Source: Victivallales bacterium
Lineage (GTDB): Bacteria; Verrucomicrobiota; Lentisphaeria; Victivallales; Victivallaceae
Length of the DNA: 64,000 bases
Assembly (NCBI GenBank): GCA_963676655.2
Contig: CAXXKX010000005.1
Location: forward strand, 171,955-235,954
Reading direction: 5' to 3'
Position numbers and translations under genes: made by a program
Notes under the pieces: model-generated
What the model was told of the DNA's origin: nothing
The model's database searches: none
Seen by the model: only the letters and a program-made list of their open reading frames with translations
In this document: piece by piece, positions 1-64,000 of the stretch
How the letters are laid out: the number at the start of each line of letters is the position of its first letter
How positions within the stretch are numbered: position 1 is the first letter of the stretch

Positions 1-1786
1 AGAAGTAATTGTATTCAAAAATGCGACCGGGTATAATATAGAATTCTTTCTTTTTGAAATTTGAAGTGTAGAAGAAATCTTTCATCGCACCGCCGGTATA
101 AGCCAACCGATAAGCCAGTTTTTCATAATCTTTTTCGGATATCCGGTCAACGTATGCTCCGGACTTTAATGATTCTGTACGATAGATAGTATGTGTTAAG
201 TCGGATCTTCCGGTCTTTTTTCTTGAAACCCTGCACAGTATGAGCGCAGGTTTTGCAAGCCAGTTTTCTGGATCTATCCCGGATTCGGCACTTCCCCATT
301 TTATCCTGATACCCTCTGCGGTCTTTTCAAACTTGACCTTAGGCGGAGAAGGCGGAAGTGACAGCGTCAAAGCCATCTTATATCCGGACTTCCGGTCTTT
401 TACCAACACCTTCAATTCTTTCACGCTCCCAAGTTCAGGGAGAAAATACTGATCACAGAGACTCGGTTTATGATCAAAATAATATTTAAAAGTATTTTTC
501 GAAACCGGATATATTCTTACATTTCGACATATTATTTTTGTAAGTTCAAAATTATTCCTGTCCGAAATCAAGTAACGGCGACCCTGATAATCAATCCCGA
601 CGCAGGCTGCGACTGGAATTCCAAAGTGAGCATTTATTGAGCCTCCCGTATTTTTCCCGCCGGAAAGCCATCCTGGAAAACCGTCCGGATAAACTTCTTT
701 GATGTCAACAATTTCTCCGTTTTCCGTGTTCTGGCCTTTAACGCATACGGACTCATGTTTCAGTTTATCCCAAATAAAATACTTATCACTGTATTTTCCG
801 GTTTTGTAAAGCAGAATAAAGTTAACCGGATCTCCTTTCGGAAATGCCGTCTTGTAAACACGCTTTTTACTCAGGGAATCATAAGTATAAGATACAAGCG
901 GGACTTTAACTGTCGGAAAAGCTTGAACCAGCTTCCGGCCGGAAAGAATTTCAAGCCTTATCCATATATTGTTCCTTTTATATCGCAGCGGATCTGCAGC
1001 AATAATCCTGACATAAGACAGCGGTATTTTATCAAATATCTTCCTAAAGCGGCTGGAGCTGCCAACCGATTTCTTACTTAGCTCAAGAGACCTCGCCAGT
1101 CTCGCCCTGACTCGCGGATCCTTTGTTTTTCTCATGGCATCTTCAATTCTATTGGTACTGTCCTTCCTTAAATCCCCTCGCGTCGTATTTTTTATTATGC
1201 CTTCGCCGCACAAAACATATTCACCATCCCGGGTAGACGAGGAGTACAACCTGGCGGTTAACGGCGCCGCCGGTTTTTCAGCAAAACGGATGCTTCCCTG
1301 AGTGTAAACATGAGGTTTGCTATGTTCACTTCCTTTACTATATTTCAGTTGAATATCCCATGAAACGATTCTGCATGTTTCAACATCAGCGGAACTTTCA
1401 GAGACTGCAGGTGATTTCGTTACCGCCGGAGAAGCCTGGGCGGCAGGAATTACAAGTTGTTTGATTCGGGTAAACAGTCCGGAAGAATTTTTTTCCCGTA
1501 CGATAACTGGCTTTTCCTGCTTTTCAACAAGAGCTTCCGTTTTCCGTAATTCTAACGATTTGTCCTTGGATATGTCCCATTTATTGAAAACAAGCAAGCC
1601 AAACATCACCAGCATAAGACAGAAAGACGTATACATAACGATGAAGGCTGCTTTATATTGTTTGTCCGATCCAGTGACCGGCGGCGGCGACATCAGGATT
1701 TTCCGGCACTTGGCACAAAATATCGCACCGGAAGTCAACACGCAGCCGCAATGCGGACAAATATTTTTCTCTGTTTGCTGCTCCAT
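1..1786 (-). CDS. Partial CDS (3' end beyond left edge): zinc-ribbon N-terminus, one TM helix, large extracytoplasmic part; hypothetical
   Basis: Checked codon by codon: no stop from ATG 1786 down to position 2, with in-frame TAA upstream at 1793-1795. N-terminus MEQQTEKNICPHCGCVLTSGAIFCAKC, then hydrophobic AAFIVMYTSFCLMLVMFGLLVF. Absent from ORF track because no stop lies in the window. Confidence 0.7.
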   Translation of the reverse strand, partial: MEQQTEKNICPHCGCVLTSGAIFCAKCRKILMSPPPVTGSDKQYKAAFIVMYTSFCLMLVMFGLLVFNKWDISKDKSLELRKTEALVEKQEKPVIVREKNSSGLFTRIKQLVIPAAQASPAVTKSPAVSESSADVETCRIVSWDIQLKYSKGSEHSKPHVYTQGSIRFAEKPAAPLTARLYSSSTRDGEYVLCGEGIIKNTTRGDLRKDSTNRIEDAMRKTKDPRVRARLARSLELSKKSVGSSSRFRKIFDKIPLSYVRIIAADPLRYKRNNIWIRLEILSGRKLVQAFPTVKVPLVSYTYDSLSKKRVYKTAFPKGDPVNFILLYKTGKYSDKYFIWDKLKHESVCVKGQNTENGEIVDIKEVYPDGFPGWLSGGKNTGGSINAHFGIPVAACVGIDYQGRRYLISDRNNFELTKIICRNVRIYPVSKNTFKYYFDHKPSLCDQYFLPELGSVKELKVLVKDRKSGYKMALTLSLPPSPPKVKFEKTAEGIRIKWGSAESGIDPENWLAKPALILCRVSRKKTGRSDLTHTIYRTESLKSGAYVDRISEKDYEKLAYRLAYTGGAMKDFFYTSNFKKKEFYIIPGRIFEYNYF

Positions 1787-1985
1787 ATCTCCCCGTTATT
1801 CAAGAGTATTTTATTTGTAATATCTATTACCAGGTATTTATTATATAGACTCTTTAAAAGTACAAATCTTTGCGGATTTTAATTTTTTTGCAAAAAAGAT
1901 AAAAAAAACGCAAAGAATAATCACTAATTATAGTCTCATATAACAGAATAATCAAAGATTTTTTAAACGAATAACTGGATTAATT

Positions 1986-2516
1986 ATGAGTTCAATGCCG
2001 GAGGACGGGGGGGCGTTTCCCGACCACGAAGAATTTGACCGATTCTTTAAAGAACACCTGCCGATGGTCAGACGGGTCGTCTTCAGGATCATGCTGGATG
2101 AGCATGGCGCTGATGACGTGGTGCAAACAACCTTTATCAAGGCGTATCACAAAATGCATACCTTTAAAGGAAAATCGAAAATCTCAACCTGGCTGTGCCG
2201 CATCGCCTACAATGAAACCATGACCTGGCTGCGGAAAAAATCTCAACAGCCGGCGTCGCTCGAATGCGTATATGCCGACGAACGCGCCAAAGATAAAACC
2301 GAAGGTCATCTGCTAAGTCTTGAAACTTTTAATGAAATAACCGCCGCGCTGGCGGAAATCCCGGAACATTTGAGAGCGGCGATAACCCTGGTCGCAATTG
2401 AAGAGACTCCAACTGACGAAGCCGCCGCAATCATGAATTGTTCACCGGCAACCGTCTACTGGCGCGTTCACAAGGCCCGGAAAATCCTGAAAAACAAACT
2501 TGGACACTTATTATGA
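1986..2516 (+). CDS. ECF-type RNA polymerase sigma factor (sigma-70 group 4)
   Basis: 176 aa. Region-2-like DDVVQTTFIKAYHKMHTFKGKSKISTWLCRIAYNETMTWLRK and C-terminal region-4 HTH EAAAIMNCSPATVYWRVHKARKIL. Confidence 0.85.
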   Translation: MSSMPEDGGAFPDHEEFDRFFKEHLPMVRRVVFRIMLDEHGADDVVQTTFIKAYHKMHTFKGKSKISTWLCRIAYNETMTWLRKKSQQPASLECVYADERAKDKTEGHLLSLETFNEITAALAEIPEHLRAAITLVAIEETPTDEAAAIMNCSPATVYWRVHKARKILKNKLGHLL

Positions 2517-3232
2517 AAAAAGATATTGACAATCTGTTAAAACAATGGGACGCGCATTCCCGTCAAGGAGACCTTACTCCGGATGAAATGGCGTCAAGGA
2601 TAAAGCAATCCCTGGACAACTCCCCGGTCGTCATCAAAGAGCCGGAGCCGCATCAGCGGACTGTTCACATCAACTGGATTTACGCTGCCGCCGCCGCGAT
2701 AATCATTCTGACCGCAACGATCGGCGTATTGGTTCAGCAATTGCACCGCGTCAAACATTTTCCGGAATTCCAGGGAATCAGGAAATCCGAGCTGGCTGAA
2801 CTGAAAAAAATAAACAACGAGTTACGCCTGCTTTTTCCGGACAGCCTGAACAGTTTTTGTATTGTCAACGGAGCTATCTCGATCAATACGGGAACTGCCG
2901 AATCTAATGATGATGTCGGCAAACAACAACTCCTGGTTCGTTATTCCGTCATGCAGAAACAGCACGATAAATGGGTGACTGTGGCCCGAAACGATATTGT
3001 TACCCAAGTTGGCAGGAACGTACAGTTAAGCGATAACGGCAAGACCCCGAAAGGCTATATCTGGTCATGGCCGGCCGATAAAAACGTAATCGCGCTTGAA
3101 AGCGACATCAATATCTCTGTCGGCAAGCGTAAATTTCCGATCAAGTTTTTTGGGGGACAACAATTAAACGTTCCGAACAAATTAAAAGAAACCGCAAACG
3201 TCAAAATATACCAAACGGTAACCCTGATCTGA
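2513..3232 (+). CDS. Putative anti-sigma factor (single-pass membrane protein)
   Basis: ATGA start/stop overlap with the sigma gene (ATG 2513, TGA 2514-2516). TM helix INWIYAAAAAIIILTATIGVLV. Function inferred from position only. Confidence 0.5.
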   Translation: MKKDIDNLLKQWDAHSRQGDLTPDEMASRIKQSLDNSPVVIKEPEPHQRTVHINWIYAAAAAIIILTATIGVLVQQLHRVKHFPEFQGIRKSELAELKKINNELRLLFPDSLNSFCIVNGAISINTGTAESNDDVGKQQLLVRYSVMQKQHDKWVTVARNDIVTQVGRNVQLSDNGKTPKGYIWSWPADKNVIALESDINISVGKRKFPIKFFGGQQLNVPNKLKETANVKIYQTVTLI

Positions 3233-4086
3233 TGAAAATATTTTTTACAATCATCATGCTGCTGCTATGCCGAATGTGCCTCGGAGCAATTCCTGAACTC
3301 AGCATTTTCGCCGGCAGAAAAACCGAAATACCTGTCCAGCTGGATCATTTGAAAGGGCAGCTGTTCACCTGGACCCTGAAATTCAAACACCGGACAATTG
3401 ACGATGGCAATGGAATCGTCGATGTCACCGGCAAGGCCTTAATCGAACTGAAAGTCCCGGCTGTCAACCCCGGGGTAATAATGAACTCGGTTCTCAAGGT
3501 GGGAGAACAGGTCATTCGTAAAGTCAAAATTTATTATCCGAATCCTTTTAAAGGGGCTGAATTATCCGGTAAACTGCTGCTTTGGGATGCAGAAAATGAA
3601 TCACCAATCAAGGAATTTCTTTTACAGTTCAAGCTGCCTTATGAAACAACCAACTCTCTGGCATCAGGTCATTCTGCGAACATCCAGCTTATTTTCGGAA
3701 TTGACCTTGGAAATCAGCATGGCATACCGGAAAAAATGCTCAAGGTGTGCCGAAAAGGCGGAACAATTATTTGCGTTTTACCGGAAAAAACATCTGTCAC
3801 TTTTACCGGTTCAGGAATCAAAAATATCACAATTGAAAAAAATACTGACTGCACCGAACATACATTGCAATTTGAGCAGAAAGGGGCTTTAACCATATCA
3901 AACAGCCCTGCAGATGAAGGCTGCAACGGGATTATGATTGCAGTGCCGCCTGGTAAAATATTTTTTTACCCTGTTCGTCGGATAACATCTATGCAAAACT
4001 CCCCATCGGAACTATATTCATTCGCTAATATTTTAATATCTAAAAAAACAAAGGAGAAAAAAGATGAGAAAAATGTCAATTTTTAA
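3232..4086 (+). CDS. Secreted hypothetical protein
   Basis: 284 aa with N-terminal signal-like MKIFFTIIMLLLCRMCLGA. Start overlaps the upstream stop by 1 nt. Confidence 0.6.
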   Translation: MKIFFTIIMLLLCRMCLGAIPELSIFAGRKTEIPVQLDHLKGQLFTWTLKFKHRTIDDGNGIVDVTGKALIELKVPAVNPGVIMNSVLKVGEQVIRKVKIYYPNPFKGAELSGKLLLWDAENESPIKEFLLQFKLPYETTNSLASGHSANIQLIFGIDLGNQHGIPEKMLKVCRKGGTIICVLPEKTSVTFTGSGIKNITIEKNTDCTEHTLQFEQKGALTISNSPADEGCNGIMIAVPPGKIFFYPVRRITSMQNSPSELYSFANILISKKTKEKKDEKNVNF

Positions 4087-4999
4087 CGTTATCATAAAAG
4101 CGGTGCTTCCACTGCTTTTTCTTACCGGGACAACTTTATACGCAGCCGAGCCCCGCATGACCTCCGCGGCCATTCTCTCGTTTTCTGAACGAGGCAAAGG
4201 GGTCCAGGGAGTTGGAAGCCAGATCGGCGACCTGATCTTTGCCAAAATGGCTGAAGAATGTCCTGATATAATACTGGTAGAGCGCCAGGCGATCAAGAAA
4301 ATCCTTGATGAGTTGCATTTGAATGCAACCGGAATGGTATCCCAGGATACCGCCAACAGGATCGGCAAGCTGACCGGCGCCCAGATCCTCATTACCGGCT
4401 CGATTTTTAAAATCAACAATAAAACATTTCTGATCGCCAAAATTATTGGAGTCGAAACCGGCCAAGTCCTTGGAGCCAGTGTGAACGGCAAAGGCCAGAC
4501 AGACGAACTATGCGAAAAGTTGTCAGAAAAAATTGCCAAAACTCTGGCAACAAAAACCTCCAAGCTGCTTCCTAAGGAAACCAGTCAAGCAGATATTATA
4601 GCGGAACTGAAGAAAAAAATAAGCGGCAAAAAATTGCCGACTCTGTACATAAATATTCCGGAAAAGAACTACACTCAACCGACAATTGATCCGGCGGCCG
4701 AAACAGAAATCAAGCTGGTTTGCCAAAAACTTGGTTTCAAAATTGTTGATTCACCGGGCAAGGCTGATGTTAAAATTACTGGAGAAGCCTTCAGCGAATC
4801 TGTTCCGGCGATTGGCAAATTTTTCTGTGCCAGAGCCAGACTTGAGGTCAGTGCCAAAGAAAACGACAATACGTTGGCAGTCGACCGTCAAACCACTGTC
4901 GCCGCTGACATTGTCCAGCGAACAGCCGGCAAAACAGCCCTGCAAAAAGCGGGTTTAAAAATAGCCATCAGACTAATCCCGCAACTGGTGGTAAAATAA
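4064..4999 (+). CDS. CsgG/HfaB-like secreted/lipoprotein family member (tentative)
   Basis: 311 aa with signal peptide. The segment ILSFSERGKG..IGDLIFAKM..ILVERQAIKKILDELHLNATGMV..ANRIGKLTGAQILITGSI resembles the CsgG-family core pattern as I remember it. Confidence 0.45.
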   Translation: MRKMSIFNVIIKAVLPLLFLTGTTLYAAEPRMTSAAILSFSERGKGVQGVGSQIGDLIFAKMAEECPDIILVERQAIKKILDELHLNATGMVSQDTANRIGKLTGAQILITGSIFKINNKTFLIAKIIGVETGQVLGASVNGKGQTDELCEKLSEKIAKTLATKTSKLLPKETSQADIIAELKKKISGKKLPTLYINIPEKNYTQPTIDPAAETEIKLVCQKLGFKIVDSPGKADVKITGEAFSESVPAIGKFFCARARLEVSAKENDNTLAVDRQTTVAADIVQRTAGKTALQKAGLKIAIRLIPQLVVK

Positions 5000-5017
5000 A
5001 ACATTGGAAACATACCT

Positions 5018-5050
5018 GTCGCCAGTAAAATATACTGGCGACTTTATTTA
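5018..5050 (+). terminator. Rho-independent terminator between convergent genes
   Basis: Perfect 9-bp stem GTCGCCAGT / ACTGGCGAC with 7-nt loop, followed by TTTATTTA. Confidence 0.6.
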
Positions 5051-5057
5051 TTGAATT

Positions 5058-6020
5058 TTAACTCTGAAGTTTTCGGAAGCAATAGATCACTGCTCCGGCA
5101 GGTCCCATACCTTGGCTTAGTTGTTTTTTGTTGACTCGGTTGGGATTATCGAATTTCGCGCCCATTTCACGGATGAATAATTTTGAACCGAGAATCGCTC
5201 CGTCGCTGAAGTGGCGGGTGCGCCGCAGGAAGCGTACCGGCATTGATTCTTGACGTTTGGCATGTTCCTGAGCCTCAAATATCTCTTCGCTTGAGGCTCC
5301 GCTCTCAGCCGCAATGATTCGCGCCAGTTCACTCCGGAAATAGTTGAAAAGATCGCTATCGGTCCATTTTGAGGTGTCGCGATGCCAGATGTTTTGTTTG
5401 AGATGTTTGACGAAATTTGCTTGAAACATGTGTTTTCCCGTTCCGCAGTAGCGTCCCCAGGTTGTGAAATGGTAGTCGGCTGGATTGGTCGTTAGTCCGG
5501 CTCGGACTGGGTTTAATTCGACGTATAAAACGCACGCTTCCAGGGAATTGCGACTGTCGAGAATAACGCTTTTGAATTTATTGGCCCAGAGTTTGCCGAT
5601 GCGGTCACGGGATTGGTTGTAGACGACGGTGAAACGTTGTTGGAAGGCGCGCATAAAGTAGCTGATGTCGATCATTTTCAGGCCGGTTTCGCGGCATATT
5701 TCGGGATTAGCCGGGTTGATTTTTGGCATTTGTTTCGGCGCATAAGTATACTTGTCTAACATGCTGCTGTAGTAGTTGTTGTGTCGTCTGGCAACCTCCT
5801 CGATCGACGGCAATTCGTCCGGCCCGGGAGCGTAAACAATCACATGAAAATGGTTGCCCATCCAGGCGGCTGAGATGACCTCGATCAAGAAATATTCGCA
5901 AAGATTTTGCAGCAGTCGGAAGCCGTATTCCATGTCGACCTGATTGAACGGTTTTTCGCCTCTACAGCCTGAGGTACGGTTCATCAGATGATAATAGCAG
6001 CCTTCACCCTTAACTTTCAT
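5058..6020 (-). CDS. Long Y1 (HUH) transposase-like protein, IS200/RAYT superfamily; paralog of 20233..21204
   Basis: 320 aa. HUH motif in WMGNHFHVIVYAP and Tyr motif in YVELNPVRAGL. Collinear similarity to the 323-aa ORF at 20233..21204 along the whole length. Confidence 0.65.
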   Translation of the reverse strand: MKVKGEGCYYHLMNRTSGCRGEKPFNQVDMEYGFRLLQNLCEYFLIEVISAAWMGNHFHVIVYAPGPDELPSIEEVARRHNNYYSSMLDKYTYAPKQMPKINPANPEICRETGLKMIDISYFMRAFQQRFTVVYNQSRDRIGKLWANKFKSVILDSRNSLEACVLYVELNPVRAGLTTNPADYHFTTWGRYCGTGKHMFQANFVKHLKQNIWHRDTSKWTDSDLFNYFRSELARIIAAESGASSEEIFEAQEHAKRQESMPVRFLRRTRHFSDGAILGSKLFIREMGAKFDNPNRVNKKQLSQGMGPAGAVIYCFRKLQS

Positions 6021-6170
6021 TCGTATTCCGCGTCAGCCATGATTTTTCCTCCGTTTGTTGATGAGTTTGCTGTTAATATAGTGGGTGGAAACGGGTTTGT
6101 CAAATTAAAAATTACTTGATTTAATAATTAAACATAAGACATTATCTATTAAGATGATAATGCGATGGTT

Positions 6171-6791
6171 TTATTGAATTATTCCCATTCCGACAAGAAT
6201 TGCAACAGTGATAATCAATGAGCCGATAATAAATCCAATCAAAGCCGGCAATGAAAGCAATAAACCTATCTTCATTAGTTTTGCCGGTGAAGCCGACATA
6301 ATATCTGGCGTGGAATTGGCAATAGATGCGGCACTCTGATCGCTGCCACCGGAATCTGAAAATTTCTGCATTACAGCCAACCCACGGATGAAGTCCAGAC
6401 GGGCATTTTCCAACTGACGGCTTGCTTCAGCCAGTTCGGATTGACTAGAGTTTGCACTTATTTCAAGTTTTTCCAGTTCATCGGAAACATTTTCAACAAA
6501 GTCAAGAAACTTTTGAGCCTCAACTATCAATGCTTTTGAATTATCAATCCGATGCGCCAGGGTGATCGATGCTTCGGCACAGCGGCCCATCAAATCGCGC
6601 CTGGCTGCCCGGAAGTCATCACCACGTTTACTTAACGCTTTACTCAATGATGTCGAAGTCTCAGCAGCAGTTCCATTACCATCCGGGACCGCTTCTGAAT
6701 GAGTGTTAGCGGCAATTTCCGCTTTCTTCAATCGTTCCCGCATCCGATGTAAATCGTTTGTGACAAAATCTTCTTTTCGCAGTGGAGGCAT
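6171..6791 (-). CDS. Hypothetical coiled-coil protein with C-terminal TM anchor
   Basis: 206 aa. C-terminus LLLSLPALIGFIIGSLIITVAILVGMGII is hydrophobic. No recognisable family. Confidence 0.5.
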   Translation of the reverse strand: MPPLRKEDFVTNDLHRMRERLKKAEIAANTHSEAVPDGNGTAAETSTSLSKALSKRGDDFRAARRDLMGRCAEASITLAHRIDNSKALIVEAQKFLDFVENVSDELEKLEISANSSQSELAEASRQLENARLDFIRGLAVMQKFSDSGGSDQSAASIANSTPDIMSASPAKLMKIGLLLSLPALIGFIIGSLIITVAILVGMGIIQ

Positions 6792-6806
6792 ATAAAACTC
6801 CTGTGT

Positions 6807-8030
6807 TTATCCCGGTAAATTAATTCCCAGACGCTCGGCAACATAATCAGCGTCTTTATCGCCGCGACCGCTCAGATTGACCAGGATTTTAACGTCTTTC
6901 GGCAGAGATGCAGCCAGTTTGGCCGCGTGCGCTACCGCATGTGAACTCTCGAGTGCCGGAATAATGCCTTCCAGACGGGACAAGCGCATAAACATCTCAA
7001 GGCACTCGTCATCGGTAGCGGAAACATACTCAACCCGCTCGATGTCTTTTAACATACAGTGCTGCGGCCCTACCCCGGGATAATCCAGTCCGGACGCGAT
7101 TGAGTGAACCGGCAGCGGTTCGCCTTTGTCATCCTGCAGAACATAGCATTTGAAACCATGAATTGTCCCGCGACTTCCTTTGGACATGGTTGCGGCATGT
7201 TGAGTGGTATGCAAGCCGAACCCGGCAGGTTCAACGCCAATAAGTTTGACTTCATCATCAGTCAGGAACGCGGTAAAAATTCCCATCGCATTACTGCCGC
7301 CGCCGACACAGGCAACACAATAATCCGGCAATCCGCCGGTCATTTCAATCATCTGCTCACGCGCTTCCCTGCCGACAATGCTTTGGAAATCGCGTACCAT
7401 CATCGGAAACGGATGCGGTCCGACTACGGAACCGATCGCATAAAAGTAATTATCCGGATCTTTCAGCAGCTCTTCAAACGCGCTGTCAACCGCGTCTTTC
7501 AACGTTGCGGTTCCGCGGGTTACCGGAATAACATCCGCGCCCAGGATCTTCATCCGGGTGACGTTCGGATGTTCTTTTTTAATATCAACCATCCCCATAT
7601 GGATTTCACATTTCATACCGATCAGGGCACAGGCTGTTGCCAGCGCCACTCCGTGCTGTCCGGCTCCGGTTTCGGCAATAACTTTGGTTTTGTTCATGAA
7701 TTTTGCCAGCAGAGCCTCACCCAGACAGTGATTGATCTTGTGTGCGCCGGTATGATTGAGGTCTTCACGCTTCAGATAAATCTGGGCGCCTCCGCAATCA
7801 GCGCTCAGGCGTTTGGCATGATAAACCGGACTCGGGCGTCCGACGTAATGCTTATTCAAGGATTCAAGTTCATCCTGAAACTCTTTGGTCTGGATGATTT
7901 CTTTGTAAGAAGTCGCAATGCGGTTCATCACCTCGACCATAAATTCTGGCAGAATCTGGCCGCCGTACTCTCCAAAATAACCATTTTCATCGGGTAATTT
8001 GCTAGCATCCAAAAGTTCGTGAATCGGCAT
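6807..8030 (-). CDS. trpB: Tryptophan synthase beta chain
   Basis: 407 aa. PLP-lysine context [17 protein letters not shown], plus [25 protein letters not shown] and [10 protein letters not shown]. Confidence 0.9.
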
Positions 8031-8104
8031 ACTGAAGTCCTTTTTATTATTGACAAAGTAAAGATAAAAGATAGCCCTGAATCACTGATTTTTCAAACAA
8101 TACC

Positions 8105-9133
8105 TCAGAGTTTTTTGCCGGAAAATGAGATGCGCGGGTCAACCAGAACATAAAGCACGTCAGACAACAGAATTCCGCTCAAAGTCAAGGTTCCGGCAAT
8201 CCCGAACAATGCCATTTGCAACGGATAATCACGACTCGTAAGCGCCAGCAATGACAATGAACCCATTCCGGCAATTGAAAAGACATGTTCGATAATGATA
8301 CTGCCAGCCACCAATCCCGGCAGCAAACCGGCAAACAGCGTAATCAGCGTAATTAAAGAATTGCGCAATGCATGCTTGAAGATCACGTAAAATTCGCTAA
8401 CCCCTTTAGCTTTGGCGGTACGGATATAGTCCTGTCTAATAACCTCTATCATCCCGGTTCTGGCATATCGCGACAATCCGGCAAAGCCGCCGTAAGCCAG
8501 ACATAGCACCGGCAGGAAATAATGCATAAACTGCGATCCCATAATTTGCCAGGTGGTCATCATCGAAGTATCGCCTATCTCCAAACCTTTCAAGGGAAAT
8601 ATCGGGAATTTGCCGCCGCTGCACAATGTCGCCTGCAGAACCAGCCCGACCCAGATGACCGGCAGCGAGTACATAAGGAACAACACAATGGTCACCCCGC
8701 GGTCAAACTTGCCGCCTGGGTTCAACGCGGAAAAAATCCCCAGCGGAATAGCCAGCAGATAGGTAATCAATACCGCCCAGATATTGATCGACAACGTAAC
8801 CGGAAGCCGTTCGCCGATCATCTGCAGCACCGGCCGACCGGGATCGACGGTCGCGGAGGAGCCGAAATCACCATGCAGCACAACGCCTTTCAACCAGTAG
8901 AAAAAACCGATATAAGCCGGTTTGTCAAGATGCAGTTTTTCCCGCATCGCGGTATTTTCCGCCAACTCGTTTTTATCCGAACTGACCTTGCCTGCATTCT
9001 GATCCCCGCCCAGCAGATTGGTCGATCTGGTGGGATCACCGGGAGCCATACGCAACAGGAAGTAACTGACCGCCACAATCACCAGCAGCGTCAGCAAAGC
9101 CAAACCGATTCGTTTTATAATATATTCAAGCAT
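8105..9133 (-). CDS. ABC transporter permease, DppB/OppB-type
   Basis: 342 aa. N-terminus MLEYIIKRIGLALLTLLVIVAVSYFLLRMAPGDP is typical of peptide/nickel ABC permeases. Multiple TM segments. Confidence 0.8.
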   Translation of the reverse strand: MLEYIIKRIGLALLTLLVIVAVSYFLLRMAPGDPTRSTNLLGGDQNAGKVSSDKNELAENTAMREKLHLDKPAYIGFFYWLKGVVLHGDFGSSATVDPGRPVLQMIGERLPVTLSINIWAVLITYLLAIPLGIFSALNPGGKFDRGVTIVLFLMYSLPVIWVGLVLQATLCSGGKFPIFPLKGLEIGDTSMMTTWQIMGSQFMHYFLPVLCLAYGGFAGLSRYARTGMIEVIRQDYIRTAKAKGVSEFYVIFKHALRNSLITLITLFAGLLPGLVAGSIIIEHVFSIAGMGSLSLLALTSRDYPLQMALFGIAGTLTLSGILLSDVLYVLVDPRISFSGKKL

Positions 9134-9275
9134 AGTCGTACTTTAACTCTGAACAACGCATTTTGCAAAACGACATCTGTTTTTTATCCATAAAGATTCA
9201 TGGAACTTTTTAATTCATTTTATTGTCTGTTGACTTGGATAAGATTAACTGTATATATCAGAAGGTTGCAGAAAA

Positions 9276-10367
9276 ATGAAAAATAAAATTACTTTAGTCA
9301 TAGTCGGCGCGGGCGTTCTATGCTTTGCGATAGGTTATTTTTCACGTCCGGACAATCCCTCTGGAAAAAACTCTAAAACCGTCGTAAAAGAAGCTAATAA
9401 TCTGCAGGATGCGTTTGTAGCGACGGCCGAATCGGCTTCTCCGGCGGTAGTCGTCATCAGGACCGGACGTAATTTTGTCCAGCAGCGTGACCGCTATAAT
9501 TTTATTCCCGGCAAAACCCCGATCTACCGCGTCCCGCAAAATCAAGGTTCAGGATTTTTTGTCACGACATCCGGTTACATCGTCACCAACAATCATATCG
9601 TTCGTGGGCAGGATTACTTTTCAGTCAAACTGCATGACGGCAGAACCTTTCCGGCCAAACTGGCCGGCGCCGATCCGGCCAGTGATCTGGCGGTTTTAAA
9701 AATCGATGCGCAGGAAAAATTACCGTTCCTCGAATTTGCCCCCAAGGGCAGCGTCAAGGTCGGACACTGGGCGATTGCCATCGGCGCGCCGTTCAATCTG
9801 GCCCACACGGTTACCGCCGGAATCGTCAGCCATAAAAAACGCTCAGTCGGCTTGAATCTATATGAAAATTATATCCAGACCGACGCCTCGATCAATCCCG
9901 GCAACAGCGGCGGCCCATTGCTCAATCTTCACGGTCAGGTCATCGGGGTAAACGACTTTATTCTCTCTCCCGGAGGCGGCGGCAATATCGGCCTGAGCTT
10001 CGCAATTTCAGCTCCGCTGGCAAAACAGATCACCAAACAATTGATCGATAACGGCAAAGTATCGCGCCCCTGGCTTGGAGTTGCCCTCGCCGCCCTGCCC
10101 GATGAACTCAAAAAACGCACCAAGGTCAGCCGCGGCACAATTATCACCGGAATTCAACGCAATTCCCCGGCGGCCTTGTACAACCTGCACACGGGTGATA
10201 TTATCATGGAAGTAAACGGCGTTGTCGTCAACGATTCGTCAGATGTCCAACAGGAAATCATGAAACTTATCCCCGGAGCCTCAGTCGAAATCAAATATTA
10301 CCGGAACGGTCAAACCGCCAAAGTAAATATCCCGACCACCCAGGCTCCAGATTTCCGGCAGCAATGA
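9276..10367 (+). CDS. HtrA/DegP-family serine protease (trypsin-like domain + PDZ)
   Basis: 363 aa. Catalytic Ser context [18 protein letters not shown], His context TNNHIV, and a C-terminal PDZ-like segment. Confidence 0.85.
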
Positions 10368-10379
10368 GTAGCTAAACTT

Positions 10380-11741
10380 TTATTGCAATTCGCGAAACTT
10401 GCGTGCCTTATATTTGTCGGGAAACAAGTCAGGCATAATATCGGTAAAAGCAGTCAAACGGGCTGGATCAAAGTTTCCTTTTAAAGGAACAAAAAAGCTG
10501 TCAAGTTTTATTCCCGATTCATTTAAAAAACGAATCATCTCATAAGCCTGATCATTCGGCATTGAATAATTTGAAATAAATGACATGGTTTGCCCCTTGT
10601 ATTTTTTTAACAGAGCAACTTTTAATGCCTTTTTGTGACGATAAACCCTGTTCCCGACGATATATGATTGTTCCTTTGGCAGGTAGGTATAATAAATATC
10701 CTCGGTCCCATCATTATTTTTTTGTCTGATTTTCGTTTTATCACCAATATTTGCTCCTGTGGCCTGAAAATTGTCTTTAACAAAAGCTTCATACTTTTTT
10801 CCATTCCGCAAGCGCGGAAGCATATCCCATTTGCCGACAATCAGAGAACTTGATGGAATTTCAAATTTATCCAACACAACGCCCTGCTTTTCAATAATCC
10901 GCAAATAATCCAAAGCAGCCCCCCATAACTTGTAATGTGAAATAAAAGAAACAGTTCTCCCTCTGTATTTTCTACCTAAATATTCCGTCATGGATTCGAT
11001 ATCATTGAACACATAATCATCAACAAAGAACGAGCCATGACGCGGCCTGCCCCCATAGATAATAACAACCGGTTCCTTTTTTCGGTATTTTTCTTTTATT
11101 TTCTCGATATTTGACGTTTGCAGCTTAATGAATTCAGGTTTATTCACGATAAATAAATTAATCCCCTTGATAATATCATCGATATTCCGTTTGATCCTGT
11201 TTTCCTCAAATAGCACTCCTCCCAGTTGATTATATTTGGAAAACTCTACTTTTATAATAAATAGCCTTTTAAGATCAAAATACATTACTCCAGGCGGATT
11301 AATTGAACGTAATGTATATATTCCATTTTGTTGATTTGGAATATAATTAGAAGTTACAGGTTCTCCTACCAGATTTTTTTCATACAATTGATATGATAAC
11401 TCATCACATTCCTGATTGCAGGATTCAGGAATCTCCACTCTGACTTTGAATCTGTTTAATTGTGCATTGCAAAGTTCAAATGAGACATGCGTCGAAACTC
11501 CTGTTACTTCAGTAATCCTGGCAAGATTGGCAAACCCATTGAAATCATAAAAACTTTTCAGGTCAATTCTCTTAATTTTATAACCGGGACCTTTCCCATA
11601 TGGCAATTTCAGAAATTTGTTAATTTCTTTCTGAGTCAATCTTTTGGAAGGTTTGTTGTTCAAAGAATTACAGTGAGAATACATAAACGCGGACAAAGAA
11701 AGTAGTATAACCGCCATTAATTTCATTTCATTACAACTCAT
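10380..11741 (-). CDS. Secreted hypothetical protein with an internal duplicated module
   Basis: ORF open to 11819. The likelier start is MSCNEMKLMAVILLSLSAFMYSHC (signal-like). Two related modules: ..YRGRTVSFISHYKLWGAALDYLRIIEKQGVVLDKFEIP and ..YKGQTMSFISNYSMPNDQAYEMIRFLNESGIKLDSFFVP. Confidence 0.5.
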   Translation of the reverse strand: MSCNEMKLMAVILLSLSAFMYSHCNSLNNKPSKRLTQKEINKFLKLPYGKGPGYKIKRIDLKSFYDFNGFANLARITEVTGVSTHVSFELCNAQLNRFKVRVEIPESCNQECDELSYQLYEKNLVGEPVTSNYIPNQQNGIYTLRSINPPGVMYFDLKRLFIIKVEFSKYNQLGGVLFEENRIKRNIDDIIKGINLFIVNKPEFIKLQTSNIEKIKEKYRKKEPVVIIYGGRPRHGSFFVDDYVFNDIESMTEYLGRKYRGRTVSFISHYKLWGAALDYLRIIEKQGVVLDKFEIPSSSLIVGKWDMLPRLRNGKKYEAFVKDNFQATGANIGDKTKIRQKNNDGTEDIYYTYLPKEQSYIVGNRVYRHKKALKVALLKKYKGQTMSFISNYSMPNDQAYEMIRFLNESGIKLDSFFVPLKGNFDPARLTAFTDIMPDLFPDKYKARKFRELQ

Positions 11742-12042
11742 GTATCCCTCCGATTTATTTTTATCAGAGTTTAATATTACCCCCAACTGTATAACAGTCA
11801 AATCAAATATTTCTTTCATTCGTCATAACTGCCTCAAAATACACACCATGAAAAATGATTTTTTTCTTTTTCGGGATTGCATTAGCCGCTATGGGATTAT
11901 AGATTATTGTTTATTAATTCGTTGATCATAATTATCTATAACAAGATAACCACAGTATTTGAACATAAATCGAAGTCTGTGAGGTTATAGACAAATAAGC
12001 TTAACCGCTTATTCCAGTTAACATCGCGGGAAATCCATTATA

Positions 12043-13077
12043 ATGATTAAATTGTCCTTTGAAAACATTGTAAAATCCTATAGTCCCGGAAAAACAATTT
12101 TGAATAGCATCAGCCTGGATATAGAACCGGGTGAATTGTTTTTCCTGCTCGGTCCCAGCGGCTGCGGCAAGTCTACACTGCTGCGTCTGGCGGCGGGGTT
12201 TATTCAGCCGGATTCCGGCAAAATCCTCTTTGGCGGAAAAGACGTCACCTCGCAGCCGCCGGAAAAACGAAACTGTGCCATGGTCTTCCAGAACTACGCT
12301 TTGTGGCCGCATATGACCGTCTTCGATAACGTGGCGTTCGGACTGCAATGCAGTAAAACGCCCAGAACGGAAATCGTCAAGGCCGTGACTGAAGCGCTTG
12401 AACTGGTCGGGTTGCAGGATTTTGCCGACCGCAAACCACCGTCCTTGTCAGGCGGTCAACAGCAACGGGTGGCATTAGCCCGGGCAATCGTGGTAAAACC
12501 GGGCCTGCTGTTGCTGGATGAACCGTTGTCGAACCTCGACGCGGCCCTGCGTTCCGCCATGCGGGTCGAAATCAGGCGTATCTGCAAACAGGCCGAACTG
12601 ACCGCGCTCTATGTAACCCATGACCGCAAAGAGGCCCTCAGTATGGGGGATCGGCTGGCCCTGCTCGATCGCGGGGTAATAAGTCAGGCCGGAGCTCCGC
12701 GTGACGTCTACCGCGCACCGCAGAATCTGTTCGCGGCGGAATTTATCGGCGAATCGAACCGGGTTCCCGGAGAACTCAATTCCGATAACACCGTGACAAC
12801 CCCGCTGGGTCGCTTCTCCGGCCGGCTTGAGGGCGGCGTCAAACCGGGAAAAGTTGCCGTTATCATTCGGCCGGAATATATCAAGTTCGACGATTCCGGC
12901 GATAACCGTTTCGAAGCAAATCTGACCGGCGGCGCGTTTCTCGGCGAATCCGGCGAATGGTTTCTGGAAAAAGACGGCGTCAGCCTGACCGTTTACGAAC
13001 CCGCGCCACAAGACCGGCCCAAAGGCCCGGTAAAATGTTCCATAAAACGCGATGATATAATAATATTGCCAGAGTGA
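12043..13077 (+). CDS. ABC transporter ATP-binding protein (PotA/FbpC-type importer ATPase)
   Basis: 344 aa. Walker A GPSGCGKST, signature LSGGQQQRVALARA, Walker B LLLLDEP. Confidence 0.85.
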   Translation: MIKLSFENIVKSYSPGKTILNSISLDIEPGELFFLLGPSGCGKSTLLRLAAGFIQPDSGKILFGGKDVTSQPPEKRNCAMVFQNYALWPHMTVFDNVAFGLQCSKTPRTEIVKAVTEALELVGLQDFADRKPPSLSGGQQQRVALARAIVVKPGLLLLDEPLSNLDAALRSAMRVEIRRICKQAELTALYVTHDRKEALSMGDRLALLDRGVISQAGAPRDVYRAPQNLFAAEFIGESNRVPGELNSDNTVTTPLGRFSGRLEGGVKPGKVAVIIRPEYIKFDDSGDNRFEANLTGGAFLGESGEWFLEKDGVSLTVYEPAPQDRPKGPVKCSIKRDDIIILPE

Positions 13078-13115
13078 AACAGGATAATAGTCAACAATAC
13101 AGTTTTTTTTGATAA

Positions 13116-13264
13116 CCAGAAGGGGCGGAATATATCACAAGCGAAGCGATTGCCCCCCGGGAATAATTAAATAATAATGGAATAAATTTTTTAACAGCCC
13201 CAAAGGGGCGGAATATATCATAGCCCGGGGTGATTGAGCGAAGCGATTGAACCCCGGGAATAAA
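13116..13264. repeat. REP-like hairpin units upstream of the RAYT gene (two copies)
   Basis: 13116-13166 and 13196-13264 share GGGGCGGAATATATCA...GCGAAGCGATTG..CCCCGGGAATAA. The second copy is the reverse complement of 13803-13840. Confidence 0.75.
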
Positions 13265-13306
13265 CGTAAAAAAATACAAGCACTGTAAGTGCGGCATATA
13301 AAAAAC

Positions 13307-13756
13307 ATGGCTCAATCATTGTCAAAAATATATTTACACATCATTTTCAGCACAAAAAATCGCGAAAATACGATTTCGGCTGAAGTAATGCCTGATCTTT
13401 ACGCCTATATTGCGGAAATTTGCCGTAGACATAACTCTGAGGCATTTAGAGTTGGCGGCACCTCCAACCACGTTCACATTGCCTGTACATTACCGAGAAC
13501 ATCAAACATCAGCGATTTGGTTCGTGTTATAAAAAGTTCATCGTCATCATGGATGAAAGAGGCTGCTGATATGCACCTTTTTGCATGGCAAACCGGTTAC
13601 GGGGCATTTTCTCTCGGCAGATCACAAGTTTCAACCCTCGTCAAATATATTGAAAACCAACCGGAACATCATCATGTAAAATCCTTTAAAGAGGAATTTA
13701 TTGAGTTTCTGAATAAATACGATATAGAGTACAATGAAAAATATTTGTGGGATTAA
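13307..13756 (+). CDS. IS200-like Y1 transposase / REP-associated tyrosine transposase (RAYT)
   Basis: Starts MAQSLSKIYLHIIFSTKNR. HUH motif in SNHVHIACTL and Tyr region in WQTGYGAFS. The gene is bracketed by inverted GCGGCATAT (13291-13299) and ATATGCCGC (13763-13771). Confidence 0.8.
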   Translation: MAQSLSKIYLHIIFSTKNRENTISAEVMPDLYAYIAEICRRHNSEAFRVGGTSNHVHIACTLPRTSNISDLVRVIKSSSSSWMKEAADMHLFAWQTGYGAFSLGRSQVSTLVKYIENQPEHHHVKSFKEEFIEFLNKYDIEYNEKYLWD

Positions 13757-13966
13757 TTTTTTATATGCCGCTCTTTCAGAGCTATTTGGGGTGTGGGATT
13801 TTTTCCCGGGGTTCAATCGCTTCGCTCAATCACCCCGGGCTGGATATATATGCCGCGCTTTCAGCGCTGATAACAAATTGCGCTGGAGACCGGCGCTCCC
13901 GGAAAAGACCCTGGATTATTTATTCCGGGCTGGATATATATGCCGCGCTTTCAGCGCTGAAAATAA
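13757..13966. repeat. REP-like hairpin units downstream of the RAYT gene
   Basis: Three copies of ATAT(AT)GCCGC-N-CTTTCAG-N-GC (13763-13782, 13845-13868, 13934-13957). Also CCCGGGGTTCAATCGCTTCGCTCAATCACCCCGGG, inverted relative to the upstream unit. Confidence 0.75.
13880..13902 (+). repeat. GC-rich hairpin + GCTCCC tail element (only host-side copy seen)
   Basis: GCGCTGGAGACCGGCGCTCCCGG. Near-identical architecture to the prophage copy at 50779-50805 (reverse complement GCGGCGCTGGAGCGTCGCGCTCCCAGG). Confidence 0.6.
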
Positions 13967-14040
13967 AAAAATATGCCGGATTATTTTGAACTGTAATCCA
14001 GAGAAAGATATTAAGAACTAATGAATCGAAGAATTATAAA

Positions 14041-15651
14041 ATGCTGAAACAAATACTTAAAGCCTTTTTACCGCTGGTGGTCCTGATTGCGCTGCCGTTG
14101 TTGCTGCGCCGCGATACGGCGGAAATACTGCCGGCGACGGACAATGCGGATAAACTGATTATCGTTACCCCGCATACCCAGACAATCCGGGCGGAATTCG
14201 AAAAGAAATTCAAACGTCTTTACAAAAAACAAACCGGACGCGAGGTTATTTTCGACTGGCGCAATCCCGGCGGCACCTCGGATATCATCCGTTTGATCAA
14301 TGACCGGTTCCAGACTGAATTCAGACGTTACTGGCTCAGTAATCCAGAAAACGGCCAGTGGACCGATGAAGTCATGCGGAGTTTTGACAATCGATACAAA
14401 GATCCGGCTACCTGTCGACCGCGACAAGTCTTTTTGAAATCTGATGTTGGTATCGGTATCGACATTCTTTTCGGGGGTGGCTTGTACGACCTGACGAAGC
14501 AAGCTCAAATGGGGCACGGGGTTGACGCCGGAATTCAAAAACTGCATCCGAAATGGTTTACTGAAAAAGTCATACCGCAAAGCTGGAACGGCGAAATTTT
14601 TTACGATAAGTTGGGCCGTTTTTATGGAGCCTGCCTGACTGAATTCGGACTTTGCTATAACCTTGACCGGCTTCAACTGTTAAAGAACCAGACGCCGCCG
14701 TCTCGCTGGAGCGATTTAGGTAATGAACGTTTTTACAACCTGATAGCAGTAGCCGACCCGACAAAATCCGGCTCGATTAACAAGTGTTTTGAAATGCTCA
14801 TCCAGCAGCAAATGGGCGACGCGGTAAAAAAACACGGCGAAAAAAACGGCAAGATAAAGGGTTGGAACAATGCTGTCAACCTGATCAAACGCATTGGCGC
14901 CAATACAAGGTACCTGACCGATTCCGCCAGTAAAGTACCGCACGATGTGGCCAGGGGCGACGCCGTTGCCGGAATGAGCATTGACTTCTACAGTCGCAGC
15001 GAGGCGGGATATACCGCTTACGAATCGAATGGTAAAGAACGGATGAAATTTGTTTCTCCCCAAGGCGGCACGTCGTTATCGGCTGACCCGATTCAATTAC
15101 TGCGCGGCGCGCCAAACCGGAAAATCGCTATCGCATTTATTGAATTCGTCCTGTCGAAAGAGGGGCAAAAAATTTGGAACTACCGTGTCGGCACTCCCGG
15201 CGGGCCAACCGAATACGCTCTGCGCCGTCTGCCAATCAGGCGCGACATGTACAGCAAAGCCGACCGGGAACACATGTCCGACCCGGAGATAGATCCATTT
15301 GCCGGGGATGAACAGTTAGTCTATCACGGCAGATGGACCGGGCCATATTTCGGCCTTATCCGGGTTCTGATAAAATGTGCAATCATTAATCCGCGCGATG
15401 AATTGCGGCGCGCCTGGAAAGCGATAATCGATGCCGGCGGCCCCGATGCCGTACCGGAAGCCATGCAGGCTTTTAACGCCATGCCCTTCACCTATGAGAA
15501 TATCAAGGCGGCAAATGACCGGCTCAATCCGGCCAAACAAGGCAACTCGGTATTGACAACGCTTGAAACCAGACGCGAATGGAGCGAATTCTTCCGACAC
15601 AATTACCTGAAAGCCGAAAAACTGGCGGGAGAACGGAGGAACGTAAAATGA
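14041..15651 (+). CDS. ABC transporter periplasmic substrate-binding protein (Fe3+/polyamine-type family)
   Basis: 536 aa with N-terminal signal/anchor MLKQILKAFLPLVVLIALPLLL. Genomic context with the ATPase and a fused two-domain permease. Confidence 0.65.
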   Translation: MLKQILKAFLPLVVLIALPLLLRRDTAEILPATDNADKLIIVTPHTQTIRAEFEKKFKRLYKKQTGREVIFDWRNPGGTSDIIRLINDRFQTEFRRYWLSNPENGQWTDEVMRSFDNRYKDPATCRPRQVFLKSDVGIGIDILFGGGLYDLTKQAQMGHGVDAGIQKLHPKWFTEKVIPQSWNGEIFYDKLGRFYGACLTEFGLCYNLDRLQLLKNQTPPSRWSDLGNERFYNLIAVADPTKSGSINKCFEMLIQQQMGDAVKKHGEKNGKIKGWNNAVNLIKRIGANTRYLTDSASKVPHDVARGDAVAGMSIDFYSRSEAGYTAYESNGKERMKFVSPQGGTSLSADPIQLLRGAPNRKIAIAFIEFVLSKEGQKIWNYRVGTPGGPTEYALRRLPIRRDMYSKADREHMSDPEIDPFAGDEQLVYHGRWTGPYFGLIRVLIKCAIINPRDELRRAWKAIIDAGGPDAVPEAMQAFNAMPFTYENIKAANDRLNPAKQGNSVLTTLETRREWSEFFRHNYLKAEKLAGERRNVK

Positions 15652-17327
15652 TCAATCTTCCGCGTAAAATCACTATTGGACTCGGCATTCTGGCGGCTGC
15701 CGCCTTTTTCCTGATCTTCCTTATTCTGCCAATCGTCACCGTCGCAGGCAGAGGCTTCGACCCGACTATTATGCTGGAAACATTCCGCAACCCGATCTAT
15801 CGGGAAGGCTTGCTCAACGCTCTCAAGATTTCACTAGTTACCACCTCCATGGTGTTCTTGTTCACCATCCCTGCGGCGCTGATCTACGACCGCTACGAGT
15901 TCAGTGGTAAGAACCGGGTCAATTTGATGGTTATGCTGCCGATGATTCTGCCGCCGTTCGTCGGCGCACTCGGATTCCAGCAATTGCTGGGACATTACGG
16001 TGTATTCAATACAATCCTCGAGTATATTGGCCTGCCGACGGTCGACTGGCTCGGCGGCAAGGGCCGCTTCTGGACCGTCTGTGTGGTCGAAGCGCTCCAC
16101 TTATATCCGATTTTGTTCCTCAACCTGGTTACCTCGCTCGGGAATATCGACCCGGCAATGGATGAAGCCGCCAGAGGACTTGGCGCATCGCCGTGGAGAC
16201 GTTTTTACAAAGTCACCCTGCCCCTGATGAAGCCGGGCTTGTTCGCCGGCGGCAGCATTATCCTGATCTGGAGCTTTACCGAACTTGGTACCCCGTTAAT
16301 GCTTGGCTACGACCGGGTCGTCACCGTACAGATTTTCAACGGCATCACCGAACTTGAAAGCAATCCGCAGCCATTCGCCCTGGTGGTAATCCTGCTGCTG
16401 GTTTCGGCCGGACTCTACGCCTCAAGCCGGTTATTTCTGGGACGTGACACCACCGCCGCCACTGGCAAAGGTATAACTTCCAACAAAGCGTCGGTTCTCT
16501 CCGGCTGGAAAAAACCACTGCCTACTTTATTTTTCATCACCCTGATGATCGTTTCTATTCTGCCGCACCTGTCTTTACTAATGATGTCTTTCGCTCGTAA
16601 GTGGTACGGCACCCTGATCCCGAGTTCCTGGACCCTACTGCATTACGATACCGCCTTATCGAGTAAACTGGTGGTTCCCGGCATTATCAACAGCTTGCGT
16701 TACTCAAGCATTGCTATGGTTATAAGTGTTCTGCTTGGCGTGTTAATCGCCCTGTTGACGGTCAGAGCCAAAATAAAGGGAGGTAAAATCCTGGACACCA
16801 TGGCCATGCTGCCGCTGGCGGTACCCGGAATAGTGCTGGCGTTCGGCTATCTCAGTATGACCGCACGCTGGGATATCCTGCGCGTGTTCCTCGATCCGAT
16901 CCGCAATCCCACAATCCTGCTGGCCGCAGCTTACGCGATACGACGTTTGCCCTATACAGTTCGGGCAGTAACCGCCGGACTGGAACAAACCCCGGAAGAC
17001 CTGGAAGAAGCCGCAGCCGGGTTCGGTGCCGGTCCACTGCGCCGCTTGACGAAGATAACCATCCCCTTGATCAGCGCCAATCTGGTGGTAGGAGCCCTGT
17101 TCGCGTTCAGCTTCTCGATGCTGGAAGTCTCAGACTCGCTGCTGCTGGCCCAGAAACCACAATATTATCCGGTCACCAAGGCTATTTTTGAATTATCGCA
17201 AATGCTCGGTCAAGGCAGTTATGTCGCCTGCGCGTTCGGGGTCTGGACCATGTTGTTCCTGGCCTTTACCCTGGCAGCAGCAGCCACCTTGCTCGGACGC
17301 AAAATCGGCTCGTTGTTCCGGTTCTGA
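15648..17327 (+). CDS. ABC transporter permease, fused double-domain (FbpB-like)
   Basis: ATG 15648 overlaps the SBP stop (ATGA). About 12 TM segments and two EAA-like loops (DEAARGLGASPWRRF and LEEAAAGFGAGPLRRL). Confidence 0.8.
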   Translation: MINLPRKITIGLGILAAAAFFLIFLILPIVTVAGRGFDPTIMLETFRNPIYREGLLNALKISLVTTSMVFLFTIPAALIYDRYEFSGKNRVNLMVMLPMILPPFVGALGFQQLLGHYGVFNTILEYIGLPTVDWLGGKGRFWTVCVVEALHLYPILFLNLVTSLGNIDPAMDEAARGLGASPWRRFYKVTLPLMKPGLFAGGSIILIWSFTELGTPLMLGYDRVVTVQIFNGITELESNPQPFALVVILLLVSAGLYASSRLFLGRDTTAATGKGITSNKASVLSGWKKPLPTLFFITLMIVSILPHLSLLMMSFARKWYGTLIPSSWTLLHYDTALSSKLVVPGIINSLRYSSIAMVISVLLGVLIALLTVRAKIKGGKILDTMAMLPLAVPGIVLAFGYLSMTARWDILRVFLDPIRNPTILLAAAYAIRRLPYTVRAVTAGLEQTPEDLEEAAAGFGAGPLRRLTKITIPLISANLVVGALFAFSFSMLEVSDSLLLAQKPQYYPVTKAIFELSQMLGQGSYVACAFGVWTMLFLAFTLAAAATLLGRKIGSLFRF

Positions 17328-17391
17328 AAATATATCCAGAGATTATTTGTATTCATTAAAGACCATGATATAATAGTTGCAGGAGGATATC

Positions 17392-17763
17392 ATGGATATT
17401 ATGAAAATCTTATTGCCGGGCGTTCTGTATATCGTATTAATTTATGGTATGTATATATGCTGGAAAGCATATAGAGTAAATAGAAAATTTGCGTGGAGAA
17501 TATTAGTCTTTTACTACTTCTATACATTTATTTCCTTGTGCTTTATAGACTTTATGGTAATTCTACCAGAAAATCTGAGACAAAAACACATCAGAAATAA
17601 TAAATCGGCTGTTAATAATACTAACAACAAAACCCCATATAAACGCAAAGCAAACTCTTTTCCGTTTATGCAGATTCTACTTGTTGGTGCCCTTTCATTA
17701 TTAGCTAAGGAAGAAGCTAAAACAAAAGAAAAAGACTCTGACAGGCAACCGGAAATGAGCTAA
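17392..17763 (+). CDS. Small membrane protein, hypothetical
   Basis: ATG 17392 lies 5 nt after AGGAGG. The track start 17377 is a TTG. Two or three hydrophobic helices. Confidence 0.5.
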   Translation: MDIMKILLPGVLYIVLIYGMYICWKAYRVNRKFAWRILVFYYFYTFISLCFIDFMVILPENLRQKHIRNNKSAVNNTNNKTPYKRKANSFPFMQILLVGALSLLAKEEAKTKEKDSDRQPEMS

Positions 17764-17769
17764 AAACAA

Positions 17770-19194
17770 TTACCTTGCAGTCTTCCAGAAACTATGGCCG
17801 AAATCCCCGGTATCATTCATTTCGGTGCGCCAGCGTTCGAGTTCTTTCTGCATGTTGCTCAAGGTATCATGATATGCGTTGTCATCAGCCAGATTATTGA
17901 GTTCGCATGGGTCATTCTCCAGATCAAAAAGCTGGACGGTATGGCAGCCGTTAACCGCGTACTCAATCAACTTCAGGTTACCCTTGCGATATCCACGCTG
18001 AAATCCTTTGTAACCATAAAACAATTCATTCCTGACTTCTGATTGAGGATTATCAATCACCGGAGTCAAGCTCAGACCTTCAACCGTCTCAGGTATATTC
18101 AATCCGGACAAATCACACAACGTCGGAAATATATCGATCAGGTAGCAGAAAGCGTCGGAACGCCGGTCTGCCGGAATCCCCGGCCCAGCCATGATCAACG
18201 GCACCCGGACACTGTGCTCATAAAGATTCTGTTTACCCATCAGGCCGTGCTGCCCGACCGCCAAACCATTGTCTCCGGCAAAAACAATTATCGTATTATC
18301 CGCCTGCCCGATTTCTTCCAGCACATCCAGTACCCGACCGACCTGTTCATCGACATGAGCGATAATCGCATAATAATCGGCGATATGCTGCCGGATGTCT
18401 TCCGGCATACGGGGATGGGATGCCAGAAGTTCATCACGTATATAAAGGTCACCATTATCGAACGGATGCTGCATCATCAGGTTTTCCGGGAGAGATACCC
18501 TGCTGGCCGGATACTGTTCCAGAAACCGTTTGGGATACTGCCTCGGGTCATGTGGCGCGATATGGGCCAGATAGGCAAAAAAAGGCTTACCGTCTTTAGC
18601 CGCTTCGGAATCAGGGTAATCCCGTAAAAACTCGATCATTGAATCGGAAAAAACCTCCGCAGAATGTTTTCCATTCTCCTTGACCTTTTCAAAAGGCTGG
18701 ACATACTGCTCGATCTCTGGAGCATTATAGCCGCCGTCCGGATCATATTTACCGTCCGGATCAAAATCATGAACCGGAGAATGCCAGTGACCATTGCAGG
18801 CTTCATACCACCCCTTCTCCTGTTTGAACCCGAAAATCTTGCCGCCGGTTTCAAAACATCGCGCATGGGATTCTTTATCCTGATGCCATTTACCGACATG
18901 ACAGGATACATAATCATTCGTCCTGAAATATTCTGGCATGGCAATATGTTCCAGCGGAATAATTTGACCATGATCATAAATATTAAATAATGAGCGTCCG
19001 GTCAACATCATGGCGCGACTCGGCTGACAAACCGCCCCGGCGGTCCCTCCCATAATGTGGGCGTGAGTAAAAGTAGTTCCCTGTTTCATCAAACGATCCA
19101 GATTAGGTGTATCAATTTCCTTATTTCCCATACCGGAAATAGTATCAAAACGTTGATCATCAGTAAAGATAAACAGAACATTCGGTCTACTCAT
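17770..19194 (-). CDS. Sulfatase (formylglycine-dependent, arylsulfatase family)
   Basis: 474 aa. N-terminus PNVLFIFTDDQRFD, formylglycine motif CQPSRAMMLTGR, and GKWH. No obvious signal peptide. Confidence 0.85.
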   Translation of the reverse strand: MSRPNVLFIFTDDQRFDTISGMGNKEIDTPNLDRLMKQGTTFTHAHIMGGTAGAVCQPSRAMMLTGRSLFNIYDHGQIIPLEHIAMPEYFRTNDYVSCHVGKWHQDKESHARCFETGGKIFGFKQEKGWYEACNGHWHSPVHDFDPDGKYDPDGGYNAPEIEQYVQPFEKVKENGKHSAEVFSDSMIEFLRDYPDSEAAKDGKPFFAYLAHIAPHDPRQYPKRFLEQYPASRVSLPENLMMQHPFDNGDLYIRDELLASHPRMPEDIRQHIADYYAIIAHVDEQVGRVLDVLEEIGQADNTIIVFAGDNGLAVGQHGLMGKQNLYEHSVRVPLIMAGPGIPADRRSDAFCYLIDIFPTLCDLSGLNIPETVEGLSLTPVIDNPQSEVRNELFYGYKGFQRGYRKGNLKLIEYAVNGCHTVQLFDLENDPCELNNLADDNAYHDTLSNMQKELERWRTEMNDTGDFGHSFWKTAR

Positions 19195-19373
19195 AATAAT
19201 TTTCCTTATTTTTTATATTCATAAGATTGTATAATTAAGATACCGGATTAATCCCGAATTTAACATAGCATGAAGCAGAAAACACATGTCATTTTTCATT
19301 AATAAAACAATCAGGAAAAATTTGCAATCAACGGATATCAAGGATAAATTAAAACAAACAAAGGTTAATAAAA

Positions 19374-20222
19374 ATGTCTTTTTACTGTACAGAAAACAAT
19401 CCACTTTTATGTTTAAAAAAAATCTTATCCCCCATGCCGGATAAGATTTATTTACAACCGTCAATTCTGTGGAATATAACAGTTGGCCGGAACTGGGGCG
19501 GCAATATAAGTTCAGACGTAGACGACTATCGTCTTACTTTCGTTCGCGGTGGCCAGGGGCGGTATTGGATCAACGATCATGAAATCTCGCTTGAGCGTGG
19601 ACGTGTTATATTTATTGCCCCGGGAAACCGTTTGAGAATGACCCAAAAACCTGACTCTCCTCCGCATTTGGTGACCGGACCACTCAACTTGTTTCATCGA
19701 AACGGCAATAAAGTACTCGTTCCTCCAGTTAACTCATTCGGCATTGCTTTGCTTTCCAATGACATTTTCAAGATGGAGCAACTCTTCGTCAATCTGGCTG
19801 AAACATATGAAAAAAGAAATGATCCCCTATACAGGAATTGCCTTGAATCATGCATTCATACAATTCTGATGAATATATTCCGCGAAACGGAAATCCACCT
19901 TTCAGGCGGTTGCGATTCTAGAATTGAAAATGCCCGACAATACCTGCGGGACCATCCGCTTGAAGACATCAACTGGACCGAATTAGCTAGAAAAAACTAT
20001 CTGTCCCGGGACTATTTCAGCAAAATGTTTACCCGTGCCACAGGAATGTCGCCCAAATCATATCATTTACAGATTAAAATGGAATATGCCAATTTTCTCC
20101 TCAACAGTTCTGCTTTATCAATTCAGGAGGTTGCTGATTTGCTGGGTTACGCCGATGCATTTATCTTTTCAAGACAATTCAAACGTTCGTTCGGCGTAAG
20201 CCCGTCACAAGTGCGTAAATAA
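19374..20222 (+). CDS. AraC-family transcriptional regulator
   Basis: 282 aa with a C-terminal double HTH (LARKNYLSRDYFSKMFTRATGMSPKSY...IQEVADLLGYADAFIFSRQFKRSFGVSP). Confidence 0.85.
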   Translation: MSFYCTENNPLLCLKKILSPMPDKIYLQPSILWNITVGRNWGGNISSDVDDYRLTFVRGGQGRYWINDHEISLERGRVIFIAPGNRLRMTQKPDSPPHLVTGPLNLFHRNGNKVLVPPVNSFGIALLSNDIFKMEQLFVNLAETYEKRNDPLYRNCLESCIHTILMNIFRETEIHLSGGCDSRIENARQYLRDHPLEDINWTELARKNYLSRDYFSKMFTRATGMSPKSYHLQIKMEYANFLLNSSALSIQEVADLLGYADAFIFSRQFKRSFGVSPSQVRK

Positions 20223-20232
20223 AAGCCTGTTT

Positions 20233-21204
20233 TTATTCCTGTAATTTTCTGAAACAATACAAGACTGTCCCGAATTGATTTGAACCGCGTGCCAATTGTT
20301 TTTTCTCTATTCGAGCCGGATCATTGAACCGGACACCGATTTGTCGAATAAACAATTTTGAACCTAAAATACTTCCTTCGGTGAAATGTCTGGTTCGCTG
20401 CAGGAAACGAACGTGCATTGATTCTTTTTTCCGTGCTTTGTCTCGTGCGGCATATATTTCTTCACTGGACGCGCCGCTCTCTGCCGTGATAATCCGTGCC
20501 ATCTCACCACGAAAGAACGCAAAAAGTTCGATATCTGTCCATTGCGATGTATCTCCGGTCGTGATATTGGGTTTCATATGTTTGACGAAATTATGATAAA
20601 ACATATGTTTGCCGCTTCGACAGTACCGTCCCCATGTTGTAAAGTGATAATCAGCCGGATCGTTCTTCAAGCCTGCGCGAACCGGGTTCAGTTCTACGTA
20701 GATTACGCAAGCGGCCACTGCGTTGATTTTCTCGAGAATCGTACTTTTGAATCGTCCGCCCCAAAGTTGTCCGGTCCTATCTCGAGTTTCATTATAAACG
20801 CAGGTAAATTGCCTCTGATAAGCTGACATAAACCGGCTGATATCGATCATTTTAAAGGCAACTTCCTGGCATTGCGCCTTATTGTCTATGCTGATAACCG
20901 GATTTTGGGGTTTGAATTTTGAGGTATTTATCATTGATTTGTAATAAGCGTTATGCCGTTTCACGATAACCTCCAGCGGCGGCAGCTCATCCGGTCCTGG
21001 GGCGTAAACCACCAGATGGAAGTGATTTCCCATCCAGGCGACTGAAATGACTTCGATCAAAAAGTAATCGCAAAGGTTTTTAAGCAGTCTGAAGCCATAT
21101 TCCTTATCCATCTCCGAGAATGGATGTTCTCCTTTAACGCAGCCAATGCGATTATAAAGATGATAATAGCAACCTTCTTCGTCAACTTTCATCCGATAAC
21201 CCAT
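20233..21204 (-). CDS. Long Y1 (HUH) transposase-like protein, paralog of 5058..6020
   Basis: 323 aa. WMGNHFHLVVYAP and YVELNPVRAGL. The C-terminal RFLQRTRHFTEGSILGSKLFIRQ matches RFLRRTRHFSDGAILGSKLFIRE of the paralog. Confidence 0.65.
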   Translation of the reverse strand: MGYRMKVDEEGCYYHLYNRIGCVKGEHPFSEMDKEYGFRLLKNLCDYFLIEVISVAWMGNHFHLVVYAPGPDELPPLEVIVKRHNAYYKSMINTSKFKPQNPVISIDNKAQCQEVAFKMIDISRFMSAYQRQFTCVYNETRDRTGQLWGGRFKSTILEKINAVAACVIYVELNPVRAGLKNDPADYHFTTWGRYCRSGKHMFYHNFVKHMKPNITTGDTSQWTDIELFAFFRGEMARIITAESGASSEEIYAARDKARKKESMHVRFLQRTRHFTEGSILGSKLFIRQIGVRFNDPARIEKKQLARGSNQFGTVLYCFRKLQE

Positions 21205-21322
21205 TTTAAATCCTCCAAATTAGTCAGGTTATCGATAATATACACGTTGAAATCAGTTTTGTAAATAGTTATACCGTTTAATTTTTATTAATTCGTAAAA
21301 TATTGTCAATACAAATCTTAAG

Positions 21323-22126
21323 TCAATCCTCAATGCGATACAACGGGGAATTTCTTTTGCGGAATTCTCCAGGCGTCATTTTGCTTTGACTATTGAATAC
21401 CCGGTAGAAAGTTTCAATGTTCTTAAAACCACAACTTTCAGCAATATTCTTTATTGAGTCATCCGTGCCAGCTAATAAAGCTCGAGCTTTTTTTAGTTTT
21501 TCCGCTATCAGAAAATGATGGGGAGTTACCCCTAAATGCTCTTTGAATAAATTTTGAAAATACGGCACACTAATCCCACTCTTCGTCGCCAACTGTTGAA
21601 CACTGACAACCCGACCGGGATCCCGGGCAATACGCTTCAAAGCCCGCTCTACTGCAGGAGGATATTCAGGGACGAATCGCTTTGAGGAAGCGGAAATCTG
21701 CCAGAGGACAGTACTGAATATCCACTGCCCCAGAATGTCTAAATCGGTAGAGTCATCATGATAAGCCGCCATCGCTTCAGCAGCAAAAGTGTCAAGATAG
21801 TCAAGGTCATTCCAATAATTAACGCGTGGAAAGAAAGGAGTTTCAGCACGAGAATAAGTAAAACCAAGGACAATACAACGATATGGATCTTCAGACCATC
21901 GATCAAAAATCGTGGTATCCCCGGGGGAGTGAATGAAAACAGTACCGCGTTTGAACAAACGCCTTTCCCCGTTAAATAAAAAAAATACACCGCCTCCGGT
22001 AAGAATCTCCATAAGAATAGCTCCTGGAGCAATTGTTTTTGGATTGATATCCCGGTCCGGAGCCTGATAATAGCGGACATACTGCAGTTCAGACGGAAAA
22101 CTTTCAATTATTTTTGAAATCCCCAT
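21323..22126 (-). CDS. AraC-family transcriptional regulator
   Basis: 267 aa. C-terminal HTH pair (LATKSGISVPYFQNLFKEHLGVTP...IKNIAESCGFKNIETFYRVFNSQSKMTP). Confidence 0.85.
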   Translation of the reverse strand: MGISKIIESFPSELQYVRYYQAPDRDINPKTIAPGAILMEILTGGGVFFLFNGERRLFKRGTVFIHSPGDTTIFDRWSEDPYRCIVLGFTYSRAETPFFPRVNYWNDLDYLDTFAAEAMAAYHDDSTDLDILGQWIFSTVLWQISASSKRFVPEYPPAVERALKRIARDPGRVVSVQQLATKSGISVPYFQNLFKEHLGVTPHHFLIAEKLKKARALLAGTDDSIKNIAESCGFKNIETFYRVFNSQSKMTPGEFRKRNSPLYRIED

Positions 22127-22236
22127 ACGATATTAATGAATGTTCCCGTTGTTTTTTTAAGAATTGCCAATTGATTTTAATAGTAACGCAGTGTAGATTT
22201 ATTTTCAAATTAACTTTTGCAAAAAAGGAGTATTAA

Positions 22237-23565
22237 ATGGTGATAAGAAAAATCTTAACAGGCGGACTGCTTCTATGCAGTCTGGGTCTTACTCAACCGG
22301 TAATGGCACAGGATAATCCTTCTAGACAAACGATAGAGGTATCCGCTCGTGGAGGCTTACCCAACTTCACAGCCAAGTTAAAATCAGGGAAAAGTGTAAA
22401 AATCGGCTATCTTGGCGGCAGCATAACCGCACAACCCGGCTGGCGCGTTCTCAGCCGTGAATGGTTTCAAAATAAATATCCCAAGGCCAAAATATCCGAA
22501 ATAAATGCCGCAATCGGCGGAACCGGATCAAACCTCGGAGTATTCAGGGTTGAACATGACGTATTATGCCAAAAACCAGACTTGTTATTCGTCGAGTTCG
22601 CGGTTAATGACGGCAGAACTCTACCGGCGAACATCAGAAAGTCGATGGAAGGAATTGTCCGGAAAACCTGGAAGGCTTTACCGGATTGCGACATATGTTT
22701 TGTTTATACAATGACAGCGGGAAATTTGAAGGAAATGCAAAAAGGCAAAATGAGTCGTTCCGCGTCAACGATGGAAGAGGTAGCTGATTATTACAATATC
22801 CCGACAATCCATATGGGACTCGAGATTGCGGCGCTGGAAAAGGCCGGAAAGCTGGTAATGAAAGCTCCGAATGCAAACTTGCAGCAGGTTTCCGGCAAGG
22901 AATTAAACGAAGAAGCCAAGATACAGACCGATGAAAAGGGGCGTATCACATTTTCCAAGGACGGCGTTCACCCCTATCCGAATACCGGACACGTCTTGTA
23001 TTTGAAAGCTATCATAAGGTCAATGGACAAAATTCTCCCGGCAGGCAAACCCGGCCCACACAAATTAGCCGCATCGAAAACAAAAGATAACTGGGAAAAG
23101 GCTGAAATGATCCCGGTTAATAAATGCAAGATGTCCGGCCCATGGAAGAAGCTCGACCCAAAATCAAACTCTCTGGCGAAAAATTTCCGCAATCGGGTTC
23201 CTTCACTCTGGCAGGGAAAACCCGGCGCGGAACTTAAGTTCAAATTCATAGGAACAAAAGTCGCGGCATACGACCTTGTCGGTCCGTCATGCGGATACGT
23301 TGAGGCCACGATTGACGGGAAAAAAATAAAGTCCCGCAGAATGGACAAATATTGTTCTTATTACCGGTCCTCCATTATGAAAATAGCGGACGGGCTTGAG
23401 AATAAAGTTCATGAAGTAGTCATCAGAGTACTTCCGGATAAATTTGACAAGAGCAAGATTCTTGCTAAGCATAGACTGAAAGATCTTGAAAAGAATCCGA
23501 AAAAATATGAAGACACCGACTGGTATGTCGGCGCTGTTTTCATTATAGGCAAAATGGTCGATTGA
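22237..23565 (+). CDS. SGNH/GDSL-family hydrolase (secreted)
   Basis: 442 aa with signal peptide. Block I GYLGGSITAQ and the FVEFAVNDG block. Confidence 0.65.
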   Translation: MVIRKILTGGLLLCSLGLTQPVMAQDNPSRQTIEVSARGGLPNFTAKLKSGKSVKIGYLGGSITAQPGWRVLSREWFQNKYPKAKISEINAAIGGTGSNLGVFRVEHDVLCQKPDLLFVEFAVNDGRTLPANIRKSMEGIVRKTWKALPDCDICFVYTMTAGNLKEMQKGKMSRSASTMEEVADYYNIPTIHMGLEIAALEKAGKLVMKAPNANLQQVSGKELNEEAKIQTDEKGRITFSKDGVHPYPNTGHVLYLKAIIRSMDKILPAGKPGPHKLAASKTKDNWEKAEMIPVNKCKMSGPWKKLDPKSNSLAKNFRNRVPSLWQGKPGAELKFKFIGTKVAAYDLVGPSCGYVEATIDGKKIKSRRMDKYCSYYRSSIMKIADGLENKVHEVVIRVLPDKFDKSKILAKHRLKDLEKNPKKYEDTDWYVGAVFIIGKMVD

Positions 23566-23588
23566 ATCCAATAATCAACCATATCAAT

Positions 23589-23622
23589 AAAAAAAGCTCC
23601 GCAATTTACGGAGCTTTTTTTG
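23589..23622 (+). terminator. Rho-independent terminator (A-run/hairpin/T-run, potentially bidirectional)
   Basis: AAAAAAGCTCCG-caattta-CGGAGCTTTTTTT lies between convergent genes. Confidence 0.75.
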
Positions 23623-23637
23623 TGTGGATAAAAGAAC

Positions 23638-24114
23638 TCAGAAATTACGGTTAAACCGGCTTACTCCTGTCATATCGTTCAGGTGCGACAAAGTTATCTG
23701 ACGTTCCATGTCAACACAGTACATCAGGTCCCTGATGGAAATCAACGCAATGATAAAACCTTTTTCCGTCAAAGGAATGTGTCTGATATGGTTCTGGTAC
23801 ATTTTCCTGATTGTACTTTGAACATTGTCTTTGATATCAGCTGTGACCATATCAGAAACCGCAATTTCGGATACTTTCTTGTCGCTCATACAACCATCCG
23901 CAGCACAACAACGCAGGATATCGCGTTCAGTACAGATACCGGCGTACTCACCTTTGATTTCAGGATTCTTCTCAACCAGAACAGCGCCGATTTCTTTCTC
24001 TATCATATGTTTAGCAAGCTCATGCACCAGCATATCTCCGGGAACGGAATACAGCGGAGGATGTTTGCGTTTCAGTCTTTCGGCTAGAACCAGTTTCATT
24101 GTCATTTTCATCAA
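23638..24114 (-). CDS. CBS-domain pair protein
   Basis: 158 aa with two CBS-like repeats (..HMIEKEIGAVLVEK.. and ..NHIRHIPLTEKGFIIALISIRDL). Confidence 0.65.
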   Translation of the reverse strand: MMKMTMKLVLAERLKRKHPPLYSVPGDMLVHELAKHMIEKEIGAVLVEKNPEIKGEYAGICTERDILRCCAADGCMSDKKVSEIAVSDMVTADIKDNVQSTIRKMYQNHIRHIPLTEKGFIIALISIRDLMYCVDMERQITLSHLNDMTGVSRFNRNF

Positions 24115-24307
24115 TTATTTCTCCTGTAGCAAAAACATGATTGTTTTCTAAAGATATTATAGCCCTGACGGAAGAAAAATCAATTCCATTCAGCAATTTT
24201 ACTTAAAAGAAAAACGGGAATCATTCATGACAGGCAGCAACCGGCATAAATGATCCCCGGAGAGAAGGCTATTTAAACAGTATCTCTGACATCAAAATTC
24301 GATATTC

Positions 24308-24637
24308 TCAGGTATTCTCCTCTGTTATCAAAGACCCTTTGGCGTATTTCAGGGCCAGATTTTCAGGGGAGTCAACCGGGGCACCGGTAATGACTTTGAT
24401 ATTGTGTTCCAGGAAAAGGCTTTGAGTAACAACTTCCATTACTCCGGCCACGATTACATCAATATTTCTATTCATCAACCATTCGGGTATCAGTCCGGAC
24501 ATATGCCGCGGTAAATAATGCAGCGCGACGCTCAATATGCCATTATCCTGGTCATCCAGTCTGACCAGCGCAAATTGTTCGCAAAGCCCAAAGTGTACAC
24601 ATAGTTGTTCTTTGACACACGGAATCGCAATCAACAT
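24308..24637 (-). CDS. NifB/NifX-like (dinitrogenase FeMo-cofactor-binding fold) small protein
   Basis: 109 aa. MLIAIPC...HFGLCEQFALV...IDVIVAGVM pattern typical of the family. Clustered with DUF134 and MinD-like Fe-S ATPases. Confidence 0.6.
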   Translation of the reverse strand: MLIAIPCVKEQLCVHFGLCEQFALVRLDDQDNGILSVALHYLPRHMSGLIPEWLMNRNIDVIVAGVMEVVTQSLFLEHNIKVITGAPVDSPENLALKYAKGSLITEENT

Positions 24638-24697
24638 TTATTCTCTCCAGTAGAATTTAATCGTTCCTTTATTAAAATTCGCGGGGCAAGGACATGA

Positions 24698-25567
24698 TTA
24701 CCGGCAAAGTGCATCGAACTTCAGCCAGAGTTCCTTGATATAAGGCGCGGCAGCCGAATCGGAAAATTCGACAACAGGTTTCTGTTCCAGTTGAGCTCTG
24801 GTGAAATTCCGGTCATATGGAACTCCACCCAGCCACTCCGCTTCTGAATTTAACGCATAATCTTTTATTTTTTGAGTCATCTCAGGATTCAAATCATGTT
24901 TATTTACGCAAATCGCGGCGGGAATGTCAAAATGCCGCGTCAATTTATATACGCGATCCAAATCATGCAACCCGCTGACAGTCGGCTCCGCAACCAGCAA
25001 AACCTGATCAACGCCACTCAATGAAGCAATTACCGGACAGCCGATTCCGGGAGGACCGTCACTGATGATGAGCTCATTACTCATTGACTCGGCAGTTTGT
25101 TTGGCTTTTTTTCTGACTTCTGAAACAAGTTTGCCGGAATTCTCGCCGCCGGTTTGCAAATTGGCGTGAATCATCGTGCCGTGAGTTGTTTCAGATTTAA
25201 TAACGTGTCCGCTCAAGCGTTTTTGCATCAGTCCGGCACCAAGCGGGCAGTTATCGACACATACCCCGCAACCTTCGCAAGCAAGATGATCATGACACAG
25301 CTTCCCCTGCTCCACCTTCAAAGCCTCAAACCGGCAAAGTTTGACGCAAAGCCCACAGGCAACACAGATATTGTGTTCAAATGACGGTTCATAGCCGCAG
25401 AAAAACTCTTCTGAAACACTCGTTAATGGCGGGAGCAGCATGTGCATATCTGCCGCATCAACATCGCAATCGGCAATAACACAGTTCCCGGCCAGGACCG
25501 CAAAAGAAGCTGAGATGCTGGTTTTCCCGGTTCCGCCTTTGCCGCTTAACACAAGATATTCTTTCAT
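24698..25567 (-). CDS. MinD/ParA-superfamily P-loop ATPase with 4Fe-4S ferredoxin-type insert
   Basis: Deviant Walker A GKGGTGKTS. Cys clusters CVACGLCVKLC and CEGCGVCVDNCP. ATGA overlap with the upstream paralog. Confidence 0.75.
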   Translation of the reverse strand: MKEYLVLSGKGGTGKTSISASFAVLAGNCVIADCDVDAADMHMLLPPLTSVSEEFFCGYEPSFEHNICVACGLCVKLCRFEALKVEQGKLCHDHLACEGCGVCVDNCPLGAGLMQKRLSGHVIKSETTHGTMIHANLQTGGENSGKLVSEVRKKAKQTAESMSNELIISDGPPGIGCPVIASLSGVDQVLLVAEPTVSGLHDLDRVYKLTRHFDIPAAICVNKHDLNPEMTQKIKDYALNSEAEWLGGVPYDRNFTRAQLEQKPVVEFSDSAAAPYIKELWLKFDALCR

Positions 25568-26409
25568 TGTTCAAAACCTTTCTCCAGCCACTTGGCCACC
25601 GTATCTATACCGGAGGTAAAAGCATTATTCCGGCGATAAACGACTTCGCCGCGGGAATACAGTTCGGCAACTTCCCGGGAGTCGGCAATAGCCGCGATCA
25701 ATTCAATTCCTTCCGTCTCACAATATTCCTTAACCCGATCATCGCCGCTGCCGTCACGATTAACAACCACACCAAACGGCATCTTCATTTCACGTAACGC
25801 CGCCACTGCCAGTTTAAGGTCATGCAGACCGAACGGAGTCGGTTCAGTCACCAGAATAACCACGTCACTGCCGCTGACCGCCGCCAGCATTGAGCACGAG
25901 GTTCCGGGAGGCGAGTCAATAATACAGAGTCCGTTACCGTCATAACGGGACTTTAACTGCCTGATCAACGGCGGCGCCATCGTCTCCCCGACATTCAGGC
26001 TGCCGCTGACGAGGTTGATATCCTGATACGAGCCGGTCGATATTTTACCGGTAACCCGGCTGACCTCGGTAATAGCCCCTTCAAGACAACTCAGCATGCA
26101 TCCACCGCAACCGTGACACAATTCGGGGAAATACATTACACCGGACGGCAATACCGCAATTGCATTGAAACGGCACACCTCAGCACATTTACGACAAGTT
26201 GTGCACAGTTTTGAATTGAATTCATAGGACGGCACCTTGGCGTCAACTGACAAACAGGAGTCTGATTTCAGGAAAAGCAAACAATCAGGCGCTTCAACAT
26301 CACAATCCAGCAGGGTGACATCCCGCGTTTCGCTCATGGCACAAGCCAGATTAACCGCCAGTGTCGTTTTACCGGTTCCCCCCTTACCGGAAGCAATCGC
26401 TAATTTCAT
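25564..26409 (-). CDS. MinD/ParA-superfamily P-loop ATPase with 4Fe-4S ferredoxin-type insert
   Basis: GKGGTGKTT. Cys clusters CTTCRKCAEVC and CHGCGGCMLSC. Confidence 0.75.
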   Translation of the reverse strand: MKLAIASGKGGTGKTTLAVNLACAMSETRDVTLLDCDVEAPDCLLFLKSDSCLSVDAKVPSYEFNSKLCTTCRKCAEVCRFNAIAVLPSGVMYFPELCHGCGGCMLSCLEGAITEVSRVTGKISTGSYQDINLVSGSLNVGETMAPPLIRQLKSRYDGNGLCIIDSPPGTSCSMLAAVSGSDVVILVTEPTPFGLHDLKLAVAALREMKMPFGVVVNRDGSGDDRVKEYCETEGIELIAAIADSREVAELYSRGEVVYRRNNAFTSGIDTVAKWLEKGFEQ

Positions 26410-26433
26410 TTTAAAAACTCCAATATAATTTTA

Positions 26434-26784
26434 TTATTGATCTTGATCATCCAATGTATCTTCATTAAATTTCTTTTCACGCTTATTAGTATCAAATTCA
26501 ATAACCGGACCGCCTTCGATTCTAATAGCTTTGCCGCTGACAATAGCTTCGGCTATCTTCTTTCGAGCGGATTTAACAATATTTCCAAATGTCTGACGCG
26601 ACACTCCCATCTTTTCCGCCGCCTGTTCCTGGTATAATTCTTCGAGATCGGCCAATTGAATTGCCTCAAGTTCATCATGTCCAAGAGAGATAGTCTCCAA
26701 GAAACGCATCGGCACTCCTTGGGGCTTGAAATAAGTCACTTCAGGTTTTATTGATATTTTTCGGTTTTTATAGGGTCGGGGCAT
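26434..26784 (-). CDS. DUF134 (UPF0251) predicted DNA-binding protein
   Basis: From MPRPYKNRKISIKPEVTYFKPQGVP...AAEKMGVSRQTFGNIVKSARKKIAEAIVSGKAIRIEGG, the canonical DUF134 pattern. The track ORF extends to 26838, but the N-terminal 18 aa look spurious. Confidence 0.7.
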   Translation of the reverse strand: MPRPYKNRKISIKPEVTYFKPQGVPMRFLETISLGHDELEAIQLADLEELYQEQAAEKMGVSRQTFGNIVKSARKKIAEAIVSGKAIRIEGGPVIEFDTNKREKKFNEDTLDDQDQ

Positions 26785-27088
26785 CTGCGTTCCTACTCTA
26801 GTTATTAGCATATGCCAACAATACATGCCCAAAATCATTTTGTCAAGAGTAATAAGTCAGAAATAAGAATAAAACAAGAATCATCTCGCAAATCAGATGG
26901 ATGGAATCGAAAACAAAAGACATAGACCCCAAGAAAAACAAAAAACTAACACAATAATCTATAACAACTTACAAATAAATTAAAATCAAACGGTAAAACT
27001 ATTATTATTAAATCGGCCCTAATATTTCTCCGGTGAATTGAAATAAACCTTTTTTGTGCCATATTGACATAAGCAACAGGAGAAGGCT

Positions 27089-27691
27089 ATGAGAGAAGTG
27101 ATTATTATTTCGTGTTTATGCATCAGTGCTATACTGGCGGCAGGAGAGGATAAACGTCCTGAAAACTGGGCGAAGCCCTTAACCCTCAGCGGAGTTCCGA
27201 ATTTCCATCGGGTTGACAGCAAGCTTTACCGCAGCGCGCAACCCACCGCCGGAGGCATGAAAAATCTCCAGAAATACGGTATCAAAACAATAATCAATCT
27301 GCGCAGTTTCCATTCCGACAAAGATGAAATAGGCAAACTTCCCTTAAAACAATACCATATCAAAATCAATACCTGGCATCTTAAAGACGAACACGCAATA
27401 AAATTTCTCAAGATTATCAGCGACCCGCAAAATCAGCCGGTCCTGGTACACTGCCAACACGGCGCCGACCGGACCGGAACCATGTGCGCAGTCTACCGGA
27501 TCACAATTCAAGGATGGAACAAACCGGACGCGATCAAGGAAATGAAAGAAGGCGATTACAATTACCATTCGGTCTGGACTAATTTGATCAAATGGCTGGA
27601 AGAAACCGATATGAAAAAGCTTAAAAAATCCGCAGGAATCTCTGAACAGAAATCTCAAACCATGGTCTCAGCCGCCGCCAATCCAAAATAA
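27089..27691 (+). CDS. Secreted protein-tyrosine/dual-specificity phosphatase-like protein
   Basis: 200 aa with signal peptide and the CX5R P-loop VHCQHGADRTGT. Confidence 0.7.
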   Translation: MREVIIISCLCISAILAAGEDKRPENWAKPLTLSGVPNFHRVDSKLYRSAQPTAGGMKNLQKYGIKTIINLRSFHSDKDEIGKLPLKQYHIKINTWHLKDEHAIKFLKIISDPQNQPVLVHCQHGADRTGTMCAVYRITIQGWNKPDAIKEMKEGDYNYHSVWTNLIKWLEETDMKKLKKSAGISEQKSQTMVSAAANPK

Positions 27692-27788
27692 AGAGAACAA
27701 GCTTATTTTTCTACAGCAAAACAAACTTCAACTTAAGTTAAAATAACCCAATTATCCTGTTAGAAATAATTTTAACGAAAAACTTATT

Positions 27789-29039
27789 ATGGAAAATCCC
27801 CAGCAATTTGAAGTTCCAAAAGATTTTGACCTGCCGGAAGAATTAATTACCCCTGCCCCGCGGCCCTTGCCTGAACACGTAACCAGCGACTTGAAACATC
27901 TTAAATTATTCATCCAGATATGTCTGTTTATCGGAGCTCTCTGCTGTTTCGGACTGGCCCGGACAATGTGGATAAACCGCCTCGCACTCTATTTTCTACC
28001 GCTGGCGTATCTTGACTGGATCGGCATCGGGCTGATCATAATTCAATTGGGACATCTGCTGTTAAGCCGGAATATGCCACACCGCCTGACATTATTCCAA
28101 AACGGGATACCGGCTCCGGCCAGGATCGAAAAGCTCGAAAAACGTCCGGGAATGACTCTTAACGGCATGCCGACCCAATACGCCTACAACGCAATTATCA
28201 CAATACGCGTCCCCGGTTCGCCGGAAACGGATGTTCTCGAAGTTCAATCGCAGATACTCCCGGACAAAAATTCCTGTATTTGCACCTACAAAGTCGGCGA
28301 CTATGTATCGGCGCTATGTCGACCAATGGAACACGGAGTCAATGTAAATCTCTACGGTTTTCTCAATATAAGCAAAACCGAGGGAGTGATAAAAAAAGAT
28401 GAAAAAAAGAAGACGACCTTCAAGGAGATAGTCATAGTAATATCACTGTTACTACTGCTGCCCGGCCTGTTTTTTATTATTTTCGGCTGTTCCTATGCTT
28501 ACAACAATTACAGTCCGCTTAATTTTCAGTTTTCCCTGGTGTGGCCGGCTTTCGCCATCGGAGCGGTAATCGGTCTTGCTGTAATGGTCTGGTGGTTAGT
28601 CTCCAGTCGACGGAAAAAAAGAGCATTCGACGCAGCGAACCGGGCCGCGGTTGAAAAGGGCGAAGCAACGGAATATTTCACCGATTTCTGGCATGGTTCG
28701 GGATTTGACAAGCTACTGCTTATAATTATTATGGGCGTTGGAATTCCTTTGATGTGTTCTCTGGTTACCTATTGCGGGGCTATAACGCTAAATGCGTGGC
28801 TGGATGATTCTGAAGCACAGGTTGAGATAGTTGATATCGACAAGCTGGTAATGAAAACTCACGCTTATATGTTTAGAGAATACGTAATTGAATATCACTT
28901 CCCGGGCGACAAGAAAAAACGCTCATTTACCACCTCCCCTTTTCATATTGCGGCTTTCGGCAACAGCAAGGGCGGAGCGGTAGCGGTCCATAGCGGCGCA
29001 TTAGGCTGGAAATGGATAAAAAAAATAGCCCCGCTATAA
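27789..29039 (+). CDS. Polytopic membrane protein, hypothetical (two DUF3592-like TM-beta-TM modules, tentative)
   Basis: 416 aa. TM pairs flank two soluble beta-rich segments. No catalytic motif recognised. Confidence 0.5.
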   Translation: MENPQQFEVPKDFDLPEELITPAPRPLPEHVTSDLKHLKLFIQICLFIGALCCFGLARTMWINRLALYFLPLAYLDWIGIGLIIIQLGHLLLSRNMPHRLTLFQNGIPAPARIEKLEKRPGMTLNGMPTQYAYNAIITIRVPGSPETDVLEVQSQILPDKNSCICTYKVGDYVSALCRPMEHGVNVNLYGFLNISKTEGVIKKDEKKKTTFKEIVIVISLLLLLPGLFFIIFGCSYAYNNYSPLNFQFSLVWPAFAIGAVIGLAVMVWWLVSSRRKKRAFDAANRAAVEKGEATEYFTDFWHGSGFDKLLLIIIMGVGIPLMCSLVTYCGAITLNAWLDDSEAQVEIVDIDKLVMKTHAYMFREYVIEYHFPGDKKKRSFTTSPFHIAAFGNSKGGAVAVHSGALGWKWIKKIAPL

Positions 29040-29044
29040 TTACA

Positions 29045-29794
29045 TTATGATTTTCTGAACCGGACCGGCGTCATGCCGGTTTCCTGCTTGAACTGGCGAA
29101 TGAAAAAATTCACTGAACTGTAATTAAGTTGATCGGCAATTTCCGAGATAGTCAGATTCGAATTCGACAATAAAGTTCCGGCGCGTTCAATCCTGGCTCG
29201 AACAACGTACGCTTGAGGCGAAACGCCTTTCAAACTTTTGAACAACCGGGTGAAATGGTCTTTGCAAATACACATTTCCGCCGCCATCGCCGATACTTTA
29301 TATGCCACTTCAGGATTGCGGATAATGCGTTCGCAAAGTTTGTCTATATCCGGCGCATAACGATTGAAAGAAACAATACCGGGTTCAGGCAGAATTTTCT
29401 TCAAAGCCGCAGTCAGCCAGAAGTCAGCGTTGTCAAAGTTTCTATCCACACCGGCGGAAATCGCGTTCCGCAGCAGTTCTCCGATAAATTCAGTTTGAGT
29501 TAATTCCCGGTACAAATAATCCTTACCGGGAATTGCGGCTCCGTGACAATCGAAATGGCAAGCCGCCACAATCAACGGATCTTCCGGATCATGCACCGCC
29601 TCGCCGGACGTACCTGGAAAAAAGACAAAAACACTTCCACTCGCAAGCTGGTATTCCCGCTCATTCAGGGTCATCCGGCCGGAGCCGTCAAGGACCATCC
29701 ACACGTCATAATCGGTCATGGGGCCGAACGACCAGCTCCATTCAGGGGGGCAATGATGCAAACCGCCGCCGGTAAATTTAAACTTATAATTCAT
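29045..29794 (-). CDS. AraC-family transcriptional regulator
   Basis: 249 aa. C-terminal HTH pair (MAAEMCICKDHFTRLFKSLKGVSP...ISEIADQLNYSSVNFFIRQFKQETGMTP). Confidence 0.85.
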   Translation of the reverse strand: MNYKFKFTGGGLHHCPPEWSWSFGPMTDYDVWMVLDGSGRMTLNEREYQLASGSVFVFFPGTSGEAVHDPEDPLIVAACHFDCHGAAIPGKDYLYRELTQTEFIGELLRNAISAGVDRNFDNADFWLTAALKKILPEPGIVSFNRYAPDIDKLCERIIRNPEVAYKVSAMAAEMCICKDHFTRLFKSLKGVSPQAYVVRARIERAGTLLSNSNLTISEIADQLNYSSVNFFIRQFKQETGMTPVRFRKS

Positions 29795-29891
29795 TTTATC
29801 GTATTAATACTATTTTATATCGACATCGTGCATTGATAAATATAAATATAATCTTTATTATATAATAAATCAAATAAATAACGGGAACAAA

Positions 29892-31004
29892 ATGAAGCCG
29901 GATTACAAAAGGAAACTGGAAAAGCTTGATCGCGAAATGAATCTTGAGCGAGTCAGAGAGGTTCAAACGCAAATCGACCAGGCATTGAATTTTGATAATG
30001 TCGATGAACTGCAATACTACATTCGTTATCATAGTCCGGAGATATGGCCGGTATATCCCGGCTGCGAATGCAAAAACGATGTTGAAAAAGACCTGATGAC
30101 TTCTTTGAGCTTTATCAAAGGTGGTTTTATTATTGGAATGCCGTCTTTTTTCAAGATTTCCACCGAACTCGGAAACTATGGAATTATTCATTCACTGTTT
30201 GGCGGCAAAGCGCTTTATCATGAGAACCAGTGCAAATGGCTGGAACCGGTTCCCGGCATGAGTCTGGAGTCTTTTATTGACAAAGGAGTTCCCGAGCTCA
30301 ACCGAGGTATAGTTGGTCAACTGACAGACAGAATTCACGCCATGCTGGACATTCTGGCCGAATACGAGAATCTGTCCGGAATTCCAATCAGTCCGATCGA
30401 CGTCTTCGGAGTGCTGGAAACCGCCTGTGCATTAATCGACCCGGCCATGCTCATTACTGAAATGATGTTGCATCCGGCAGAAGCGGCAAGTTTTTTCGAC
30501 TTGATTCTTCAAACCACTATCAACTACAATGTCATGATCGAGAAAACCTTTGAAAAAGAAATTCGGTCGGGTAGAATAGTCACGTTTAAATCGCCATTCA
30601 GTGATTATCATGAATACCGGATAGTCGAAGATTCCTCAATCCTGCTGTCGCCGGAACTTTACGCGGAATTCTGCCGGAAGTACAACGAGATCATGTTTGA
30701 AAAATTTGCCCCCGGCGGCGGCGCGGTTCATTTCTGTGGCAACGGCAGCCATCTGGTTGACGAAGTATTGCGAACGAAGGGATTGAAACATTTTGATCCG
30801 GGGCAAATAGAGTTTTATGATTTTGACGATTTGTACAAGAAACTGGCAGAGGCCCGTGTAAGTTCGTCTTTCAGAACTGAAAAAAAGATTGACCAGGCTG
30901 CAATCAGAAACTATTTGAATCGTCCCGGTCTGGTCATGACCGCATTTGCGTCGGGCGACAGTGACGATGTCTATCGAAGCTTATTTTCAATTCGCATCAA
31001 ATAA
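29892..31004 (+). CDS. URO-D (uroporphyrinogen decarboxylase)-like family protein, tentative
   Basis: 370 aa. TIM-barrel-like pattern with ..GGGAVHFCGNGSHLVDEV... Adjacent to a clearer URO-D-like paralog. Confidence 0.4.
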   Translation: MKPDYKRKLEKLDREMNLERVREVQTQIDQALNFDNVDELQYYIRYHSPEIWPVYPGCECKNDVEKDLMTSLSFIKGGFIIGMPSFFKISTELGNYGIIHSLFGGKALYHENQCKWLEPVPGMSLESFIDKGVPELNRGIVGQLTDRIHAMLDILAEYENLSGIPISPIDVFGVLETACALIDPAMLITEMMLHPAEAASFFDLILQTTINYNVMIEKTFEKEIRSGRIVTFKSPFSDYHEYRIVEDSSILLSPELYAEFCRKYNEIMFEKFAPGGGAVHFCGNGSHLVDEVLRTKGLKHFDPGQIEFYDFDDLYKKLAEARVSSSFRTEKKIDQAAIRNYLNRPGLVMTAFASGDSDDVYRSLFSIRIK

Positions 31005-31038
31005 TTTTAAATTAAGGATAAAAAGGAAAGATCAAAAA

Positions 31039-32187
31039 ATGAAACTTAAATGGCTGAAACACTCGGATCTGGCAATTAATAAACGCCCCTGTGTCAAACG
31101 GGACGAATATCTGGATTACATGACTTTCAAACGTAATGACCGGGCTTTATACACTGAGATATTCGGGCCTATCGTCGGACTGAAAGAGGAATGGGAGGAA
31201 CAAGGCGCAACAAAGGAAGAGCTGGATATGTCAGCATTTACCTACCGCGCCCCGATGATTCACCACATCGGCGTCAATACCAGCTTCATGCTGCCGCCGT
31301 CAAAGATCATTGAAGACAACGACCAGCAAACCGTCTCACTCGACGGTCTTGGCCGCCGGATGGTCCTGAAAAAAGGTTATGCCACAATCCCGCTGCCGGA
31401 AAATTATCCGGTTACCAATATGGAAGACTGGCTGAAGATCAAACCGTTTTGCGAATTCACAGAGGAGCGCGTGGCCGGAGACTGGCTGGAGCGGGCAAAA
31501 GCGGCGCGGGACGCCGGTTACGCTTTGCAAATCGGCATTCCCGGCGGTTTCGACGCGCCGCGCCAGCTTTTCGGCGAGGAAGCAATCTGCTATGCCGCAT
31601 TTGACTGTCCCGAGGTTATTCACGACATTCTCAATACCATTTCAGATACCGCATTAAAAATCTTTGAACGGATCACCTCGGAAATCCAAATTGATATCCT
31701 GAGCGTTCACGAGGATATGGCCGGAAAATCCGGGCCGATGTTCGGTCCCGACCTCATCCGGGAATTTATCAAACCGTATTATCTGAAATGCTGGAACTAC
31801 CTGCGGGAGCGCGGAACTGTAATATTTGAGCAGGACAGTGACGGCAACATGAACCCGGTAATCGACGTGTTTCTGGAATGCGGCCTGAACTGCATGTATC
31901 CAATGGAACCCGGCAGCGGCATGGACATTGTCAAAATCCGCGAAAAATACGGCGACAAACTGGCCTTTTACGGCGGTTTGGACAAATATGCTTTGCGAGG
32001 AACGAAGGAAGATATCCTGAACGAACTTGAATATAAAGTTCCACCGATAGTTGCTTCCGGCGGGTGCGTGTTCGGACTGGACCACCGCATTCCAAACGGC
32101 GTACCGCTGGAAAATTACAGATACTATCTGGCTAAACTGCAGGAAATCATCGCCCGGGAAGAAAAGAAACTCAATATTCAAATATAA
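31039..32187 (+). CDS. URO-D (uroporphyrinogen decarboxylase)-like family protein
   Basis: Start MKLKWLKH at ATG 31039 (track start 30946 overlaps the upstream gene). ..VHEDMAGKSGPMFGPDLIREFIKPYY...FEQDSDGNMNPVIDVFLECGLNCMYPMEP...FYGGLDK is typical of the family. Confidence 0.6.
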   Translation: MKLKWLKHSDLAINKRPCVKRDEYLDYMTFKRNDRALYTEIFGPIVGLKEEWEEQGATKEELDMSAFTYRAPMIHHIGVNTSFMLPPSKIIEDNDQQTVSLDGLGRRMVLKKGYATIPLPENYPVTNMEDWLKIKPFCEFTEERVAGDWLERAKAARDAGYALQIGIPGGFDAPRQLFGEEAICYAAFDCPEVIHDILNTISDTALKIFERITSEIQIDILSVHEDMAGKSGPMFGPDLIREFIKPYYLKCWNYLRERGTVIFEQDSDGNMNPVIDVFLECGLNCMYPMEPGSGMDIVKIREKYGDKLAFYGGLDKYALRGTKEDILNELEYKVPPIVASGGCVFGLDHRIPNGVPLENYRYYLAKLQEIIAREEKKLNIQI

Positions 32188-32189
32188 TC

Positions 32190-34967
32190 TTACATGCCGG
32201 AATTGTCGCCCACCATGATATTTCGACATAGTCCTTGACGCACGGCAATACCATTATCCCTGGCATTGCCGTCATCGATACATTGATTACCTGCAATTAT
32301 CACGTTTTTAGCATGATCAAGGCAAATAGTTCCCCCGTAATTTTTTTTACTCGGCAAGCGGTTCGGGTTGATGAATTTATTATTCCTGACGATAATATTC
32401 TCAGCGGACCATACAGCCAAAGGCTGCCACTGGCTGTTTCGAATAGTATTACCGGTTAACAATATATTTTTCGCGACCGGATAAGTACCGGGAAAATAAT
32501 CGTCTTTTTGCGGGTCTATGCCACCGCCGATAAAGACATCGGCGGGTGGGCGCAACGCGGTATCGCAATTTTCAATTGAATTGTTGCGAATAATGATATT
32601 ACGCGGCGGATATCCGATATGCCAGCGTTTCCAGCGGATAACTGAATGAACAACCAGAGCGGGATAGGCTGTATTGAGAATTCGATTGTTTTCAATTATT
32701 CCGTTAGGCTCTCCTATATAAAGGCCATGACACAAACCGTTTTTTATGGTATTGTCACAGATATAAAACTGACCTGAACCATAGCTTGAGGTGTTGAAAA
32801 TTATCGCCTGATTGTTGATATTCTTCGGGATGGCCCGGTCGAAAACAGCCGTTACATAATGCTTGGCCTGCCCCTTCCCTTCGACAAAAGTCCATTTGAA
32901 GCTTTGTAATTTTGCCTTAAATCCAGTGGGTGAAAAATCCCGGTTGAAAAACTCGTAAGTATCGCCGACAATAAACGCATCCGCAGCCTGCCAGTACATC
33001 AAGTCAAGAATCCGCAGGGTGTTGTCGTTAATTCTCTTAAATCCGCCGCCGAGAAAATAACTGCTGAAATGCAAGGCGTCGTCATGGGTAAATTCAAGAT
33101 AATTGTTTGCCATCTTAAAATATCCCAGCGAGTTGTGGATTTCAAAACCACTGTGGGAAGCCCAGACTTTTTCCGTTCCCGGTCGCGGCATGACTTTGCA
33201 GTTGGTAATCTCCAAAGATTTATTTCTCCTGCCGTTTATCGCCGATGACGGAACTCCGTATATTTTGATATTATCGATAGAGACATCATTGTTTTCGTCT
33301 ACAATAATTCCGACCGCAAAAAAATGCGTTTTACTTTTAAAAATCGCCCACATTCCCGGCTTTGCGCCGCGCATTTGCGCCTTGTCACGGAAAGAGAAAC
33401 GCAATATATCCGGTCCGATCATTTTATGGGATTGTGCGATGCGCCAGTAAAAATTAAAACTTTTCGTGGTACGGTTATTTATGGCAGGCTCCCAGCCCCT
33501 GACCGCGTAAACATGAAAGTCATCCGGAATTGGTTTGCCGTTGTAAGAAACCTTATAATCAACGGTCAGCTTATCGGGATTGACATTGACAATCCGCCCC
33601 TTGAATCCCAACGGCATTCTATCCCAGTTCCAGTCTATCGTGAAGTTTTTCAATTGAACCCGTTCGCACTCGAGAATCCGGAAAAAGCCGCCCAAAATCT
33701 CTTTACCCCGGGGCAGATTTAAGTCCTCGAAAATAAATTCAGAGCCCTGCCCGTCAAAAATAAAGTCCTTCATGCCGATAAGATTAAGCGTATAGATTCT
33801 CCGGGTATAATGGTTGTATTCCTTTCCCTGGTCACGTTGGTCAACCGTGGTCTTCAGAAAATTATATTTGCCTTGGGGTACAATAAGTTTATGAATATTA
33901 TTCTTCCTGCAATAATCCAGGGCTTTTTGCAAAGCTACAGTATTGGCCTGCGGAGCGCCTTTCTCAATCAAGCCGAAATCAGCGGCATTGGCCACTTTGC
34001 CATCTGCAACTGGATAGCGTATTTTAAACGGCAATGGACCCGGTATTTTTTTCAGTATTTCTTTCTCAACGGCAGCTATCTCTGATTCGCCGGCATTTTT
34101 ACCGATTTTCCGGATATTGGAGTCTGACAAGCTTTTACGGATGACGGCGGCCTGTTTTTCAGCATCACCGGCAAATGCGCCTGAAGTAGTTTGAAAAGCG
34201 GAGATAAATGCGGTCCCGCTAAATTCGGCTCCGTGTTTTTTGACCGGATAGTATTTGATATAATGCTTATTATCCACCCTGCGGTCCCAGAAAAAGCTGT
34301 TGAAACGCTCCGGTAACCGATAAACACAAACCCCGGCAATACCGGTCCCGGGGTTGAAAACGCCTATCCAGTCGGTTAAGCCGGTATCGATGAATTTATT
34401 GCCATGCTTGAAAGTACCTTTATTCAGTTGACCGGAGAAGGTCAGCCACCGGCTGTAAGGCTTGTCCCAAATGGACATGAACATATACATATTAAGTAAT
34501 TTGGCGGTATCACCGACAACCTGAAAATGAAATGACTGCTCAAGCCCTTGCGGGGTTAAAGTAATCGTGGATTTATGCGCCAGCGGACCAATTACTGACT
34601 CCTTTAAAACTTTAATAATTTGCCCACGCAAAGACTGTGATTTTACCCCGGTTAATTTTACTTCTCTGCCATCGACCAGAATTTTCAATGATTTGACAAT
34701 CTCACCACCGTGTCCAGTGCCGACAAAAGGCTCCTGTCCTTTAGGAACTTTGTTTTTGATAACCGCTCCCATCCAGCCGCTGCCGACTAAAACCGGTTTA
34801 TTCCTGAAATCCAGTTTATGGACTGTCCAGGCGAACCGGGACTCCAATTCAGCCCGATAATCTCCACTGAACAAAACCAGTTCAGTGTGTTTCGCCGGAG
34901 CGCCATTAAGAGCGGTTAGCGACAGAAGACAGAATATGACAAGATAGATTTTTCGCAATAAATTCAT
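32190..34967 (-). CDS. Large secreted right-handed beta-helix protein (putative polysaccharide-active enzyme)
   Basis: 925 aa with signal peptide MNLLRKIYLVIFCLLSLTALNGA. Repeated beta-helix turns (IIRNNSIENC, LLTGNTIRNS, IIVRNNKFIN, IIAGNQCID). Confidence 0.6.
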   Translation of the reverse strand: MNLLRKIYLVIFCLLSLTALNGAPAKHTELVLFSGDYRAELESRFAWTVHKLDFRNKPVLVGSGWMGAVIKNKVPKGQEPFVGTGHGGEIVKSLKILVDGREVKLTGVKSQSLRGQIIKVLKESVIGPLAHKSTITLTPQGLEQSFHFQVVGDTAKLLNMYMFMSIWDKPYSRWLTFSGQLNKGTFKHGNKFIDTGLTDWIGVFNPGTGIAGVCVYRLPERFNSFFWDRRVDNKHYIKYYPVKKHGAEFSGTAFISAFQTTSGAFAGDAEKQAAVIRKSLSDSNIRKIGKNAGESEIAAVEKEILKKIPGPLPFKIRYPVADGKVANAADFGLIEKGAPQANTVALQKALDYCRKNNIHKLIVPQGKYNFLKTTVDQRDQGKEYNHYTRRIYTLNLIGMKDFIFDGQGSEFIFEDLNLPRGKEILGGFFRILECERVQLKNFTIDWNWDRMPLGFKGRIVNVNPDKLTVDYKVSYNGKPIPDDFHVYAVRGWEPAINNRTTKSFNFYWRIAQSHKMIGPDILRFSFRDKAQMRGAKPGMWAIFKSKTHFFAVGIIVDENNDVSIDNIKIYGVPSSAINGRRNKSLEITNCKVMPRPGTEKVWASHSGFEIHNSLGYFKMANNYLEFTHDDALHFSSYFLGGGFKRINDNTLRILDLMYWQAADAFIVGDTYEFFNRDFSPTGFKAKLQSFKWTFVEGKGQAKHYVTAVFDRAIPKNINNQAIIFNTSSYGSGQFYICDNTIKNGLCHGLYIGEPNGIIENNRILNTAYPALVVHSVIRWKRWHIGYPPRNIIIRNNSIENCDTALRPPADVFIGGGIDPQKDDYFPGTYPVAKNILLTGNTIRNSQWQPLAVWSAENIIVRNNKFINPNRLPSKKNYGGTICLDHAKNVIIAGNQCIDDGNARDNGIAVRQGLCRNIMVGDNSGM

Positions 34968-35024
34968 GTTTCTCCAGATATAAAGTACAATGAGAGCAAG
35001 TTGTTTCCGATGCAGGATTCAATA

Positions 35025-35696
35025 TCAAAGCTTTTCCTGACCAAGGCCCCACCAAGGATAGGCCCAACCACCAAGTTGGGTACTCCATATTTTCTTGTTT
35101 AAAATATTCTTAACTTCAGAGTAGCCGAAGTTTTTGGAATGACCGTCGACAAAGAGGACATTTGACGAAGATTGACCGTGGCGCGGATAAATAATATAAC
35201 CGCCGGAATACCATGCCTCAGGATAAATCAACCATGAATATCCCGTTGTTTCACCGCCACCGGTTGGCAAATCCCGATGTCCGGAGTCCGCAAACAAGAG
35301 CATCGCCGAGTGCCGCTTGATCTTTGAAAGTTTCTGGATATCGTACAGTCTGGTAAAATCATTATAGCCGTATGATGGGGCGTCATACATATCCACGTTG
35401 GACGGAGAGAAGGCAAAGGGATCAGCCGCACAGGCAAACAGGTTTTTACGCTGTTTGACATATTTTTTGTGTTCCTCCCTTACCCATTCCCGGTAAGGCA
35501 GGTAATCTTCATATTCATTCGTATAGTTCGCGATAACCAGACCTACCTGTTTCAAGTTATTGACACACGAAATACTTTTTGCTTTATCCCGTGCTTGATT
35601 CAAGGCCGGCAGCAGCATTGAAGCAAGAATAGCAATTATCGCAATCACAACCAGCAATTCAATCAATGTAAAAAACTGTTTTTCACGATGTTTCAT
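35025..35696 (-). CDS. Prepilin-type N-terminal cleavage/methylation domain protein (DUF1559-like pseudopilin)
   Basis: N-terminus [28 protein letters not shown]-terminal [12 protein letters not shown] motif typical of PVC-group pseudopilin-like proteins. Confidence 0.85.
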
Positions 35697-36792
35697 TTTT
35701 CTTATTTCTTTCTTTTAAGTTAATGTTAGGCTTTACTAAAATCGTATTACTGTACACTGCATTACTTTCAACCAGGGCAACCAGATGATCAATAGCGGTC
35801 TTTCCCATCTTGACTCCTTTGAAATCAATAGGGTCGTTCAAAAACAGATCATCCGGAATGTCACGTTTATCAAACTGTTCCTGCAGCTGTTTTCTGATTT
35901 GTCCTTCAGAAACGACATGAAACAGTTCCCGTTCCTGTTGCCGGAATATATCCCACAACGGCAGGACCCATTGATCCCCGCCAAGACACATAAAACCAAC
36001 CTTACTATCGGCGGGAATTTTCAACTGATTTATTTTTTGCTCCAGCTCATCCCTGACAGAGCTGAAATCCTCCGCGGCCCGGTAATCAATATTTTCCGAA
36101 CCGAAATGATGACAATCAGCGTCTTTATAATATTTGAATTTAAAAATATTCCGACGATAATTTCCCATCCAGGAGTTTTCCCGTTCAATCATAATGATAT
36201 GTTCACAGCCCCTGGCCCTTAAAGCCTGCATTGACTGTTCGATCAAATACATTTCGTCCGGTAATACCGAGGTCGAAATCACCTCTTTTATATTCCTTAA
36301 CAGGAAAACAATTTTGCAGTCATTTTTCTGCAATTCAGTGTACAGTTCAATATTATTCAAATAATAACCGATCGCGTGGGGTATGGATATGACACCATCC
36401 ACCTTATCGGCTATTAGCTCTTTCAGCGCCTCAGCTTCTTCCTCAACCGAACCGCAGTAGTATTTAAATTCATAATCCTCCGGCACATTCTCCATGACGG
36501 ATTGAATAGTATTTTTGAAGATCGGGCTTTGCAGGCTGCGCCAATCACCTTTCAAGAACGATGTAAAAGCAATCTTTCTGGTGCGTTTATTATTTTTAGC
36601 CACAGCCAGACGGCGCGGCGACACCGAGTACACAATCTCACGCTCCTGCAACCGCTTCAAAGCCTGTTTGATGTTAATGCGACTGGTACCGTAGCGCAAC
36701 GCGAGTTTCCGCTCCGACGGCAAGATACCTTGAATATGGTCGTTCTCGATTTCCGCGAGCACCAGTCGTTCAATTTTTTCGTACTCTTTCAA
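35683..36792 (-). CDS. GntR-type HTH regulator fused to a sugar-binding (LacI/PBP1-like) domain
   Basis: 369 aa. N-terminal winged [34 protein letters not shown]. The remainder resembles a periplasmic-binding fold. Confidence 0.7.
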
Positions 36793-36874
36793 TTAACTTT
36801 TCCTTAGTCACTGATTTTGTTGTTTGCCTTAATTATACAGTGAGTTTTTTAATAAGTCAATACCCTTTTTGAAA

Positions 36875-36898
36875 TTTTGGTATATTTTTATACCAAAA
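36875..36898. promoter_or_regulatory. Candidate GntR-type operator palindrome
   Basis: Perfect TTTTGGTATA-tttt-TATACCAAAA, 83-106 bp upstream of the GntR-type gene. Contains the GT-N-AC core expected for GntR operators. Confidence 0.4.
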
Positions 36899-37130
36899 GT
36901 AAAAACATCAAAAAATTCAAGATATACAATCGGTATTTTCCTTTGTGGATATAGCAGGAAATTGTTATAAAAAAAAGCAGGGATCGTCAAGCATCATCAA
37001 TCAATTAAAAATCGGATAATGTGACTATCCCTTAATATTAGTCGTCAAAAAACTATTACTCCGTCTGATAATTACCTTGCTTTATATGTCGCCCCTTCAG
37101 GGCTTTTGTAAATAGATAAAAGGTTTTCTC

Positions 37131-37312
37131 AACTGTGCGGAGGTCTTCTTAACTCAATTCAACCCGAATCGAGGTTTTCGCAAATCGAGACAAATTTCAC
37201 TGTGCGACGCCGTTTTTCGATATCTACGGGCCCAGACTTTTTTCTGTGCAAGCCCTCTGTGCGCGACCTCTTAATATAATCGGGTTTCGACGTTTTTCAA
37301 TGGCTGTGCGGG
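37131..37312 (+). repeat. Candidate transposase-binding end repeats (prophage left end)
   Basis: CTGTGC(G/A) at 37133, 37200, 37244, 37257 and 37304, all in the same orientation. Interspersed with GTTTTTCGA / GGTTTTCGC / GGTTTCGACGTTTTTC motifs. Confidence 0.5.
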
Positions 37313-37315
37313 CAT

Positions 37316-37338
37316 AAAAAAAGCCCTCCGAAGAGGGC
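37316..37338 (-). terminator. Rho-independent terminator ending the leftward early operon
   Basis: On the minus strand: GCCCTC-TTCG-GAGGGC followed by TTTTTTT, starting 17 nt after the Dam stop. Confidence 0.75.
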
Positions 37339-37355
37339 CGGTTAAAAGGTTGTTT

Positions 37356-38228
37356 TTACTTACTGAATCTGTCCATTGCTTCCGGGTTTCTCCAGATACA
37401 TTCCACGCGCTTCTGTGCGCGCTTGCTGGCGCCTTCACCGAGCAATTTGTTTGTCCTGGTTCGACCAGCGGCGGAACAAACGACATCGACGGTCTGAAGG
37501 TTCCATTTTGCGGCTTTCAACGGCTTGTAAAGCTCGTTATCATACCCTGACAACATAACGGCGCCGTCATACTTTAAAAGCGCCTGGATTAGCTCCTCAT
37601 GGTCCTCGTTCTTTAGTTCATGATCGTAACCGCCAGCCTTGCGCACGCCGGCCACATAAGGCGGGTCACAATACGCGAGCCAGCCCGATCCGGAATAGCG
37701 TTTCAATACGCATCGCCAGTCGTCACACTCGATCTGAACCCGCTGCATACGCTCATGAACCTTTGGCAGATTATCAAAGCTGTTAATCCAATTTGAACAA
37801 TTTGCGGCCATTCCCCGATTACTGCTTGAGACATTCGTTCCCCAATGATTTCCGAACTGTCCTCCAAAGCATTGTCTTATGACCACATACCACCGCACAG
37901 CCTGTTCAACCGGGTCATGAATCCCGGCCCAGGAACGTAAATATTCCTCGTAAAGCTCGCGACTGACGGGGTGCAGACTAGCCCTGGCCATGAACTTACC
38001 GAACATCTCGACGTCGCTGATCACGCGGAAGAAGTTGACCACGCCGCGATTGACGTCATTGTATACTTCCACGTCGACCGGCTCTTTACTTATAAGGATA
38101 GAAGCTCCGCCGCCGAACGGCTCGACGTAATTAGTGTGCGGCGGCAGCAGCTCCAGCAGCTTATTTTTGATTTTCGGGGCTCCTTTGCCTCCGAACCAGG
38201 GGAATGGTGCACGTGTTTTACTTGGCAT
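37356..38228 (-). CDS. N6-adenine DNA methyltransferase, Dam (D12-class) family
   Basis: 290 aa. FPWFGGKG, EPFGGGASI (SAM site) and catalytic DPPY (YCDPPYV). Confidence 0.85.
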   Translation of the reverse strand: MPSKTRAPFPWFGGKGAPKIKNKLLELLPPHTNYVEPFGGGASILISKEPVDVEVYNDVNRGVVNFFRVISDVEMFGKFMARASLHPVSRELYEEYLRSWAGIHDPVEQAVRWYVVIRQCFGGQFGNHWGTNVSSSNRGMAANCSNWINSFDNLPKVHERMQRVQIECDDWRCVLKRYSGSGWLAYCDPPYVAGVRKAGGYDHELKNEDHEELIQALLKYDGAVMLSGYDNELYKPLKAAKWNLQTVDVVCSAAGRTRTNKLLGEGASKRAQKRVECIWRNPEAMDRFSK

Positions 38229-38452
38229 ATAATGCCCTTTCTTTTATTAATGCTTTTCCGGACAAAAAAAAGACGGAACTTGCACTGCACACTATAAAAC
38301 GCTACATTATTTATCCACTTTTTGAAGCGGCGTTTATTCGTGTTCGTGACGTGCTAGTTCCGTCGCGTTCGGGGATCGGTACTGGTAATACCGATTTCCC
38401 GCTTCATCTCCGCTCCGGGACGTTCCCGGCGCTTCGACTGCAATGTTGATAT

Positions 38453-39046
38453 TTATTCTGGTTTGACTAGTCCATATGAGTCTCCTTTCGTTTGTTGAAT
38501 TAATACCTTGAACGGCTTGAGGTCTTTGGGCAGATACAACGGGTGGCCAGGCTGACCGCTGCCCGTAATCTTTAACACGTTAACCTCCCATATTTCGGCC
38601 TTGTAAAGCATTCGCAGAAAAGCCTGATCCCGACCGCGAAAACTGCCGTCATTGCCCCATGCACAAACGGTCAGATCAGCAATATCGTAATAGTGCTCGA
38701 GCCAGTAATCATTCATCGGCCCGAACGGGTCACCGGCCCATTTCAGTTCGCCGGGGTCGGTTGCGCGGAACGCGAAAAGGTTCAGCATTACGATGCCGCC
38801 GAATCGCCAGGTCTTCGCGTAATTTATGCAGCGCCGGATCGTCGGATCATTGTCGACCTCGTCGGCGGTGGACGGATTCAACCCGACAAACGCGACCACG
38901 CCTTTACCCTCGGCCCAGGTTCTCCAGAGCGCGTACCGGTATTTGCGATCGTCGGAGAATTCCGCCCCGGTGATCAGCGGCGTCTGTTTCTTTTTCCGAG
39001 GCGAAAACCCCGGCAAAAAATTGTTATCCTTTTTCATTTTCACCAC
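38453..39046 (-). CDS. DUF1643-family protein
   Basis: 197 aa. YRYALWRTW...VAFVGLNPSTADEVDNDPTIRRCINYAKTWRFGGIVMLNLFAFRATDP...VCAWG matches the DUF1643 pattern as I remember it. Confidence 0.7.
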   Translation of the reverse strand: MVKMKKDNNFLPGFSPRKKKQTPLITGAEFSDDRKYRYALWRTWAEGKGVVAFVGLNPSTADEVDNDPTIRRCINYAKTWRFGGIVMLNLFAFRATDPGELKWAGDPFGPMNDYWLEHYYDIADLTVCAWGNDGSFRGRDQAFLRMLYKAEIWEVNVLKITGSGQPGHPLYLPKDLKPFKVLIQQTKGDSYGLVKPE

Positions 39047-39309
39047 CTGCTTTTCGGGCGTTTATGCCTCCGCATCCACGCGTATTCCGGGTTTATGTGA
39101 TTATGCTTGCCGCGTTTCTTTTTGGGTAACGTCACCGGGGAGTCTGTCAGTTCACGCTCTGAAATATGCAGCTCGTAATCTAAGGGGGAATAATCTATTT
39201 CCTCGTCAATTACAGCAGCCATTCCGACGCTGAGACTTACCGCAATTGCCGCTTGCAGCTGAACGCTATGAGACGACGCCATATTGCATCCGACAGTAAT
39301 AATCTTCAT
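39040..39309 (-). CDS. Small hypothetical early protein (89 aa)
   Basis: ATG 39309 forms an ATGA overlap with the Nudix stop. The track ORF (to 39390) overlaps the Nudix C-terminus out of frame. Confidence 0.45.
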   Translation of the reverse strand: MKIITVGCNMASSHSVQLQAAIAVSLSVGMAAVIDEEIDYSPLDYELHISERELTDSPVTLPKKKRGKHNHINPEYAWMRRHKRPKSRW

Positions 39310-39752
39310 GATTCTTTGCCTCCGTCTTGCGCAATTTCGGTGACTTTGCTTGTTACCGGACACTTTGCGTTTGCCATGGGTACAAGCCATGTCAAATTAT
39401 TGATTATGTTATCTGGCAAATCACAGGCTGTAAACCACCCCAGAGGCTCGCTTGTTGTTGCCTGTGGCCCTTTAGATAGCCTCTCATGCGTTTCAAAGCA
39501 GTAGACAATATGTTTTTCCCCTTTCGATTTATTATTAACCTCAAGAACCGCATACTGACGCCACTGTTTATGGTTCACTCCGGTTTCCTCTTTAAACTCC
39601 CGGATCATTGCGTCTAACGGCGTTTCTCCGTCTTCAATCTTACCTCCGACGCCGCAATAATTACCGGCCATCCATTCCGGATGATCTTTCAGGATAAGCA
39701 GGACAAACCCGCCTGAAAACGCAAACCCAACAACATATTCAAATATCTTCAT
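39306..39752 (-). CDS. Nudix hydrolase
   Basis: 148 aa. Nudix box GGKIEDGETPLDAMIREFKEETGV. Confidence 0.85.
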   Translation of the reverse strand: MKIFEYVVGFAFSGGFVLLILKDHPEWMAGNYCGVGGKIEDGETPLDAMIREFKEETGVNHKQWRQYAVLEVNNKSKGEKHIVYCFETHERLSKGPQATTSEPLGWFTACDLPDNIINNLTWLVPMANAKCPVTSKVTEIAQDGGKES

Positions 39753-40126
39753 TGTTCATGACCTTTCGTGTTGAAATACTTATCCCCGGATACCGGGTAA
39801 AAATAAAAACTCTGGAGAAAAGAAATTTTATCGGAGTTTGGAGATCGATATTTACACTTTCTCCCGTCGATTTCCACATAATAATAAAGCGCCCAACCTT
39901 TTTTTAGGTCAATAATCCGGATCACTGTATCGCCGCTTTTAAATGGGTCCGCTGACGGCTTACATTTGTAAAAGCCGCCGATCTTATATTGAATTTTCGC
40001 TTGCTCTTTGGGATTTTCTCCCGAAATTTTAACAGCCGGGGCAGATATGCCGAGTGGCGCATTATATATGAGCACAGCGTTTGCACTGGCCAGTAAAACG
40101 ATTAAAAGTAGTTCAATTTTTTTCAT
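39749..40126 (-). CDS. Secreted small protein, hypothetical
   Basis: 125 aa. Signal peptide MKKIELLLIVLLASANA. ATGA overlap with the Nudix start. Confidence 0.55.
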   Translation of the reverse strand: MKKIELLLIVLLASANAVLIYNAPLGISAPAVKISGENPKEQAKIQYKIGGFYKCKPSADPFKSGDTVIRIIDLKKGWALYYYVEIDGRKCKYRSPNSDKISFLQSFYFYPVSGDKYFNTKGHEQ

Positions 40127-40140
40127 CTTAGATTTCTCCT

Positions 40141-40491
40141 TTATAAATTCTCTTTGTTAATTATCGGCCCGATAGTATCGGCCCACGGATCAGAATTATC
40201 ATAGTCCTTACTTTGACCGCCGTTCCACGGCCTCATCCCTGGGTAGTTTTTCGGTTGAATGCCGGTCCCGCCATACCAGTTTTTATTTTTGTGGGAGCCG
40301 GGTTCCGAACGGCGAATAATTCGACTTTTCGGCCGCAATTCCGCGAGACGCTGATCCAGCGCGGCCAGAACCTCTGTCCGAGGGATGCGACGGTCCTTTT
40401 CCAACGCATAATACCGTGCGCATTCGATCCCCGACATGTTTTTGATTTTTGCAATCAATTCAGCTTTTTTCTCTGGCATTTTATACTCCAA
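40141..40491 (-). CDS. Hypothetical early protein carrying an in-frame GC-hairpin repeat
   Basis: 116 aa. Residues IRRSEPGSH are encoded by repeat copy 40291-40316. Confidence 0.45.
   Translation of the reverse strand: MEYKMPEKKAELIAKIKNMSGIECARYYALEKDRRIPRTEVLAALDQRLAELRPKSRIIRRSEPGSHKNKNWYGGTGIQPKNYPGMRPWNGGQSKDYDNSDPWADTIGPIINKENL
40291..40316 (-). repeat. GC hairpin element type a
   Basis: Plus strand GTGGGAGCCGGGTTCCGAACGGCGAA, inside ORF 40141..40491. Confidence 0.75.
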
Positions 40492-40897
40492 TCTCCCCGC
40501 CGACCACGTTTTTGCCGTTTATTTCAAAAGAACCATTAGTTTTATATACCCATCCAATAGACTCAAGAGGAACCTCAATATGCTCCCCTCCGTATAAAAC
40601 GACATATTTGCCATGCCGAATATTTTTCACAAAAACTGTTACGAGTTCTTTAGGCATGAGCGGGTGGTTGAGATAACAGATAATTTTATCTCCGACTTCG
40701 ATCTCCGGATTTTTTTCCTTTCCTTTTTCGCGTTCCAGCTTCCGGCGCCTGACCTCAATTGCTTTCAGTACGGTTTTTCGTGAAAAACCGTTGTTTTCGA
40801 TTTCTTCAGCCTGGTCCAGTTCTTCTTTTGACATCTCGCGGATCACGCTGATCGCGTCAACCGTACTGCTGTGCATCCATTTCATTCTTTCAACCAT
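40481..40897 (-). CDS. Hypothetical early protein
   Basis: 138 aa, AT-richer codon usage, 11-nt overlap with the downstream ORF. Confidence 0.5.
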   Translation of the reverse strand: MVERMKWMHSSTVDAISVIREMSKEELDQAEEIENNGFSRKTVLKAIEVRRRKLEREKGKEKNPEIEVGDKIICYLNHPLMPKELVTVFVKNIRHGKYVVLYGGEHIEVPLESIGWVYKTNGSFEINGKNVVGGEIGV

Positions 40898-40900
40898 TAT

Positions 40901-41131
40901 TTACCTCCTGTTATGAATTAACTTTTCTATCAAAATGATAGCTTTTTCACCATATTTTTTTTGAATATGTTCTTTGAGAGAAACATTGTCAGCAACCTTC
41001 TGCCATGAATCAAACTTAACAATGTCAAAACCTGTATAGAAGTCCCAAAAGTTAAGAAGTCTAAGCCCGAAAAGACGTTGAAATTCAATGCAGTTTGATA
41101 AGTAACATTCTTTTACTTCATTAAGAATCAT
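40901..41131 (-). CDS. Hypothetical small protein
   Basis: 76 aa. ATGA overlap with the recombinase stop. Confidence 0.45.
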   Translation of the reverse strand: MILNEVKECYLSNCIEFQRLFGLRLLNFWDFYTGFDIVKFDSWQKVADNVSLKEHIQKKYGEKAIILIEKLIHNRR

Positions 41132-41724
41132 TGCATTTCCTTTACGAAGCTCGATACCGTTAGGCGATGCACTTTTAGGACTTTAGCGATTTTGGAAAAC
41201 GATATTCCTGCATCAAGCATTTCTTTTATTTTTTTCTCTTTGCCGGTCAATTTTCTCTTTGACGATTTACTACCTTTAGGACGGCCCAAAATAACCCCTT
41301 CGGCTTTTTTTCTTGCAAGGGCTTCTTTGGTTCTTTGCGATATTAGATTTCTTTCGATTTCAGCGGCGAGTCCAAAAGCAAATGCCAGAACTTTTGAACT
41401 GATATCATCGCCCAGGCGAAAATTATCTTTGATTGTCCAAATTTGAATTTCTTTCCGCATGCAGCGATTTAATAATGACATTATCATCAAAAGGTTTCTG
41501 CCAAGACGCGAAAGTTCTGTACATATCAGAATGTCATCTTTTTTCATTCGATTGATAAACTTTCCAAGTTCGCGTTTATCTACTTCTTTTGTGCCGGAAA
41601 TAGTTTCTTCTATCCAACGGTCGACAATCAGGCCTTTTCGTTCGCAGAATTCATTAATTTCAAATCTTTGATTCTCAACCGTCTGCTTATCGGTACTGAC
41701 TCTGATATATCCGTAAATCATCAT
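41128..41724 (-). CDS. Serine recombinase (resolvase/invertase family)
   Basis: 198 aa. Catalytic-Ser motif YGYIRVSTDKQ and SRLGRN. C-terminal HTH ISFSKIAKVLKVHRLTVSSF. Confidence 0.9.
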   Translation of the reverse strand: MMIYGYIRVSTDKQTVENQRFEINEFCERKGLIVDRWIEETISGTKEVDKRELGKFINRMKKDDILICTELSRLGRNLLMIMSLLNRCMRKEIQIWTIKDNFRLGDDISSKVLAFAFGLAAEIERNLISQRTKEALARKKAEGVILGRPKGSKSSKRKLTGKEKKIKEMLDAGISFSKIAKVLKVHRLTVSSFVKEMQ

Positions 41725-41882
41725 TTACCTCCAGGGAGTCTGATCCCGATTATCTGTTGCCTTGGAGCTCTTTTTTTGCGCTTCTGAATGGCCTCTTTTT
41801 CAGTCTCGGCCATAACTTCAGTTTCAAAAAGATCAAAGCCATTCTTGCGTTTAATCATTGACTGAACATAGAATTTTTTCAT
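41721..41882 (-). CDS. Small ORF (53 aa) translationally coupled to the recombinase
   Basis: MKKFYVQSMIKRKNGFDLFETEVMAETEKEAIQKRKKRAPRQQIIGIRLPGGK. Stop overlaps the recombinase ATG (ATGA). AGGA lies upstream of its ATG. Below the track size cutoff. Confidence 0.4.
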   Translation of the reverse strand: MKKFYVQSMIKRKNGFDLFETEVMAETEKEAIQKRKKRAPRQQIIGIRLPGGK

Positions 41883-41910
41883 TTCTAATTCCTAATTTCT
41901 AATTACTAAT
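41883..41910. repeat. Heptamer tandem array (TNCTAAT x4)
   Basis: TTCTAAT TCCTAAT TTCTAAT TACTAAT fills the gap between the GemA stop and the next ATG. Confidence 0.8.
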
Positions 41911-42602
41911 TAAAAGGGCGCCGCTTCCAGCTTCCGTTCGCATTGAATAATGCGCTGTTTCAGCGCTTCAATGGCTTTCAGGGCGTCGCTGCTGGTCATA
42001 TCGTGAAGCGGCTTAAACTCGGCATATCGACACGCGTGAGCGCAAATGCCGAGCAGATATTCATCGTTGCGATGTTCCGGGGAAAGCAGCTGTTCCAGTT
42101 CGGCCCATTTTTGCTTTATTTCCCAGATTTCGCGACTGTTCGCCTTGCCGCGCTTCGGACGTTTATTCCGCCAGTAGTGCGGATCAATCCCCGCTGGAAG
42201 CGAAGTACCGCCGTCCGTCGTACGGACTTCAATTGCTGCCATTGCGATATCGAAATGTATCTGGGTTAGTTTGCCTGATTCGACGTCTGAGTACCCGGTA
42301 GCTTTATACAGCAGCTGCGCGGCGTCCAGGTCCGACATCTTACAGTATCCGACATACTTTTTCCAGGTCCGAATCTGCTTCGGCTGCCAGCCCTTTTTTC
42401 GACGTCCGTTTTCGTTAGTGTCCGTCCGTGCTTGTCCGTGTTCCCGGAGTGCGTTGAGCACATCCACCACCTGGTTTGATTCCAGGTCTTTACAGGACGT
42501 CACCCAGGCAACCTGAAACAGAATTTGCCGGTACTGCTCATCGGCAATACCGGCATCTTTCTGCGCCATCTTGATGGCGATTATTTGTTTCCGGGAAATC
42601 AT
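41910..42602 (-). CDS. GemA-like regulatory protein (DUF1018, Mu gp16 family)
   Basis: 230 aa. The N-terminal RKQIIAIKMAQKDAGIADEQYRQILFQVAWVTSCKDLESNQVVDVLNAL pattern recurs in the C-terminal half. Confidence 0.6.
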   Translation of the reverse strand: MISRKQIIAIKMAQKDAGIADEQYRQILFQVAWVTSCKDLESNQVVDVLNALREHGQARTDTNENGRRKKGWQPKQIRTWKKYVGYCKMSDLDAAQLLYKATGYSDVESGKLTQIHFDIAMAAIEVRTTDGGTSLPAGIDPHYWRNKRPKRGKANSREIWEIKQKWAELEQLLSPEHRNDEYLLGICAHACRYAEFKPLHDMTSSDALKAIEALKQRIIQCERKLEAAPF

Positions 42603-43096
42603 CCTGAAGCCTCGTTTAAACGCTCATGCGCCTGCTCGTATTCCGAGCCAAGAATCTCAATGAAGTGCTCTGGTCGCTTGAACTCCAGATCATTATCAAT
42701 GTCAAAATACGCGGTATCACCTACAGTAAAACAAGCAGGACAAGTAATCATGGATGCCAGCCCTCCTGGCGGCTTCGGCCCGAATTGCATTTGAAATCCA
42801 ATCGTATCAGCAATCAAGTCAATTCTGAGAATTTTCGGCAAAGTTTTAATTTTTTCCGTTGCGGTTTTATTCTTAACTTTGGGCATGGTGATTCCCTGCC
42901 GGTCTGGCTTCCGCCAGTTTTCCGGGATATCTCCGACAAAGGAAAATCCCGCCAGACGGCCTCCGGTATAAAACCATGCTTTTTCGGCTCCGAATTCTTT
43001 TGCTAACTCAAAAGCGCGCCTTCTGTAATTAGTTTTGCTTTCAAGTACCTCGTTCATTACCCGGATTACTTCCGAATCTGTCGTTTTGTAATACAT
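42599..43096 (-). CDS. Hypothetical early protein
   Basis: Start MYYKTTDSEV at ATG 43096 after AGGAGGAAAAAAG. The track ORF start 43165 overlaps the upstream gene. Confidence 0.5.
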   Translation of the reverse strand: MYYKTTDSEVIRVMNEVLESKTNYRRRAFELAKEFGAEKAWFYTGGRLAGFSFVGDIPENWRKPDRQGITMPKVKNKTATEKIKTLPKILRIDLIADTIGFQMQFGPKPPGGLASMITCPACFTVGDTAYFDIDNDLEFKRPEHFIEILGSEYEQAHERLNEASG

Positions 43097-43119
43097 CTTT
43101 TTTCCTCCTGATTTTGGTT

Positions 43120-44139
43120 TTATTCTTCGAGTGCCTTTGTTTGGAGACCGACGCACCTGCTGCAAAGATTGGGCTCAACCCAACTGCAACCGTCCGGACA
43201 GGCGTTAAGGTCGGTACAACCGCAAACCCGGCAAACCCACTCGGAACTCAACGCGCCCAACTGTTCAAGCAGGGTTGTTTTACGCTGGTCATACTCTTCG
43301 TATTGCTCATCGAATTCGGCGTCGAGAATCTGTAATTTCTCGAAGATAGTGCGCTGCTCCTCGTTGAAGTTTTCTTCTGTAACCACGCAGAGACCTTTGA
43401 ACCGTAAACTTTCCTCATCTATTTCGCAATCGCCTTCATGCTCGTTTACTTCCAGCAGCTCGCAAACGCTTTGCAGCGCCATGAACGCGACCTCGCTCAT
43501 TTTCAGCTCCATCGGCCGGAACGCGACCGTATGAACCCTTTTCTCGTCCACGCTGCTGTCGATGATCCCGTTTTCCAGGATAAGGCGTAACACGTCCTCC
43601 TGGCTCGGCTCCAGTAACTCCAAGGGGCCGGAATCGCTTTCCTGCTCCTCCTCATCGATCAGCGGCGTTGGCTTCGGTTTGATAAAGAACGCCGTGCGGT
43701 ATGCCGGATCAGCGTGGATTCCGTTCAGGTCGGTACCGAGGTATTCGGCTTCGGCCAGTCCGGGCCAGATGCCGGTCCAGCGTGCGAATTTCTTATCATG
43801 GTCCTCGCAGTCACAGGAAAGACGCTGACCGCCGCAAACGCTGCACTGTTCGATATCGCAGCCGTCCTCATGCTCGAATCCCGGTTCGATTCCGCAATCC
43901 GGACAAAGCCCGATTTCTTTCTTTTTTTCCTTTTTCCCGTCCAGGTATTCAAGTTCCTTCCAACGCTTTTCGATTTGAGCCTTGCGTGAAGCATATTCTT
44001 CTTGAACTTTCTCTGTATCATCCAGATTTGAATAATCTTTTAGCTCATTGTCGTACCATGCCTCAAGCTCTTTCAACTCCACCAGCAGCTCCCGCCGCTC
44101 GTTCATATCATCGTTTATCTTGCTCATAATTGAACTCAT
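43120..44139 (-). CDS. Cys-rich (two zinc-module) acidic early protein, hypothetical
   Basis: 339 aa. [30 protein letters not shown] and C-terminal [27 protein letters not shown]. Confidence 0.55.
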
Positions 44140-44167
44140 TTCTTTTTACTTTCTTTGGTAGTTTATT

Positions 44168-44225
44168 GTGGGAGCCGGGCTCCGACCGGCGAAAAGGCCG
44201 GACGAGACGTCCGCGCTCCCAGGGG
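44168..44225 (-). repeat. GC hairpin elements, types a + b composite (intergenic B / 339-aa gene)
   Basis: GTGGGAGCCGGGCTCCGACCGGCGAA aa GGCCGGACGAGACGTCCGCGCTCCCAGGGG. Confidence 0.8.
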
Positions 44226-44255
44226 TGAAGTTGGCGCTCGGCGCGCCATGTGGAA

Positions 44256-45290
44256 TTATTTTTCGGGCCAGATACCGCCTGAGTTTCGCCAGTCAACCGC
44301 GACTCGCAATGCTTTGGCGTCAAGCTCTTGGCCTTTTTGGCGAGCCCAGTCTGACGCACGTTCTAAATCTTCAAACAACGTACGCAATTTACCCTCGTCG
44401 GAATTTGCAATATTATATGCATAATCGACTAATTTCTGAGGAGGGCTCGGGCGGAATGATGAGACAGCGGCGATTATTTCGTCCATCAATACTTTATCAG
44501 GGATCTTAACCGTAAATTTATTTCTACCGCAAAACTGCTCAAAGAATTTTTTAAGCTGACCGTGAGTAATCATTTCAAGATAAACATCGGTAAAAATAAA
44601 GACAACTGAACATTTATCGATATCATAAAAATCGCGCATTAATTCGATTGGAATCCCTCCTCGCCCATCTTTCGGAATTAGGAATCCCGCCTCATCTGCA
44701 ATTATTACGTTCCGGTGATCCAGCGCGTCATGCAACTTCATTTCAAGCTCTGGAGCCGGGCGGTGATGTATCCCTATTCCACACGCCTTGCATAGGTACT
44801 GGGCCAATGTCTTTCGAGTACAACTTGATGGGACTCTCAAGAACTTTGCCCGGCCATGGTTGTTAGCTTTAGCCCAAGCTTCTGCTGTTGTTGTCTTACT
44901 GCGCCCGGTGGGGCCGACAATAAAAACCAAAGAATGAAAATCCCTGGCATAATTCAACGCTTCGACAATTTTTTCTGTTACAACCGTCCGGACAATTCCC
45001 GCCCCGCGAAGCTCATCTTTCCGTATCCGTATTATGGCCTGAATTAGCGGTGAAATTTCAGGCTCGGTTGCCCGGCCGGTCATTGCCAGCCTTACTTCTT
45101 CGTAACTCAAGCCAGTCGCTTTTTCAATTTTTCTTTGAGAGGCACCCAAACTGTTATGGATATACCCCCAGAACCACTCTAGATGCTCTTGAGCGGTTTC
45201 GGTGTAGTTCTGAATGCCTACTTTGAGCTGATTCAACCCGAAAGACAGATTATCCTGCCTAACGCCGTTTATTCCTTCTGTTTTACTCAT
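44256..45290 (-). CDS. AAA+ ATPase, MuB/TniB-like transposition protein
   Basis: 344 aa. Walker A GPTGRSKTT and Walker B VIIADEAGF. 8-nt overlap with the transposase stop. Confidence 0.75.
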   Translation of the reverse strand: MSKTEGINGVRQDNLSFGLNQLKVGIQNYTETAQEHLEWFWGYIHNSLGASQRKIEKATGLSYEEVRLAMTGRATEPEISPLIQAIIRIRKDELRGAGIVRTVVTEKIVEALNYARDFHSLVFIVGPTGRSKTTTAEAWAKANNHGRAKFLRVPSSCTRKTLAQYLCKACGIGIHHRPAPELEMKLHDALDHRNVIIADEAGFLIPKDGRGGIPIELMRDFYDIDKCSVVFIFTDVYLEMITHGQLKKFFEQFCGRNKFTVKIPDKVLMDEIIAAVSSFRPSPPQKLVDYAYNIANSDEGKLRTLFEDLERASDWARQKGQELDAKALRVAVDWRNSGGIWPEK

Positions 45291-47295
45291 AATCGTTGAA
45301 CCTCCTGTTGATCATGAATTTGTTGAAGTCTTCTATATCTTCGGTCGAAGAGTCCGGAACGTCCGAAATCTTCCCCGTAACGATTTCATTCATCTCCGCC
45401 AGTTCGGCGTCGCGTTTATCTTCGCGAAATTCGATTCGCCGGTCCAGGGCGGAAGCCGCATCTTCTCCGGGAACGCCGGTCGCCAGTCCGGCATTGCATT
45501 TCCCTGGCAGCGCTTTGTAATGATTGAATTCATGGCTCGCGCCCTTGACGCTCCTGGAACTTCCGACCTTGACGATGTCGAAATCTTCCGGCAGTTGCAG
45601 CAGCTCTTGAACGCTTAAAAGATGTAAACCACCAGTTAACTCGTCAAGTATCGTATACCCGGCTTTAAGCTGGCCGCGATGTTCTTTCATCTGCTCGCTG
45701 ATCCGCTGCCGGTCCTCGTCGCTTTTCGCCAGGGCTTTGCATTTTTCCCGCGTTTCGCATTTTCCGATCGGCTGGCCATCCGGGGTGAAAACAAACACAT
45801 GCTCATCGGTCAGCATGGAAGTTTTAATCATTACTTTTTCGCCAAAATGATTAAGCAGGCAATTGCCGTAATAGTAGGTTTTATCGACGCTGACGCAGAA
45901 GCCGCGCCCGACCGTCCTGAGACTCGCTAACGGCATCAGGAACGCCGCGAACAGCTCTTCAACGGTCAATGGCGCCGCGTGGTAGCGTTCGCCGTGGTCG
46001 AACGCCGTCCGGGGCGTCTGGCCGCCGACAATCTCGCCGTTATTCTGCTGATCGTGATACAGTTCGATCCATTTGCTGAAAGCCTGGCAGAACTGCTCCA
46101 GCGTCGGCAGATGTTCAGGATGCTTGCGGAAGTGCTCGGCCGCGTCCGGCCGCGCTCCCGGCGTGTTCCCCAGGTAAGCGGCAAAATACTTGTCAAATTT
46201 ATCCGCGTGTTCTTTGAAGCCGCGTTCGACCGTTTTGGCGCGGCCATTGTAAGGCAGCGAAGTAATTACTTTAATTCCCAGGCTTTTCAGGATCGAATGT
46301 TCATGCCCGTCGAATTCAACCGGCTCGGAAAACCCCTGTGCCTTGAAGTCTTTGCCGTTGTCGTTATACAGATAACCGGGACGCCCGTGCCGGGCGATTC
46401 CCCAGGCCAGGCCGTTCCGGATCGTCGCGTTGTTCGGACTTTCGGCCTGAATCTGCCAGCTGGTATAATACCAGCTTTTCGCGTCCATAAAAGCGCAGAG
46501 CCAGGGACGCGTCGCTTTCCACTCGCCGTTCTCATCCAGCACCTTGATGTAGCAGTCGAATACCCGGTGGTCGCTGATCCAGATTTCATTTGCCCGGACC
46601 CCGCTCCAGTCGCGGTGGATATATCCGACGATATGATTTTTGACGTATTCCTCGCCGTGCCTTGCCAGCGCGACCGCGATCGGCGACAGCTGCTTTACCC
46701 GGTATCGGGTCTGACCGATTGACGGCACTTCCGCGAACGGGTTCTGATCCCTCATCCGGCATGATGCCAGGCGGTAACACTCCTCGACTGACAGCTTGTT
46801 CTGATTCAGATAAAACGCGTTGAAAAATGTCCAGAATTCGGCGTCGCCTCTCGCTGCCTGGACGCCGGTATTGTAATTGTCGACCAGTACATTCCGGTTG
46901 TCCCAATTGTATTCCCTGCCGATTTTACCGAGTTTCCGGAGCCACGCCCGGCAATTATTGTAAGTCAACTGTGACCGGCCGTTCTGGCCGCCGTTTTTCA
47001 GTTTTGGGAACGACCGGATATTCAGCCTGGCAACTTCTTCGCAGCACTTTTCCATTTTCCAGCCGGTCGTCGCTTTTTTCTCAACACAAAGTTTGCAGAA
47101 AAGCCAGCGCTCATCACGCTTCAAACGCTGATCGACGGTCAATTCGTTTGACTCTTTTATCGACCGCGCGATCGCTCCGCTGCTCACTTTCATAATGTGG
47201 GAGCCGGGCTCCGAACGGCGAATCGTTACCGGCGCCAATACCTCCGCCCCGCCGGTTCCGGTTAGTAAATTCTCTTTTAGTGCTGCCAGTCCCAT
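45283..47295 (-). CDS. DDE transposase, Mu A-like (integrase-core fold)
   Basis: 670 aa. Candidate D-D-E in WISDHRVFD, LYNDNGKDF, AKTVERGF. Alternative start ATG 47193 (MKVSSG) lies just after repeat copy 47197-47222, which is otherwise translated as IRRSEPGSH. Confidence 0.8.
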   Translation of the reverse strand: MGLAALKENLLTGTGGAEVLAPVTIRRSEPGSHIMKVSSGAIARSIKESNELTVDQRLKRDERWLFCKLCVEKKATTGWKMEKCCEEVARLNIRSFPKLKNGGQNGRSQLTYNNCRAWLRKLGKIGREYNWDNRNVLVDNYNTGVQAARGDAEFWTFFNAFYLNQNKLSVEECYRLASCRMRDQNPFAEVPSIGQTRYRVKQLSPIAVALARHGEEYVKNHIVGYIHRDWSGVRANEIWISDHRVFDCYIKVLDENGEWKATRPWLCAFMDAKSWYYTSWQIQAESPNNATIRNGLAWGIARHGRPGYLYNDNGKDFKAQGFSEPVEFDGHEHSILKSLGIKVITSLPYNGRAKTVERGFKEHADKFDKYFAAYLGNTPGARPDAAEHFRKHPEHLPTLEQFCQAFSKWIELYHDQQNNGEIVGGQTPRTAFDHGERYHAAPLTVEELFAAFLMPLASLRTVGRGFCVSVDKTYYYGNCLLNHFGEKVMIKTSMLTDEHVFVFTPDGQPIGKCETREKCKALAKSDEDRQRISEQMKEHRGQLKAGYTILDELTGGLHLLSVQELLQLPEDFDIVKVGSSRSVKGASHEFNHYKALPGKCNAGLATGVPGEDAASALDRRIEFREDKRDAELAEMNEIVTGKISDVPDSSTEDIEDFNKFMINRRFNDYE
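47197..47222 (-). repeat. GC hairpin element type a
   Basis: GTGGGAGCCGGGCTCCGAACGGCGAA, within the first 35 codons (or 5' UTR) of the transposase gene. Confidence 0.8.
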
Positions 47296-47304
47296 CTCAA
47301 TAAT

Positions 47305-47332
47305 TCCTAATTTCTAATTCCTAATTTCTAAT
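47305..47332. repeat. Heptamer tandem array (TCCTAAT/TTCTAAT x4)
   Basis: Fills the gap between 47340..48113 and the transposase ATG 47295. Same orientation as 41883-41910. Confidence 0.8.
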
Positions 47333-47339
47333 TCCGGCT

Positions 47340-48113
47340 TTAGCCGCTCATCGCCGCCTTGGTCAAACTTTCCCGCAGCAGTGCGAGCCGTTGTTGTTCT
47401 TTGATTAATTCCCCTTCGATCATCGTGATTACTTTCAGATCAGGAATAGCCCGGTCGCTCCAGTAGTTAATGCTTGCTTCCAGCAGCCCGACGCCGCTGA
47501 TCGCAAACTTTCGGGCGCTGACCTCGTCGAATGAATCCCCGGCCGCCACTGCCGCCGGATCGCATCCGATAATCGTATCGAGCGCGCCGAAGAGGTCCGG
47601 TTGATACATATCTTCTTTCCCCCCGCTTTTGCTTACCCGGCCAAGGGCCAGCGCGACCGCGTCCCGGACCTGCTCCCGGGTCATTTTCTCAACCGGGTTG
47701 ACTTCGACAAACTTCTCCAGGCAATCTATCCCGGAGCCGTTCGACTCATAATCCAGCTGCGTCAACGGCAGCAGATTATTGAAGCTGACCCGGAACAGTC
47801 GTTTATACAGCGCCTCGTTTTCCTGGATCGCCAGCAGCATATCGCCGACTTTACGCAGCTGGTGGATATAGCAGTCGTCAAATTTGAACGTTTCCCGCGC
47901 CCAGGTCAGCCACTCCCCGGCGTTATCATTAAAGTCGTCCCGCCGCGCGGCCGAAAGCAAAACGGCGGAAACTGAAGGAGCCAAGCGTTGATATTCGGTT
48001 AGTTCAAGTAGGGCTTGTGTTTTAGCATCAACGCCTTGCGGTATCTTTCCTACTATTACCGCATGAATTATTTGCTCTATGTTCATCTTTTCCTTTCTGA
48101 CTGTGGCAGCCAC
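47340..48113 (-). CDS. Hypothetical early protein (possibly DUF3102-like)
   Basis: 257 aa. ..GEWLTWARETFKFDDCYIHQLRKVGDMLL.. weakly recalls DUF3102. The start could be MNIEQII at 48086. Confidence 0.45.
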   Translation of the reverse strand: MAATVRKEKMNIEQIIHAVIVGKIPQGVDAKTQALLELTEYQRLAPSVSAVLLSAARRDDFNDNAGEWLTWARETFKFDDCYIHQLRKVGDMLLAIQENEALYKRLFRVSFNNLLPLTQLDYESNGSGIDCLEKFVEVNPVEKMTREQVRDAVALALGRVSKSGGKEDMYQPDLFGALDTIIGCDPAAVAAGDSFDEVSARKFAISGVGLLEASINYWSDRAIPDLKVITMIEGELIKEQQRLALLRESLTKAAMSG

Positions 48114-48153
48114 ACTTTGTACTTATTTGCGAAAACCGTTTGTTAAATCCGGG

Positions 48154-48666
48154 TTATTTTTTACTGCCCTGCTTCTTGGCTTGATCAATCAAGCTGCTGT
48201 CGACGCTGTAAAAACTTGAAGTGCCGCTATCGATTTCAACACCAGGAATACTCAAACCGTTTTTAACCGCCTCGCGTAAAGGTATCTTCATTACTGATTG
48301 TTCTGTTTTGATAAACTCAAACATTTCGTTGTCGACCAGGTATTGCAGAAGCTCTTTTTCGTTTTTAATTTCCAGGTTGGAGACATCCCGCATCCCATAT
48401 TTACCGAATGGAGTTACCCGTGATCGTGGCTTCTCAAATTCGTCCGGGTGCGCCAGGACATAGGCGTTAAGTTTTGCGGCACGATCAGCAATAATACTCC
48501 CAAGATTATCCTTATGGGCTGTCGCTAAGCCTTTATAGCGATTTATCTCTCTTTTGCATATTGCCAGCTTCAGGGTTAGTTCAACCTCTAAGTTGGCTAT
48601 TTCCTCCAGCAGCTGATCCGCCTGTTTCTGACTCATCTTCCTGGTGTCAGACATTCTCGTTACCAT
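48154..48666 (-). CDS. Mu Gam-like host-nuclease inhibitor
   Basis: N-terminal coiled coil (QADQLLEEIANLEVELTLKLAICKREINRYK). C-terminal ..KPRSRVTPFGKYGMRDVSNLEIKNEKELLQYL..FIKTEQSV is Gam-family-like. ATG 48666 follows AAAGGA. The track start 48711 lies inside the leader repeat. Confidence 0.55.
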   Translation of the reverse strand: MVTRMSDTRKMSQKQADQLLEEIANLEVELTLKLAICKREINRYKGLATAHKDNLGSIIADRAAKLNAYVLAHPDEFEKPRSRVTPFGKYGMRDVSNLEIKNEKELLQYLVDNEMFEFIKTEQSVMKIPLREAVKNGLSIPGVEIDSGTSSFYSVDSSLIDQAKKQGSKK

Positions 48667-48687
48667 TTCGTTATCCTTTCTTTTTTC

Positions 48688-48758
48688 AGTCACGAATTTC
48701 ACTAATTTCACTAATTTTTTTTAAAAACCTATTCGTGTTATTCGTGCGATTTGTGGCT
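48688..48758 (-). repeat. Triple-heptad leader element, full hairpin copy A (upstream of gam-like gene)
   Basis: Plus strand: agtCACGAATttCACTAATttCACTAAT - loop - ATTCGTGttATTCGTGcgATTTGTGGCT. 21 nt to ATG 48666. Confidence 0.8.
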
Positions 48759-48768
48759 AACTTTTTTT

Positions 48769-48873
48769 GTATTCATGCCTATCGCCGTTCGTCGTACGGA
48801 CCGGCATCCTTTGTATTCATGCCTATCGCCGTTCGTCGTACGGACCGGCATCCTTTGTATTCGGGGCAGCAGC
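48769..48873. repeat. 44-bp tandem repeat, about 2.3 copies
   Basis: Unit GTATTCATGCCTATCGCCGTTCGTCGTACGGACCGGCATCCTTT at 48769-48812 and 48813-48856, with a partial third copy. Internal stems ATGCC/GGCAT and CCGT/ACGG. Confidence 0.85.
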
Positions 48874-48973
48874 TGGCGCAATAGCCGGGCATGCCGTTGC
48901 ATTCCATTTCCGCGCGACATTTACGCGTTCTGTTCCGCCTGATCCACCGCTGATAATTGTTTAATCTTTCCAT
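48779..48973 (-). CDS. Small Cys-rich ORF running into a 44-bp tandem repeat (true 3' end uncertain)
   Basis: MERLNNYQRWIRRNRTRKCRAEMECNGMPGYCASCCPEYK... ATG 48973 is preceded by AAGGAG and by a leader-element half copy. Confidence 0.3.
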   Translation of the reverse strand: MERLNNYQRWIRRNRTRKCRAEMECNGMPGYCASCCPEYKGCRSVRRTAIGMNTKDAGPYDERR

Positions 48974-48987
48974 TACGCTCCTTTTTT

Positions 48988-49047
48988 AGCCACGACAATG
49001 AAATGAGCGCGAGCACCGCGCAGGGCAATCGCACGAATCGCACTAAT
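48988..49047 (-). repeat. Leader element, interrupted half copy F
   Basis: AGCCACGAC ... GGGCAATcgCACGAATcgCACTAAT, with a GCGCG-agcac-CGCGC hairpin inserted. 14 nt to ATG 48973. Confidence 0.55.
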
Positions 49048-49071
49048 TATTTTTTTTTACGCTCACCACCC

Positions 49072-49362
49072 TTAAAACCCGTCCATTATGTTCAGTCTTT
49101 GCAAATGCCGGTGAACCGTTGACTTGCTGCAATCAAGTATTCGCGCGATCTGTTCGTATGTGAGTTCCGGCTTCTCCAGTTTCAGGGATATTGTCCGCCA
49201 GCGCTTCGGATCGTTCGCGGCGAAGTCTCCGGCTGCTTTGAGCTGGTGAAAATCGAAATATCCATCGCCCGGGATATTCAGCTGATCCGGCTCGATCACC
49301 TGGTCCGGCGTCTGGTTGTCAATTGCTATCTCCTCGATGTAGTTAATGTGTTTCACAACCAT
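49072..49362 (-). CDS. Small HTH protein (C-terminal HTH; possible Mor/C-like activator)
   Basis: 96 aa from MVVKHINYIEE. C-terminal HTH TYEQIARILDCSKSTVHRHLQRL. The longer track ORF (to 49503) has an implausible R/D/H-rich N-terminus. Confidence 0.5.
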   Translation of the reverse strand: MVVKHINYIEEIAIDNQTPDQVIEPDQLNIPGDGYFDFHQLKAAGDFAANDPKRWRTISLKLEKPELTYEQIARILDCSKSTVHRHLQRLNIMDGF

Positions 49363-49529
49363 ACCCCCTTGACGATGATCCCGGCACCGATCCCGGCCAG
49401 GAAAACAAAGAACCAGCTGATCAGCAACAGCGCCGTCTCGCTCCAGATGATCCGGTTCATATTGGTGGCGATTTTCGCGCGCTTCCTGCGTCGTTCCCGC
49501 CAAAACTTTACCGCCTCAAAATCAATCAT
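49353..49529 (-). CDS. 58-aa single-TM protein (not in ORF track)
   Basis: MIDFEAVKFWRERRRKRAKIATNMNRIIWSETALLLISWFFVFLAGIGAGIIVKGVWL. GGAG lies 6 nt upstream. Preceded by leader half-element 49546-49573. Confidence 0.5.
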   Translation of the reverse strand: MIDFEAVKFWRERRRKRAKIATNMNRIIWSETALLLISWFFVFLAGIGAGIIVKGVWL

Positions 49530-49545
49530 TGTTGTCTCCTTGATT

Positions 49546-49573
49546 AGCCACGAATTTCACGAATGGCACGAAT
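49546..49573 (-). repeat. Leader element, 3'-arm-only copy D
   Basis: Plus strand: agCCACGAATttCACGAATggCACGAAT (sense strand ATTCGTG x3 then GGCT). 16 nt to ATG 49529. Confidence 0.8.
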
Positions 49574-49580
49574 TTTTTAC

Positions 49581-49609
49581 CCTGGGAGCGCGTGGCTCCA
49601 GCCGCGCAT
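49581..49609 (+). repeat. GC hairpin element type c
   Basis: CCTGGGAGCGCGTGGCTCCAGCCGCGCAT. Reverse complement of 54220-54248. Confidence 0.75.
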
Positions 49610-49624
49610 GAAGGCGCCTTCAAG

Positions 49625-50227
49625 TTATTCATCACCGGCCCCCTTTCCGGCTCGCCGCGCTTCATTATTCCGGCGTAGTTCGTCTTTCCACGATTTGTCA
49701 GGGTCCTGCCAGCCAAGTTTTTCGGCAAATAACAGACGAAACGGTTTACCGGCTTTACCGTTAGCGGCAAAGCTTACGGTTCCGGAGCTCGAGTCTAAAG
49801 CTTCAGCCAAAGCTTGTTGATTAATGCCAAGTTCAGCGTAAATTTTCTTAATGGAATCTTCCACGTTTAAGCCGGTTAAATCAACCTTGTTTTTGATCTC
49901 TTCGGCAGTGAGCCTGATGCCCTTTTCCGGGCCAAATTTTTCTCGCTTCTTCGGAGGCTTTCCCGGCGCCCCTTTTTTGGTTTCGCCGTTCGGAGTCCGG
50001 CTCCCACTTTTGGGGCTTTCCCCTGGGAGCGCGGACGTCTCGTCCGCATTCGCCGGTCGGAGCCCGGCTCCCACGGTTTCATTGTCTTTACTTCCTCCTT
50101 GGATATTGCCTCTTTGTTCCAGCGTTCCGCTGGCCTCTCCGCTTTGCTCCGTCCGTGTTGGATATTGGATATTCAATCCGAAGATTTGCCTCAACTCTTC
50201 CATCGACCCTTCAAATTTGAATCTCAT
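49625..50227 (-). CDS. Early protein with C-terminal HTH and a repeat-derived linker
   Basis: 200 aa. HTH-like IYAELGINQQALAEALDSSSGTVS. Residues VGAGLRPANADETSALPGESPKSGSRTPNGE are encoded by the 93-bp composite repeat 49982-50074. Confidence 0.55.
   Translation of the reverse strand: MRFKFEGSMEELRQIFGLNIQYPTRTEQSGEASGTLEQRGNIQGGSKDNETVGAGLRPANADETSALPGESPKSGSRTPNGETKKGAPGKPPKKREKFGPEKGIRLTAEEIKNKVDLTGLNVEDSIKKIYAELGINQQALAEALDSSSGTVSFAANGKAGKPFRLLFAEKLGWQDPDKSWKDELRRNNEARRAGKGAGDE
49982..50074 (+). repeat. GC hairpin composite a-b-a (93 bp) inside ORF 49625..50227
   Basis: TTCGCCGTTCGGAGTCCGGCTCCCAC ... CCCCTGGGAGCGCGGACGTCTCGTCCGC a TTCGCCGGTCGGAGCCCGGCTCCCAC. Confidence 0.8.
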
Positions 50228-50367
50228 GCTGCTTTACCTCCTGAGTTTGGTTTGTAATATCTCCGGTCCTTAAATTCCTGCTGCTTGCCGCGATTCCAAT
50301 TTGCCACCGGCCGGAAGTACCCGCAGACGCGACTGTATACTTCTGTTTTCGCTCCGCATTTATTCAT
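50224..50367 (-). CDS. 47-aa NrdD C-terminal (glycyl-radical domain)-like mini-protein
   Basis: MNKCGAKTEVYSRVCGYFRPVANWNRGKQQEFKDRRYYKPNSGGKAA. ATGA overlaps at both ends and GGAGG 7 nt upstream. The RVCGY...WN.GK..E..DR pattern is as in class III RNR C-termini. Below the track cutoff. Confidence 0.6.
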   Translation of the reverse strand: MNKCGAKTEVYSRVCGYFRPVANWNRGKQQEFKDRRYYKPNSGGKAA

Positions 50368-50696
50368 TGATTACCTCCATTTTCCTGCCACGAATCGCAC
50401 GAATTGCACGAATCATTTTTTGAAAGTTTTTTTAAGTTTTTATACAGCTCGTCAAAGTCCTTGCCGGACGCGACGACCATGCCGCTCTCTTTCACTTTTA
50501 CCCCGTCCGGCCCCATGACCAGCGCGACCGTAACCTTGCCATCGACGGCGGCCTCAAGCAGCGCATTGACGATCGCGCCGATCCAGGCCAACTCGGTCAT
50601 CTCATCTTGCTCTATCTGCTCCAGCCATAAATTATTGATTCTGTCTACTTCCGCCTGGTCCATTTCTATTCCCTTTTCGTGGTTAAGTTTGTACAT
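50364..50696 (-). CDS. Hypothetical early protein
   Basis: 110 aa. The last ~17 aa (NDSCNSCDSWQENGGNQ) are encoded by leader half-element 50386-50413. Confidence 0.5.
   Translation of the reverse strand: MYKLNHEKGIEMDQAEVDRINNLWLEQIEQDEMTELAWIGAIVNALLEAAVDGKVTVALVMGPDGVKVKESGMVVASGKDFDELYKNLKKLSKNDSCNSCDSWQENGGNQ
50386..50413 (-). repeat. Leader element, 3'-arm-only copy E
   Basis: Plus strand: tgCCACGAATcgCACGAATtgCACGAAT. 18 nt to ATG 50367 of the NrdD-like mini-ORF. Confidence 0.8.
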
Positions 50697-50728
50697 AACT
50701 CATAACTCATAACTCATAACTCATAACC
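50694..50728. repeat. Heptamer tandem array (CATAACT x5)
   Basis: The first unit contains the ATG (minus strand) of 50364..50696. The array fills the whole intergenic gap. Confidence 0.85.
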
Positions 50729-50730
50729 GG

Positions 50731-51111
50731 CTAGAACCCTAGCCGCCCGTCCCCGTTTCCCAGGTCCAGTTCCCTGACCCTGGGAGCGCGACGCTCCAGC
50801 GCCGCTTCTTTATTGCCGCAGTGGCCTGCGGCGCTCCCAGGGGCTCCCGTCGTACGGAGCCGGAGACGCTTTTCCAGTTCCAGCAAGCCGGACCAGGTAA
50901 TCATTACCCGGGCGTAATCCCCGGCCATCCCGTTGCGTTCCCAATGCGAAACCCGCAGCGTCATCCATTCATGAATAAATGCCGCCGGACGCGGTTTCCC
51001 GCCCTCCAGCAACCCGACTTCCCGGCACTGCTTAAATATCCGCTTCGGGCCGGAATCTATCCCGTGCCGTTGCAGCATCTTTGAAGCAAATTGCAGAGTC
51101 ATCGTATTCAT
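50731..51111 (-). CDS. Hypothetical early protein (weak KilA-C/antirepressor-like N-part; repeat-derived tail)
   Basis: 126 aa. The C-terminal ~40 aa are translated from GC-hairpin repeats 50779-50861. Confidence 0.45.
   Translation of the reverse strand: MNTMTLQFASKMLQRHGIDSGPKRIFKQCREVGLLEGGKPRPAAFIHEWMTLRVSHWERNGMAGDYARVMITWSGLLELEKRLRLRTTGAPGSAAGHCGNKEAALERRAPRVRELDLGNGDGRLGF
50779..50844 (+). repeat. GC hairpin elements types e + d
   Basis: CCTGGGAGCGCGACGCTCCAGCGCCGC ... TTGCCGCAGTGGCCTGCGGCGCTCCCAGGGG. Confidence 0.75.
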
Positions 51112-51200
51112 AATTCAAATCCTCTTTCAGCCACGAATTGCACTAATCTCACTAATTAAAAAACTATTCGTGTCATTCGTGCGATTCGTGGCTCCTTTCA
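51109..51200 (-). repeat. 92-bp direct repeat copy 1 (stop codon + leader hairpin + SD + ATG)
   Basis: Identical, except 1 nt, to 51450-51541. Confidence 0.9.
51129..51193 (-). repeat. Leader element, full hairpin copy B
   Basis: agCCACGAATtgCACTAATctCACTAAT-taaaaaact-ATTCGTGtcATTCGTGcgATTCGTGGCT. 17 nt to ATG 51111. Confidence 0.85.
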
Positions 51201-51452
51201 AAATGTTATACTTTCGTTGAAATGGCATTCGATGCAGAAGTAGTTCGCTACTTCCGCGCCCATGCCGCACTCATCGTAATCGTCGCTGGCGAAGACCATC
51301 GGCTCGCCGCATTCCGGACAGACCGGAGTACAGCACAGAGTGTCGTTTTCGCATTCCTCGCAATGGAGCGTCTTGTGCAGGTCGCTCTTATCGCAGTGCT
51401 TGCACTCCTCGTACCGCGATAAATACTCTTCCCAACTGATTAATCTGTCCAT
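51198..51452 (-). CDS. Cys-rich zinc-ribbon small protein
   Basis: 84 aa. CKHC...CEEC...CPEC...CIEC pairs. Confidence 0.6.
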   Translation of the reverse strand: MDRLISWEEYLSRYEECKHCDKSDLHKTLHCEECENDTLCCTPVCPECGEPMVFASDDYDECGMGAEVANYFCIECHFNESITF

Positions 51453-51541
51453 AATTCTAATCCTCTTTCAGCCACGAATTGCACTAATCTCACTAATTAA
51501 AAAACTATTCGTGTCATTCGTGCGATTCGTGGCTCCTTTCA
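51450..51541 (-). repeat. 92-bp direct repeat copy 2
   Basis: Identical, except 1 nt, to 51109-51200. Confidence 0.9.
51470..51534 (-). repeat. Leader element, full hairpin copy C (identical to B)
   Basis: Same 65 bp as copy B. 17 nt to ATG 51452. Confidence 0.85.
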
Positions 51542-51583
51542 CTTTTCCTCCTGGCCGGTACGACCGGCCGCGATGTTATTTTT

Positions 51584-51611
51584 CTTACTGGCAACTGGTA
51601 ACTGGCAACTG
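51584..51611. repeat. Heptamer tandem array (NNAACTG x4)
   Basis: CTTACTG GCAACTG GTAACTG GCAACTG, directly after the Ner-like stop. Confidence 0.75.
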
Positions 51612-51614
51612 ATT

Positions 51615-51809
51615 TCAAATATCCAGCAATTCCACCGGCTCACAGCCGAGGATTGCCGCATAACGCTTCGCTACCCGGACCGTTTTAATCCCGCGACTCA
51701 TTTGCAGCGAGACGTTGGACGTTCCGACTTTCATTCTGGCCGCGATGTCGACCGGCCGAATCCCGGCCCGCTCGATCGCCTGGCATAATTTTGTTTTTCT
51801 TTCGCTCAT
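51615..51809 (-). CDS. Ner/Cro-like small HTH regulator, first gene of the leftward early operon
   Basis: 64 aa. IRPVDIAARMKVGTSNVSLQMSRG is the HTH. AGGAGG lies upstream. Divergent from 51939..52361. Confidence 0.6.
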   Translation of the reverse strand: MSERKTKLCQAIERAGIRPVDIAARMKVGTSNVSLQMSRGIKTVRVAKRYAAILGCEPVELLDI

Positions 51810-51938
51810 ATTACCTCCTGGATTATAGCGTTAGATATATAAAATATAACGATCATTATATTTTAAACCAAAAAAATTTACTTCCCTTTTCCCGGAGTTA
51901 TATTATGAATATCAACCAACCTGTTAAGGAGGCCAGAT
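51810..51938. promoter_or_regulatory. Divergent control region with a perfect operator-like palindrome
   Basis: AAAATATAA-cgatca-TTATATTTT at 51841-51864, between the divergent starts at 51809(-) and 51939(+). TATAAT lies just upstream of the minus-strand SD. Confidence 0.5.
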
Positions 51939-52361
51939 ATGTCTGAATGGAAACACGCCGCTGAACAGATCAAGGCGGCAATAAAGGAAAACCAAAAAGA
52001 CTCGGAGAAGCGTTTTAATTGGCTTAAAGAATATGCTCGCCGAGGAAATCCGTGTTCACATATTGCAGCCGGGCAAGCACTTGCTTCTGCTGTGATAGCC
52101 GCCTCGGTTCTTGGGGGCAAAGATGAAATCATTTTAAAACTCATTTACAACCCTCGCGAGGGACAAATTGGCCGTGAAGACTTCCGTTTTGACTTTGCAC
52201 GCCACGCTCTTTTGCTATTGCTGGACGGCTACGAAAAGGATAATTTGAGCGCGCTGAGCAGCCAGCTTGATGCCGCAAGCGGGGCCGTGCTGCTCTCAAT
52301 GCTCCTTGAGGCCTTGGCTTACGAATCCGGCCAATTAGCGGAAGATATTCAATCTCCTTAA
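51939..52361 (+). CDS. Hypothetical protein divergent from the early operon (positional repressor/immunity candidate)
   Basis: 140 aa. Strong SD AAGGAGG 6 nt upstream. Helical-looking, with no HTH recognised. Confidence 0.5.
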   Translation: MSEWKHAAEQIKAAIKENQKDSEKRFNWLKEYARRGNPCSHIAAGQALASAVIAASVLGGKDEIILKLIYNPREGQIGREDFRFDFARHALLLLLDGYEKDNLSALSSQLDAASGAVLLSMLLEALAYESGQLAEDIQSP

Positions 52362-52455
52362 TGGCGCGTTCAATAAATTTGGAAGACTTACCATAAGGCA
52401 AGGTGCTGTTTGCCTCAATTAAGAGACCAAGTATATTGTTGACCTGCTTTCTCAT
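52141..52455 (-). CDS. Possible small ORF convergent with and overlapping 51939..52361 (doubtful)
   Basis: Strong SD AGGAGAAAGAGG before ATG 52455. The first ~40 aa look plausible. The rest is R/P-rich and antisense to the plus-strand ORF. Confidence 0.2.
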   Translation of the reverse strand: MRKQVNNILGLLIEANSTLPYGKSSKFIERAIKEIEYLPLIGRIRKPRPQGALRAARPRLRHQAGCSARSNYPFRSRPAIAKERGVQSQNGSLHGQFVPREGCK

Positions 52456-52610
52456 AACCTCTTTCTCCTTTTTTTGATTAAAATAAAACTACGGCCTGGT
52501 ATTAAAATATAAGGTTCCCTATAGAAAGTCAAGCCTTTTTTTATAAAAAGTTGATTTTTTTTAAACTTGGTGTATCTTAATATTCACCTACACAAAATAA
52601 TGAGCGGGAT

Positions 52611-53003
52611 ATGGATCTTGTCAAAAAAACCGAAGAGGCTTTTCATAAAGCAGTACAACGCGCCGGCGGCAAGCTGGTAAGACTTCAGGAAAAAACCGGA
52701 GTAAGTTATCCCATTATTAATCGGCTAAACAGTGGTAGAAATAAGTTTAAAGACGTTTCCTTACAAACGGTTGAAAAGCTTTTTCCTGAACTTCAGGCAT
52801 ATTTTTTCCGGGATGAATATCCGAAGCCGGAACTTGCTGGCTTTGACCATTTAACAAGATCACAACAAAAACTTTTAAAAATGATTATCGAGCTGGATGA
52901 GGACGGGCAGCTTGATGCACTTGAGGCGCTTAGCCGGATTAGTGAGCGCCGCCGTCTGGTTGGAGAAGTGGAAGCTTCAAAACACCAGGACCTGGCAGGC
53001 TGA
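52611..53003 (+). CDS. XRE-like HTH regulator
   Basis: 130 aa. HTH LQEKTGVSYPIINRLNSGRNKF. Confidence 0.6.
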   Translation: MDLVKKTEEAFHKAVQRAGGKLVRLQEKTGVSYPIINRLNSGRNKFKDVSLQTVEKLFPELQAYFFRDEYPKPELAGFDHLTRSQQKLLKMIIELDEDGQLDALEALSRISERRRLVGEVEASKHQDLAG

Positions 53004-53049
53004 AGCGCTTGGCCTTCGGCTTGTCGGCCCCAACGCGCCCCGGCGTTTT

Positions 53050-53077
53050 CCTGGGAACGCGGACGTCTCGTCCGGCC
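53050..53077 (+). repeat. GC hairpin element type b
   Basis: CCTGGGAACGCGGACGTCTCGTCCGGCC. Confidence 0.7.
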
Positions 53078-53144
53078 TTAAGGCGTCCCGCCTTTCCCCG
53101 CTATCCCGCTACGAGAAACTCCGTCTCGACTTTTTCGACCGCCC

Positions 53145-53195
53145 TTGACAAATCCCCGGTGACGCTATAAAATAATACTGTCACAAACTTGTCAA
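53145..53195 (+). promoter_or_regulatory. Sigma70-like promoter embedded in nested inverted repeats
   Basis: TTGACA (53145-53150), 17-nt spacer, TAAAAT (53168-53173). Flanked by TTGACAA/TTGTCAA (53145/53189) and GTGAC/GTCAC (53159/53180). Confidence 0.5.
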
Positions 53196-53230
53196 TATAA
53201 AAACCAGGAGGACTGCCGGCCAGGGCCGGA

Positions 53231-53272
53231 ATTATGAGTTATGAATTATGAGGTATGAATTATGAGTTATGA
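53231..53272. repeat. Heptamer tandem array (RTTATGA x6), inverted relative to 50694-50728
   Basis: ATTATGA GTTATGA ATTATGA GGTATGA ATTATGA GTTATGA, just upstream of the SD of 53293..54153. Confidence 0.85.
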
Positions 53273-53292
53273 ATTAAATCCAGGAGGAACCC

Positions 53293-54153
53293 ATGAAAAA
53301 AACCATCGTCTTATTCTCTCTCACATTCGTGTTATTCGTGCAATTAGTGGCTGGCTCCCCGGATTCTTCCAGTTACTCTTACTTGGGCAAGCCGATTACC
53401 GAAAAGCGCTTCAAGTTGTTTTACAAATATTTAAAAGACTTTTATTATGCTGATGTATCCGGAAAAGTTTATTGCCGAGAATATTATACGATATTAAAGA
53501 ATATGCCAACCAAGGCGAAAGCGGGAGATTTTGGCGAGGTAAGCGGCAAAGTATTCCAGGTTGTCGACGATAACCGGATTTTGCTGAATGTGTCATATTC
53601 GTACATAAAAAAGGTTAAGCGCTCTTTAGGCCCGAATGTTATCAATACGGCGCTTTCTTCTGATGAAATAGACATGCGGCCAGCGTCTAGAGAAGAAGAG
53701 GGCGTAGATAATTCCGCCCTGAGACGGAACAATGAAAATTATAGTTATGAGGAAAAGCTCATTAAGGCGCATTATTTGTCAAGCGTAATTCTGCCGGACG
53801 CGAAAAAGCTGATCAACGGACGCGATTTTTCCTGTGTGGCCGTTATGAAAGGAGTCTTTCATTATCAAACGACGCTCAACGCCAGCAATTCGATTCCCGA
53901 GTTTGAATTATTGCATCCGGTTACCGAAGCGGAATTTAAATCGTTTCTGGACAAAGGAAATCAGCTGTATTATTTTAAGAAAAAATACACTCCGGCCAAA
54001 TACAAAACCTGCCCTAAATGCAAAGGCGTCGGCGCGGTTCCGGTTAAGCCGCATAGTGTGAGCATGAAAAAATGTCCGGCCTGCAACGGCAAACGAAAGA
54101 TACAAACTCAATTTGCTAAGTTGGAATATTTGCGATTGCCTTTGAATAAATAA
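53293..54153 (+). CDS. Secreted protein with C-terminal DnaJ-type CxxCxGxG zinc finger; moron candidate
   Basis: 286 aa. Signal peptide MKKTIVLFSLTFVLFVQLVAGSP, with its hydrophobic core encoded by repeat copy 53325-53352. C-terminus CPKCKGVGAV...CPACNGKRKI. Confidence 0.65.
   Translation: MKKTIVLFSLTFVLFVQLVAGSPDSSSYSYLGKPITEKRFKLFYKYLKDFYYADVSGKVYCREYYTILKNMPTKAKAGDFGEVSGKVFQVVDDNRILLNVSYSYIKKVKRSLGPNVINTALSSDEIDMRPASREEEGVDNSALRRNNENYSYEEKLIKAHYLSSVILPDAKKLINGRDFSCVAVMKGVFHYQTTLNASNSIPEFELLHPVTEAEFKSFLDKGNQLYYFKKKYTPAKYKTCPKCKGVGAVPVKPHSVSMKKCPACNGKRKIQTQFAKLEYLRLPLNK
53325..53352 (+). repeat. Leader-element arm inside a CDS (copy J)
   Basis: ATTCGTGttATTCGTGcaATTAGTGGCT, translated as FVLFVQLVA (signal-peptide core of 53293..54153). 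Confidence 0.7.
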
Positions 54154-54180
54154 TTTACAAATTTACAAATTCTTAATTTA
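54152..54180. repeat. Octamer tandem array (AATTTACA-like x3.5)
   Basis: AATTTACA AATTTACA AATTCTTA ATTTA. The inverted partner is at 54669-54695. Confidence 0.7.
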
Positions 54181-54187
54181 AAAAAAC

Positions 54188-54213
54188 GCCCCGGATTTTC
54201 GGGGCTTTTTTTT
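54188..54213 (+). terminator. Rho-independent terminator
   Basis: GCCCCG-gatttt-CGGGGC followed by TTTTTTTT. Confidence 0.8.
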
Positions 54214-54219
54214 GCCTTT

Positions 54220-54248
54220 ATGCGCGGCTGGAGCCACGCGCTCCCAAC
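54220..54248 (-). repeat. GC hairpin element type c
   Basis: ATGCGCGGCTGGAGCCACGCGCTCCCAAC. Confidence 0.75.
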
Positions 54249-54289
54249 TCATCCCTCATAACTCATCCCTCATAACTTATCTCATCCCC
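54246..54289. repeat. 14-bp tandem repeat (AACTCATCCCTCAT x~3)
   Basis: AACTCATCCCTCAT AACTCATCCCTCAT AACTTATCTCATCCCC. Confidence 0.75.
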
Positions 54290-54309
54290 TCCGTGGTTAA
54301 ATGCGCCTT

Positions 54310-54339
54310 TATGCCGCAGTGGCCTGCGGCGCTCCCAAC
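54310..54339 (-). repeat. GC hairpin element type d
   Basis: TATGCCGCAGTGGCCTGCGGCGCTCCCAAC (stem GCCGCAG/CTGCGGC). Confidence 0.75.
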
Positions 54340-54402
54340 TCCCCCTTTCATCCTTTGCAGCTATGCTGCATCTTTAATCCTTAAGCCTCCCCCGCTCCCA
54401 AT

Positions 54403-54430
54403 ATTCGTGTCATTCGTGCGATTAGTGGCT
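54403..54430 (+). repeat. Leader element, orphan 3'-arm copy G
   Basis: ATTCGTGtcATTCGTGcgATTAGTGGCT followed by AAAAAAACGGA. No ORF follows. Confidence 0.7.
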
Positions 54431-54586
54431 AAAAAAACGGAACGCATAAAATACTTGCCTTTAGCTATTTAACTTCTTTCAACACAAAAAAACAGAACGT
54501 GCGGCCCCTTATAAACGCGGGTTTATTTCAAAACTTGTTTTGAAATAACAAAGCTCCTGCGCCCGTCTTTTGCGGTCCGGGGGAAT

Positions 54587-54613
54587 GCGGACGAGACGTC
54601 CGCGCTCCCAGGG
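54587..54613 (-). repeat. GC hairpin element type b
   Basis: GCGGACGAGACGTCCGCGCTCCCAGGG (stem GCGGACG/CGTCCGC). Confidence 0.75.
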
Positions 54614-54668
54614 TGTCGGCAAGCGACGGGGCGGAGCGCGCCTTGGCCGCCGGTGGCGGCAATGGGTC

Positions 54669-54695
54669 AATTTGTAAATTTGAGAATTTGTAAAT
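54669..54695. repeat. Inverted partner of the AATTTACA array
   Basis: AATTTGTAAATTTGAGAATTTGTAAAT. Confidence 0.7.
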
Positions 54696-54722
54696 GACAA
54701 AAACAGCGAGTCCTGCACGTGT

Positions 54723-55283
54723 GTGACATTGAGCAGTCGGAAACAGAAAACGAAAGGGTTTGAGATGCTGACCGCCGGGGGAAAGCCCCGGCCCCGCGTC
54801 TCTGAAAAGGGTAAAAAATTGGATATTGTGAAAGAGGTAATTATCCCGCTCGGGAGTGCGGTTCTGGGCTCCGGAATTGTCGGTGCGGTTCTGGGCTGGG
54901 GCTTGAATAGCCTGGCCAAACGACACGACGATCTGTCGAAAGAGGTCAAAAGCCTTCGCGATGAGAAGATTGTCAAAATGGAAAAGTCGCTCGAAAAAGA
55001 GGATAAAAATCTGAAAGACGATCTGCATAAGACCGAAGTTGACCTCAATAAAAAGATTGACAAGGTCGAAAGCAATCTCGACCGGCATAAAGAGGCCGAC
55101 GTCTCGCAGCAGGTACTGACCGAACTTAAAACCCTCAATAATACCACTTCCCGCACCGACGCCCGCGTTGCTAAAATCGCCGAGGATACAGCCAGCCAGG
55201 CCGCCCAGATTCAGGCGAATAAAGAATATATCGGTAATCTTGATGATTCATTCCAGAAGCACAAAGCAAAGGAGACACACTAA
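54723..55283 (+). CDS. Membrane-anchored coiled-coil protein, hypothetical (start may be 54765)
   Basis: 186 aa. TM IIPLGSAVLGSGIVGAVLGWGL, then a long coiled coil. Lies immediately upstream of the packaging genes. Confidence 0.55.
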   Translation: MTLSSRKQKTKGFEMLTAGGKPRPRVSEKGKKLDIVKEVIIPLGSAVLGSGIVGAVLGWGLNSLAKRHDDLSKEVKSLRDEKIVKMEKSLEKEDKNLKDDLHKTEVDLNKKIDKVESNLDRHKEADVSQQVLTELKTLNNTTSRTDARVAKIAEDTASQAAQIQANKEYIGNLDDSFQKHKAKETH

Positions 55284-55570
55284 TGAGCGCGAAAACTTAC
55301 TTGTTACGACAGGGCATTCTTGAGGCTATGAAATTTTACGGGTCGGATATGGCCTCGAACATCAGCGATATCGCCTTGCACCCCCAGGTTCAACTGCTCC
55401 GGGTTGCTGAAGACGCGATCAGCGAACAACTCGAGGAACTTGCCGGGATGGGGTACGTCGAACGCTGCCCCGGTTTCGGGGGCGGCTACTTCAAAATTAC
55501 CACGCTTGGACTTCAGCAGGTCAGCCCGGAGTTTCCAACCGATCCGTTTATATCCGGGAGACCGGCATAA
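55283..55570 (+). CDS. Small winged-helix-like protein, hypothetical
   Basis: 95 aa. TAATG overlaps at both ends. ..ISEQLEELAGMGYVERCPGFGGGYFKITTLG resembles a wHTH wing. Confidence 0.5.
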   Translation: MSAKTYLLRQGILEAMKFYGSDMASNISDIALHPQVQLLRVAEDAISEQLEELAGMGYVERCPGFGGGYFKITTLGLQQVSPEFPTDPFISGRPA

Positions 55571-56175
55571 TGGCCAGGGCCAGAAATAACATTACCCGGC
55601 TGCCGTTTGAAATTCGCGTTGGAGTTATCGCGGGAATGCTGGCTGACGGCGCTACTTATGATGAAGTTCGCGATAACCCGGCGGTTGCCGCTGCCTGCCG
55701 TGATCGCGGTGGTGTACAACTGCATAACTGCTCGTTTCTGGCCTATCGCAAAAGTAAAGAATATCAGGACGCGCTTGCCGCCAAAAGGCAAAGCAATCAG
55801 CGCTTTATAGCCAAGCGGATCAAGGCGATGTCAATCGGCGAGGCTCACGGCGTCGACAGCGTGATCAAGGTTACTGAAGCAACCCTGGTTGAGCAACTCC
55901 AGGAACTGATCGACAACGCGGAAGACGACGAACTGACCCTCGGCGCGATGTCGAAGGCCGCCGCGATCCTCAACAACCTGAAACAGTCGAAAGCCGAAAC
56001 CCGTCTCCTGAAACTCCAGCGCGAAAATGAAAATTTAAAAACCGAACTCGCCGCCCAGAAAGAAAAATACGAGGGCATAATCGAAAACCTGACCGGGAAG
56101 CAGAATCAAAAGGTCGATCCGGCGGCGGTGCAGAATCAACTTGACGACATATTGGGGCTCAACAAGAAAAAATGA
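55570..56175 (+). CDS. Putative terminase small subunit (Mu gp27/DUF3486-like)
   Basis: 201 aa. N-terminal ITRLPFEIRVGVIAGMLADGATYDEV plus a C-terminal coiled coil. Lies directly upstream of the large terminase, with ATGA coupling. Confidence 0.45.
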   Translation: MARARNNITRLPFEIRVGVIAGMLADGATYDEVRDNPAVAAACRDRGGVQLHNCSFLAYRKSKEYQDALAAKRQSNQRFIAKRIKAMSIGEAHGVDSVIKVTEATLVEQLQELIDNAEDDELTLGAMSKAAAILNNLKQSKAETRLLKLQRENENLKTELAAQKEKYEGIIENLTGKQNQKVDPAAVQNQLDDILGLNKKK

Positions 56176-57563
56176 CACAAGAGACGCCATATTTTTTGCC
56201 TTACCAGGAAAACTGGATCCTCGACGAATCCGAACTGAAGCTTTATCCGAAATCACGCCGGGTCGGGATCACTTACGGCACCAGTTACCGGTCGCACAAA
56301 AAATGTATGGAACGGCCTAATTTTACGCAATGGGTTACCAGCCGCGATATCCTGACGGCAAAAGAGTTCGTAACCGATTACATCGCGAAATGGGCCAAGG
56401 CGGCAAACGCGGTGGCCAAAGGGCTGGCCGGGGATAACGCCCAGGTGGTGGACGAACTGCACGGAATCACGGCGTTTGTGGTTGAATATGAAGCGACCGG
56501 CAGCCGGGTTGTTTCATTGTCGAGCACACCCGAAGCTTTCGCGGGAAAAGGCGGAGACGTGCTGATTGACGAGGCGGACCTGCACAAAGACAGCGGCAAA
56601 GTAATCGACATGGCGCTGCCGTGTACGACCTGGGGCGGCCAGTTGGAAGTGGTCTCCGCGCTGAAAGTCGACGGCAACGCGAACAGCCCGTTTTGCAGGC
56701 TGATGAAAGACGTCGAAACCGGCGGCAACCCGCAGGGCTGGAGTTATCACAAAACGAATATTTTACAGGCGGTCGAGCAGGGATTTGTCGAGAAGCTGAA
56801 CGAAGTCACCGGCCGGAATTACATCCGGTCCGGATGGTTGGAGAAAATGCGGGCAAAGTGCCGCAGCCAGGAAGCCTGGGACAGCCAGTACATGATTATC
56901 CCGCAGGACGCGGGCGGCTCGCTGTTGAGCTACGAATTGATAGGCCAGGCCGAAAACGACAAGTGCCCGATCGATCCGCGCGGCGCGACCTACATCGGAA
57001 TGGATATCGGCCGAAAACACGACTTGACGGTAATCTGGCAGCTTTGCCGTCTCGGCGATGTCTTCTGGACGACAAAATTAAAAGTCCTGGAAAAAACGCC
57101 GTTCCGCGATCAGCTGGACGTGCTGTGCCGGATACTGGAACGCGAACGCGTGACGCGCTGCTGCATTGACGCGACCGGGATCGGCGCGATGCTGGCCGAA
57201 GAGGCGCAGCGGCGCTTCGGAGAATACAAAGTTGAAGCAGTCGGCTTTACCGCCGCCGCCAAAGACGAAATGGCAAACCTGATGTTGCAGCGTTTCCAGG
57301 ACGCGCAGGTCAGAATCCCGCAGAACCGGGAAATCCGGGAAGATTTGCACAAAGTGGCCAAGGTCGTTACCGCCGCCGGGAATATCCGCTATCAGGCTGA
57401 AAGTGACGATGCCGGACACGCCGACCGTTTCTGGGCATTGGCGCTGGCGCTGCTGGCCGCCGGGAACGATTCCGGAGTTGCAGACGCGCTGGAGATCAAA
57501 GATGATTCCCGTTACGGGCGGGGTGACGAATACGACCAGGTCTACGGCAGTGACCGCTATTGA
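56172..57563 (+). CDS. Terminase large subunit (Mu gp28-like)
   Basis: 463 aa. N-terminal YFLPYQENWILDES...KSRRVGITY and a C-terminal nuclease-like DATGIG...D motif. Confidence 0.8.
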   Translation: MTQETPYFLPYQENWILDESELKLYPKSRRVGITYGTSYRSHKKCMERPNFTQWVTSRDILTAKEFVTDYIAKWAKAANAVAKGLAGDNAQVVDELHGITAFVVEYEATGSRVVSLSSTPEAFAGKGGDVLIDEADLHKDSGKVIDMALPCTTWGGQLEVVSALKVDGNANSPFCRLMKDVETGGNPQGWSYHKTNILQAVEQGFVEKLNEVTGRNYIRSGWLEKMRAKCRSQEAWDSQYMIIPQDAGGSLLSYELIGQAENDKCPIDPRGATYIGMDIGRKHDLTVIWQLCRLGDVFWTTKLKVLEKTPFRDQLDVLCRILERERVTRCCIDATGIGAMLAEEAQRRFGEYKVEAVGFTAAAKDEMANLMLQRFQDAQVRIPQNREIREDLHKVAKVVTAAGNIRYQAESDDAGHADRFWALALALLAAGNDSGVADALEIKDDSRYGRGDEYDQVYGSDRY

Positions 57564-57567
57564 ACAA

Positions 57568-57633
57568 AAACAATCGCCGTTCGGAGTCCGGCTCCCACGG
57601 AAACAATCGCCGTTCGGAGGTTGGCTCCCACGG
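57568..57633 (+). repeat. 33-bp tandem duplication of a type-a GC hairpin element (terminase/portal gap)
   Basis: AAACAATCGCCGTTCGGAGTCCGGCTCCCACGG then AAACAATCGCCGTTCGGAGGTTGGCTCCCACGG. Confidence 0.85.
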
Positions 57634-57650
57634 TACTAAATGGAGGTTTT

Positions 57651-59333
57651 ATGAATTGGTTAACTAACGTTTATCATCGGTTCGCGCCGATGAAAAGTCC
57701 GGAGAGTTCCGGCGGGAAAACCGCGCCGAAATCCACGAGCGCCCAGGAATTTGACGAACTTTTCGAGTCCTGGAACTCGCTGACCGGCGTCAAGTTGACC
57801 GGGACGCGGATTCAGAGCATTTTAAAAGACGCTGACGCGGGCAACTGCTCCGACCAGGCGGCATTGATCGAGGTTATCCAGGAAGCGGAACCGATTATTG
57901 GGGGTCACCTGGATACCAGGAAACGCGCGGCGCTGGCCGTGCCGTGGCGGATCGAGGGCGGCAGCCAAAAGGACCGGGACGATTTAACCAGGATGTTCGA
58001 ACGGATCAAAATCCAGAAGCTTCGCCGCCACTTGCTCGACGCTATCGCCCAGGGTTACGCCTGTGCCGGGTTGATCTGGAAACCCGGCGGCGGCGAGATT
58101 ACCGGCTGGACCGAGGTACACCCGACAAACATCCTGTTCGACGGCGGCAGCAATGCCGGATTGTTGACCCGGTCTGGAGAAAAGGCGCTGGCGGTCTGGC
58201 ATCCGAATCAATTCCTGATGCACATTCATAAAGCCAAACCGGGCCTGCCGTGCCGGGGCGCGCTGCTCCGGACCTTGATCTGGAGTTACTTTTTTAAATT
58301 TTACGGCGTCAGGGATTACGCCAGGTTTATCGAGCGGTTTGGAATGCCGTTTATCGTTGCCAAGTTAAGCGATGACGATTTCTCTAACGATGAGAAGACT
58401 GCCCGGATTATTAACGCGATCCGTGCGCTCGGCAGCTCCGGCGTCGCGGCGGTAACCAAAGCGACTGATCTGGAAAATCAGGCGGTAGCCGCTGGCGGTA
58501 AAGCTGAATTTTTCAACTGGTTCAAATATCTGGATGACGTTTTCGCGCTGGTGATCCTGGGCCAGATAGCTTCGAGTAAGGAAGCCAACGGCATGAGCAA
58601 CGGTGATCTGCAAAGCGACGTCAAAGATGACCTGACCGCGTCCGACAGCGAAATGATGGAGGAAAGCTTTAACACCGGATTGGTTCAGCCACTGGACCGG
58701 TTCCGAAACGGTCGGGAAACCGGGCTCCACATTATTTTCGCGTCGGAACCGGCCGAAGATTTACAAGACAAAGCCGACCTGGTGACAAAGCTGGCCGGGG
58801 CCGGTTACAAAGCCAAACGCGACTGGGTCGAAAAAGTTTTCGAAATCCCGCTGCAAGAGGAAAAAGAACCGGAAGTCGACAAAGATAAATCCCAAACGCT
58901 TAAAACGCGCGAAAAATCGCCGAAGAGCCCCGACCCGTCCGATGACCCGGATAAGGCGTTAAACGCGCTTTCTGATGCTGATGTGGCCAATCCAGGGCCG
59001 AATATGGCGAATGCCTTAATTGCGAAAGAGGAGCTGATCGCGCAGCTGACGGAAAACACGCTTCGGGAACTCTTCGTCAACAGCGACACGATGACGGAAT
59101 TCTATTTTCCGCTGACGGCCGCGATCCGGAGCAGCTTTAAAGAAGTTGACCCGAACGATCCCGAGCTCGTCGAAAAGTTTGTCGCGGCCACTGACGGCTT
59201 CTTTGAAAAATATCCGTCGCTTTACGAAGAATTCGACAGTTCCGGACTGGAGAAAGCCGTTTCCGGCGCGATGCTGGCGGCCAACGTCAACGGCTATACC
59301 AACGCCAAAAACTTAACGAAAGGTTCAAAATGA
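57651..59333 (+). CDS. Portal protein (Mu gp29 / DUF935 family)
   Basis: ATG 57651 follows GGAGG (the track start 57621 lies in the repeat). Size and position fit, and ..FIERFGMPFIVAK.. is a DUF935-like core. Confidence 0.75.
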   Translation: MNWLTNVYHRFAPMKSPESSGGKTAPKSTSAQEFDELFESWNSLTGVKLTGTRIQSILKDADAGNCSDQAALIEVIQEAEPIIGGHLDTRKRAALAVPWRIEGGSQKDRDDLTRMFERIKIQKLRRHLLDAIAQGYACAGLIWKPGGGEITGWTEVHPTNILFDGGSNAGLLTRSGEKALAVWHPNQFLMHIHKAKPGLPCRGALLRTLIWSYFFKFYGVRDYARFIERFGMPFIVAKLSDDDFSNDEKTARIINAIRALGSSGVAAVTKATDLENQAVAAGGKAEFFNWFKYLDDVFALVILGQIASSKEANGMSNGDLQSDVKDDLTASDSEMMEESFNTGLVQPLDRFRNGRETGLHIIFASEPAEDLQDKADLVTKLAGAGYKAKRDWVEKVFEIPLQEEKEPEVDKDKSQTLKTREKSPKSPDPSDDPDKALNALSDADVANPGPNMANALIAKEELIAQLTENTLRELFVNSDTMTEFYFPLTAAIRSSFKEVDPNDPELVEKFVAATDGFFEKYPSLYEEFDSSGLEKAVSGAMLAANVNGYTNAKNLTKGSK

Positions 59334-60406
59334 AAATTACCGATCTGAAAAGATATATCGTTCTCAGCGCGGCGCCACTTTTTGAAATTGGCGAGGAAAT
59401 CCCGGAGGAATTTCCGGTATTTGAATACGGCAAAACCGAATTCATTAAAGACGGCAAGCCCGATTTTTATACATTCAGCGAGAGCGACGCGGATAATATC
59501 ATTGCGCTTTTTGCCAGGAAAGGCAACGACGGGATTATCGACTACGAACACCAGCTGCTGCGTTCAATGTTTAACGGGTTGCCGGTCCCTGCCGCCGCCT
59601 GGATCAAGAGAGTTTACAAAATGCCCGACGGTCTTTGGTGTTCCGCCTCCTGGACACCAAAGGCCCGAGGGTTTCTGGAGAACGGGGAGTATAAATATAT
59701 CTCGCCGGTTTTCAAGGCTTCCAGAACAGGGAAAAATATCACTGAATTATTCAATATTTCACTAACCGCCAGACCGTCGACGAATAACCAGCGAAGTTTG
59801 ATAGCCGCTGACGATTTTACCGAAGGCTTTGACGGGCTCGAAACAAATAAACAACCAAAAAGAGGAAGCAAAATGAACGAAATTCTGCTTTTGCTCGGAC
59901 TGACGGCGCTGGCCGATTCCGACGATCAGGCCGCGATTAACAGCGGCATGAAAACCGCAATCCAGGGGCTCCTGGACGGCAAAAAGGCAACCGACGATTT
60001 CCTGGCGCTGCATGACGCTGACTGCCTGGATGTCGTAACCGCGAAGATCGGCCAGATGGTTCCGGCCACTGAAAAGATCGATCTCGAGAATAAAATCAAA
60101 CAGCGCGACGCTGATGACGCGGTTATGCAGTATCTCTCGGACGGCAAACTGACGGACGCTCAGAAAGACTCCGCGAAAGTTTTCGCGCTGAACGATCTGG
60201 AGGCGTTCAAAAAATTCTATGACGCCGCTCCGGTAATCGTGCCGAATAACAACGGCGTAACCAACCTGGAAAATCCAAACGGCGGTGACGGCGACGACAG
60301 CGAAGTAAAAGCGTTGTCCGACTCGGAAATTGAGATTCTGGGTAATCTCGGCCTCGAGGGAGATGCTCTCAAGGCAGCCGCTAAAGACCTTAAGAAAGGA
60401 GCGTAA
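59330..60406 (+). CDS. Head protease/scaffold (Mu gpI-like)
   Basis: 358 aa. ..FPVFEYGKTEFIKDGKPDFYTFSESDADNIIALFARKGNDGIIDYEHQ resembles the Mu I family. ATGA overlap with the portal stop. Confidence 0.65.
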   Translation: MKITDLKRYIVLSAAPLFEIGEEIPEEFPVFEYGKTEFIKDGKPDFYTFSESDADNIIALFARKGNDGIIDYEHQLLRSMFNGLPVPAAAWIKRVYKMPDGLWCSASWTPKARGFLENGEYKYISPVFKASRTGKNITELFNISLTARPSTNNQRSLIAADDFTEGFDGLETNKQPKRGSKMNEILLLLGLTALADSDDQAAINSGMKTAIQGLLDGKKATDDFLALHDADCLDVVTAKIGQMVPATEKIDLENKIKQRDADDAVMQYLSDGKLTDAQKDSAKVFALNDLEAFKKFYDAAPVIVPNNNGVTNLENPNGGDGDDSEVKALSDSEIEILGNLGLEGDALKAAAKDLKKGA

Positions 60407-60409
60407 ATC

Positions 60410-61036
60410 ATGGCTGAACTCACTGCGAACCTGAAAACTTTTGAGCGGCAGATCAATCTGCGCCGTTTTCCTGTCAAGGATGGCGAAATCATGTATGCAG
60501 GCGGCATCGGCGCGGTCAATACGTCCACCGGCGAAGCCGAAATGGCGTCCGACAGTGCGAACCTGGTTGTCGGCGGCCGCGTCGAATCTTATATCGACAA
60601 TACCAACGACGGCCTTTACGTCAACTTGAAAGTTGGCTGTTTCCGCTGGAACAATTCGGAGACAAACGCGGTTACCGTCGCTAACCTGAACCGGATCGTC
60701 TATATCGAAGATGACAACACGATCAGCTCCAACCCGGGAGATAACGCGGTTATCGCCGGGGTTCTGGTCGAAATCGAAACCGCCGGTGTCTGGGTTGACA
60801 ATACCCCGAGCGGTATTGCCGCCGCCCTCGGCATTATTCTGCCGGAATCCGCTTTCAGCCAGGCGGATGCCGTTGCCGACTTGACTGATAACAGCAGCGG
60901 AACCAGCGGAGGTGATACAATTGCTGAAGTCACCGACGTCGCTTCCGCCGCTAACGCGATTGCTACCCTCGCCGCCAAGTTTAACGCCACTTTGGCAGAG
61001 CTTCGCCAGGGCAGCTTTATCGCAACGGCTGAGTAA
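60410..61036 (+). CDS. Head-associated protein, hypothetical (DUF2190-like decoration protein?)
   Basis: 208 aa, between the protease/scaffold and major capsid genes. The beta-rich N-part has GVLVEIETAGVWV. Confidence 0.4.
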   Translation: MAELTANLKTFERQINLRRFPVKDGEIMYAGGIGAVNTSTGEAEMASDSANLVVGGRVESYIDNTNDGLYVNLKVGCFRWNNSETNAVTVANLNRIVYIEDDNTISSNPGDNAVIAGVLVEIETAGVWVDNTPSGIAAALGIILPESAFSQADAVADLTDNSSGTSGGDTIAEVTDVASAANAIATLAAKFNATLAELRQGSFIATAE

Positions 61037-61065
61037 TTAACCTCTAGTCCGGAAAGGAAATACAA

Positions 61066-61968
61066 ATGGATATTAACAGAGGAAATATGAACGCCCTCTT
61101 TGCCGGGTTCAAAAGCAATTTTCAAGAGGGTATGGGAATGGCAGATAAAAGCTATCTGCGCTTCACCACTACCGTCAAATCTACTCATGCGTCAGAAATC
61201 TTTCCGTTCCTGGAACGTTTCGGCGGTATGCGCGAGTGGATCGGCGACCGGCAGATCAAATCCGTCGCCAGCCATAAGTATACCATCGTTAACGACGAAT
61301 TCGAGGATACCGTCGGCGTCAAGCGCAACGACATTGAGGACGATTCTTACGGCCTGTATAAACCGATCCTCGAAGATCTGGGCTTTAACGCCGAAGACCT
61401 CTGGCGGGAACTGGCTGAGGCGGCTTTGTCCGGCGGCTTTGCGGCCGAATGGATTGACGAGCTGGCCTTTTTCAGCGATACCAGAACCTACGGCGAGAAT
61501 ACGATCGCGAATCTCGGTTCCGCCGCTTTGAGCGCGACGGCATTTAACGCGGCTCAAACCGCGATGATGCAGTATAAAGGGCATAACGGCAAATATCTGG
61601 GAGTTAAGCCCGATCTGCTGGTTGTCGGCCCGAGCAACAGGGGAACCGCTTTCGATATCCTGAAAAACGAACTGGTTATCAAAACTTCCGGCAGCAACGC
61701 CGGGGTTATTCAGAACCAGAATGCGTTCGAGGGAACCGTCGACTACCTGGTTGTCGACAGCCTGGGATCGGAATGGTACCTGGCTTCGACCAAACGGCCA
61801 CTGAAGCCTGTCGGCGTTCAACAGCGTGTTATGCCGACCCTGACTAAAATGGATCAGGAAACCGATGAAAACGTATTCATGAAAAGTCAGATAATCTACG
61901 GCACCCGGGCGCGTGGCGCCGGATTCCTGACGTTCCCGCACTTGATCTATGCAAGTGATCCGTCTTAA
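61066..61968 (+). CDS. Major capsid protein (Mu gpT-like)
   Basis: 300 aa. ..EIFPFLERFGGMREWIGDRQIKSVASHKYTIVNDEFEDTVGVKRNDIEDDSYGLYKP matches the gpT family signature region. Confidence 0.85.
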   Translation: MDINRGNMNALFAGFKSNFQEGMGMADKSYLRFTTTVKSTHASEIFPFLERFGGMREWIGDRQIKSVASHKYTIVNDEFEDTVGVKRNDIEDDSYGLYKPILEDLGFNAEDLWRELAEAALSGGFAAEWIDELAFFSDTRTYGENTIANLGSAALSATAFNAAQTAMMQYKGHNGKYLGVKPDLLVVGPSNRGTAFDILKNELVIKTSGSNAGVIQNQNAFEGTVDYLVVDSLGSEWYLASTKRPLKPVGVQQRVMPTLTKMDQETDENVFMKSQIIYGTRARGAGFLTFPHLIYASDPS

Positions 61969-61992
61969 TCGTTAACCTCCTTTTTTGTTAGT

Positions 61993-62016
61993 GGGTTCCG
62001 GCTTTGGCCGGAACCC
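61993..62016 (+). other. Strong GC hairpin just after the capsid gene (attenuator/stability element candidate)
   Basis: GGGTTCCGGC-tttg-GCCGGAACCC, a 10-bp perfect stem with no U-run. Confidence 0.45.
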
Positions 62017-62034
62017 CGTTCAGGAGTATGAATT

Positions 62035-62460
62035 ATGAGCTATATCACATTTGAAGACGTAACGGATCGAATTCCGTTGGCCAACCTGGAGAAGCTTTGC
62101 AAGGTTTCCGGAGACGAACTGACGGAAATGGTCGACGCGATAATCGGCCAGGCCGAAAGCACGGTCAACGGTTACGCCGCGAGTAAATACGCGTTACCGC
62201 TGCCGGTCTCGCCGCTGCCCGGGCGCTGGAGCCTGGCGATCGCGGAACACGAAATTTACAAACTCGGCCCAGGCGGCACGGTGCCGGAAAAAATTCGCAA
62301 AGGGTTTGAAGACACAATGAAAGAGCTGCGCGATCTGGCCGCCGGGACAATCTCGCTGCCGGTCGGCGACGACGGGACGGAACCGGAACAAAAGGTCGGG
62401 GCCGCGATCAAAGTCGCGAGCAATACGATGATAATGGGTGATTCAATTTACGGATACTGA
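62035..62460 (+). CDS. DUF1320 (Mu gp36-like) head-tail connector protein
   Basis: 141 aa. MSYITFEDVTDRIPLANLEKL...AIIGQAESTVNGYAASKYALPL is the typical DUF1320 N-terminus. Confidence 0.7.
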   Translation: MSYITFEDVTDRIPLANLEKLCKVSGDELTEMVDAIIGQAESTVNGYAASKYALPLPVSPLPGRWSLAIAEHEIYKLGPGGTVPEKIRKGFEDTMKELRDLAAGTISLPVGDDGTEPEQKVGAAIKVASNTMIMGDSIYGY

Positions 62461-62464
62461 ATTT

Positions 62465-62492
62465 AACCACTGAAAGCACGGAAAACACGGAG
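62465..62492 (+). repeat. Degenerate 5'-arm-like copy I
   Basis: aaCCACTGAAagCACGGAAaaCACGGAG followed by TTTTTTT. Confidence 0.4.
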
Positions 62493-62540
62493 TTTTTTTA
62501 TTAAGTAAGGTTCAAAAGGAATACTTTCCTTTTCCAACAT

Positions 62541-62598
62541 TCCTAATTTCTAATTGCCCTTCGCTATGCTCGCGCTTATATATATCCTAATTTCTAAT
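62541..62598. repeat. Two TCCTAATTTCTAAT dimers separated by 30 bp
   Basis: 62541-62554 and 62585-62598. Same orientation as the arrays at 41883 and 47305. Confidence 0.75.
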
Positions 62599-62605
62599 TA
62601 TAAAA

Positions 62606-63157
62606 ATGACAACGATAACCATAACACCGGATACAACTTCGCTGCAAACAATTGCCGGACACGTTTCAAACCCCTCGGAACGACGCGAGCTCTTCGCGAT
62701 GATCAGGGGCGCGATGAAAAACTCACTAAAAAAAGCGGCCCTGGCGAAAAAGAAAAGCGGTTTTTGGCTTGAGGTAGCCAAGACTGTCACCGGCGAATCG
62801 GACGCGAATTCGGCAATCGCCGGGGCGACTCATCCGGCGGCGGCGATCCGGCAATTCGGCGGCACGATCAGCGCGCCCGGTCAGGACTCGCTTGCCACCG
62901 GCGCGAAATACCTGTCGATCCCGGTAAGCGACCGGGCAAAAGGCAAAAGCCCTAAGCAATTCCCCGACCTGTTTTTTGTAATGGCCAGCGGCGGCGGGAA
63001 ATATTTATTCGACGCGGCCCATGAGGGCGAATTGATGTACGTGCTGAAAAAATCCGTGACCCATCCGGCCGATCCGTGGGTGCCGTCAGAATCCCAAATC
63101 GGAAAAGACCTCCGGAAAGCAACTAAAGCCTGGCTGGACAGCCGGAAAAGAAATTGA
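62606..63157 (+). CDS. Late-operon assembly protein, function unassigned (possible virion-morphogenesis/head-completion protein)
   Basis: 183 aa. Position after the DUF1320 gene is as in Mu-like head modules. Confidence 0.5.
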   Translation: MTTITITPDTTSLQTIAGHVSNPSERRELFAMIRGAMKNSLKKAALAKKKSGFWLEVAKTVTGESDANSAIAGATHPAAAIRQFGGTISAPGQDSLATGAKYLSIPVSDRAKGKSPKQFPDLFFVMASGGGKYLFDAAHEGELMYVLKKSVTHPADPWVPSESQIGKDLRKATKAWLDSRKRN

Positions 63158-63163
63158 AGAATG

Positions 63164-63258
63164 AACCACGAAAAGCACAAAAAAAAACACGAAAAAGATA
63201 GTTTTGAATTTCCGCTTTGCGGAATAATAAATTCGTGACATTCGTGCGATTCGTGGCC
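63164..63258 (+). repeat. Leader element, full copy H (degenerate 5' arm, perfect 3' arm)
   Basis: aaCCACGAAAagCACAAAAaaaaaCACGAAA ... TTCCGC-ttt-GCGGAA ... ATTCGTGacATTCGTGcgATTCGTGGCC. 16 nt to ATG 63275. Confidence 0.75.
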
Positions 63259-63274
63259 AAAAAAGGATAAGAAA

Positions 63275-63709
63275 ATGTCAAGATTAGCGCCGATTAGTAA
63301 AACTGAACCAATTCTGGATTTTGTTAAATCAAAACTTGCCGCGTTAAAAACATCAGAAAATGAGAATCGGTTTTCGCAAATCGAAAAATTCCCGGGAACC
63401 AGCGCGGAGGCGTTGTTCGAGTTTTTGCCGGCGCTTTCGATGCCCGCCGTCGCGATCGTTTACGGCGGCTCCGACGTCGCTAATTTTCCGCTGCGGAAAC
63501 TTTACGTGTCGATCGCAATCGTAACGGAAGCGTACGCGATCGATGACGCGGAGAATTTGCGCGCCCATATCGACGCGGTAATAACCGAACTCGATGAGCA
63601 GTTGGCCGACGACGTTAAATACGAAGTTATCGGCGATAAAGCGTTCGACCTCCCGGGAAGCCCGACCCTGGCCGCCGCGTTTGTCGACCTTGAAATAAGA
63701 GACCACTAA
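63275..63709 (+). CDS. Late protein, possibly Mu gp37-like (DUF1834)
   Basis: 144 aa. ..LSMPAVAIVYGGSDVANFPLRKLYVSIAIVTEAY.. Preceded by leader element 63164-63258 and AAGGA. Confidence 0.45.
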   Translation: MSRLAPISKTEPILDFVKSKLAALKTSENENRFSQIEKFPGTSAEALFEFLPALSMPAVAIVYGGSDVANFPLRKLYVSIAIVTEAYAIDDAENLRAHIDAVITELDEQLADDVKYEVIGDKAFDLPGSPTLAAAFVDLEIRDH

Positions 63710-63773
63710 GCCCGTACGACGGGCGGCGATGGCCCCGGCTATCGCCGGGAATAAAAAATTGAAAATGTTTTTC

Positions 63774-63790
63774 ACTCATAACTCATAACT
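63774..63790. repeat. Short heptamer array (ACTCATA x2.4)
   Basis: ACTCATAACTCATAACT between gene 63275..63709 and ATG 63805. Confidence 0.6.
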
Positions 63791-63804
63791 GAAAGGAATC
63801 AAGT

Positions 63805-64000
63805 ATGAGCATCACAATCACTCCAGAAGTTGGCGACGCGGTTGAAATTACGCCGATCGCCGGAAGCGTCAGCAAGGGCGGCGGCCACGATGATCGCGGC
63901 GGTGGAAAGCTGCCAAACTCCCGGGCGGGAATCGCCAGGAACGGCTCATTCGAGGCATTGATCAACAGTACGTTGACGGTCGCGGTCGCGTCCGGGCTCC
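63805..64000 (+). CDS. Partial late CDS running off the right edge
   Basis: ATG 63805 after AAAGGA, open to the window end (MSITITPEVGDAVEITPIAGSVSKGGG...). Not in the track because it has no stop. Confidence 0.5.
   Translation, partial: MSITITPEVGDAVEITPIAGSVSKGGGHDDRGGGKLPNSRAGIARNGSFEALINSTLTVAVASGL

Follow-up and report, generated by a model that had tools for sequence, protein, structure and literature searches.

A Mu-like prophage resident in a Victivallales genome carries a dense population of short tagged units that are, in our judgment, probably REP elements, moved by RAYT enzymes and repeatedly entering the temperate phage genomes of this lineage. This reading would place REPs in a new phylum, Lentisphaerota, and at unusual density in a phage; finding them in a prophage is unexpected, given the prevailing view of REPs as chromosome-bound and vertically inherited.

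There are 19 copies of the heptamer GCTCCCA in the window (the whole 64,000-nt stretch of DNA analyzed), compared with 6.6 +/- 2.5 in shuffled sequences (maximum, 13), and 16 of the 19 occurrences fall at 40292-57630. Units of 25 to 30 nt were located by fuzzy search with five consensus sequences (types a to e). The search returned 16 clear units; with 1 or 2 degenerate ones, they occupy 11 or 12 loci, all at 40291-57631 within the prophage (Table 1), in agreement with the preliminary description, which had put the count at 17 or more in 11 loci. Assuming uniform position, the probability that 11 of 11 loci land in the prophage, which makes up 42% of the window, is ~7e-5. Across the 37 kb of the window that is host DNA, there was no true unit, save one degenerate relative at 13880; a copy had been reported there and is present, but its tail reads GCTCCCG, not GCTCCCA. 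Singletons, inverted dimers, a trimer, and head-to-tail tandems were all seen, and the composites and the tandem pair were found as first described. [quoted passage not shown]

Table 1. Units, prophage genes, and Y1 transposase genes in the window, with counterparts in the related prophages L014 and L015 and in L012
Feature	Coordinates	Strand	Context	Counterpart
Type a units (7)	40291 (-), 44168 (-), 47197 (-), 49983 (+), 50050 (+), 57574 (+), 57607 (+)		Fuzzy search	
Type b units (4)	44198 (+), 50022 (-), 53050 (-), 54587 (+)		Fuzzy search	
Type c units (2)	49583 (-), 54222 (+)		Fuzzy search	
Type d units (2)	50815 (+), 54313 (+)		Fuzzy search	
Type e unit (1)	50779 (-)		Fuzzy search	
RAYT-like 320-aa protein	5058..6020	-	HUH (HFHV) and YVELNPVRAGL; candidate enzyme class only	
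RAYT-like 320-aa paralogue	20233-21204			
155-aa Y1 transposase	13289..13756	+	Scores as IS200 type; inverted copies of another repeat family on both sides	
Degenerate e-like relative, GCGCTGGAGACCGGCGCTCCCGG	13880..13902	+	Host DNA, between two 43-nt direct repeats	
Mu-like prophage	37107..64000		Right end beyond window	
Dam	37356-38228			
Type a unit, TCGCCGTTCGGAACCCGGCTCCCAC	40291..40315	-	Within ORF 40141-40491, translated RRSEPGSH	L014: another GC-rich insert
GemA	41910-42602			
Inverted dimer, a(-) and b(+)	44168..44223		Gap between gene B and next gene; dG -18.9 kcal/mol, z -2.8	
B	44256-45290			
A	45283-47295			
54-nt in-frame insert with degenerate unit, ATGCCGGACTGGCGACCGGCGTTCCCGG	45443..45498	-	C-terminal linker of transposase A; clean insert encoding 18 aa, NAGLATGVPGEDAASALD	L014: empty site
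Type a unit	47197..47221	-	Within the transposase A frame at about codons 25-33, translated RRSEPGSH	
Gam	48154-48711			
Type c unit	49583..49607	-	Gap after ORF 49625-50227	Not in L014
Trimer, a(+) b(-) a(+)	49983..50074		In frame, linker of HTH protein, ORF 49625-50227	L014 orthologue: b-b tandem
Inverted dimer, e(-) and d(+)	50779..50839		3' end, C-terminal tail of ORF 50731-51111; z -4.3	Stretch without counterpart in L014
Type b unit, tail GTTCCCA	53050..53075	-	Window-specific insert of about 56 nt	L014: empty site, GCGCCCCGG^CC
Type c unit	54222..54246	+	Long gap 54154-54722, directly after terminator-like hairpin	Unit and downstream ACTCAyC heptamers similar to L012 1645-1703
Type d unit, GCCGCAG-TGGC-CTGCGGC and GCTCCCA	54313..54337	+	Intergenic	
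Type b unit	54587..54612	+	Intergenic	L014 3493-3518
Terminase	56172-57563			
Two type a units, head-to-tail tandem	57574..57631	+	Between terminase stop (57563) and likely portal start, an ATG at about 57651 after GGAGG	Missing from L014 and L015
Portal	to 59333			
Protease	59330-60406			

Beside a short GC-rich hairpin, the units share an invariant, presumably single-stranded 7-nt tag, 5'-TGGGAGC-3', which appears on the other strand as the GCTCCCA tail. The reverse complement of type a reads TGTGG-GA-GCCGG-GCTCCGA-CCGGC-GAA, and its head, TGTGG-GA, is the same as that of P. putida REPs; types b to e have CTGG-GA or TTGG-GA where the tag consensus has GTRG. Pseudomonas REPs are given as TGTGGGAGCGGGCgTGCCCGCGAA and GTAGGAGCCAGCTTGCTGGCGAA in Table 1 of Nunvar 2010, and GTAG-1 elements are laid out as a tag, two unpaired nucleotides, a stem-loop, and a 3-nt motif (Di Nocera 2013). 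A 17-bp palindrome had initially been singled out as the key feature of type a; the hairpin that matches known REPs is instead GCCGG/CCGGC. The description of the units as hairpins holds for types b and d, whose 7-bp stems form strong single-strand hairpins (z -2.95 and -2.65), but not for single units of types a, c, and e, which show no folding advantage over shuffled sequences; in the G variant of type a, the stem is 5 bp long. Singletons and tandems, rather than inverted dimers, account for most loci. The two inverted dimers each fold as one hairpin with arms of differing types, and the dimer at 44168..44223, with tags at its outer ends, forms a long REPIN-like hairpin. Intrinsic terminators were ruled out because what comes after the hairpins is GCTCCCA(GG/AC/C) and not a T-run; several also lie inside ORFs. 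The whole window was without an Rfam match at the gathering score.

Stems were compared by hand; MAFFT put the loop gap in the wrong place. The stem of type b (GCGGACG/CGTCCGC) and that of type d (GCCGCAG/CTGCGGC) differ at three positions, each changed on both sides, and a further stem, f (GCGGCCA/TGGCCTC, from L024), differs from type b by two double changes. The predicted stems of b, d, and f thus vary by compensatory substitutions, with the TGGGAGC tag kept. A variable hairpin with a fixed tag, the REP-like architecture originally suggested, is borne out by the layout of type a, which is that of Pseudomonas REPs, and by the covarying stems; these features support reading the units as putative REPs.

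Occupancy of sites differs between related prophages. L014, whose transposase is 89% identical, has four type b units and no type a unit. One site is exactly common to L014 and the window, and a second cluster partly so; L014 has its own units elsewhere. A head-to-tail tandem lies at 19006-19114 of L014, and GemA is among its unit-bearing genes. The unit at 54587..54612 is the only one in the window, and its counterpart the only one in L014, whose flanks are conserved between the two. L017 (77%) carries a type a variant inside A at a different site, which is the same point as the 45443-45498 insert of the window, while L015 (54% identity, same gene order) has no units. Filled and empty sites form clean pairs at 45443-45498 and near 53045. 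Inside genes, the type a unit at 47197..47221 comes after the conserved transposase A N terminus, MGLAALKENLLTG, and the HTH protein linker that holds the trimer reads ...VGAGLRPANADETSALPGESPKSGSRTPNGE.... Different inserts at shared hot spots could stem from recombination rather than transposition.

Units also occur outside this prophage. A scan for type a through 185,579 species, each represented by a single genome, matched only one Victivallales metagenome-assembled genome, with two exact copies, one between metabolic genes (L013) and one in an unrelated HNH/terminase prophage (L012). Type b was sought with a motif profile of the type b peptide, which revealed b units in tandem arrays in L019, where ybaB and recR border them, in L021-23, between HTH and GGDEF-EAL genes, and in L024, adjoining a contractile-injection cluster. 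A hallmark of REPs is a high copy number dispersed over the chromosome, usually >100. The lack of a true copy in the host DNA of the window and the mere two exact type a copies in that public genome weigh against the REP reading; related uncultured bacteria do carry chromosomal copies (L013, L019, L021, and L024). Together, the mostly nonconserved sites and the same units in chromosomal DNA (L013, L019, and L021) agree with the initial view of a prophage that was colonized. Sites conserved among related phages, with units absent from chromosomes, would have pointed the other way, to phage regulatory sites; this check did not refute colonization, as L014, L015, and L017 differ from the window.

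Evidence bearing on the enzyme comes from L018, a metagenome contig of another organism that ends inside a RAYT gene, so that only the 3' side is visible. The gene fragment matches NCBIfam REP_Tyr_transpos (NF047646) at positions 99-146 with 54 bits, and its last codons and 3' flank consist of two type b units. Within the window, HUH and YxxLNPVRAGL motifs of RAYT-like form occur in two 320-aa proteins; units flank neither gene, and for this reason the protein at 5058..6020 counts as no more than a candidate for the enzyme class. The repeats around the 155-aa Y1 gene belong to another family (TATATGCCGC-hairpin; CCCGGGGTTCAATCGC...), and the degenerate relative at 13880..13902 sits in the repeat cluster downstream of this gene. 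No Y1 gene of the window is flanked by TGGGAGC-tagged units. The proposed tie to HUH/Y1 RAYT enzymes is supported only indirectly, by L018.

We propose that the units are not self-mobile and are probably moved by a RAYT of the host, a tyrosine transposase of the HUH/Y1 class whose identity and catalysis we infer. The enzyme would bind the folded hairpin on what is presumably single-stranded DNA and cut and rejoin it beside the tag, and copies would accumulate as singletons, head-to-tail tandems, and inverted dimers. In this Victivallales lineage, temperate phages would have acquired elements on many occasions, and these would persist in intergenic positions and, in frame, within phage protein linkers that tolerate them because, as proposed, only nondisruptive insertions survive. 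The high density in phage DNA would presumably have its cause in this process.

It is unlikely, in our assessment, that the units spread and turn over without a dedicated transposase, through hairpin-promoted slippage, template switching, or gene conversion/homologous recombination, including exchange between co-resident phages and the chromosome. Such processes would suit the orthologous hot spots of the window, L014, and L017, which hold different GC-rich inserts of similar length, and the head-to-tail tandems with 30- to 40-nt periods (L019, L021, and 57574-57631); at the ORF200 site, likewise, the middle b unit is common and its neighbors differ, and a cognate transposase was not found in the window. 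However, identical 26-nt units occupy unrelated sites without flanking homology, the fixed tag and covarying stems point to recognition by a protein, and the units of L018 adjoin a RAYT gene. These processes are also compatible with transposition and can act alongside it.

Less probable still is that phage density reflects a selected function, with units serving as RNA hairpins that stabilize or punctuate early and late transcripts, or as sites for host factors such as gyrase or IHF, roles suggested earlier for the REPs of E. coli. In phage DNA, singletons and tandems do run almost always with transcription (~12 sense to 1 antisense in the window, L014, L017, and L012), only the tail-bearing strand can pair in two G-T wobble variants of L021, and similar evidence was used to argue that many REPs act as RNA (Di Nocera 2013). 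The orientation bias could, however, arise from the insertion mechanism, units in coding regions are unlikely as RNA punctuation, and L015 keeps the same gene order without units. Finally, phage regulatory DNA sites retained for phage need (operators, a transposition enhancer, transposase-binding sites, or terminators), the alternative first raised for type a, would fit its near-palindromic core, suited to a dimeric protein, the placement of copies close to the A start and in the gap that separates B from its neighbor, and the conserved flanks at 54587, but this explanation is very improbable and largely refuted by comparison with L014, L015, and L017, and type a as an operator or enhancer is rejected. 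The sites are not conserved, several units are translated within reading frames, an unrelated prophage and intergenic chromosomal DNA of other bacteria contain identical units, the hairpins lack a T-run, and the likely transposase-binding repeats are a different motif, CGCACAG, repeated ahead of the prophage left end (...TTTACA).

Read as REPs, the units most resemble the GTAG-1 family (Nunvar 2010; Di Nocera 2013) in their size of 25 to 30 nt and their order of tag (TGTGG/GTAG), GA, GC-rich stem-loop, and GAA. They share with GTAG-1 REPs and REPINs (Bertels and Rainey 2011) compensatory stem subfamilies the occurrence of singletons, inverted dimers, and tandems, and an association with a RAYT gene, here in L018. 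Unlike those elements, they belong to the Lentisphaerota (Victivallales), keep an invariant TGGGAGC, and in types b to e begin with CTGG or TTGG, not GTRG. In the REPIN/RAYT literature, RAYT genes are absent from horizontally mobile elements and REPINs are inherited vertically; the very high density of units in a transposable prophage departs from these descriptions.

Intragenic, in-frame palindromic repeats are documented in the PVC bacterium Opitutus terrae, whose REPs include GTGG tags (Di Nocera 2013), and as Rickettsia RPEs, including those of R. conorii. Compared by description, GTAG-20 of O. terrae (GTGG tag) and RPEs likewise lie in frame in functional genes, add short extra peptides, and often insert as dimers or groups. 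The genes that they decorate are chromosomal repair or replication genes, whereas those decorated here are phage genes (the Mu-type transposase A, GemA in L014, and the HTH protein), and RPE-1 and other longer elements differ from these units in size.

As in IS200/IS605 elements, an HUH/Y1 transposase presumably acts on single-stranded DNA hairpins, and three insertion points lie directly 3' of tail-like sequence; the target of IS608 is a short fixed sequence, with insertion on its 3' side. An IS end pair is, however, far longer than a unit, and the IS200-type gene of the window has other flanking repeats. Lastly, integration hot spots of Pseudomonas transposable phages adjacent to REP/BIME-like sequences (PMC5977238) also bring a Mu-like phage together with host REP-type hairpins, and both prophage ends examined here adjoin the same host hairpin motif. 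In that system the sequences mark phage insertion sites, whereas here the repeats lie within the phage genome.

The heptamer GCTCCCA was found 19 times in the window, against 6.6 ± 2.5 times in dinucleotide-preserving shuffles, and 16 of the 19 copies lie at 40292-57630. From their contexts and a search with the five consensus sequences, 16 clear units were recognized in 11 loci (type a, seven; type b, four; types c and d, two each; type e, one). One of the four type-b units ends in the tail GTTCCCA, and a 54-nt insert at 45443-45498 holds a degenerate unit. Examined in context and by consensus search, the composites and the tandem pair are arranged as in the preliminary description. The host copy it placed at 13880-13902 is present, although with the tail GCTCCCG rather than GCTCCCA. 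Its hairpins were borne out for types b and d, which form 7-bp single-strand hairpins well beyond shuffles, but not for types a, c, and e, which as single strands folded no better than shuffles; in these three types the tail pairs with an internal GGAGC. Inverted dimers fold into one long hairpin (z −2.8 and −4.3). On the other strand, type a reads TGTGG-GA-GCCGG-GCTCCGA-CCGGC-GAA. The tag TGGGAGC is kept in types b and d and in stem f, a variant from locus L024, while the stems differ by compensatory substitutions; pairs tabulated by hand give three double changes between b and d, and two more between b and f. Two G-T wobble variants in L021, a type-b array, pair on the tail-bearing strand only.

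The prophage that carries these loci is Mu-like and encodes transposase A, the B ATPase, Gam, GemA, Dam, terminase, a Mu-type portal, and a protease, with its early genes on the minus and its late genes on the plus strand. Its left end was placed at 37107, where homology to a related prophage begins, and its right end lies past the window. The host belongs to Victivallales (Lentisphaerota). The nearest transposase A homologues come from sources named Victivallaceae or Lentisphaeria; GenBank phages, compared by megablast with 16 kb of the prophage, yielded no match, and a transposase A search in IMG/VR found no relative. The end at 37107-37330 terminates in ...TTTACA and holds four or five CGCACAG repeats, which probably serve as binding sites for the transposase at the phage end. 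A host hairpin motif (AAAGCCCTGAAGGG / CCTTCAGGGCTTT), itself a member of the repeat family flanking the IS200-like Y1 gene at 13289-13756, adjoins both Mu-like prophage ends in opposite orientation (window 37080-37106; related prophage L014, 18803-18906). Integration hot spots of Pseudomonas transposable phages are reported to adjoin REP/BIME-like sequences (PMC5977238).

Three related prophages were recovered through transposase A homologues, and the units they carry argue that these are not phage sites. Specifically, L014, whose transposase A is 89% identical, lacks type a and carries four type-b units, and the unit at 54587 is the only one in the window that matches an L014 site with conserved flanks. 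The linker of the helix-turn-helix protein ORF200 (49625-50227) holds a-b-a in the window versus b-b in L014. Within GemA, L014 has an in-frame b unit (NADETSALPG) at a position that in the window is filled by another GC-rich stretch, and the C-terminal linker of transposase A holds a type-a variant in L017 (77% identical), a different insert, of 54 nt, in the window, and nothing in L014. L015, with a 54% identical transposase A and the same gene order as the window prophage, has no units. The preliminary description had named conservation at the same sites in related phages as evidence against REPs; since the sites differ among these prophages, the REP reading is not refuted by the comparison. 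A DNA-invertase-type (Gin-like) serine recombinase occupies 41128-41724 in the early region, with no match evident in the L014 gene list.

The 26.9 kb of prophage in the window contain 11 to 12 loci, about 0.4 per kb, compared to none, or one degenerate copy, in the 37.1 kb that belong to the host; if loci were placed uniformly, all 11 would fall in the prophage with a probability of about 7 × 10^−5. Pooled over the window, L014, L015, and L017, DNA that was not fetched for unit matches, about 15 loci lie in 69 kb of prophage versus 2 in 43 kb of host DNA (binomial P of about 0.016, mostly this window's effect).

The units also occur outside this phage. When type a was sought in one genome per species, it was found at two places, both in a single Victivallales metagenome-assembled genome, the sole genome of that set carrying it: one flanked by genes for a metallo-beta-lactamase-fold protein and a short-chain dehydrogenase, the other (L012) within an unrelated prophage that encodes a small terminase and an HNH endonuclease. 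The corresponding metagenome scan gave one 3.7-kb contig, and IMG/VR scans with types a, b, and c gave only chance matches in high-GC contigs, or nothing. For type b, a profile of the frame-1 peptide NADETSALPG, built from a padded motif alignment, was searched against a protein database and recovered small ORFs called across type-b arrays. Among these loci are tandem b units between ybaB and recR (L019), an array with a 30-nt period between an HTH gene and a GGDEF-EAL gene (L021 to L023), and, near a contractile-injection-system cluster, an inverted dimer whose stem is new, together with a further stem variant (L024); the match L020 was rejected as a fungal chance match. In L014, three c-like units stand in tandem in host DNA just outside the prophage.

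Five of the 12 loci lie within open reading frames, and all are read in frame. Type a is read as RRSEPGSH in several ORFs and type b as NADETSALPG in three proteins. In transposase A, the conserved N-terminus MGLAALKENLLTG is retained upstream of the type-a unit, and a related N-terminus, MGALALLKSSLLEP, is found in more distant homologues. There is also a second GC-rich in-frame repeat, CACGGAC..., which encodes RT(D/N)T-type peptides and stands at the same hot spots that hold a REP unit in the other phage; decayed REP stems are one possible origin, a separate small repeat family another.

Three further kinds of repeat were observed. Eleven arrays of three 9-nt-spaced heptamers (ATTCGTGnnATTCGTGnnATTyGTGGC), with none expected by chance, are all in the prophage, often as divergent pairs or upstream of ORF starts; the array at 53325-53351 lies within the signal-peptide codons of ORF 53293-54153. 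Because similar CACGAA arrays occur in phage and host DNA alike in L015, they may represent a motif of the host clade that acts as promoter or operator. Directly upstream of start codons lie other heptamer arrays, RAATTAG repeats on the coding strand or, at one site (50697-50727), four copies of TATGAGT; the heptamers differ between the window and L014 at the same intergenic site, and they may serve as 5'-UTR or ribosome-loading elements. A perfect 44-nt tandem duplication at 48766-48853 contains the hairpin CCGTTCGTCGTACGGAC; a copy related to it lies at 42206-42227, and 50845-50862 holds a hairpin that resembles it.

Positions of additional repeats in the window, two related prophages (L014, L017), and an unrelated prophage (L012)
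Repeat	Sequence	Positions	Gene
CACGGAC... repeat	Window	42400-42440	GemA
CACGGAC... repeat	L014	10060-10110, 16370-16400	
CACGGAC... repeat	L017	540-600	
ATTCGTG arrays	Window	48689-48757, 49547-49573, 50387-50413, 51130-51192, 51471-51533, 53325-53351, 54403-54429, 63231-63257	
Start-codon heptamer arrays	Window	41872-41911, 47301-47340, 62537-62606, 50697-50727	
Start-codon heptamer arrays	L012	497-519, 1952-1988, 4686-4732, 5553-5591	
Start-codon heptamer arrays	L014	about 6780-6800, 13030-13060	

The units are best read as a REP family that a RAYT mobilizes in trans. No match came from Rfam or tRNA scans of the whole window, which sets aside known RNA families and tRNA-like readings; type a as a tRNA T-arm mimic was dropped because its loop does not fit the T-loop consensus, and GCTCCCA as a Chi-like or uptake sequence was rejected, as the host part holds three copies, about chance level, and the heptamer is always accompanied by a hairpin.

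As for the enzyme, at L018, another locus recovered with the type-b peptide profile, the 3' end of a gene matches positions 99-146 of the NCBIfam model REP_Tyr_transpos (54 bits) and is followed directly by two type-b units; a protein search with this fragment returned only itself. The fragment aligns to the catalytic-tyrosine region of the RAYT-like 320-aa paralogues at 5058-6020 and 20233-21204 (31% identity, E 5e-6) and gave no alignment with the 155-aa Y1 protein (13289-13756). The paralogues have HUH and YVELNPVRAGL motifs and sub-threshold REP_Tyr_transpos matches, and no units were found beside either gene. Their genes, 15 kb apart, are about 71 to 73% identical in DNA over parts; the proteins bear a C-terminal extension of about 130 aa with no function assigned, and a PDB sequence search with one of them gave no match. 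The 155-aa protein scores above the cut-off for IS200-type transposases, and inverted repeats flank its gene at 13100-13290 and 13757-13970 (TATATGCCGC plus a variable 5-bp-stem hairpin; CCCGGGGTTCAATCGCTTCGCTCAATCACCCCGGG). These surroundings are REPtron-like, but the repeat family is distinct from the TGGGAGC units; a 5' (T)ATGC start is common to it and types b to d. With no units at the 320-aa genes and other repeats at the 155-aa gene, the window's Y1 genes are therefore candidates for the cognate enzyme, none of them demonstrated.

On this best reading, the REP units have repeatedly entered temperate phage genomes, where copies that disrupt nothing persist in protein linkers and between genes. 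At three insertion points, a tail-like sequence stands immediately 5' of the insert (GCGCTGCCAGGGGAA^, GCGCCCCGG^, GCACTCCGGGAA^); such targeting would account for tandem arrays and repeated hot-spot use, although three cases give no more than a lead. In phage DNA, nearly all singletons and tandems are oriented with transcription, consistent with a role at the RNA level as well as with a strand-specific mechanism. We consider it doubtful that Mu-like and other temperate Victivallales phages are preferred targets, amplifiers, and horizontal carriers of REPs. In that case the host RAYT would meet single-stranded DNA exposed by heavy phage replication, and REP-laden phage genomes would carry identical units between hosts. 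Were this so, the strictly chromosomal, vertical view of REP/REPIN populations would be broken, and the phages would be a natural trap for new REP insertions, including in-frame ones remodelling phage proteins. Observations of REPs in the course of moving are, to our knowledge, rare; should the high density stem from genuine insertion into phage DNA during replication, these phages would offer a workable system for studying REP movement and its targets, and REPs might use them to pass from host to host. Should the host chromosome turn out equally rich, this would be a new but ordinary REP family, some of whose copies are intragenic.

We know of no REP family described in the host phylum. The layout of type a fits exactly that of the Pseudomonas REPs TGTGGGAGCGGGCgTGCCCGCGAA and GTAGGAGCCAGCTTGCTGGCGAA (Nunvar 2010) and of the GTAG-1 family, namely a tag, two unpaired bases, a stem-loop, and a 3-nt motif; GTGG tags occur in Opitutus terrae, another PVC bacterium (Di Nocera 2013). 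In-frame intragenic REPs are likewise already known, most numerous in O. terrae and, as RPEs, in Rickettsia conorii. In the REPIN/RAYT literature, REPs and REPINs are described as long-lived, chromosomal, and vertically inherited, and RAYT transposases as absent from mobile elements. The unusual part is therefore the dense colonization of a transposable phage, with occupancy differing at transposase identities of 77 to 89% and a unit in frame within the phage's own transposase.

Follow-up and report, generated by a model that had tools for sequence, protein, structure and literature searches.

Heptad arrays in a Mu-like prophage as probable decayed ends of a GxxExxY mini-element that carries its own ribosome-binding site

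The Correia elements of Neisseria are MITEs with an autonomous partner and inverted repeats of about 26 nt. Intervening sequences with a small ORF reportedly occur in the 23S rRNA genes of Leptospira and other bacteria; this ORF belongs to the 'S23p'/four-helix-bundle family, and the repeat stem is excised by RNase III. Homing enzymes include PD-(D/E)XK types such as I-Ssp6803I and I-Bth0305I. Phages have junction repeats of their own, namely the SAS/ESAS motifs of cluster K mycobacteriophages, the stoperators of cluster A and the PeSL cassettes of T4-type phages, the last being portable regulatory cassettes that promote shuffling.

The arrays described here come from a Mu-like prophage in a 64-kb window, the whole stretch of Victivallales DNA that was analyzed, and are tied to a small element encoding a GxxExxY protein. 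Like Correia elements, they form short, dispersed, ORF-less intergenic copies bounded by inverted repeats, which vary between close relatives, are co-transcribed with their neighbors and could form hairpins that RNase III can cut. Unlike in Correia elements, each end consists of three 7-nt units spaced by 9 nt, the element sites showed no target-site duplication, the full-length partner encodes a PD-(D/E)XK-type protein of ~125 aa and no known transposase, and the element takes the place of the stop-to-start spacer and brings a ribosome-binding site (RBS). With the 23S intervening sequences it shares a size of ~0.5 kb, terminal inverted repeats around a single ORF of ~120 aa, a position inside a transcription unit and the status of a multi-copy family in the same kinds of phyla; however, its cargo is a different protein family, its repeats are heptad arrays, its hosts are mRNA operons rather than rRNA, and it is known here from DNA sequence. 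As with REP/REPIN sequences and their RAYTs, the repeats are short, extragenic and dispersed, often in inverted doublets with a lineage-specific consensus, and a single dedicated protein, whose gene lies at another place in the genome, presumably keeps their core conserved. Yet REPs are palindromic with a GTAG head, in contrast to the direct-repeat arrays that make up the arms here, and RAYTs belong to the Y1 (HUH) transposases, whereas the protein associated here has a predicted PD-(D/E)XK fold. Free-standing homing endonuclease genes (T4 seg/mob) likewise place a small putative nuclease gene between cistrons, sporadically among close relatives, but lack bounding inverted repeat arrays and leave no ORF-less hairpin derivatives. 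Finally, SAS/ESAS, stoperators and PeSLs also occupy the short gaps immediately before many genes, oriented with transcription; those motifs are limited to, and conserved within, one phage cluster, whereas the present arms are shared with the chromosomes of many phyla and missing from most relatives of the phage.

The window contains 12 arms, each of three heptads spaced by 9 nt, all between 48.6 and 63.3 kb. A scan with the pattern ATTMGTG-N2 x3, allowing at most 3 mismatches, recovered 11 matches (48691-63255) where 100 dinucleotide shuffles gave an expectation of 0.00, and a looser pattern added one CTCCGTG/TTCCGTG-type arm (62468-62492, minus strand); the repeats are thus real and far from chance. 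The 37 kb of host DNA contains no array, as had been claimed, and not even a single ATTCGTG or CACGAAT heptamer (0 versus ~4.5 expected). An Rfam search found no family matching the arms. A sequence check of the window recovered all ten copies of the preliminary description:

48688..48758, minus strand: ORF-less inverted pair, arms 48691-48715 (-) and 48731-48755 (+) separated by a 15-nt AT loop; GTGAC terminates the sense arm, and an A-rich stretch, AAGGA and ATG 48666 of a gam-like gene come next
48987..49047, minus strand: single arm interrupted by ~31 nt, ATTAGTG-CG-ATTCGTG-CG-ATTG[...]TCGTGGC, followed by TAAAAAAGGAGCGTA and ATG 48973
49546..49573 (heptads 49549-49573), minus strand: single arm ATTCGTGCCATTCGTGAAATTCGTGGC, followed by TAATCAAGGAGACAACA and ATG 49529 of a 58-aa ORF
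50386..50413 (heptads 50389-50413), minus strand: single arm ATTCGTGCAATTCGTGCGATTCGTGGC, followed by AGGAAAATGGAGGTAATCA and ATG 50367 of a 47-aa NrdD-like mini-ORF
51129..51193, minus strand: ORF-less inverted pair, arms 51132-51156 (-) and 51166-51190 (+), 9-nt loop, followed by TGAAAGAGGATTTGAATT and ATG 51111
51470..51534, minus strand: ORF-less inverted pair, arms 51473-51497 (-) and 51507-51531 (+), identical to the 51129 element, as are its flanks, TGAAAGGA ... TGAAAGAGGATTAGAATT-ATG 51452
53325..53352 (heptads 53325-53349), plus strand: arm within ORF 53293-54153
54403..54430 (heptads 54403-54427), plus strand: orphan single arm ATTCGTGTCATTCGTGCGATTAGTGGCT, then AAAAAAA, with no gene start after it
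62465..62492, minus strand: single arm of the TTCCGTG/CTCCGTG type (CTCCGTGTTTTCCGTGCTTTCAGTGGTTAAA)
63161..63258, plus strand: internally deleted element, degenerate left arm 63164-63200 (CACGAAAAG CACAAAAAA..CACGAAAAA), right arm 63231-63255 plus GGCC, followed by AAAAAAGGATAAGAAA and ATG 63275

Seven arms precede a Shine-Dalgarno (SD) site and ATG in sense orientation with a gap of ~16-24 nt: counted from the final G of heptad three, there are 24 nt to ATG 48666, ~16 nt to ATG 48973, 19, 21 and 20 nt to ATGs 49529, 50367 and 51111, and 20 and 19 nt to ATGs 51452 and 63275. The earlier reading of four full copies and several single arms as one repeated, oriented module of arm, A-rich stretch, SD and ATG is therefore borne out, and the link to gene starts is general in loci chosen by the GxxExxY gene (below); in this phage, its closeness owes something to short intergenic gaps. 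The claimed GTGGC ending is not correct for the sense arm of the 48688 copy, which has GTGAC. That orientation follows transcription is true of six of the seven single arms, which alone is not significant; the 62465 arm, which directly follows the stop of ORF 62035-62460, runs antisense to the surrounding rightward genes.

Several copies have further distinguishing features. The gam-like gene matches Gam in Pfam, and orthologues of the NrdD-like mini-ORF match PF13597. The interrupted arm at 48987 comprises a two-heptad match at 49032-49047, with a TRF row at 49027-49047. Read in frame, the 53325 arm encodes T-F-V-L-F-V-Q-L-V-A, the hydrophobic core of a signal-peptide-like N-terminus. The 51129 copy begins 5 nt past the final stop-codon base of an 84-aa Zn-ribbon gene, which has identical element copies on both sides. 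The 63161 copy starts 3 nt past the final base of the upstream stop codon with ATG-AAC-CAC-GAA-AAG, and a 30-nt remnant with a small hairpin separates its two arms; ATG AAC CAC GAA A corresponds to the start of the GxxExxY family, MNHEK(H..)HEK.

Comparison with six related Mu-like prophages showed the arms to be sporadic, their presence or absence differing between close relatives. The closest relative, L241, whose MuA is 87% identical to that of the window, has 3-4 arms, and L325 has one plus two in its host DNA; L242, L243, L324 and L326 have none. Conservation at orthologous junctions was checked and does not hold, with four of the six lacking arms. L241 has the same arm as at 50386 at the same junction (7031-7055), a long-loop version of the element at the 51129 junction, and a 93%-identical copy of the 63161 element at a different junction. 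In the alignment the 51470 copy is absent from the same junction of L241; in the window this copy and its own SD are inserted upstream of the Zn-ribbon ATG and downstream of an older SD (AGGAGG).

Beyond the phage, the exact 22-base core ATTCGTGNNATTCGTGNNATTCGTGG occurs in at least 120 genome stretches, against ~0.07 expected in 596 Gb. Among the matches listed, record titles name Planctomycetota (32), Bacteroidota (27), Acidobacteriota (22), Chloroflexota (16), Desulfobacterota (11) and others, and the stretches mostly adjoin ordinary housekeeping genes. The term 'prophage-specific' in the preliminary description is thus apt only inside the window. A phage-specific regulatory invention was rejected, the arrays being common to bacterial chromosomes of many phyla. 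Pairs in these stretches have their GG ends outward in 46 cases and inward in 5, with spacers of ~6-184 bp except in two overlapping or degenerate pairs. The heptad stays the same from phylum to phylum, whereas loops and NN positions are free to vary, and copy number and heptad subtype differ by lineage, like repeat families. In genomes at large a gene start follows closely on 14-18% of ORF-less arms, versus 5-7% in the control; the arms have no preferred orientation relative to genes, and the genes flanking ORF-less copies share no functional theme.

When all ORFs of 130 motif-selected loci were clustered, GxxExxY proteins formed the largest cluster, level with that of the ABC-transporter ATPases, and six of the eight GxxExxY genes in these loci are directly flanked by arms. 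In an independent set of 80 metagenome loci, fetched by GxxExxY protein alignment alone, strict triple NNNNGTG arms lie within 200 bp in 33. With a flexible pattern (background 0.07 arms per kb per strand) outward arms flank the gene on both sides in 32 of 75 GxxExxY loci and on a single side in 18 others; most of the remainder show other heptads, e.g. ATTCGCG or TTTCGCG. These arrays are inverted repeats with the GG ends outward, and the arms are identical with the flanks of the GxxExxY gene. Conversely, an HMM detects a GxxExxY ORF between the arms in 43 of the 70 outward pairs with a spacing of 250-750 bp, and in several further pairs the enclosed ORF lies on the other strand. The protein (122-133 aa; Pfam PDDEXK_3, TIGR04256) carries a PD-(D/E)XK nuclease-type D...ExK motif whose residues are invariant in alignments; its structure model is poor (pLDDT 64) and gives only weak PD-(D/E)XK matches, among them I-Bth0305I, Hjc and T7 endonuclease I. 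Its identity is high across phyla, which may partly be due to hitch-hiking on mobile defence operons. Neither the window nor the arm-bearing viral loci contain a GxxExxY gene, and a trans-acting source is therefore assumed.

The element also brings its own RBS. In 16-17 of 35 evaluable elements chosen by GxxExxY, the right array lies 5-33 nt before a co-oriented gene start. Comparison of a filled site (L327) with two empty ones (L337 and L338; flanking DUF4391 gene 94% and 88% identical) shows that the element takes the place of 29 nt comprising stop and SD, and that homology resumes exactly at the downstream ATG; the 'leader' of arm, A-rich stretch and SD is therefore part of the element. The RBS is thus delivered together with the element, whose position is intercistronic, and the window, compared with L241, likewise has element and new SD between the old SD and the ATG.

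Together these observations suggest, with a probability that we put at roughly three in four, that the arms are the terminal inverted repeats of a GxxExxY element and that the prophage copies are ORF-less or single-end derivatives supplying the RBS of the downstream gene. A complete element would span ~425-490 bp between two co-directional genes, with GxxExxY as its one gene. Its left array would be located where its own ORF begins or just inside that ORF, which would often overlap the upstream stop as ATGA and be coupled to it in this way. Past its right array would come G-Y-T/A-AAAA and an SD, from which a spacer of 7-9 nt would run up to the ATG of the downstream gene, a layout by which the element would replace the native stop-to-start spacer and supply the downstream RBS. 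The prophage would then hold four ORF-less MITE-like pairs, five single right ends and one antisense arm. The left end and ORF would be dispensable, whereas the right end would be retained on the sense strand because the RBS of the next gene depends on it. The heptads could be recognition sites of the GxxExxY protein, acting in trans as a putative nuclease.

A tentative alternative, to which we give well under even odds, is that selection maintains the paired arms for the long imperfect hairpins that they would form in polycistronic early mRNA, where RNase III cuts or a block to 3' exonucleases would uncouple neighboring cistrons, as at T7 early RNase III sites and rRNA intervening-sequence stems. 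Three of the four full copies are indeed predicted to fold with much greater stability than shuffled controls (51129: -27.8 kcal/mol, z -4.2; 51470: -27.4 kcal/mol, z -4.3; 63161: -28.7 kcal/mol, z -3.4), leaving SD and AUG free; the NN positions of paired copies are complementary in 59% versus 37% expected, and in complete elements a long-range stem between the two arrays would close around the entire ORF. The helix proposed earlier is thus predicted to be stable in these three, but the 48688 copy folds poorly (-13.2 kcal/mol, z -0.8), for which reason we regard it as degenerate. Half of the window copies are single arms unable to form a helix (none is predicted for the 49546 arm), a structural role alone leaves the constancy of the heptad across phyla unexplained, and both the random orientation of arms in genomes and the negative Rfam search speak against it.

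It is unlikely that the arrays are operators of a GxxExxY DNA-binding regulator with the ORF-less copies as its regulon rather than selfish DNA: the arrays do bracket the gene closely on both sides, and three direct repeats resemble cooperative binding sites, but there is the lack of a functional theme among flanking genes, near-identical operons and phages differ in whether they have the arrays, alignments show no variation in the catalytic D...ExK residues, and copy number and subtype vary by lineage as in repeat families. Least probable of all is control of downstream translation or transcription by a phage regulator such as the Zn-ribbon or an HTH protein binding the three heptads in RNA or DNA, a reading suggested by the seven sense-oriented copies and by the Zn-ribbon gene, which lies between two identical copies and among seven prophages occurs only in the three arm-bearing ones: that co-occurrence rests on three related phages, four of six relatives are arm-less, arm-less relatives also encode the HTH proteins (which makes stoperators unlikely), a Com/mom-like operator would occlude an SD or AUG that are both predicted to be unpaired, and the arrays elsewhere adjoin chromosomal housekeeping genes or surround GxxExxY genes, none of the small proteins of the phage occurring in ~210 other arm-bearing loci.

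If the arms are ends of a GxxExxY element, the three intact pairs, once transcribed, would form imperfect hairpins of 25-28 bp just 5' of an open RBS, which could be RNase III targets or could stabilize or insulate mRNA segments; RNase III processing of these predicted hairpins is a plausible consequence. Such processing does not account for the single arms or for the fact that the heptad sequence is conserved across phyla. The spread might have proceeded by recombination rather than transposition, the filled site replacing sequence instead of showing a simple insertion. The arms of this prophage would thus be remnants of a small element, present in many bacterial phyla and apparently undescribed so far, that would spread between co-directional genes as selfish DNA.

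Inspection of the sequence at 48.5-54.7 kb and 62.3-64 kb, together with a scan for the pattern ATTMGTG-N2 x3 with up to three mismatches, recovered, each in its reported place, all ten copies of the triple-heptad repeat listed in the preliminary description. The scan returned 11 matches, all at 48691-63255, as against none in 100 dinucleotide-preserving shuffles, and a looser pattern brings in one CTCCGTG/TTCCGTG-type array (62468-62492), making 12 in the window. These arrays, hereafter arms, fit a common definition: three heptads of the form W-T-Y-C-G-(T/C)-G, spaced at 8-10 nt, ending in GG, Y/W and an A-rich run. They are arranged as follows:

48688-48758, clear inverted pair of arms, GG ends outward
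51129-51193, clear inverted pair, GG ends outward
51470-51534, clear inverted pair, GG ends outward
63161-63258, pair with a decayed left arm, GG ends outward
49546-49573, single arm, sense strand of the leftward early operon
50386-50413, single arm, sense strand of the leftward early operon
48987-49047, single arm, interrupted, sense strand of the leftward early operon
53325-53352, arm within an ORF
54403-54430, orphan arm
62465-62492, degenerate antisense arm

For seven copies the end of the third heptad lies 16-24 nt upstream of an ATG (48666, 48973, 49529, 50367, 51111, 51452 and 63275), with an A-rich stretch and a Shine-Dalgarno (SD) site in between. The region is a Mu-like prophage encoding Gam, an AAA+ MuB-like protein and a MuA-type transposase, whose best named relative is from a Victivallaceae MAG (Lentisphaerota). 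As had been noted for the 37 kb of host DNA, a scan of positions 1-37000 gave no array, and the heptamers ATTCGTG/CACGAAT occur there 0 times where ~4.5 are expected. This host part encodes TrpB, an arylsulfatase and ABC permeases; judged from synteny with two related prophages (L241 and L243), the prophage ends at about 37.1 kb, next to a homologue of D12-type methyltransferases (37356-38228).

The claim that the repeat is prophage-specific does not hold. A search of one genome per GTDB species (596 Gb) for exact ATTCGTGNNATTCGTGNNATTCGTGG found this core, with its 22 fixed bases, in at least 120 genome stretches of many phyla, against ~0.07 expected by chance.

Genome stretches with the exact core among the matches listed, by phylum in the record title
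Planctomycetota: 32
Bacteroidota: 27
Acidobacteriota: 22
Chloroflexota: 16
Desulfobacterota and relatives: 11
Verrucomicrobiota/Lentisphaerota: 3
Other phyla: 9

Bacillota, Actinomycetota and Alpha-, Beta- and Gammaproteobacteria are nearly missing among the matches listed. An exact scan of IMG/VR located dispersed arms on many viral contigs with G+C of 38-69%, some as inverted pairs and some immediately before an SD and ATG. In a position matrix of 204 arms from other genomes, which have the same consensus as the window arms, conservation is limited to the heptads themselves, the G after them and a weak Y-T-A-A-A tail; loops, flanks and both spacer bases vary freely, and lineage variants (TTTCGTG, TTCCGTG, ATCCGTG, CTCTGTG, ATTCGCG) keep the layout unchanged. 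Pairs at the genome loci have their GG ends outward in 46 cases and inward in 5, with spacers of ~6-184 bp except in two overlapping or degenerate pairs. The adjoining genes are ordinary (e.g. peptide deformylase, GatB, aminoacyl-tRNA synthetases, Hsp70 and transporters), and simple, crude ORF calls gave no orientation preference of the arms relative to them. With both SD and start required, ~5% of genome arms precede a start, equal to the control; with the SD requirement dropped, arms before starts are enriched 2-3 fold over the control. In one Planctomycetota MAG (L229 and L238) otherwise near-identical copies differ in the number of 9-nt units per arm (3 against 5), a variation resembling microsatellite slippage.

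Clustering of all ORFs from 130 arm-bearing loci placed small PDDEXK_3/TIGR04256 proteins (the GxxExxY family, ~122-133 residues) in the top cluster, tied with ABC-transporter ATPases. Six of its eight genes are bracketed by arms, and no other constant neighbor was found in these loci, the largest other clusters being ABC-transporter ATPases and response regulators. As a reverse test, 80 metagenome loci were fetched by GxxExxY protein alignment without use of the DNA motif; strict triple NNNNGTG arms lie within 200 bp of the gene in 33 of these. Using a flexible pattern (CGCG variants allowed, spacing 8-10 nt), outward arms were found on both sides of the gene in 32 of 75 evaluable loci and on one side in 18 more, against a background of 0.07 per kb per strand away from the gene in the same loci; most of the remainder have, as judged by eye, more degenerate arrays. 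From the side of the arms, 43 of 70 outward pairs spaced 250-750 bp enclose a GxxExxY ORF detected by HMM, and several more have one on the other strand. The locus sequences establish the identity of the arms with the inverted arrays flanking GxxExxY genes, the canonical unit, its arms likewise with GG ends outward, being AAC-(CACGAAA-NN)x3, an ORF of ~370-400 nt and (TTTCGTG-NN)x3-GTT, in total 425-490 bp. A few outward pairs enclose other small genes (824-1239 in locus L223, 5320-6084 in L013), by eye an antitoxin-like and DUF2283-like pair in one and an HTH-like ORF in another, so that arms may bracket other cassettes too. A Cryomorpha MAG (L171) has 14 arms with a period of ~125 bp around a GxxExxY gene.

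The GxxExxY family is very large (7,979 of 8,000 scored candidates at E <= 1e-10) and its alignments display an invariant D...E-x-K motif. A survey of the PD-(D/E)XK superfamily lists its function as unknown, no solved structure of a relative is detectable by sequence, and our literature search found no paper on its genomic setting. An AlphaFold model gave weak matches, all to PD-(D/E)XK nucleases; its quality was too low (pLDDT 64) and structure-based assignment was dropped. We infer that GxxExxY is the protein that recognizes the heptads.

Of 35 evaluable elements with an ORF, 16-17 have a right array that ends 5-33 nt before the start of a co-oriented ORF (90 aa or longer), typically as GTGGTTAAAAA-(N)-AGGAG-N7-9-ATG. 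In one subfamily the ORF starts ATG-AAC-CAC-GAA-A, its ATG overlapping the upstream stop as ATGA, and the left array is consequently translated as (His-Glu-x)3. Units of this 'MNHE' subfamily occur inside restriction/defense-type operons with the orders SNF2 helicase-DUF4391-[GxxExxY]-N6/N4 methyltransferase and DUF4391-Abi_2-GxxExxY; the high identity of GxxExxY proteins across phyla may come in part from transfer of such defense operons. We compared these operons with (L327, L335/L336, L297) and without (L337-L339) the unit. In the filled site of L327 a GxxExxY unit lies between the DUF4391 and methyltransferase genes, which are adjacent in the empty sites of L337 and L338 (DUF4391 proteins respectively 94% and 88% identical to that of L327). 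Homology ends several codons short of the stop of the upstream gene and restarts exactly at the downstream ATG. The unit, with its own SD, replaces a 29-nt native stop-plus-SD spacer; no target duplication is present at this site. Likewise, 14 canonical elements revealed no consistent direct repeat as a target-site duplication. In L297 an unannotated ORF of 221 aa precedes the unit, and in L336 a second left end directly follows the first unit, which suggests tandem units.

The prophage junctions present a comparable picture. In L241, the closest related prophage, the gene for an 84-aa Cys-rich Zn-ribbon protein is preceded by AGGAGGAAAAGT-TAGA-ATG, and in the window by AGGAGGAAAAGT-[GAAAGGA-hairpin-TGAAAGAGGAT]-TAGA-ATT-ATG. 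The GAAAG(A)GGA repeat around two window copies is duplicated together with them, and the entire stop-to-start junction that follows the Zn-ribbon gene (TGA-AAGGA-hairpin-SD-ATG) recurs upstream of the same gene. L241 also has a 93%-identical copy of 63161-63258 at a different junction. The module of arm, A-rich stretch, SD and ATG that had been proposed is therefore real, being borne out by both the L327/L337-L338 and the window/L241 comparisons, from which it follows that the module is the 3' end of the element; as these alignments establish, the SD spacer comes with the element. Besides the triple-heptad element, the HTH/Zn-ribbon junction (51540-51613) has an extra 64 nt relative to L241, containing an AGTTGCC x3 array on the sense strand and a GGCCGG-TCGTA-CCGGCC hairpin.

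A six-frame HMM search of the window gave no GxxExxY match below E = 1, and its copies are accordingly classed as ORF-less derivatives rather than complete members. Copy 63161-63258 opens with ATG AAC CAC GAA AAG, 3 nt past the last base of the upstream stop, and runs from these first codons, which keep only the family start ATG AAC CAC GAA A, into the right arm; it is thus an internally deleted 'MNHE'-subfamily element. All of the single arms represent right ends with a ribosome-binding site (RBS) after them, a pattern that should arise where loss of the ORF and left end is tolerated and the right end persists with the RBS it carries. The window copies fit best as derivatives, ORF-less or single-ended, of a widespread element for which we found no earlier description. 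The arm at 53325-53349 lies in frame in ORF 53293-54153, which has no counterpart in L241, and codes for F-V-L-F-V-Q-L-V-A after MKKTIVLFSLT. This stretch is the hydrophobic core of an N-terminus resembling a signal peptide and may represent a repeat end co-opted as coding sequence.

The prophage has further repeats. In one family confined to it, a conserved CTGGGAGCGC head precedes a short hairpin that is GC-rich but variable in sequence (e.g. GCGGACG-TCT-CGTCCGC). Its nine copies of ~30-40 nt each lie on both strands at 44213, 49582, 50023, 50780, 50831, 53051, 54238, 54329 and 54602, some within predicted ORFs (e.g. inside 49625-50227); L241 has it at 3492-3525, 7345-7416 and 14678-14710. 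Tandem 7-nt CTCATAA/TTATGAG arrays occupy intergenic gaps beside gene starts, in variable orientation to the genes (50694-50727, 53229-53276, 54246-54281, 63774-63790 and also 62026-62039); because of the period of 7, each of the three frames has TAA on one strand, and TGA and ATG on the opposite one. AATTAGR/TTCTAATTCCTAATT heptad arrays are found at 41881-41911, 47301-47335, 62542-62555 and 62586-62599, and in L241 at 6743-6783 and 13026-13060. Those at 47301-47335 and 41881-41911 abut or nearly reach the start codons of MuA and a small gene, reading AATTAGG AATTAGA ... ATG on the sense strand, and may supply an SD-like AGGA. Adjoining the 48688 element, a perfect 44-bp tandem duplication (48766-48862; 2.2 copies, 100% identity) lies in a predicted 64-aa ORF (48779-48973), and a 33-bp x2 repeat is present at 57568-57633.

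Several other readings of the arms need to be weighed. That they constitute the regulon of a GxxExxY 'repressor' fits poorly, as their gene neighborhoods are random and their presence or absence differs between relatives. The six related Mu-like prophages have MuA proteins 51-87% identical to that of the window (L241 at 87%) and syntenic early regions; close MuA relatives were not found in IMG/VR, and the exact MuA protein is without a record. Arms are sporadic among the six: L241 has 3-4, L325 one in the phage and a pair in adjacent host DNA, and L242, L243, L324 and L326 none, so that the expected conservation in related phages fails in four of six. This bears on whether the arms are a platform for a Zn-ribbon or HTH protein of the phage. 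Relatives lacking arms encode homologues of the three HTH proteins, and none of the ~210 other arm-bearing loci encodes any small early protein of the phage, making such a platform unlikely. As a loose end in its favor, the Zn-ribbon gene (window 51198-51452, L241 6001-6252, L325 6390-6617) is restricted to the three arm-bearing prophages, with 0 of four without arms having it, in a small and phylogenetically non-independent sample.

On the sense-strand transcript, predicted folding energies run from -27.4 to -28.7 kcal/mol (z -3.4 to -4.3) for the copies at 51129, 51470 and 63164, giving a predicted stem in three of the four full copies; the 48688 copy and the single arms fold no better than shuffles, the latter being without a stem. 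A purely structural RNA role fails, since it leaves both the single arms and the conservation of the heptad sequence across phyla unaccounted for. The SD and AUG lie outside the helix in all predicted folds, indicating that the hairpins are not SD-occluding operators. This tells against the suggested analogy with the Com/mom operator of Mu, in which a hairpin sequesters the SD or start codon and is opened by a small Zn-finger protein. The hairpins could plausibly serve as 3' protectors or as RNase III substrates, which call for a double-stranded stem of about 20 bp or more, and may be processed.

Stoperators or repressor operator arrays, as had been suggested, are unlikely on grounds of both phage specificity and conservation across relatives: the sites occur in chromosomes of many phyla and are missing from four of six relatives, in which the HTH genes are retained. 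REP/REPIN-RAYT repeats are each an imperfect palindrome with a GTAG head and a Y1 transposase, whereas the single arms in the window are non-folding direct-repeat arrays, and no RAYT-like cluster was found among arm neighbors. Sequence inspection led us to reject sigma-70, Bacteroidetes-type, ECF and sigma-54 promoters, Chi-like arrays, Type III restriction sites (CGAAT), RNase E sites, 16S rRNA complementarity, tRNA T-loop or anticodon-loop mimicry, DnaA boxes (5 of 8 specified positions fit, one of them on a variable NN position) and MraZ-type GTG repeats (10-nt period, MraZ not being limited to arm-bearing phyla). No relation to tRNA or tmRNA was found; Rfam 15 gave no gathering-score match in the whole window, and a permissive threshold yielded only chance-level matches (E > 0.5) at 48-64 kb. 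BLAST of a full copy against phage and plasmid records returned no match, probably because of the low-complexity filter, nor did a literature search for the motif strings.

The MITE is one familiar kind with which to compare. The window elements share with classical MITEs the terminal inverted repeats, small size, lack of an ORF and many copies; they differ in that target-site duplication was not seen and that the filled site replaces native sequence. A partner with matching ends exists; its protein is an uncharacterized PD-(D/E)XK member and not a known transposase. The kind is familiar (MITE-like or IVS-like) but the architecture is unusual: the ends are heptad arrays, the cargo is of PD-(D/E)XK type, and the element replaces the intercistronic spacer and delivers an RBS. 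The preliminary description had hold of a real finding and was in part sharp; its interpretation was weaker.

We propose, with a probability of roughly 0.35, that the heptad-array/GxxExxY unit is an undescribed operon-resident mobile cassette whose heptads are nuclease sites and whose ORF-less copies are portable junctions mobilized in trans. Such a unit would land at a stop-start junction, appropriate the translational coupling to the upstream gene so as to express its own small PD-(D/E)XK nuclease, and give the downstream gene a fresh RBS, rendering the insertion nearly non-polar. The three heptads per end would be the recognition sites of the nuclease, and the ORF-less prophage copies, mobilized in trans, would be 'hairpin + RBS' junctions copyable between gene boundaries. 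The units have presumably spread as selfish DNA that leaves no target duplication, the phage copies relying on host copies in trans.

The findings tie the GxxExxY family to a defined DNA signature and a precise intercistronic position, and yield a hypothesis that can be tested at the bench, namely a nuclease recognizing three heptads per end. They also explain one class of intergenic repeat, distributed over Planctomycetota, Acidobacteriota, Bacteroidota, Chloroflexota and their phages. In annotation, the arrays flag junctions with an RBS of foreign origin, as well as small ORFs or N-termini that arose from repeat ends, a candidate being the signal-peptide-like stretch at 53325-53352. With respect to phage biology, the prophage offers a case of a temperate phage early operon colonized by host-type mini-elements, with entire stop-to-start junctions duplicated.

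Follow-up and report, generated by a model that had tools for sequence, protein, structure and literature searches.

A Mu-like prophage early operon encodes a putative free-standing glycyl-radical segment of anaerobic ribonucleotide reductase

Why would a Mu-like prophage carry a gene for little more than the glycyl-radical tip of an anaerobic (class III) ribonucleotide reductase (RNR)? We address this question for a 47-amino-acid (aa) open reading frame (ORF) at positions 50224 to 50367 of a 64-kb stretch of DNA from a Victivallales bacterium, the whole of which is referred to here as the window. The ORF, here the mini-gene, is present with the sequence given in the original prediction and lies on the minus strand, which that prediction did not specify. 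As had been described, ATGA overlaps join it to both neighbors on the same strand: its start to the stop of a 110-aa ORF on its 5′ side (50364 to 50696; no Pfam match above the cutoff) and its stop to the start of a 200-aa ORF on its 3′ side (49625 to 50227; weak regulator-like PHROG match). The Shine-Dalgarno (SD)-like motif GGAGG was read from the sequence upstream of the ATG (50374 to 50378, minus strand), with a spacer of 6 nt rather than the 7 nt originally stated; the spacing is identical in a related prophage (L023).

The mini-gene product matches the C-terminal end of the Pfam NRDD family (PF13597; 45 bits against a cutoff of 26.2 bits; E value, 8e-12; profile positions 526 to 562 of 562), TIGR02487 (E value, 3e-11; positions 545 to 579), five other NrdD models in an NCBIfam search, and phrog_487 in PHROGs (E value, 3e-5). 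These profile searches, which had been proposed as a check, bear out the earlier reading of the ORF as the glycyl-radical segment of a class III RNR. The Pfam, NCBIfam, and PHROGs matches were to NRDD families only, with no homology of the pyruvate formate-lyase (PFL) type. An HMM trained solely on 35 intact NrdD tails served as a chance control: the mini-gene frame scored 82.7 bits, and the runner-up among 1173 window frames reached 7.7 bits. Direct matches to solved NrdD structures were weak (E values, 0.03 to 0.55), and in the weak match to Prevotella copri NrdD, G16 of the mini-protein aligns with the radical glycine, Gly711. This residue, in the glycyl-radical loop, is present in 29 of 29 aligned small proteins; the aromatic residue after it and the Cys are also retained. 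The Cys, C4, is the last Cys of the zinc ribbon, and a helix and tail follow the loop. Bounded by its stop at 47 aa, the ORF has no catalytic barrel with a finger-loop Cys on the same chain, and with one Cys it has no four-ligand zinc ribbon of its own. It resembles a small subunit in beginning at the second Cys of a cut CxxC, in having its own start and SD motif, and in falling within 40 to 60 aa. The fold predicted for the mini-protein alone (pLDDT, 66.7) has a hairpin at residues 9 to 20 and a helix at residues 21 to 31, and it gave no Foldseek match at an E value of ≤0.001. We regard 50224 to 50367 as confirmed as a real gene, predicted to encode a free-standing NrdD glycyl-radical segment.

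The mini-gene belongs to a Mu-like early operon. Pfam matches on the same strand include a Mu Gam-like protein (48154 to 48711; PF07352, 67.8 bits), a MuA-like transposase (45283 to 47295; PF09299 and PF09039), an AAA_22 ATPase labeled MuB-like from its position (44256 to 45290; PF13401), and GemA, with terminase, portal, protease, and gpT encoded on the opposite strand. The prophage extends approximately from 37 kb of the window to 13 kb beyond the window end. The early operon has, at its far end, a serine resolvase/invertase (41128 to 41724; PF00239) and a DNA-methylase-like ORF judged by eye (37356 to 38228). Short peptides are repeated across unrelated ORFs at 40141 to 40491, 44108 to 44359, 45283 to 47295 (at the MuA N terminus), and 49625 to 50227, which suggests that a small repeat may have been inserted in frame. 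In a promoter/terminator scan, promoter-like sites were at chance level (8 versus 6.4).

No NrdD barrel was found within the 64-kb window, and the sole barrel of the host genome (G000) is on contig C3. Five NRDD matches in that genome comprise one barrel (profile positions 1 to 525) and four small pieces (525 to 562). The barrel ORF (G000:C3:1552328-1554337) is 669 aa long, has an ATP cone and the finger-loop motif SMCCR, and ends just past CxxH...CP without a Gly loop, so that nrdD is split inside the zinc-ribbon CxxC. A separate 49-aa gene (G000:C3:1554424) begins 86 nt past the barrel stop, and nrdG is next, from about position 1554680 of C3. The product of this operon gene shares 74% identity with the mini-protein, which begins exactly at the host split point and is identical to the host small subunit at 29 of 35 core positions. 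The barrel scores above the PRK08270 and TIGR02487 cutoffs and the activase above the NrdG2 cutoff; the host thus encodes both a Gly-less barrel and NrdG. The original prediction had called for a check of the host for nrdD and nrdG, and both were found, nrdD as a split gene. Its suggestion that the host relies on NrdD alone for deoxynucleoside triphosphates (dNTPs) does not hold, as a class II NrdJ above the TIGR02504 cutoff is encoded. No one-chain NrdD was found in the host genome. Two further small copies in the host lie in a separate prophage-like element whose neighbors resemble the AAA_24/DUF669/RusA/helicase module of relatives.

The region 5′ of the host split nrdD operon has an NrdR-box-like palindrome that fits the consensus perfectly (L006:6164-6178), and the 64-kb window has no such site at ≤2 mismatches. 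Two palindromes resembling the same consensus, with one mismatch each, precede nrdJ (L239:6819-6866). When the two profiles are placed on P. copri NrdD (8P23), the barrel match runs to chain residue 700 and the peptide match picks up at 701 (the peptide match alone is weak; E value, 0.26). The class III RNR of the host lineage is, as predicted from its genes, a two-chain enzyme made of a large barrel and a small subunit of about 50 aa, and the prophage mini-gene is best read as a putative extra copy of that small subunit sited in an early operon.

The split is widespread among relatives. A search of 41 genomes gave 29 with a split nrdD, 7 with an uninterrupted gene only, and 5 with no barrel; 28 of the split loci were extracted and inspected, and one (G007) is known from the search table alone. 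A one-chain NrdD is additionally present in 6 of the 29. The split is also found in the Desulfuromonadales, the order of G041: among 51 genomes, 48 had a match, none of them uninterrupted and full length, with 3 of the 48 too fragmentary to judge. Across 59 split loci, a set that leaves out one split of a second type and four fragments, the Cys of the small gene is kept in all 59, an SD-like motif (loose pattern) is present in 57, and the small gene begins 5 to 252 nt past the barrel stop in all three frames (19, 14, and 26 loci). The same break point in all 59 loci, the variable gaps, and the use of all three frames led us to reject the idea that the host nrdD is a pseudogene or is broken by a frameshift from sequencing. 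A self-splicing intron or fixed ribosomal hop is unlikely, given a Cys-to-Cys distance that varies from 47 to 321 nt and a small gene with its own start. An alignment of 43 barrels shows no variation at residues C642, H645, C655, and P656. The single Cys of the small proteins had been viewed as a remnant of a zinc ribbon; it is instead invariant and aligned with the last zinc-ribbon ligand, and the other candidate ligands are on the barrel.

On a barrel tree of 85 rows, the host barrel nests within a Lentisphaerota clade, and the split label needs five changes, three of them forced by well-supported branches; gains and losses of the split are indistinguishable because the tree is unrooted. A single origin of the CxxC split, as one clade, was rejected (AU test, P = 0.00027), in a comparison chosen after the first tree that used quick LG+G4 and 19 split versus 16 intact rows picked from a larger set. 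Variant arrangements were also seen. A second type of split, which occurs in the phylum of G096 and is seen in L065 and L234 to L238, leaves a complete CxxC on the barrel and gives the small gene a helical N terminus. Two loci show apparent refusion: one inside the split clade, with the small-gene start Met kept between the two Cys residues (L059:1264-2682), and one with barrel and small part joined by a linker of about 27 aa (L204:1949-4201). In G023, two tandem small-gene copies lie directly 3′ of the barrel (L042:2838-3171).

Of the 29 relatives with a split nrdD, 14 have small-gene copies elsewhere than beside nrdD. Such copies are absent from all 12 other genomes (Fisher P = 0.003), 7 of which are the intact-only relatives (P = 0.03 against these 7); both tests are confounded by kinship and by differences among assemblies. 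Manual reading of the neighbors of 21 fetched free copies assigned 15 to phage or mobile elements, 3 to housekeeping genes, and 3 as unclear. The expectation that related prophages would keep the ORF was borne out by six other Mu-like loci, with the small gene near MuA, MuB, or Gam homologs. In Desulfuromonadia genomes, all five extra copies are among phage genes, four of them beside GemA. All 19 free copies from Lentisphaeria genomes score higher on PVC than on Desulfuromonadales small subunits, and 4 of 5 from Desulfuromonadia genomes score best on those of their own lineage, with reference sets (40 versus 16) biased toward PVC. Extra small genes also occur in nonphage neighborhoods in L010, L027, and L067 (mraZ/ftsW, rpsA/MFS, and purM, respectively) and, from ORF lists only, in L248 and L249; these five are possible host-encoded spares.

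Free copies are also common in viral data. Of the best 80 of 392 confirmed IMG/VR stretches, 75 were small ORFs standing free, which encode 63 distinct proteins, and 5 were intact NrdDs, with L138 reclassified by hand. Contexts of the 75 were the AAA_24/DUF669 module (43), Mu-like (3), other replication (3), a marker shared with a tail-side locus (8), and unclassified (18). Among 35 whole virus records drawn from the longer contigs of the best loci, 34 have the small piece only and no barrel; the exception is 14% complete, and all 13 records of at least 90% completeness have no barrel. In a GenBank phage collection, seven records matched, and the four opened gave three full-length NrdDs and one free C-terminal part, that of ANMV-1. 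This archaeal virus (GenBank accession number KP703175.1; L229:2677-3111) has a 144-aa "anaerobic RNR" that consists of a Cys-rich region and Gly loop only. In eight loci (L015:6439-6960 on the minus strand, L075, L080, L114, L133, L160, L169, and L172), the segment continues in frame into a hydrophobic stretch with a lipobox-like motif and then an unrelated tail of 110 to 140 aa, and it is placed like the N-region of a lipoprotein signal peptide.

The free copies are under purifying selection. Among 83 distinct copies, pN is below pS in 3403 of 3403 pairs, with median values of 0.20 and 0.87; in the 41 pairs that are not saturated, pN is 0.10 and pS is 0.36. The invariance of G16 among free copies is partly circular because they were collected by the Gly-loop motif.

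What would the phage gain? In our reading, the phage copy probably adds to the supply of the radical-carrying small subunit, which would be the sole part lost on damage in the split enzyme. The mini-protein would dock in the host barrel, where C4 would complete a Zn site begun by barrel residues C642, H645, and C655; with Zn ligands CxxxHx6CxxC in Thermotoga maritima NrdD (PMC4493059), an interchain Zn site is a reasonable expectation. Host NrdG2 would then install the radical on G16; NrdG is reported to do so on a Gly in the C-terminal domain, and this domain flips out to be activated (PMC12662201). Glycyl-radical enzymes are cut by oxygen at the radical Gly (PMC3019208), so that damage by O2 would cost only the 47-aa part, which could be replaced. 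The phage operon shows no NrdR-box match, and expression from it would keep more host barrels active and make more dNTPs available while the phage transposes replicatively, for a price of 144 bp. Several observations weigh against this extra-copy reading: the host already has its own small gene and two more prophage-borne copies, the lipoprotein-type fusions of some phage copies are not accounted for, and 3 of the 21 free copies of relatives are among housekeeping genes. Class III flux may also not limit phage replication, since the host has NrdJ. We hold as evenly balanced a broader scenario in which a cartridge with an interchain zinc clasp arose from the CxxC cut in several lineages and many unrelated temperate phages took the version of their own host to control or sustain dNTPs outside NrdR.

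The mini-protein might instead be a decoy or inhibitor that binds barrels or titrates NrdG, with lowered or deregulated activity and dNTP pools reshaped, for example, against competing phages. Small interface-mimicking peptides in early operons are generally known as a common phage takeover design, and many phage copies differ systematically from the host form at peptide position 8, where 45 of the 83 free copies have Cys and all 59 operon copies have Thr, Asn, or Val. A second Cys at this position could change Zn binding. The window copy, however, has the host-type Thr and the 29/35 core identity to the host small subunit, it retains the radical Gly, the next aromatic residue, and the Cys, and a replicating phage needs dNTPs, all of which make a decoy unlikely.

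A phage-specific role away from the barrel, as a radical or metal module for another phage protein or in a membrane-tethered form, would fit the eight lipobox-like fusions and the several unrelated gene contexts. We consider it improbable, as the Mu-like, AAA_24/DUF669, and tail-side contexts have no neighbor in common and the sequences follow the host small subunit by lineage. More doubtful still is the role first suggested, in which the peptide would act like YfiD and restore a one-chain NrdD that oxygen has cut at the radical Gly. For PFL, a precedent on a phage exists in T4 Y06I (PMC8683613), and four free-copy genomes have a one-chain NrdD in addition to the split form. The patch reading is not favored because a separate host operon gene supplies the segment that the barrel already lacks; in addition, the host has no one-chain NrdD, free copies are found in none of the seven intact-only relatives, and the peptide starts at the exact host split point. 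That the mini-gene is a neutral relic, a host fragment captured recently and without function, is largely refuted and the least probable account, for it is short but has its own SD motif and coupled start and stop, is kept in the six other Mu-like loci, and shows a pS of 0.82 (near saturation) and pN of 0.10 against the host gene and a pS of 0.33 and pN of 0.04 against the nearest prophage copy (L023 in G001; 9.5 synonymous differences over 29 sites and 4.5 nonsynonymous over 112).

If the cartridge scenario is true, the small subunit would be the first glycyl-radical subunit beyond PFL that can be exchanged, and its gene a phage metabolic gene in minimal form. Spare parts for glycyl-radical enzymes beyond PFL are described as not yet known in a 2026 review (PMC13450708) and likewise in PMC8683613. 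A search of open-access literature returned no description of a class III RNR cut at its zinc ribbon or of phage-borne tips. The split form would be easy to miss because large RNR phylogenies left out sequences of <400 aa (PMC9531940) and Gly-less barrels pass full-length cutoffs; annotation pipelines may also mislabel the small genes as fragments. With a barrel, a peptide of 47 to 49 aa, and NrdG, the spare-part question beyond PFL becomes directly testable with a synthetic peptide, and such a three-component system would offer a clean handle on target recognition and activation by NrdG.

Among the closest known systems are the single-chain NrdD enzymes that work with NrdG (T4, T. maritima 4COI/4U3E, P. 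copri 8P23, and Streptococcus thermophilus 9D3X), to whose zinc-ribbon end, Gly loop, and C-terminal helix the mini-protein is homologous. All the solved enzymes carry the glycyl-radical domain within one chain, whereas here it has a separate gene, cut inside CxxC, and the phage has the small part without barrel or activase. Phage RNR auxiliary metabolic genes also place an RNR gene beside replication functions (PMC3653736); those phages carry full nrdD and nrdG, in contrast to the radical-bearing tip only. The split phage nrdD genes listed in that source are interruptions by introns, inteins, or homing endonucleases or an unexplained three-piece nrdD (phiAS4), with no free-standing tips among them.

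Escherichia coli GrcA/YfiD and T4 Y06I (IPR011140) are likewise free-standing small Gly-loop proteins with a phage-borne copy and are described as spare parts of about 14 kDa that restore O2-cleaved PFL (PMC8683613). They have a PFL-type loop and 127 aa with a disordered N-terminal half, whereas the mini-protein has an RNR-type loop and 47 aa with no such half. Activation in trans by a host activase would be common to both. The partner of a GrcA-type protein is a cleaved full-length enzyme; that of the mini-protein would be a barrel made without the segment. Because the host operon gene encodes the same part, the small chain would be a permanent subunit that serves for more than repair. Judged from its sequence, the mini-protein is GrcA/YfiD/Y06I-like in its presumed working and is not a member of that family. 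The split class II enzyme NrdJa/NrdJb is also a two-chain RNR whose small chain bears the C-terminal part with the zinc finger (PMC9669993), but it uses class II chemistry with no protein radical, and NrdJb holds a whole IscU-like and zinc-finger unit. In split NrdD, unlike NrdJb, the zinc site itself would be shared between the chains, and the prophage mini-gene is a candidate, amenable to testing, for a glycyl-radical part beyond PFL that can be replaced.
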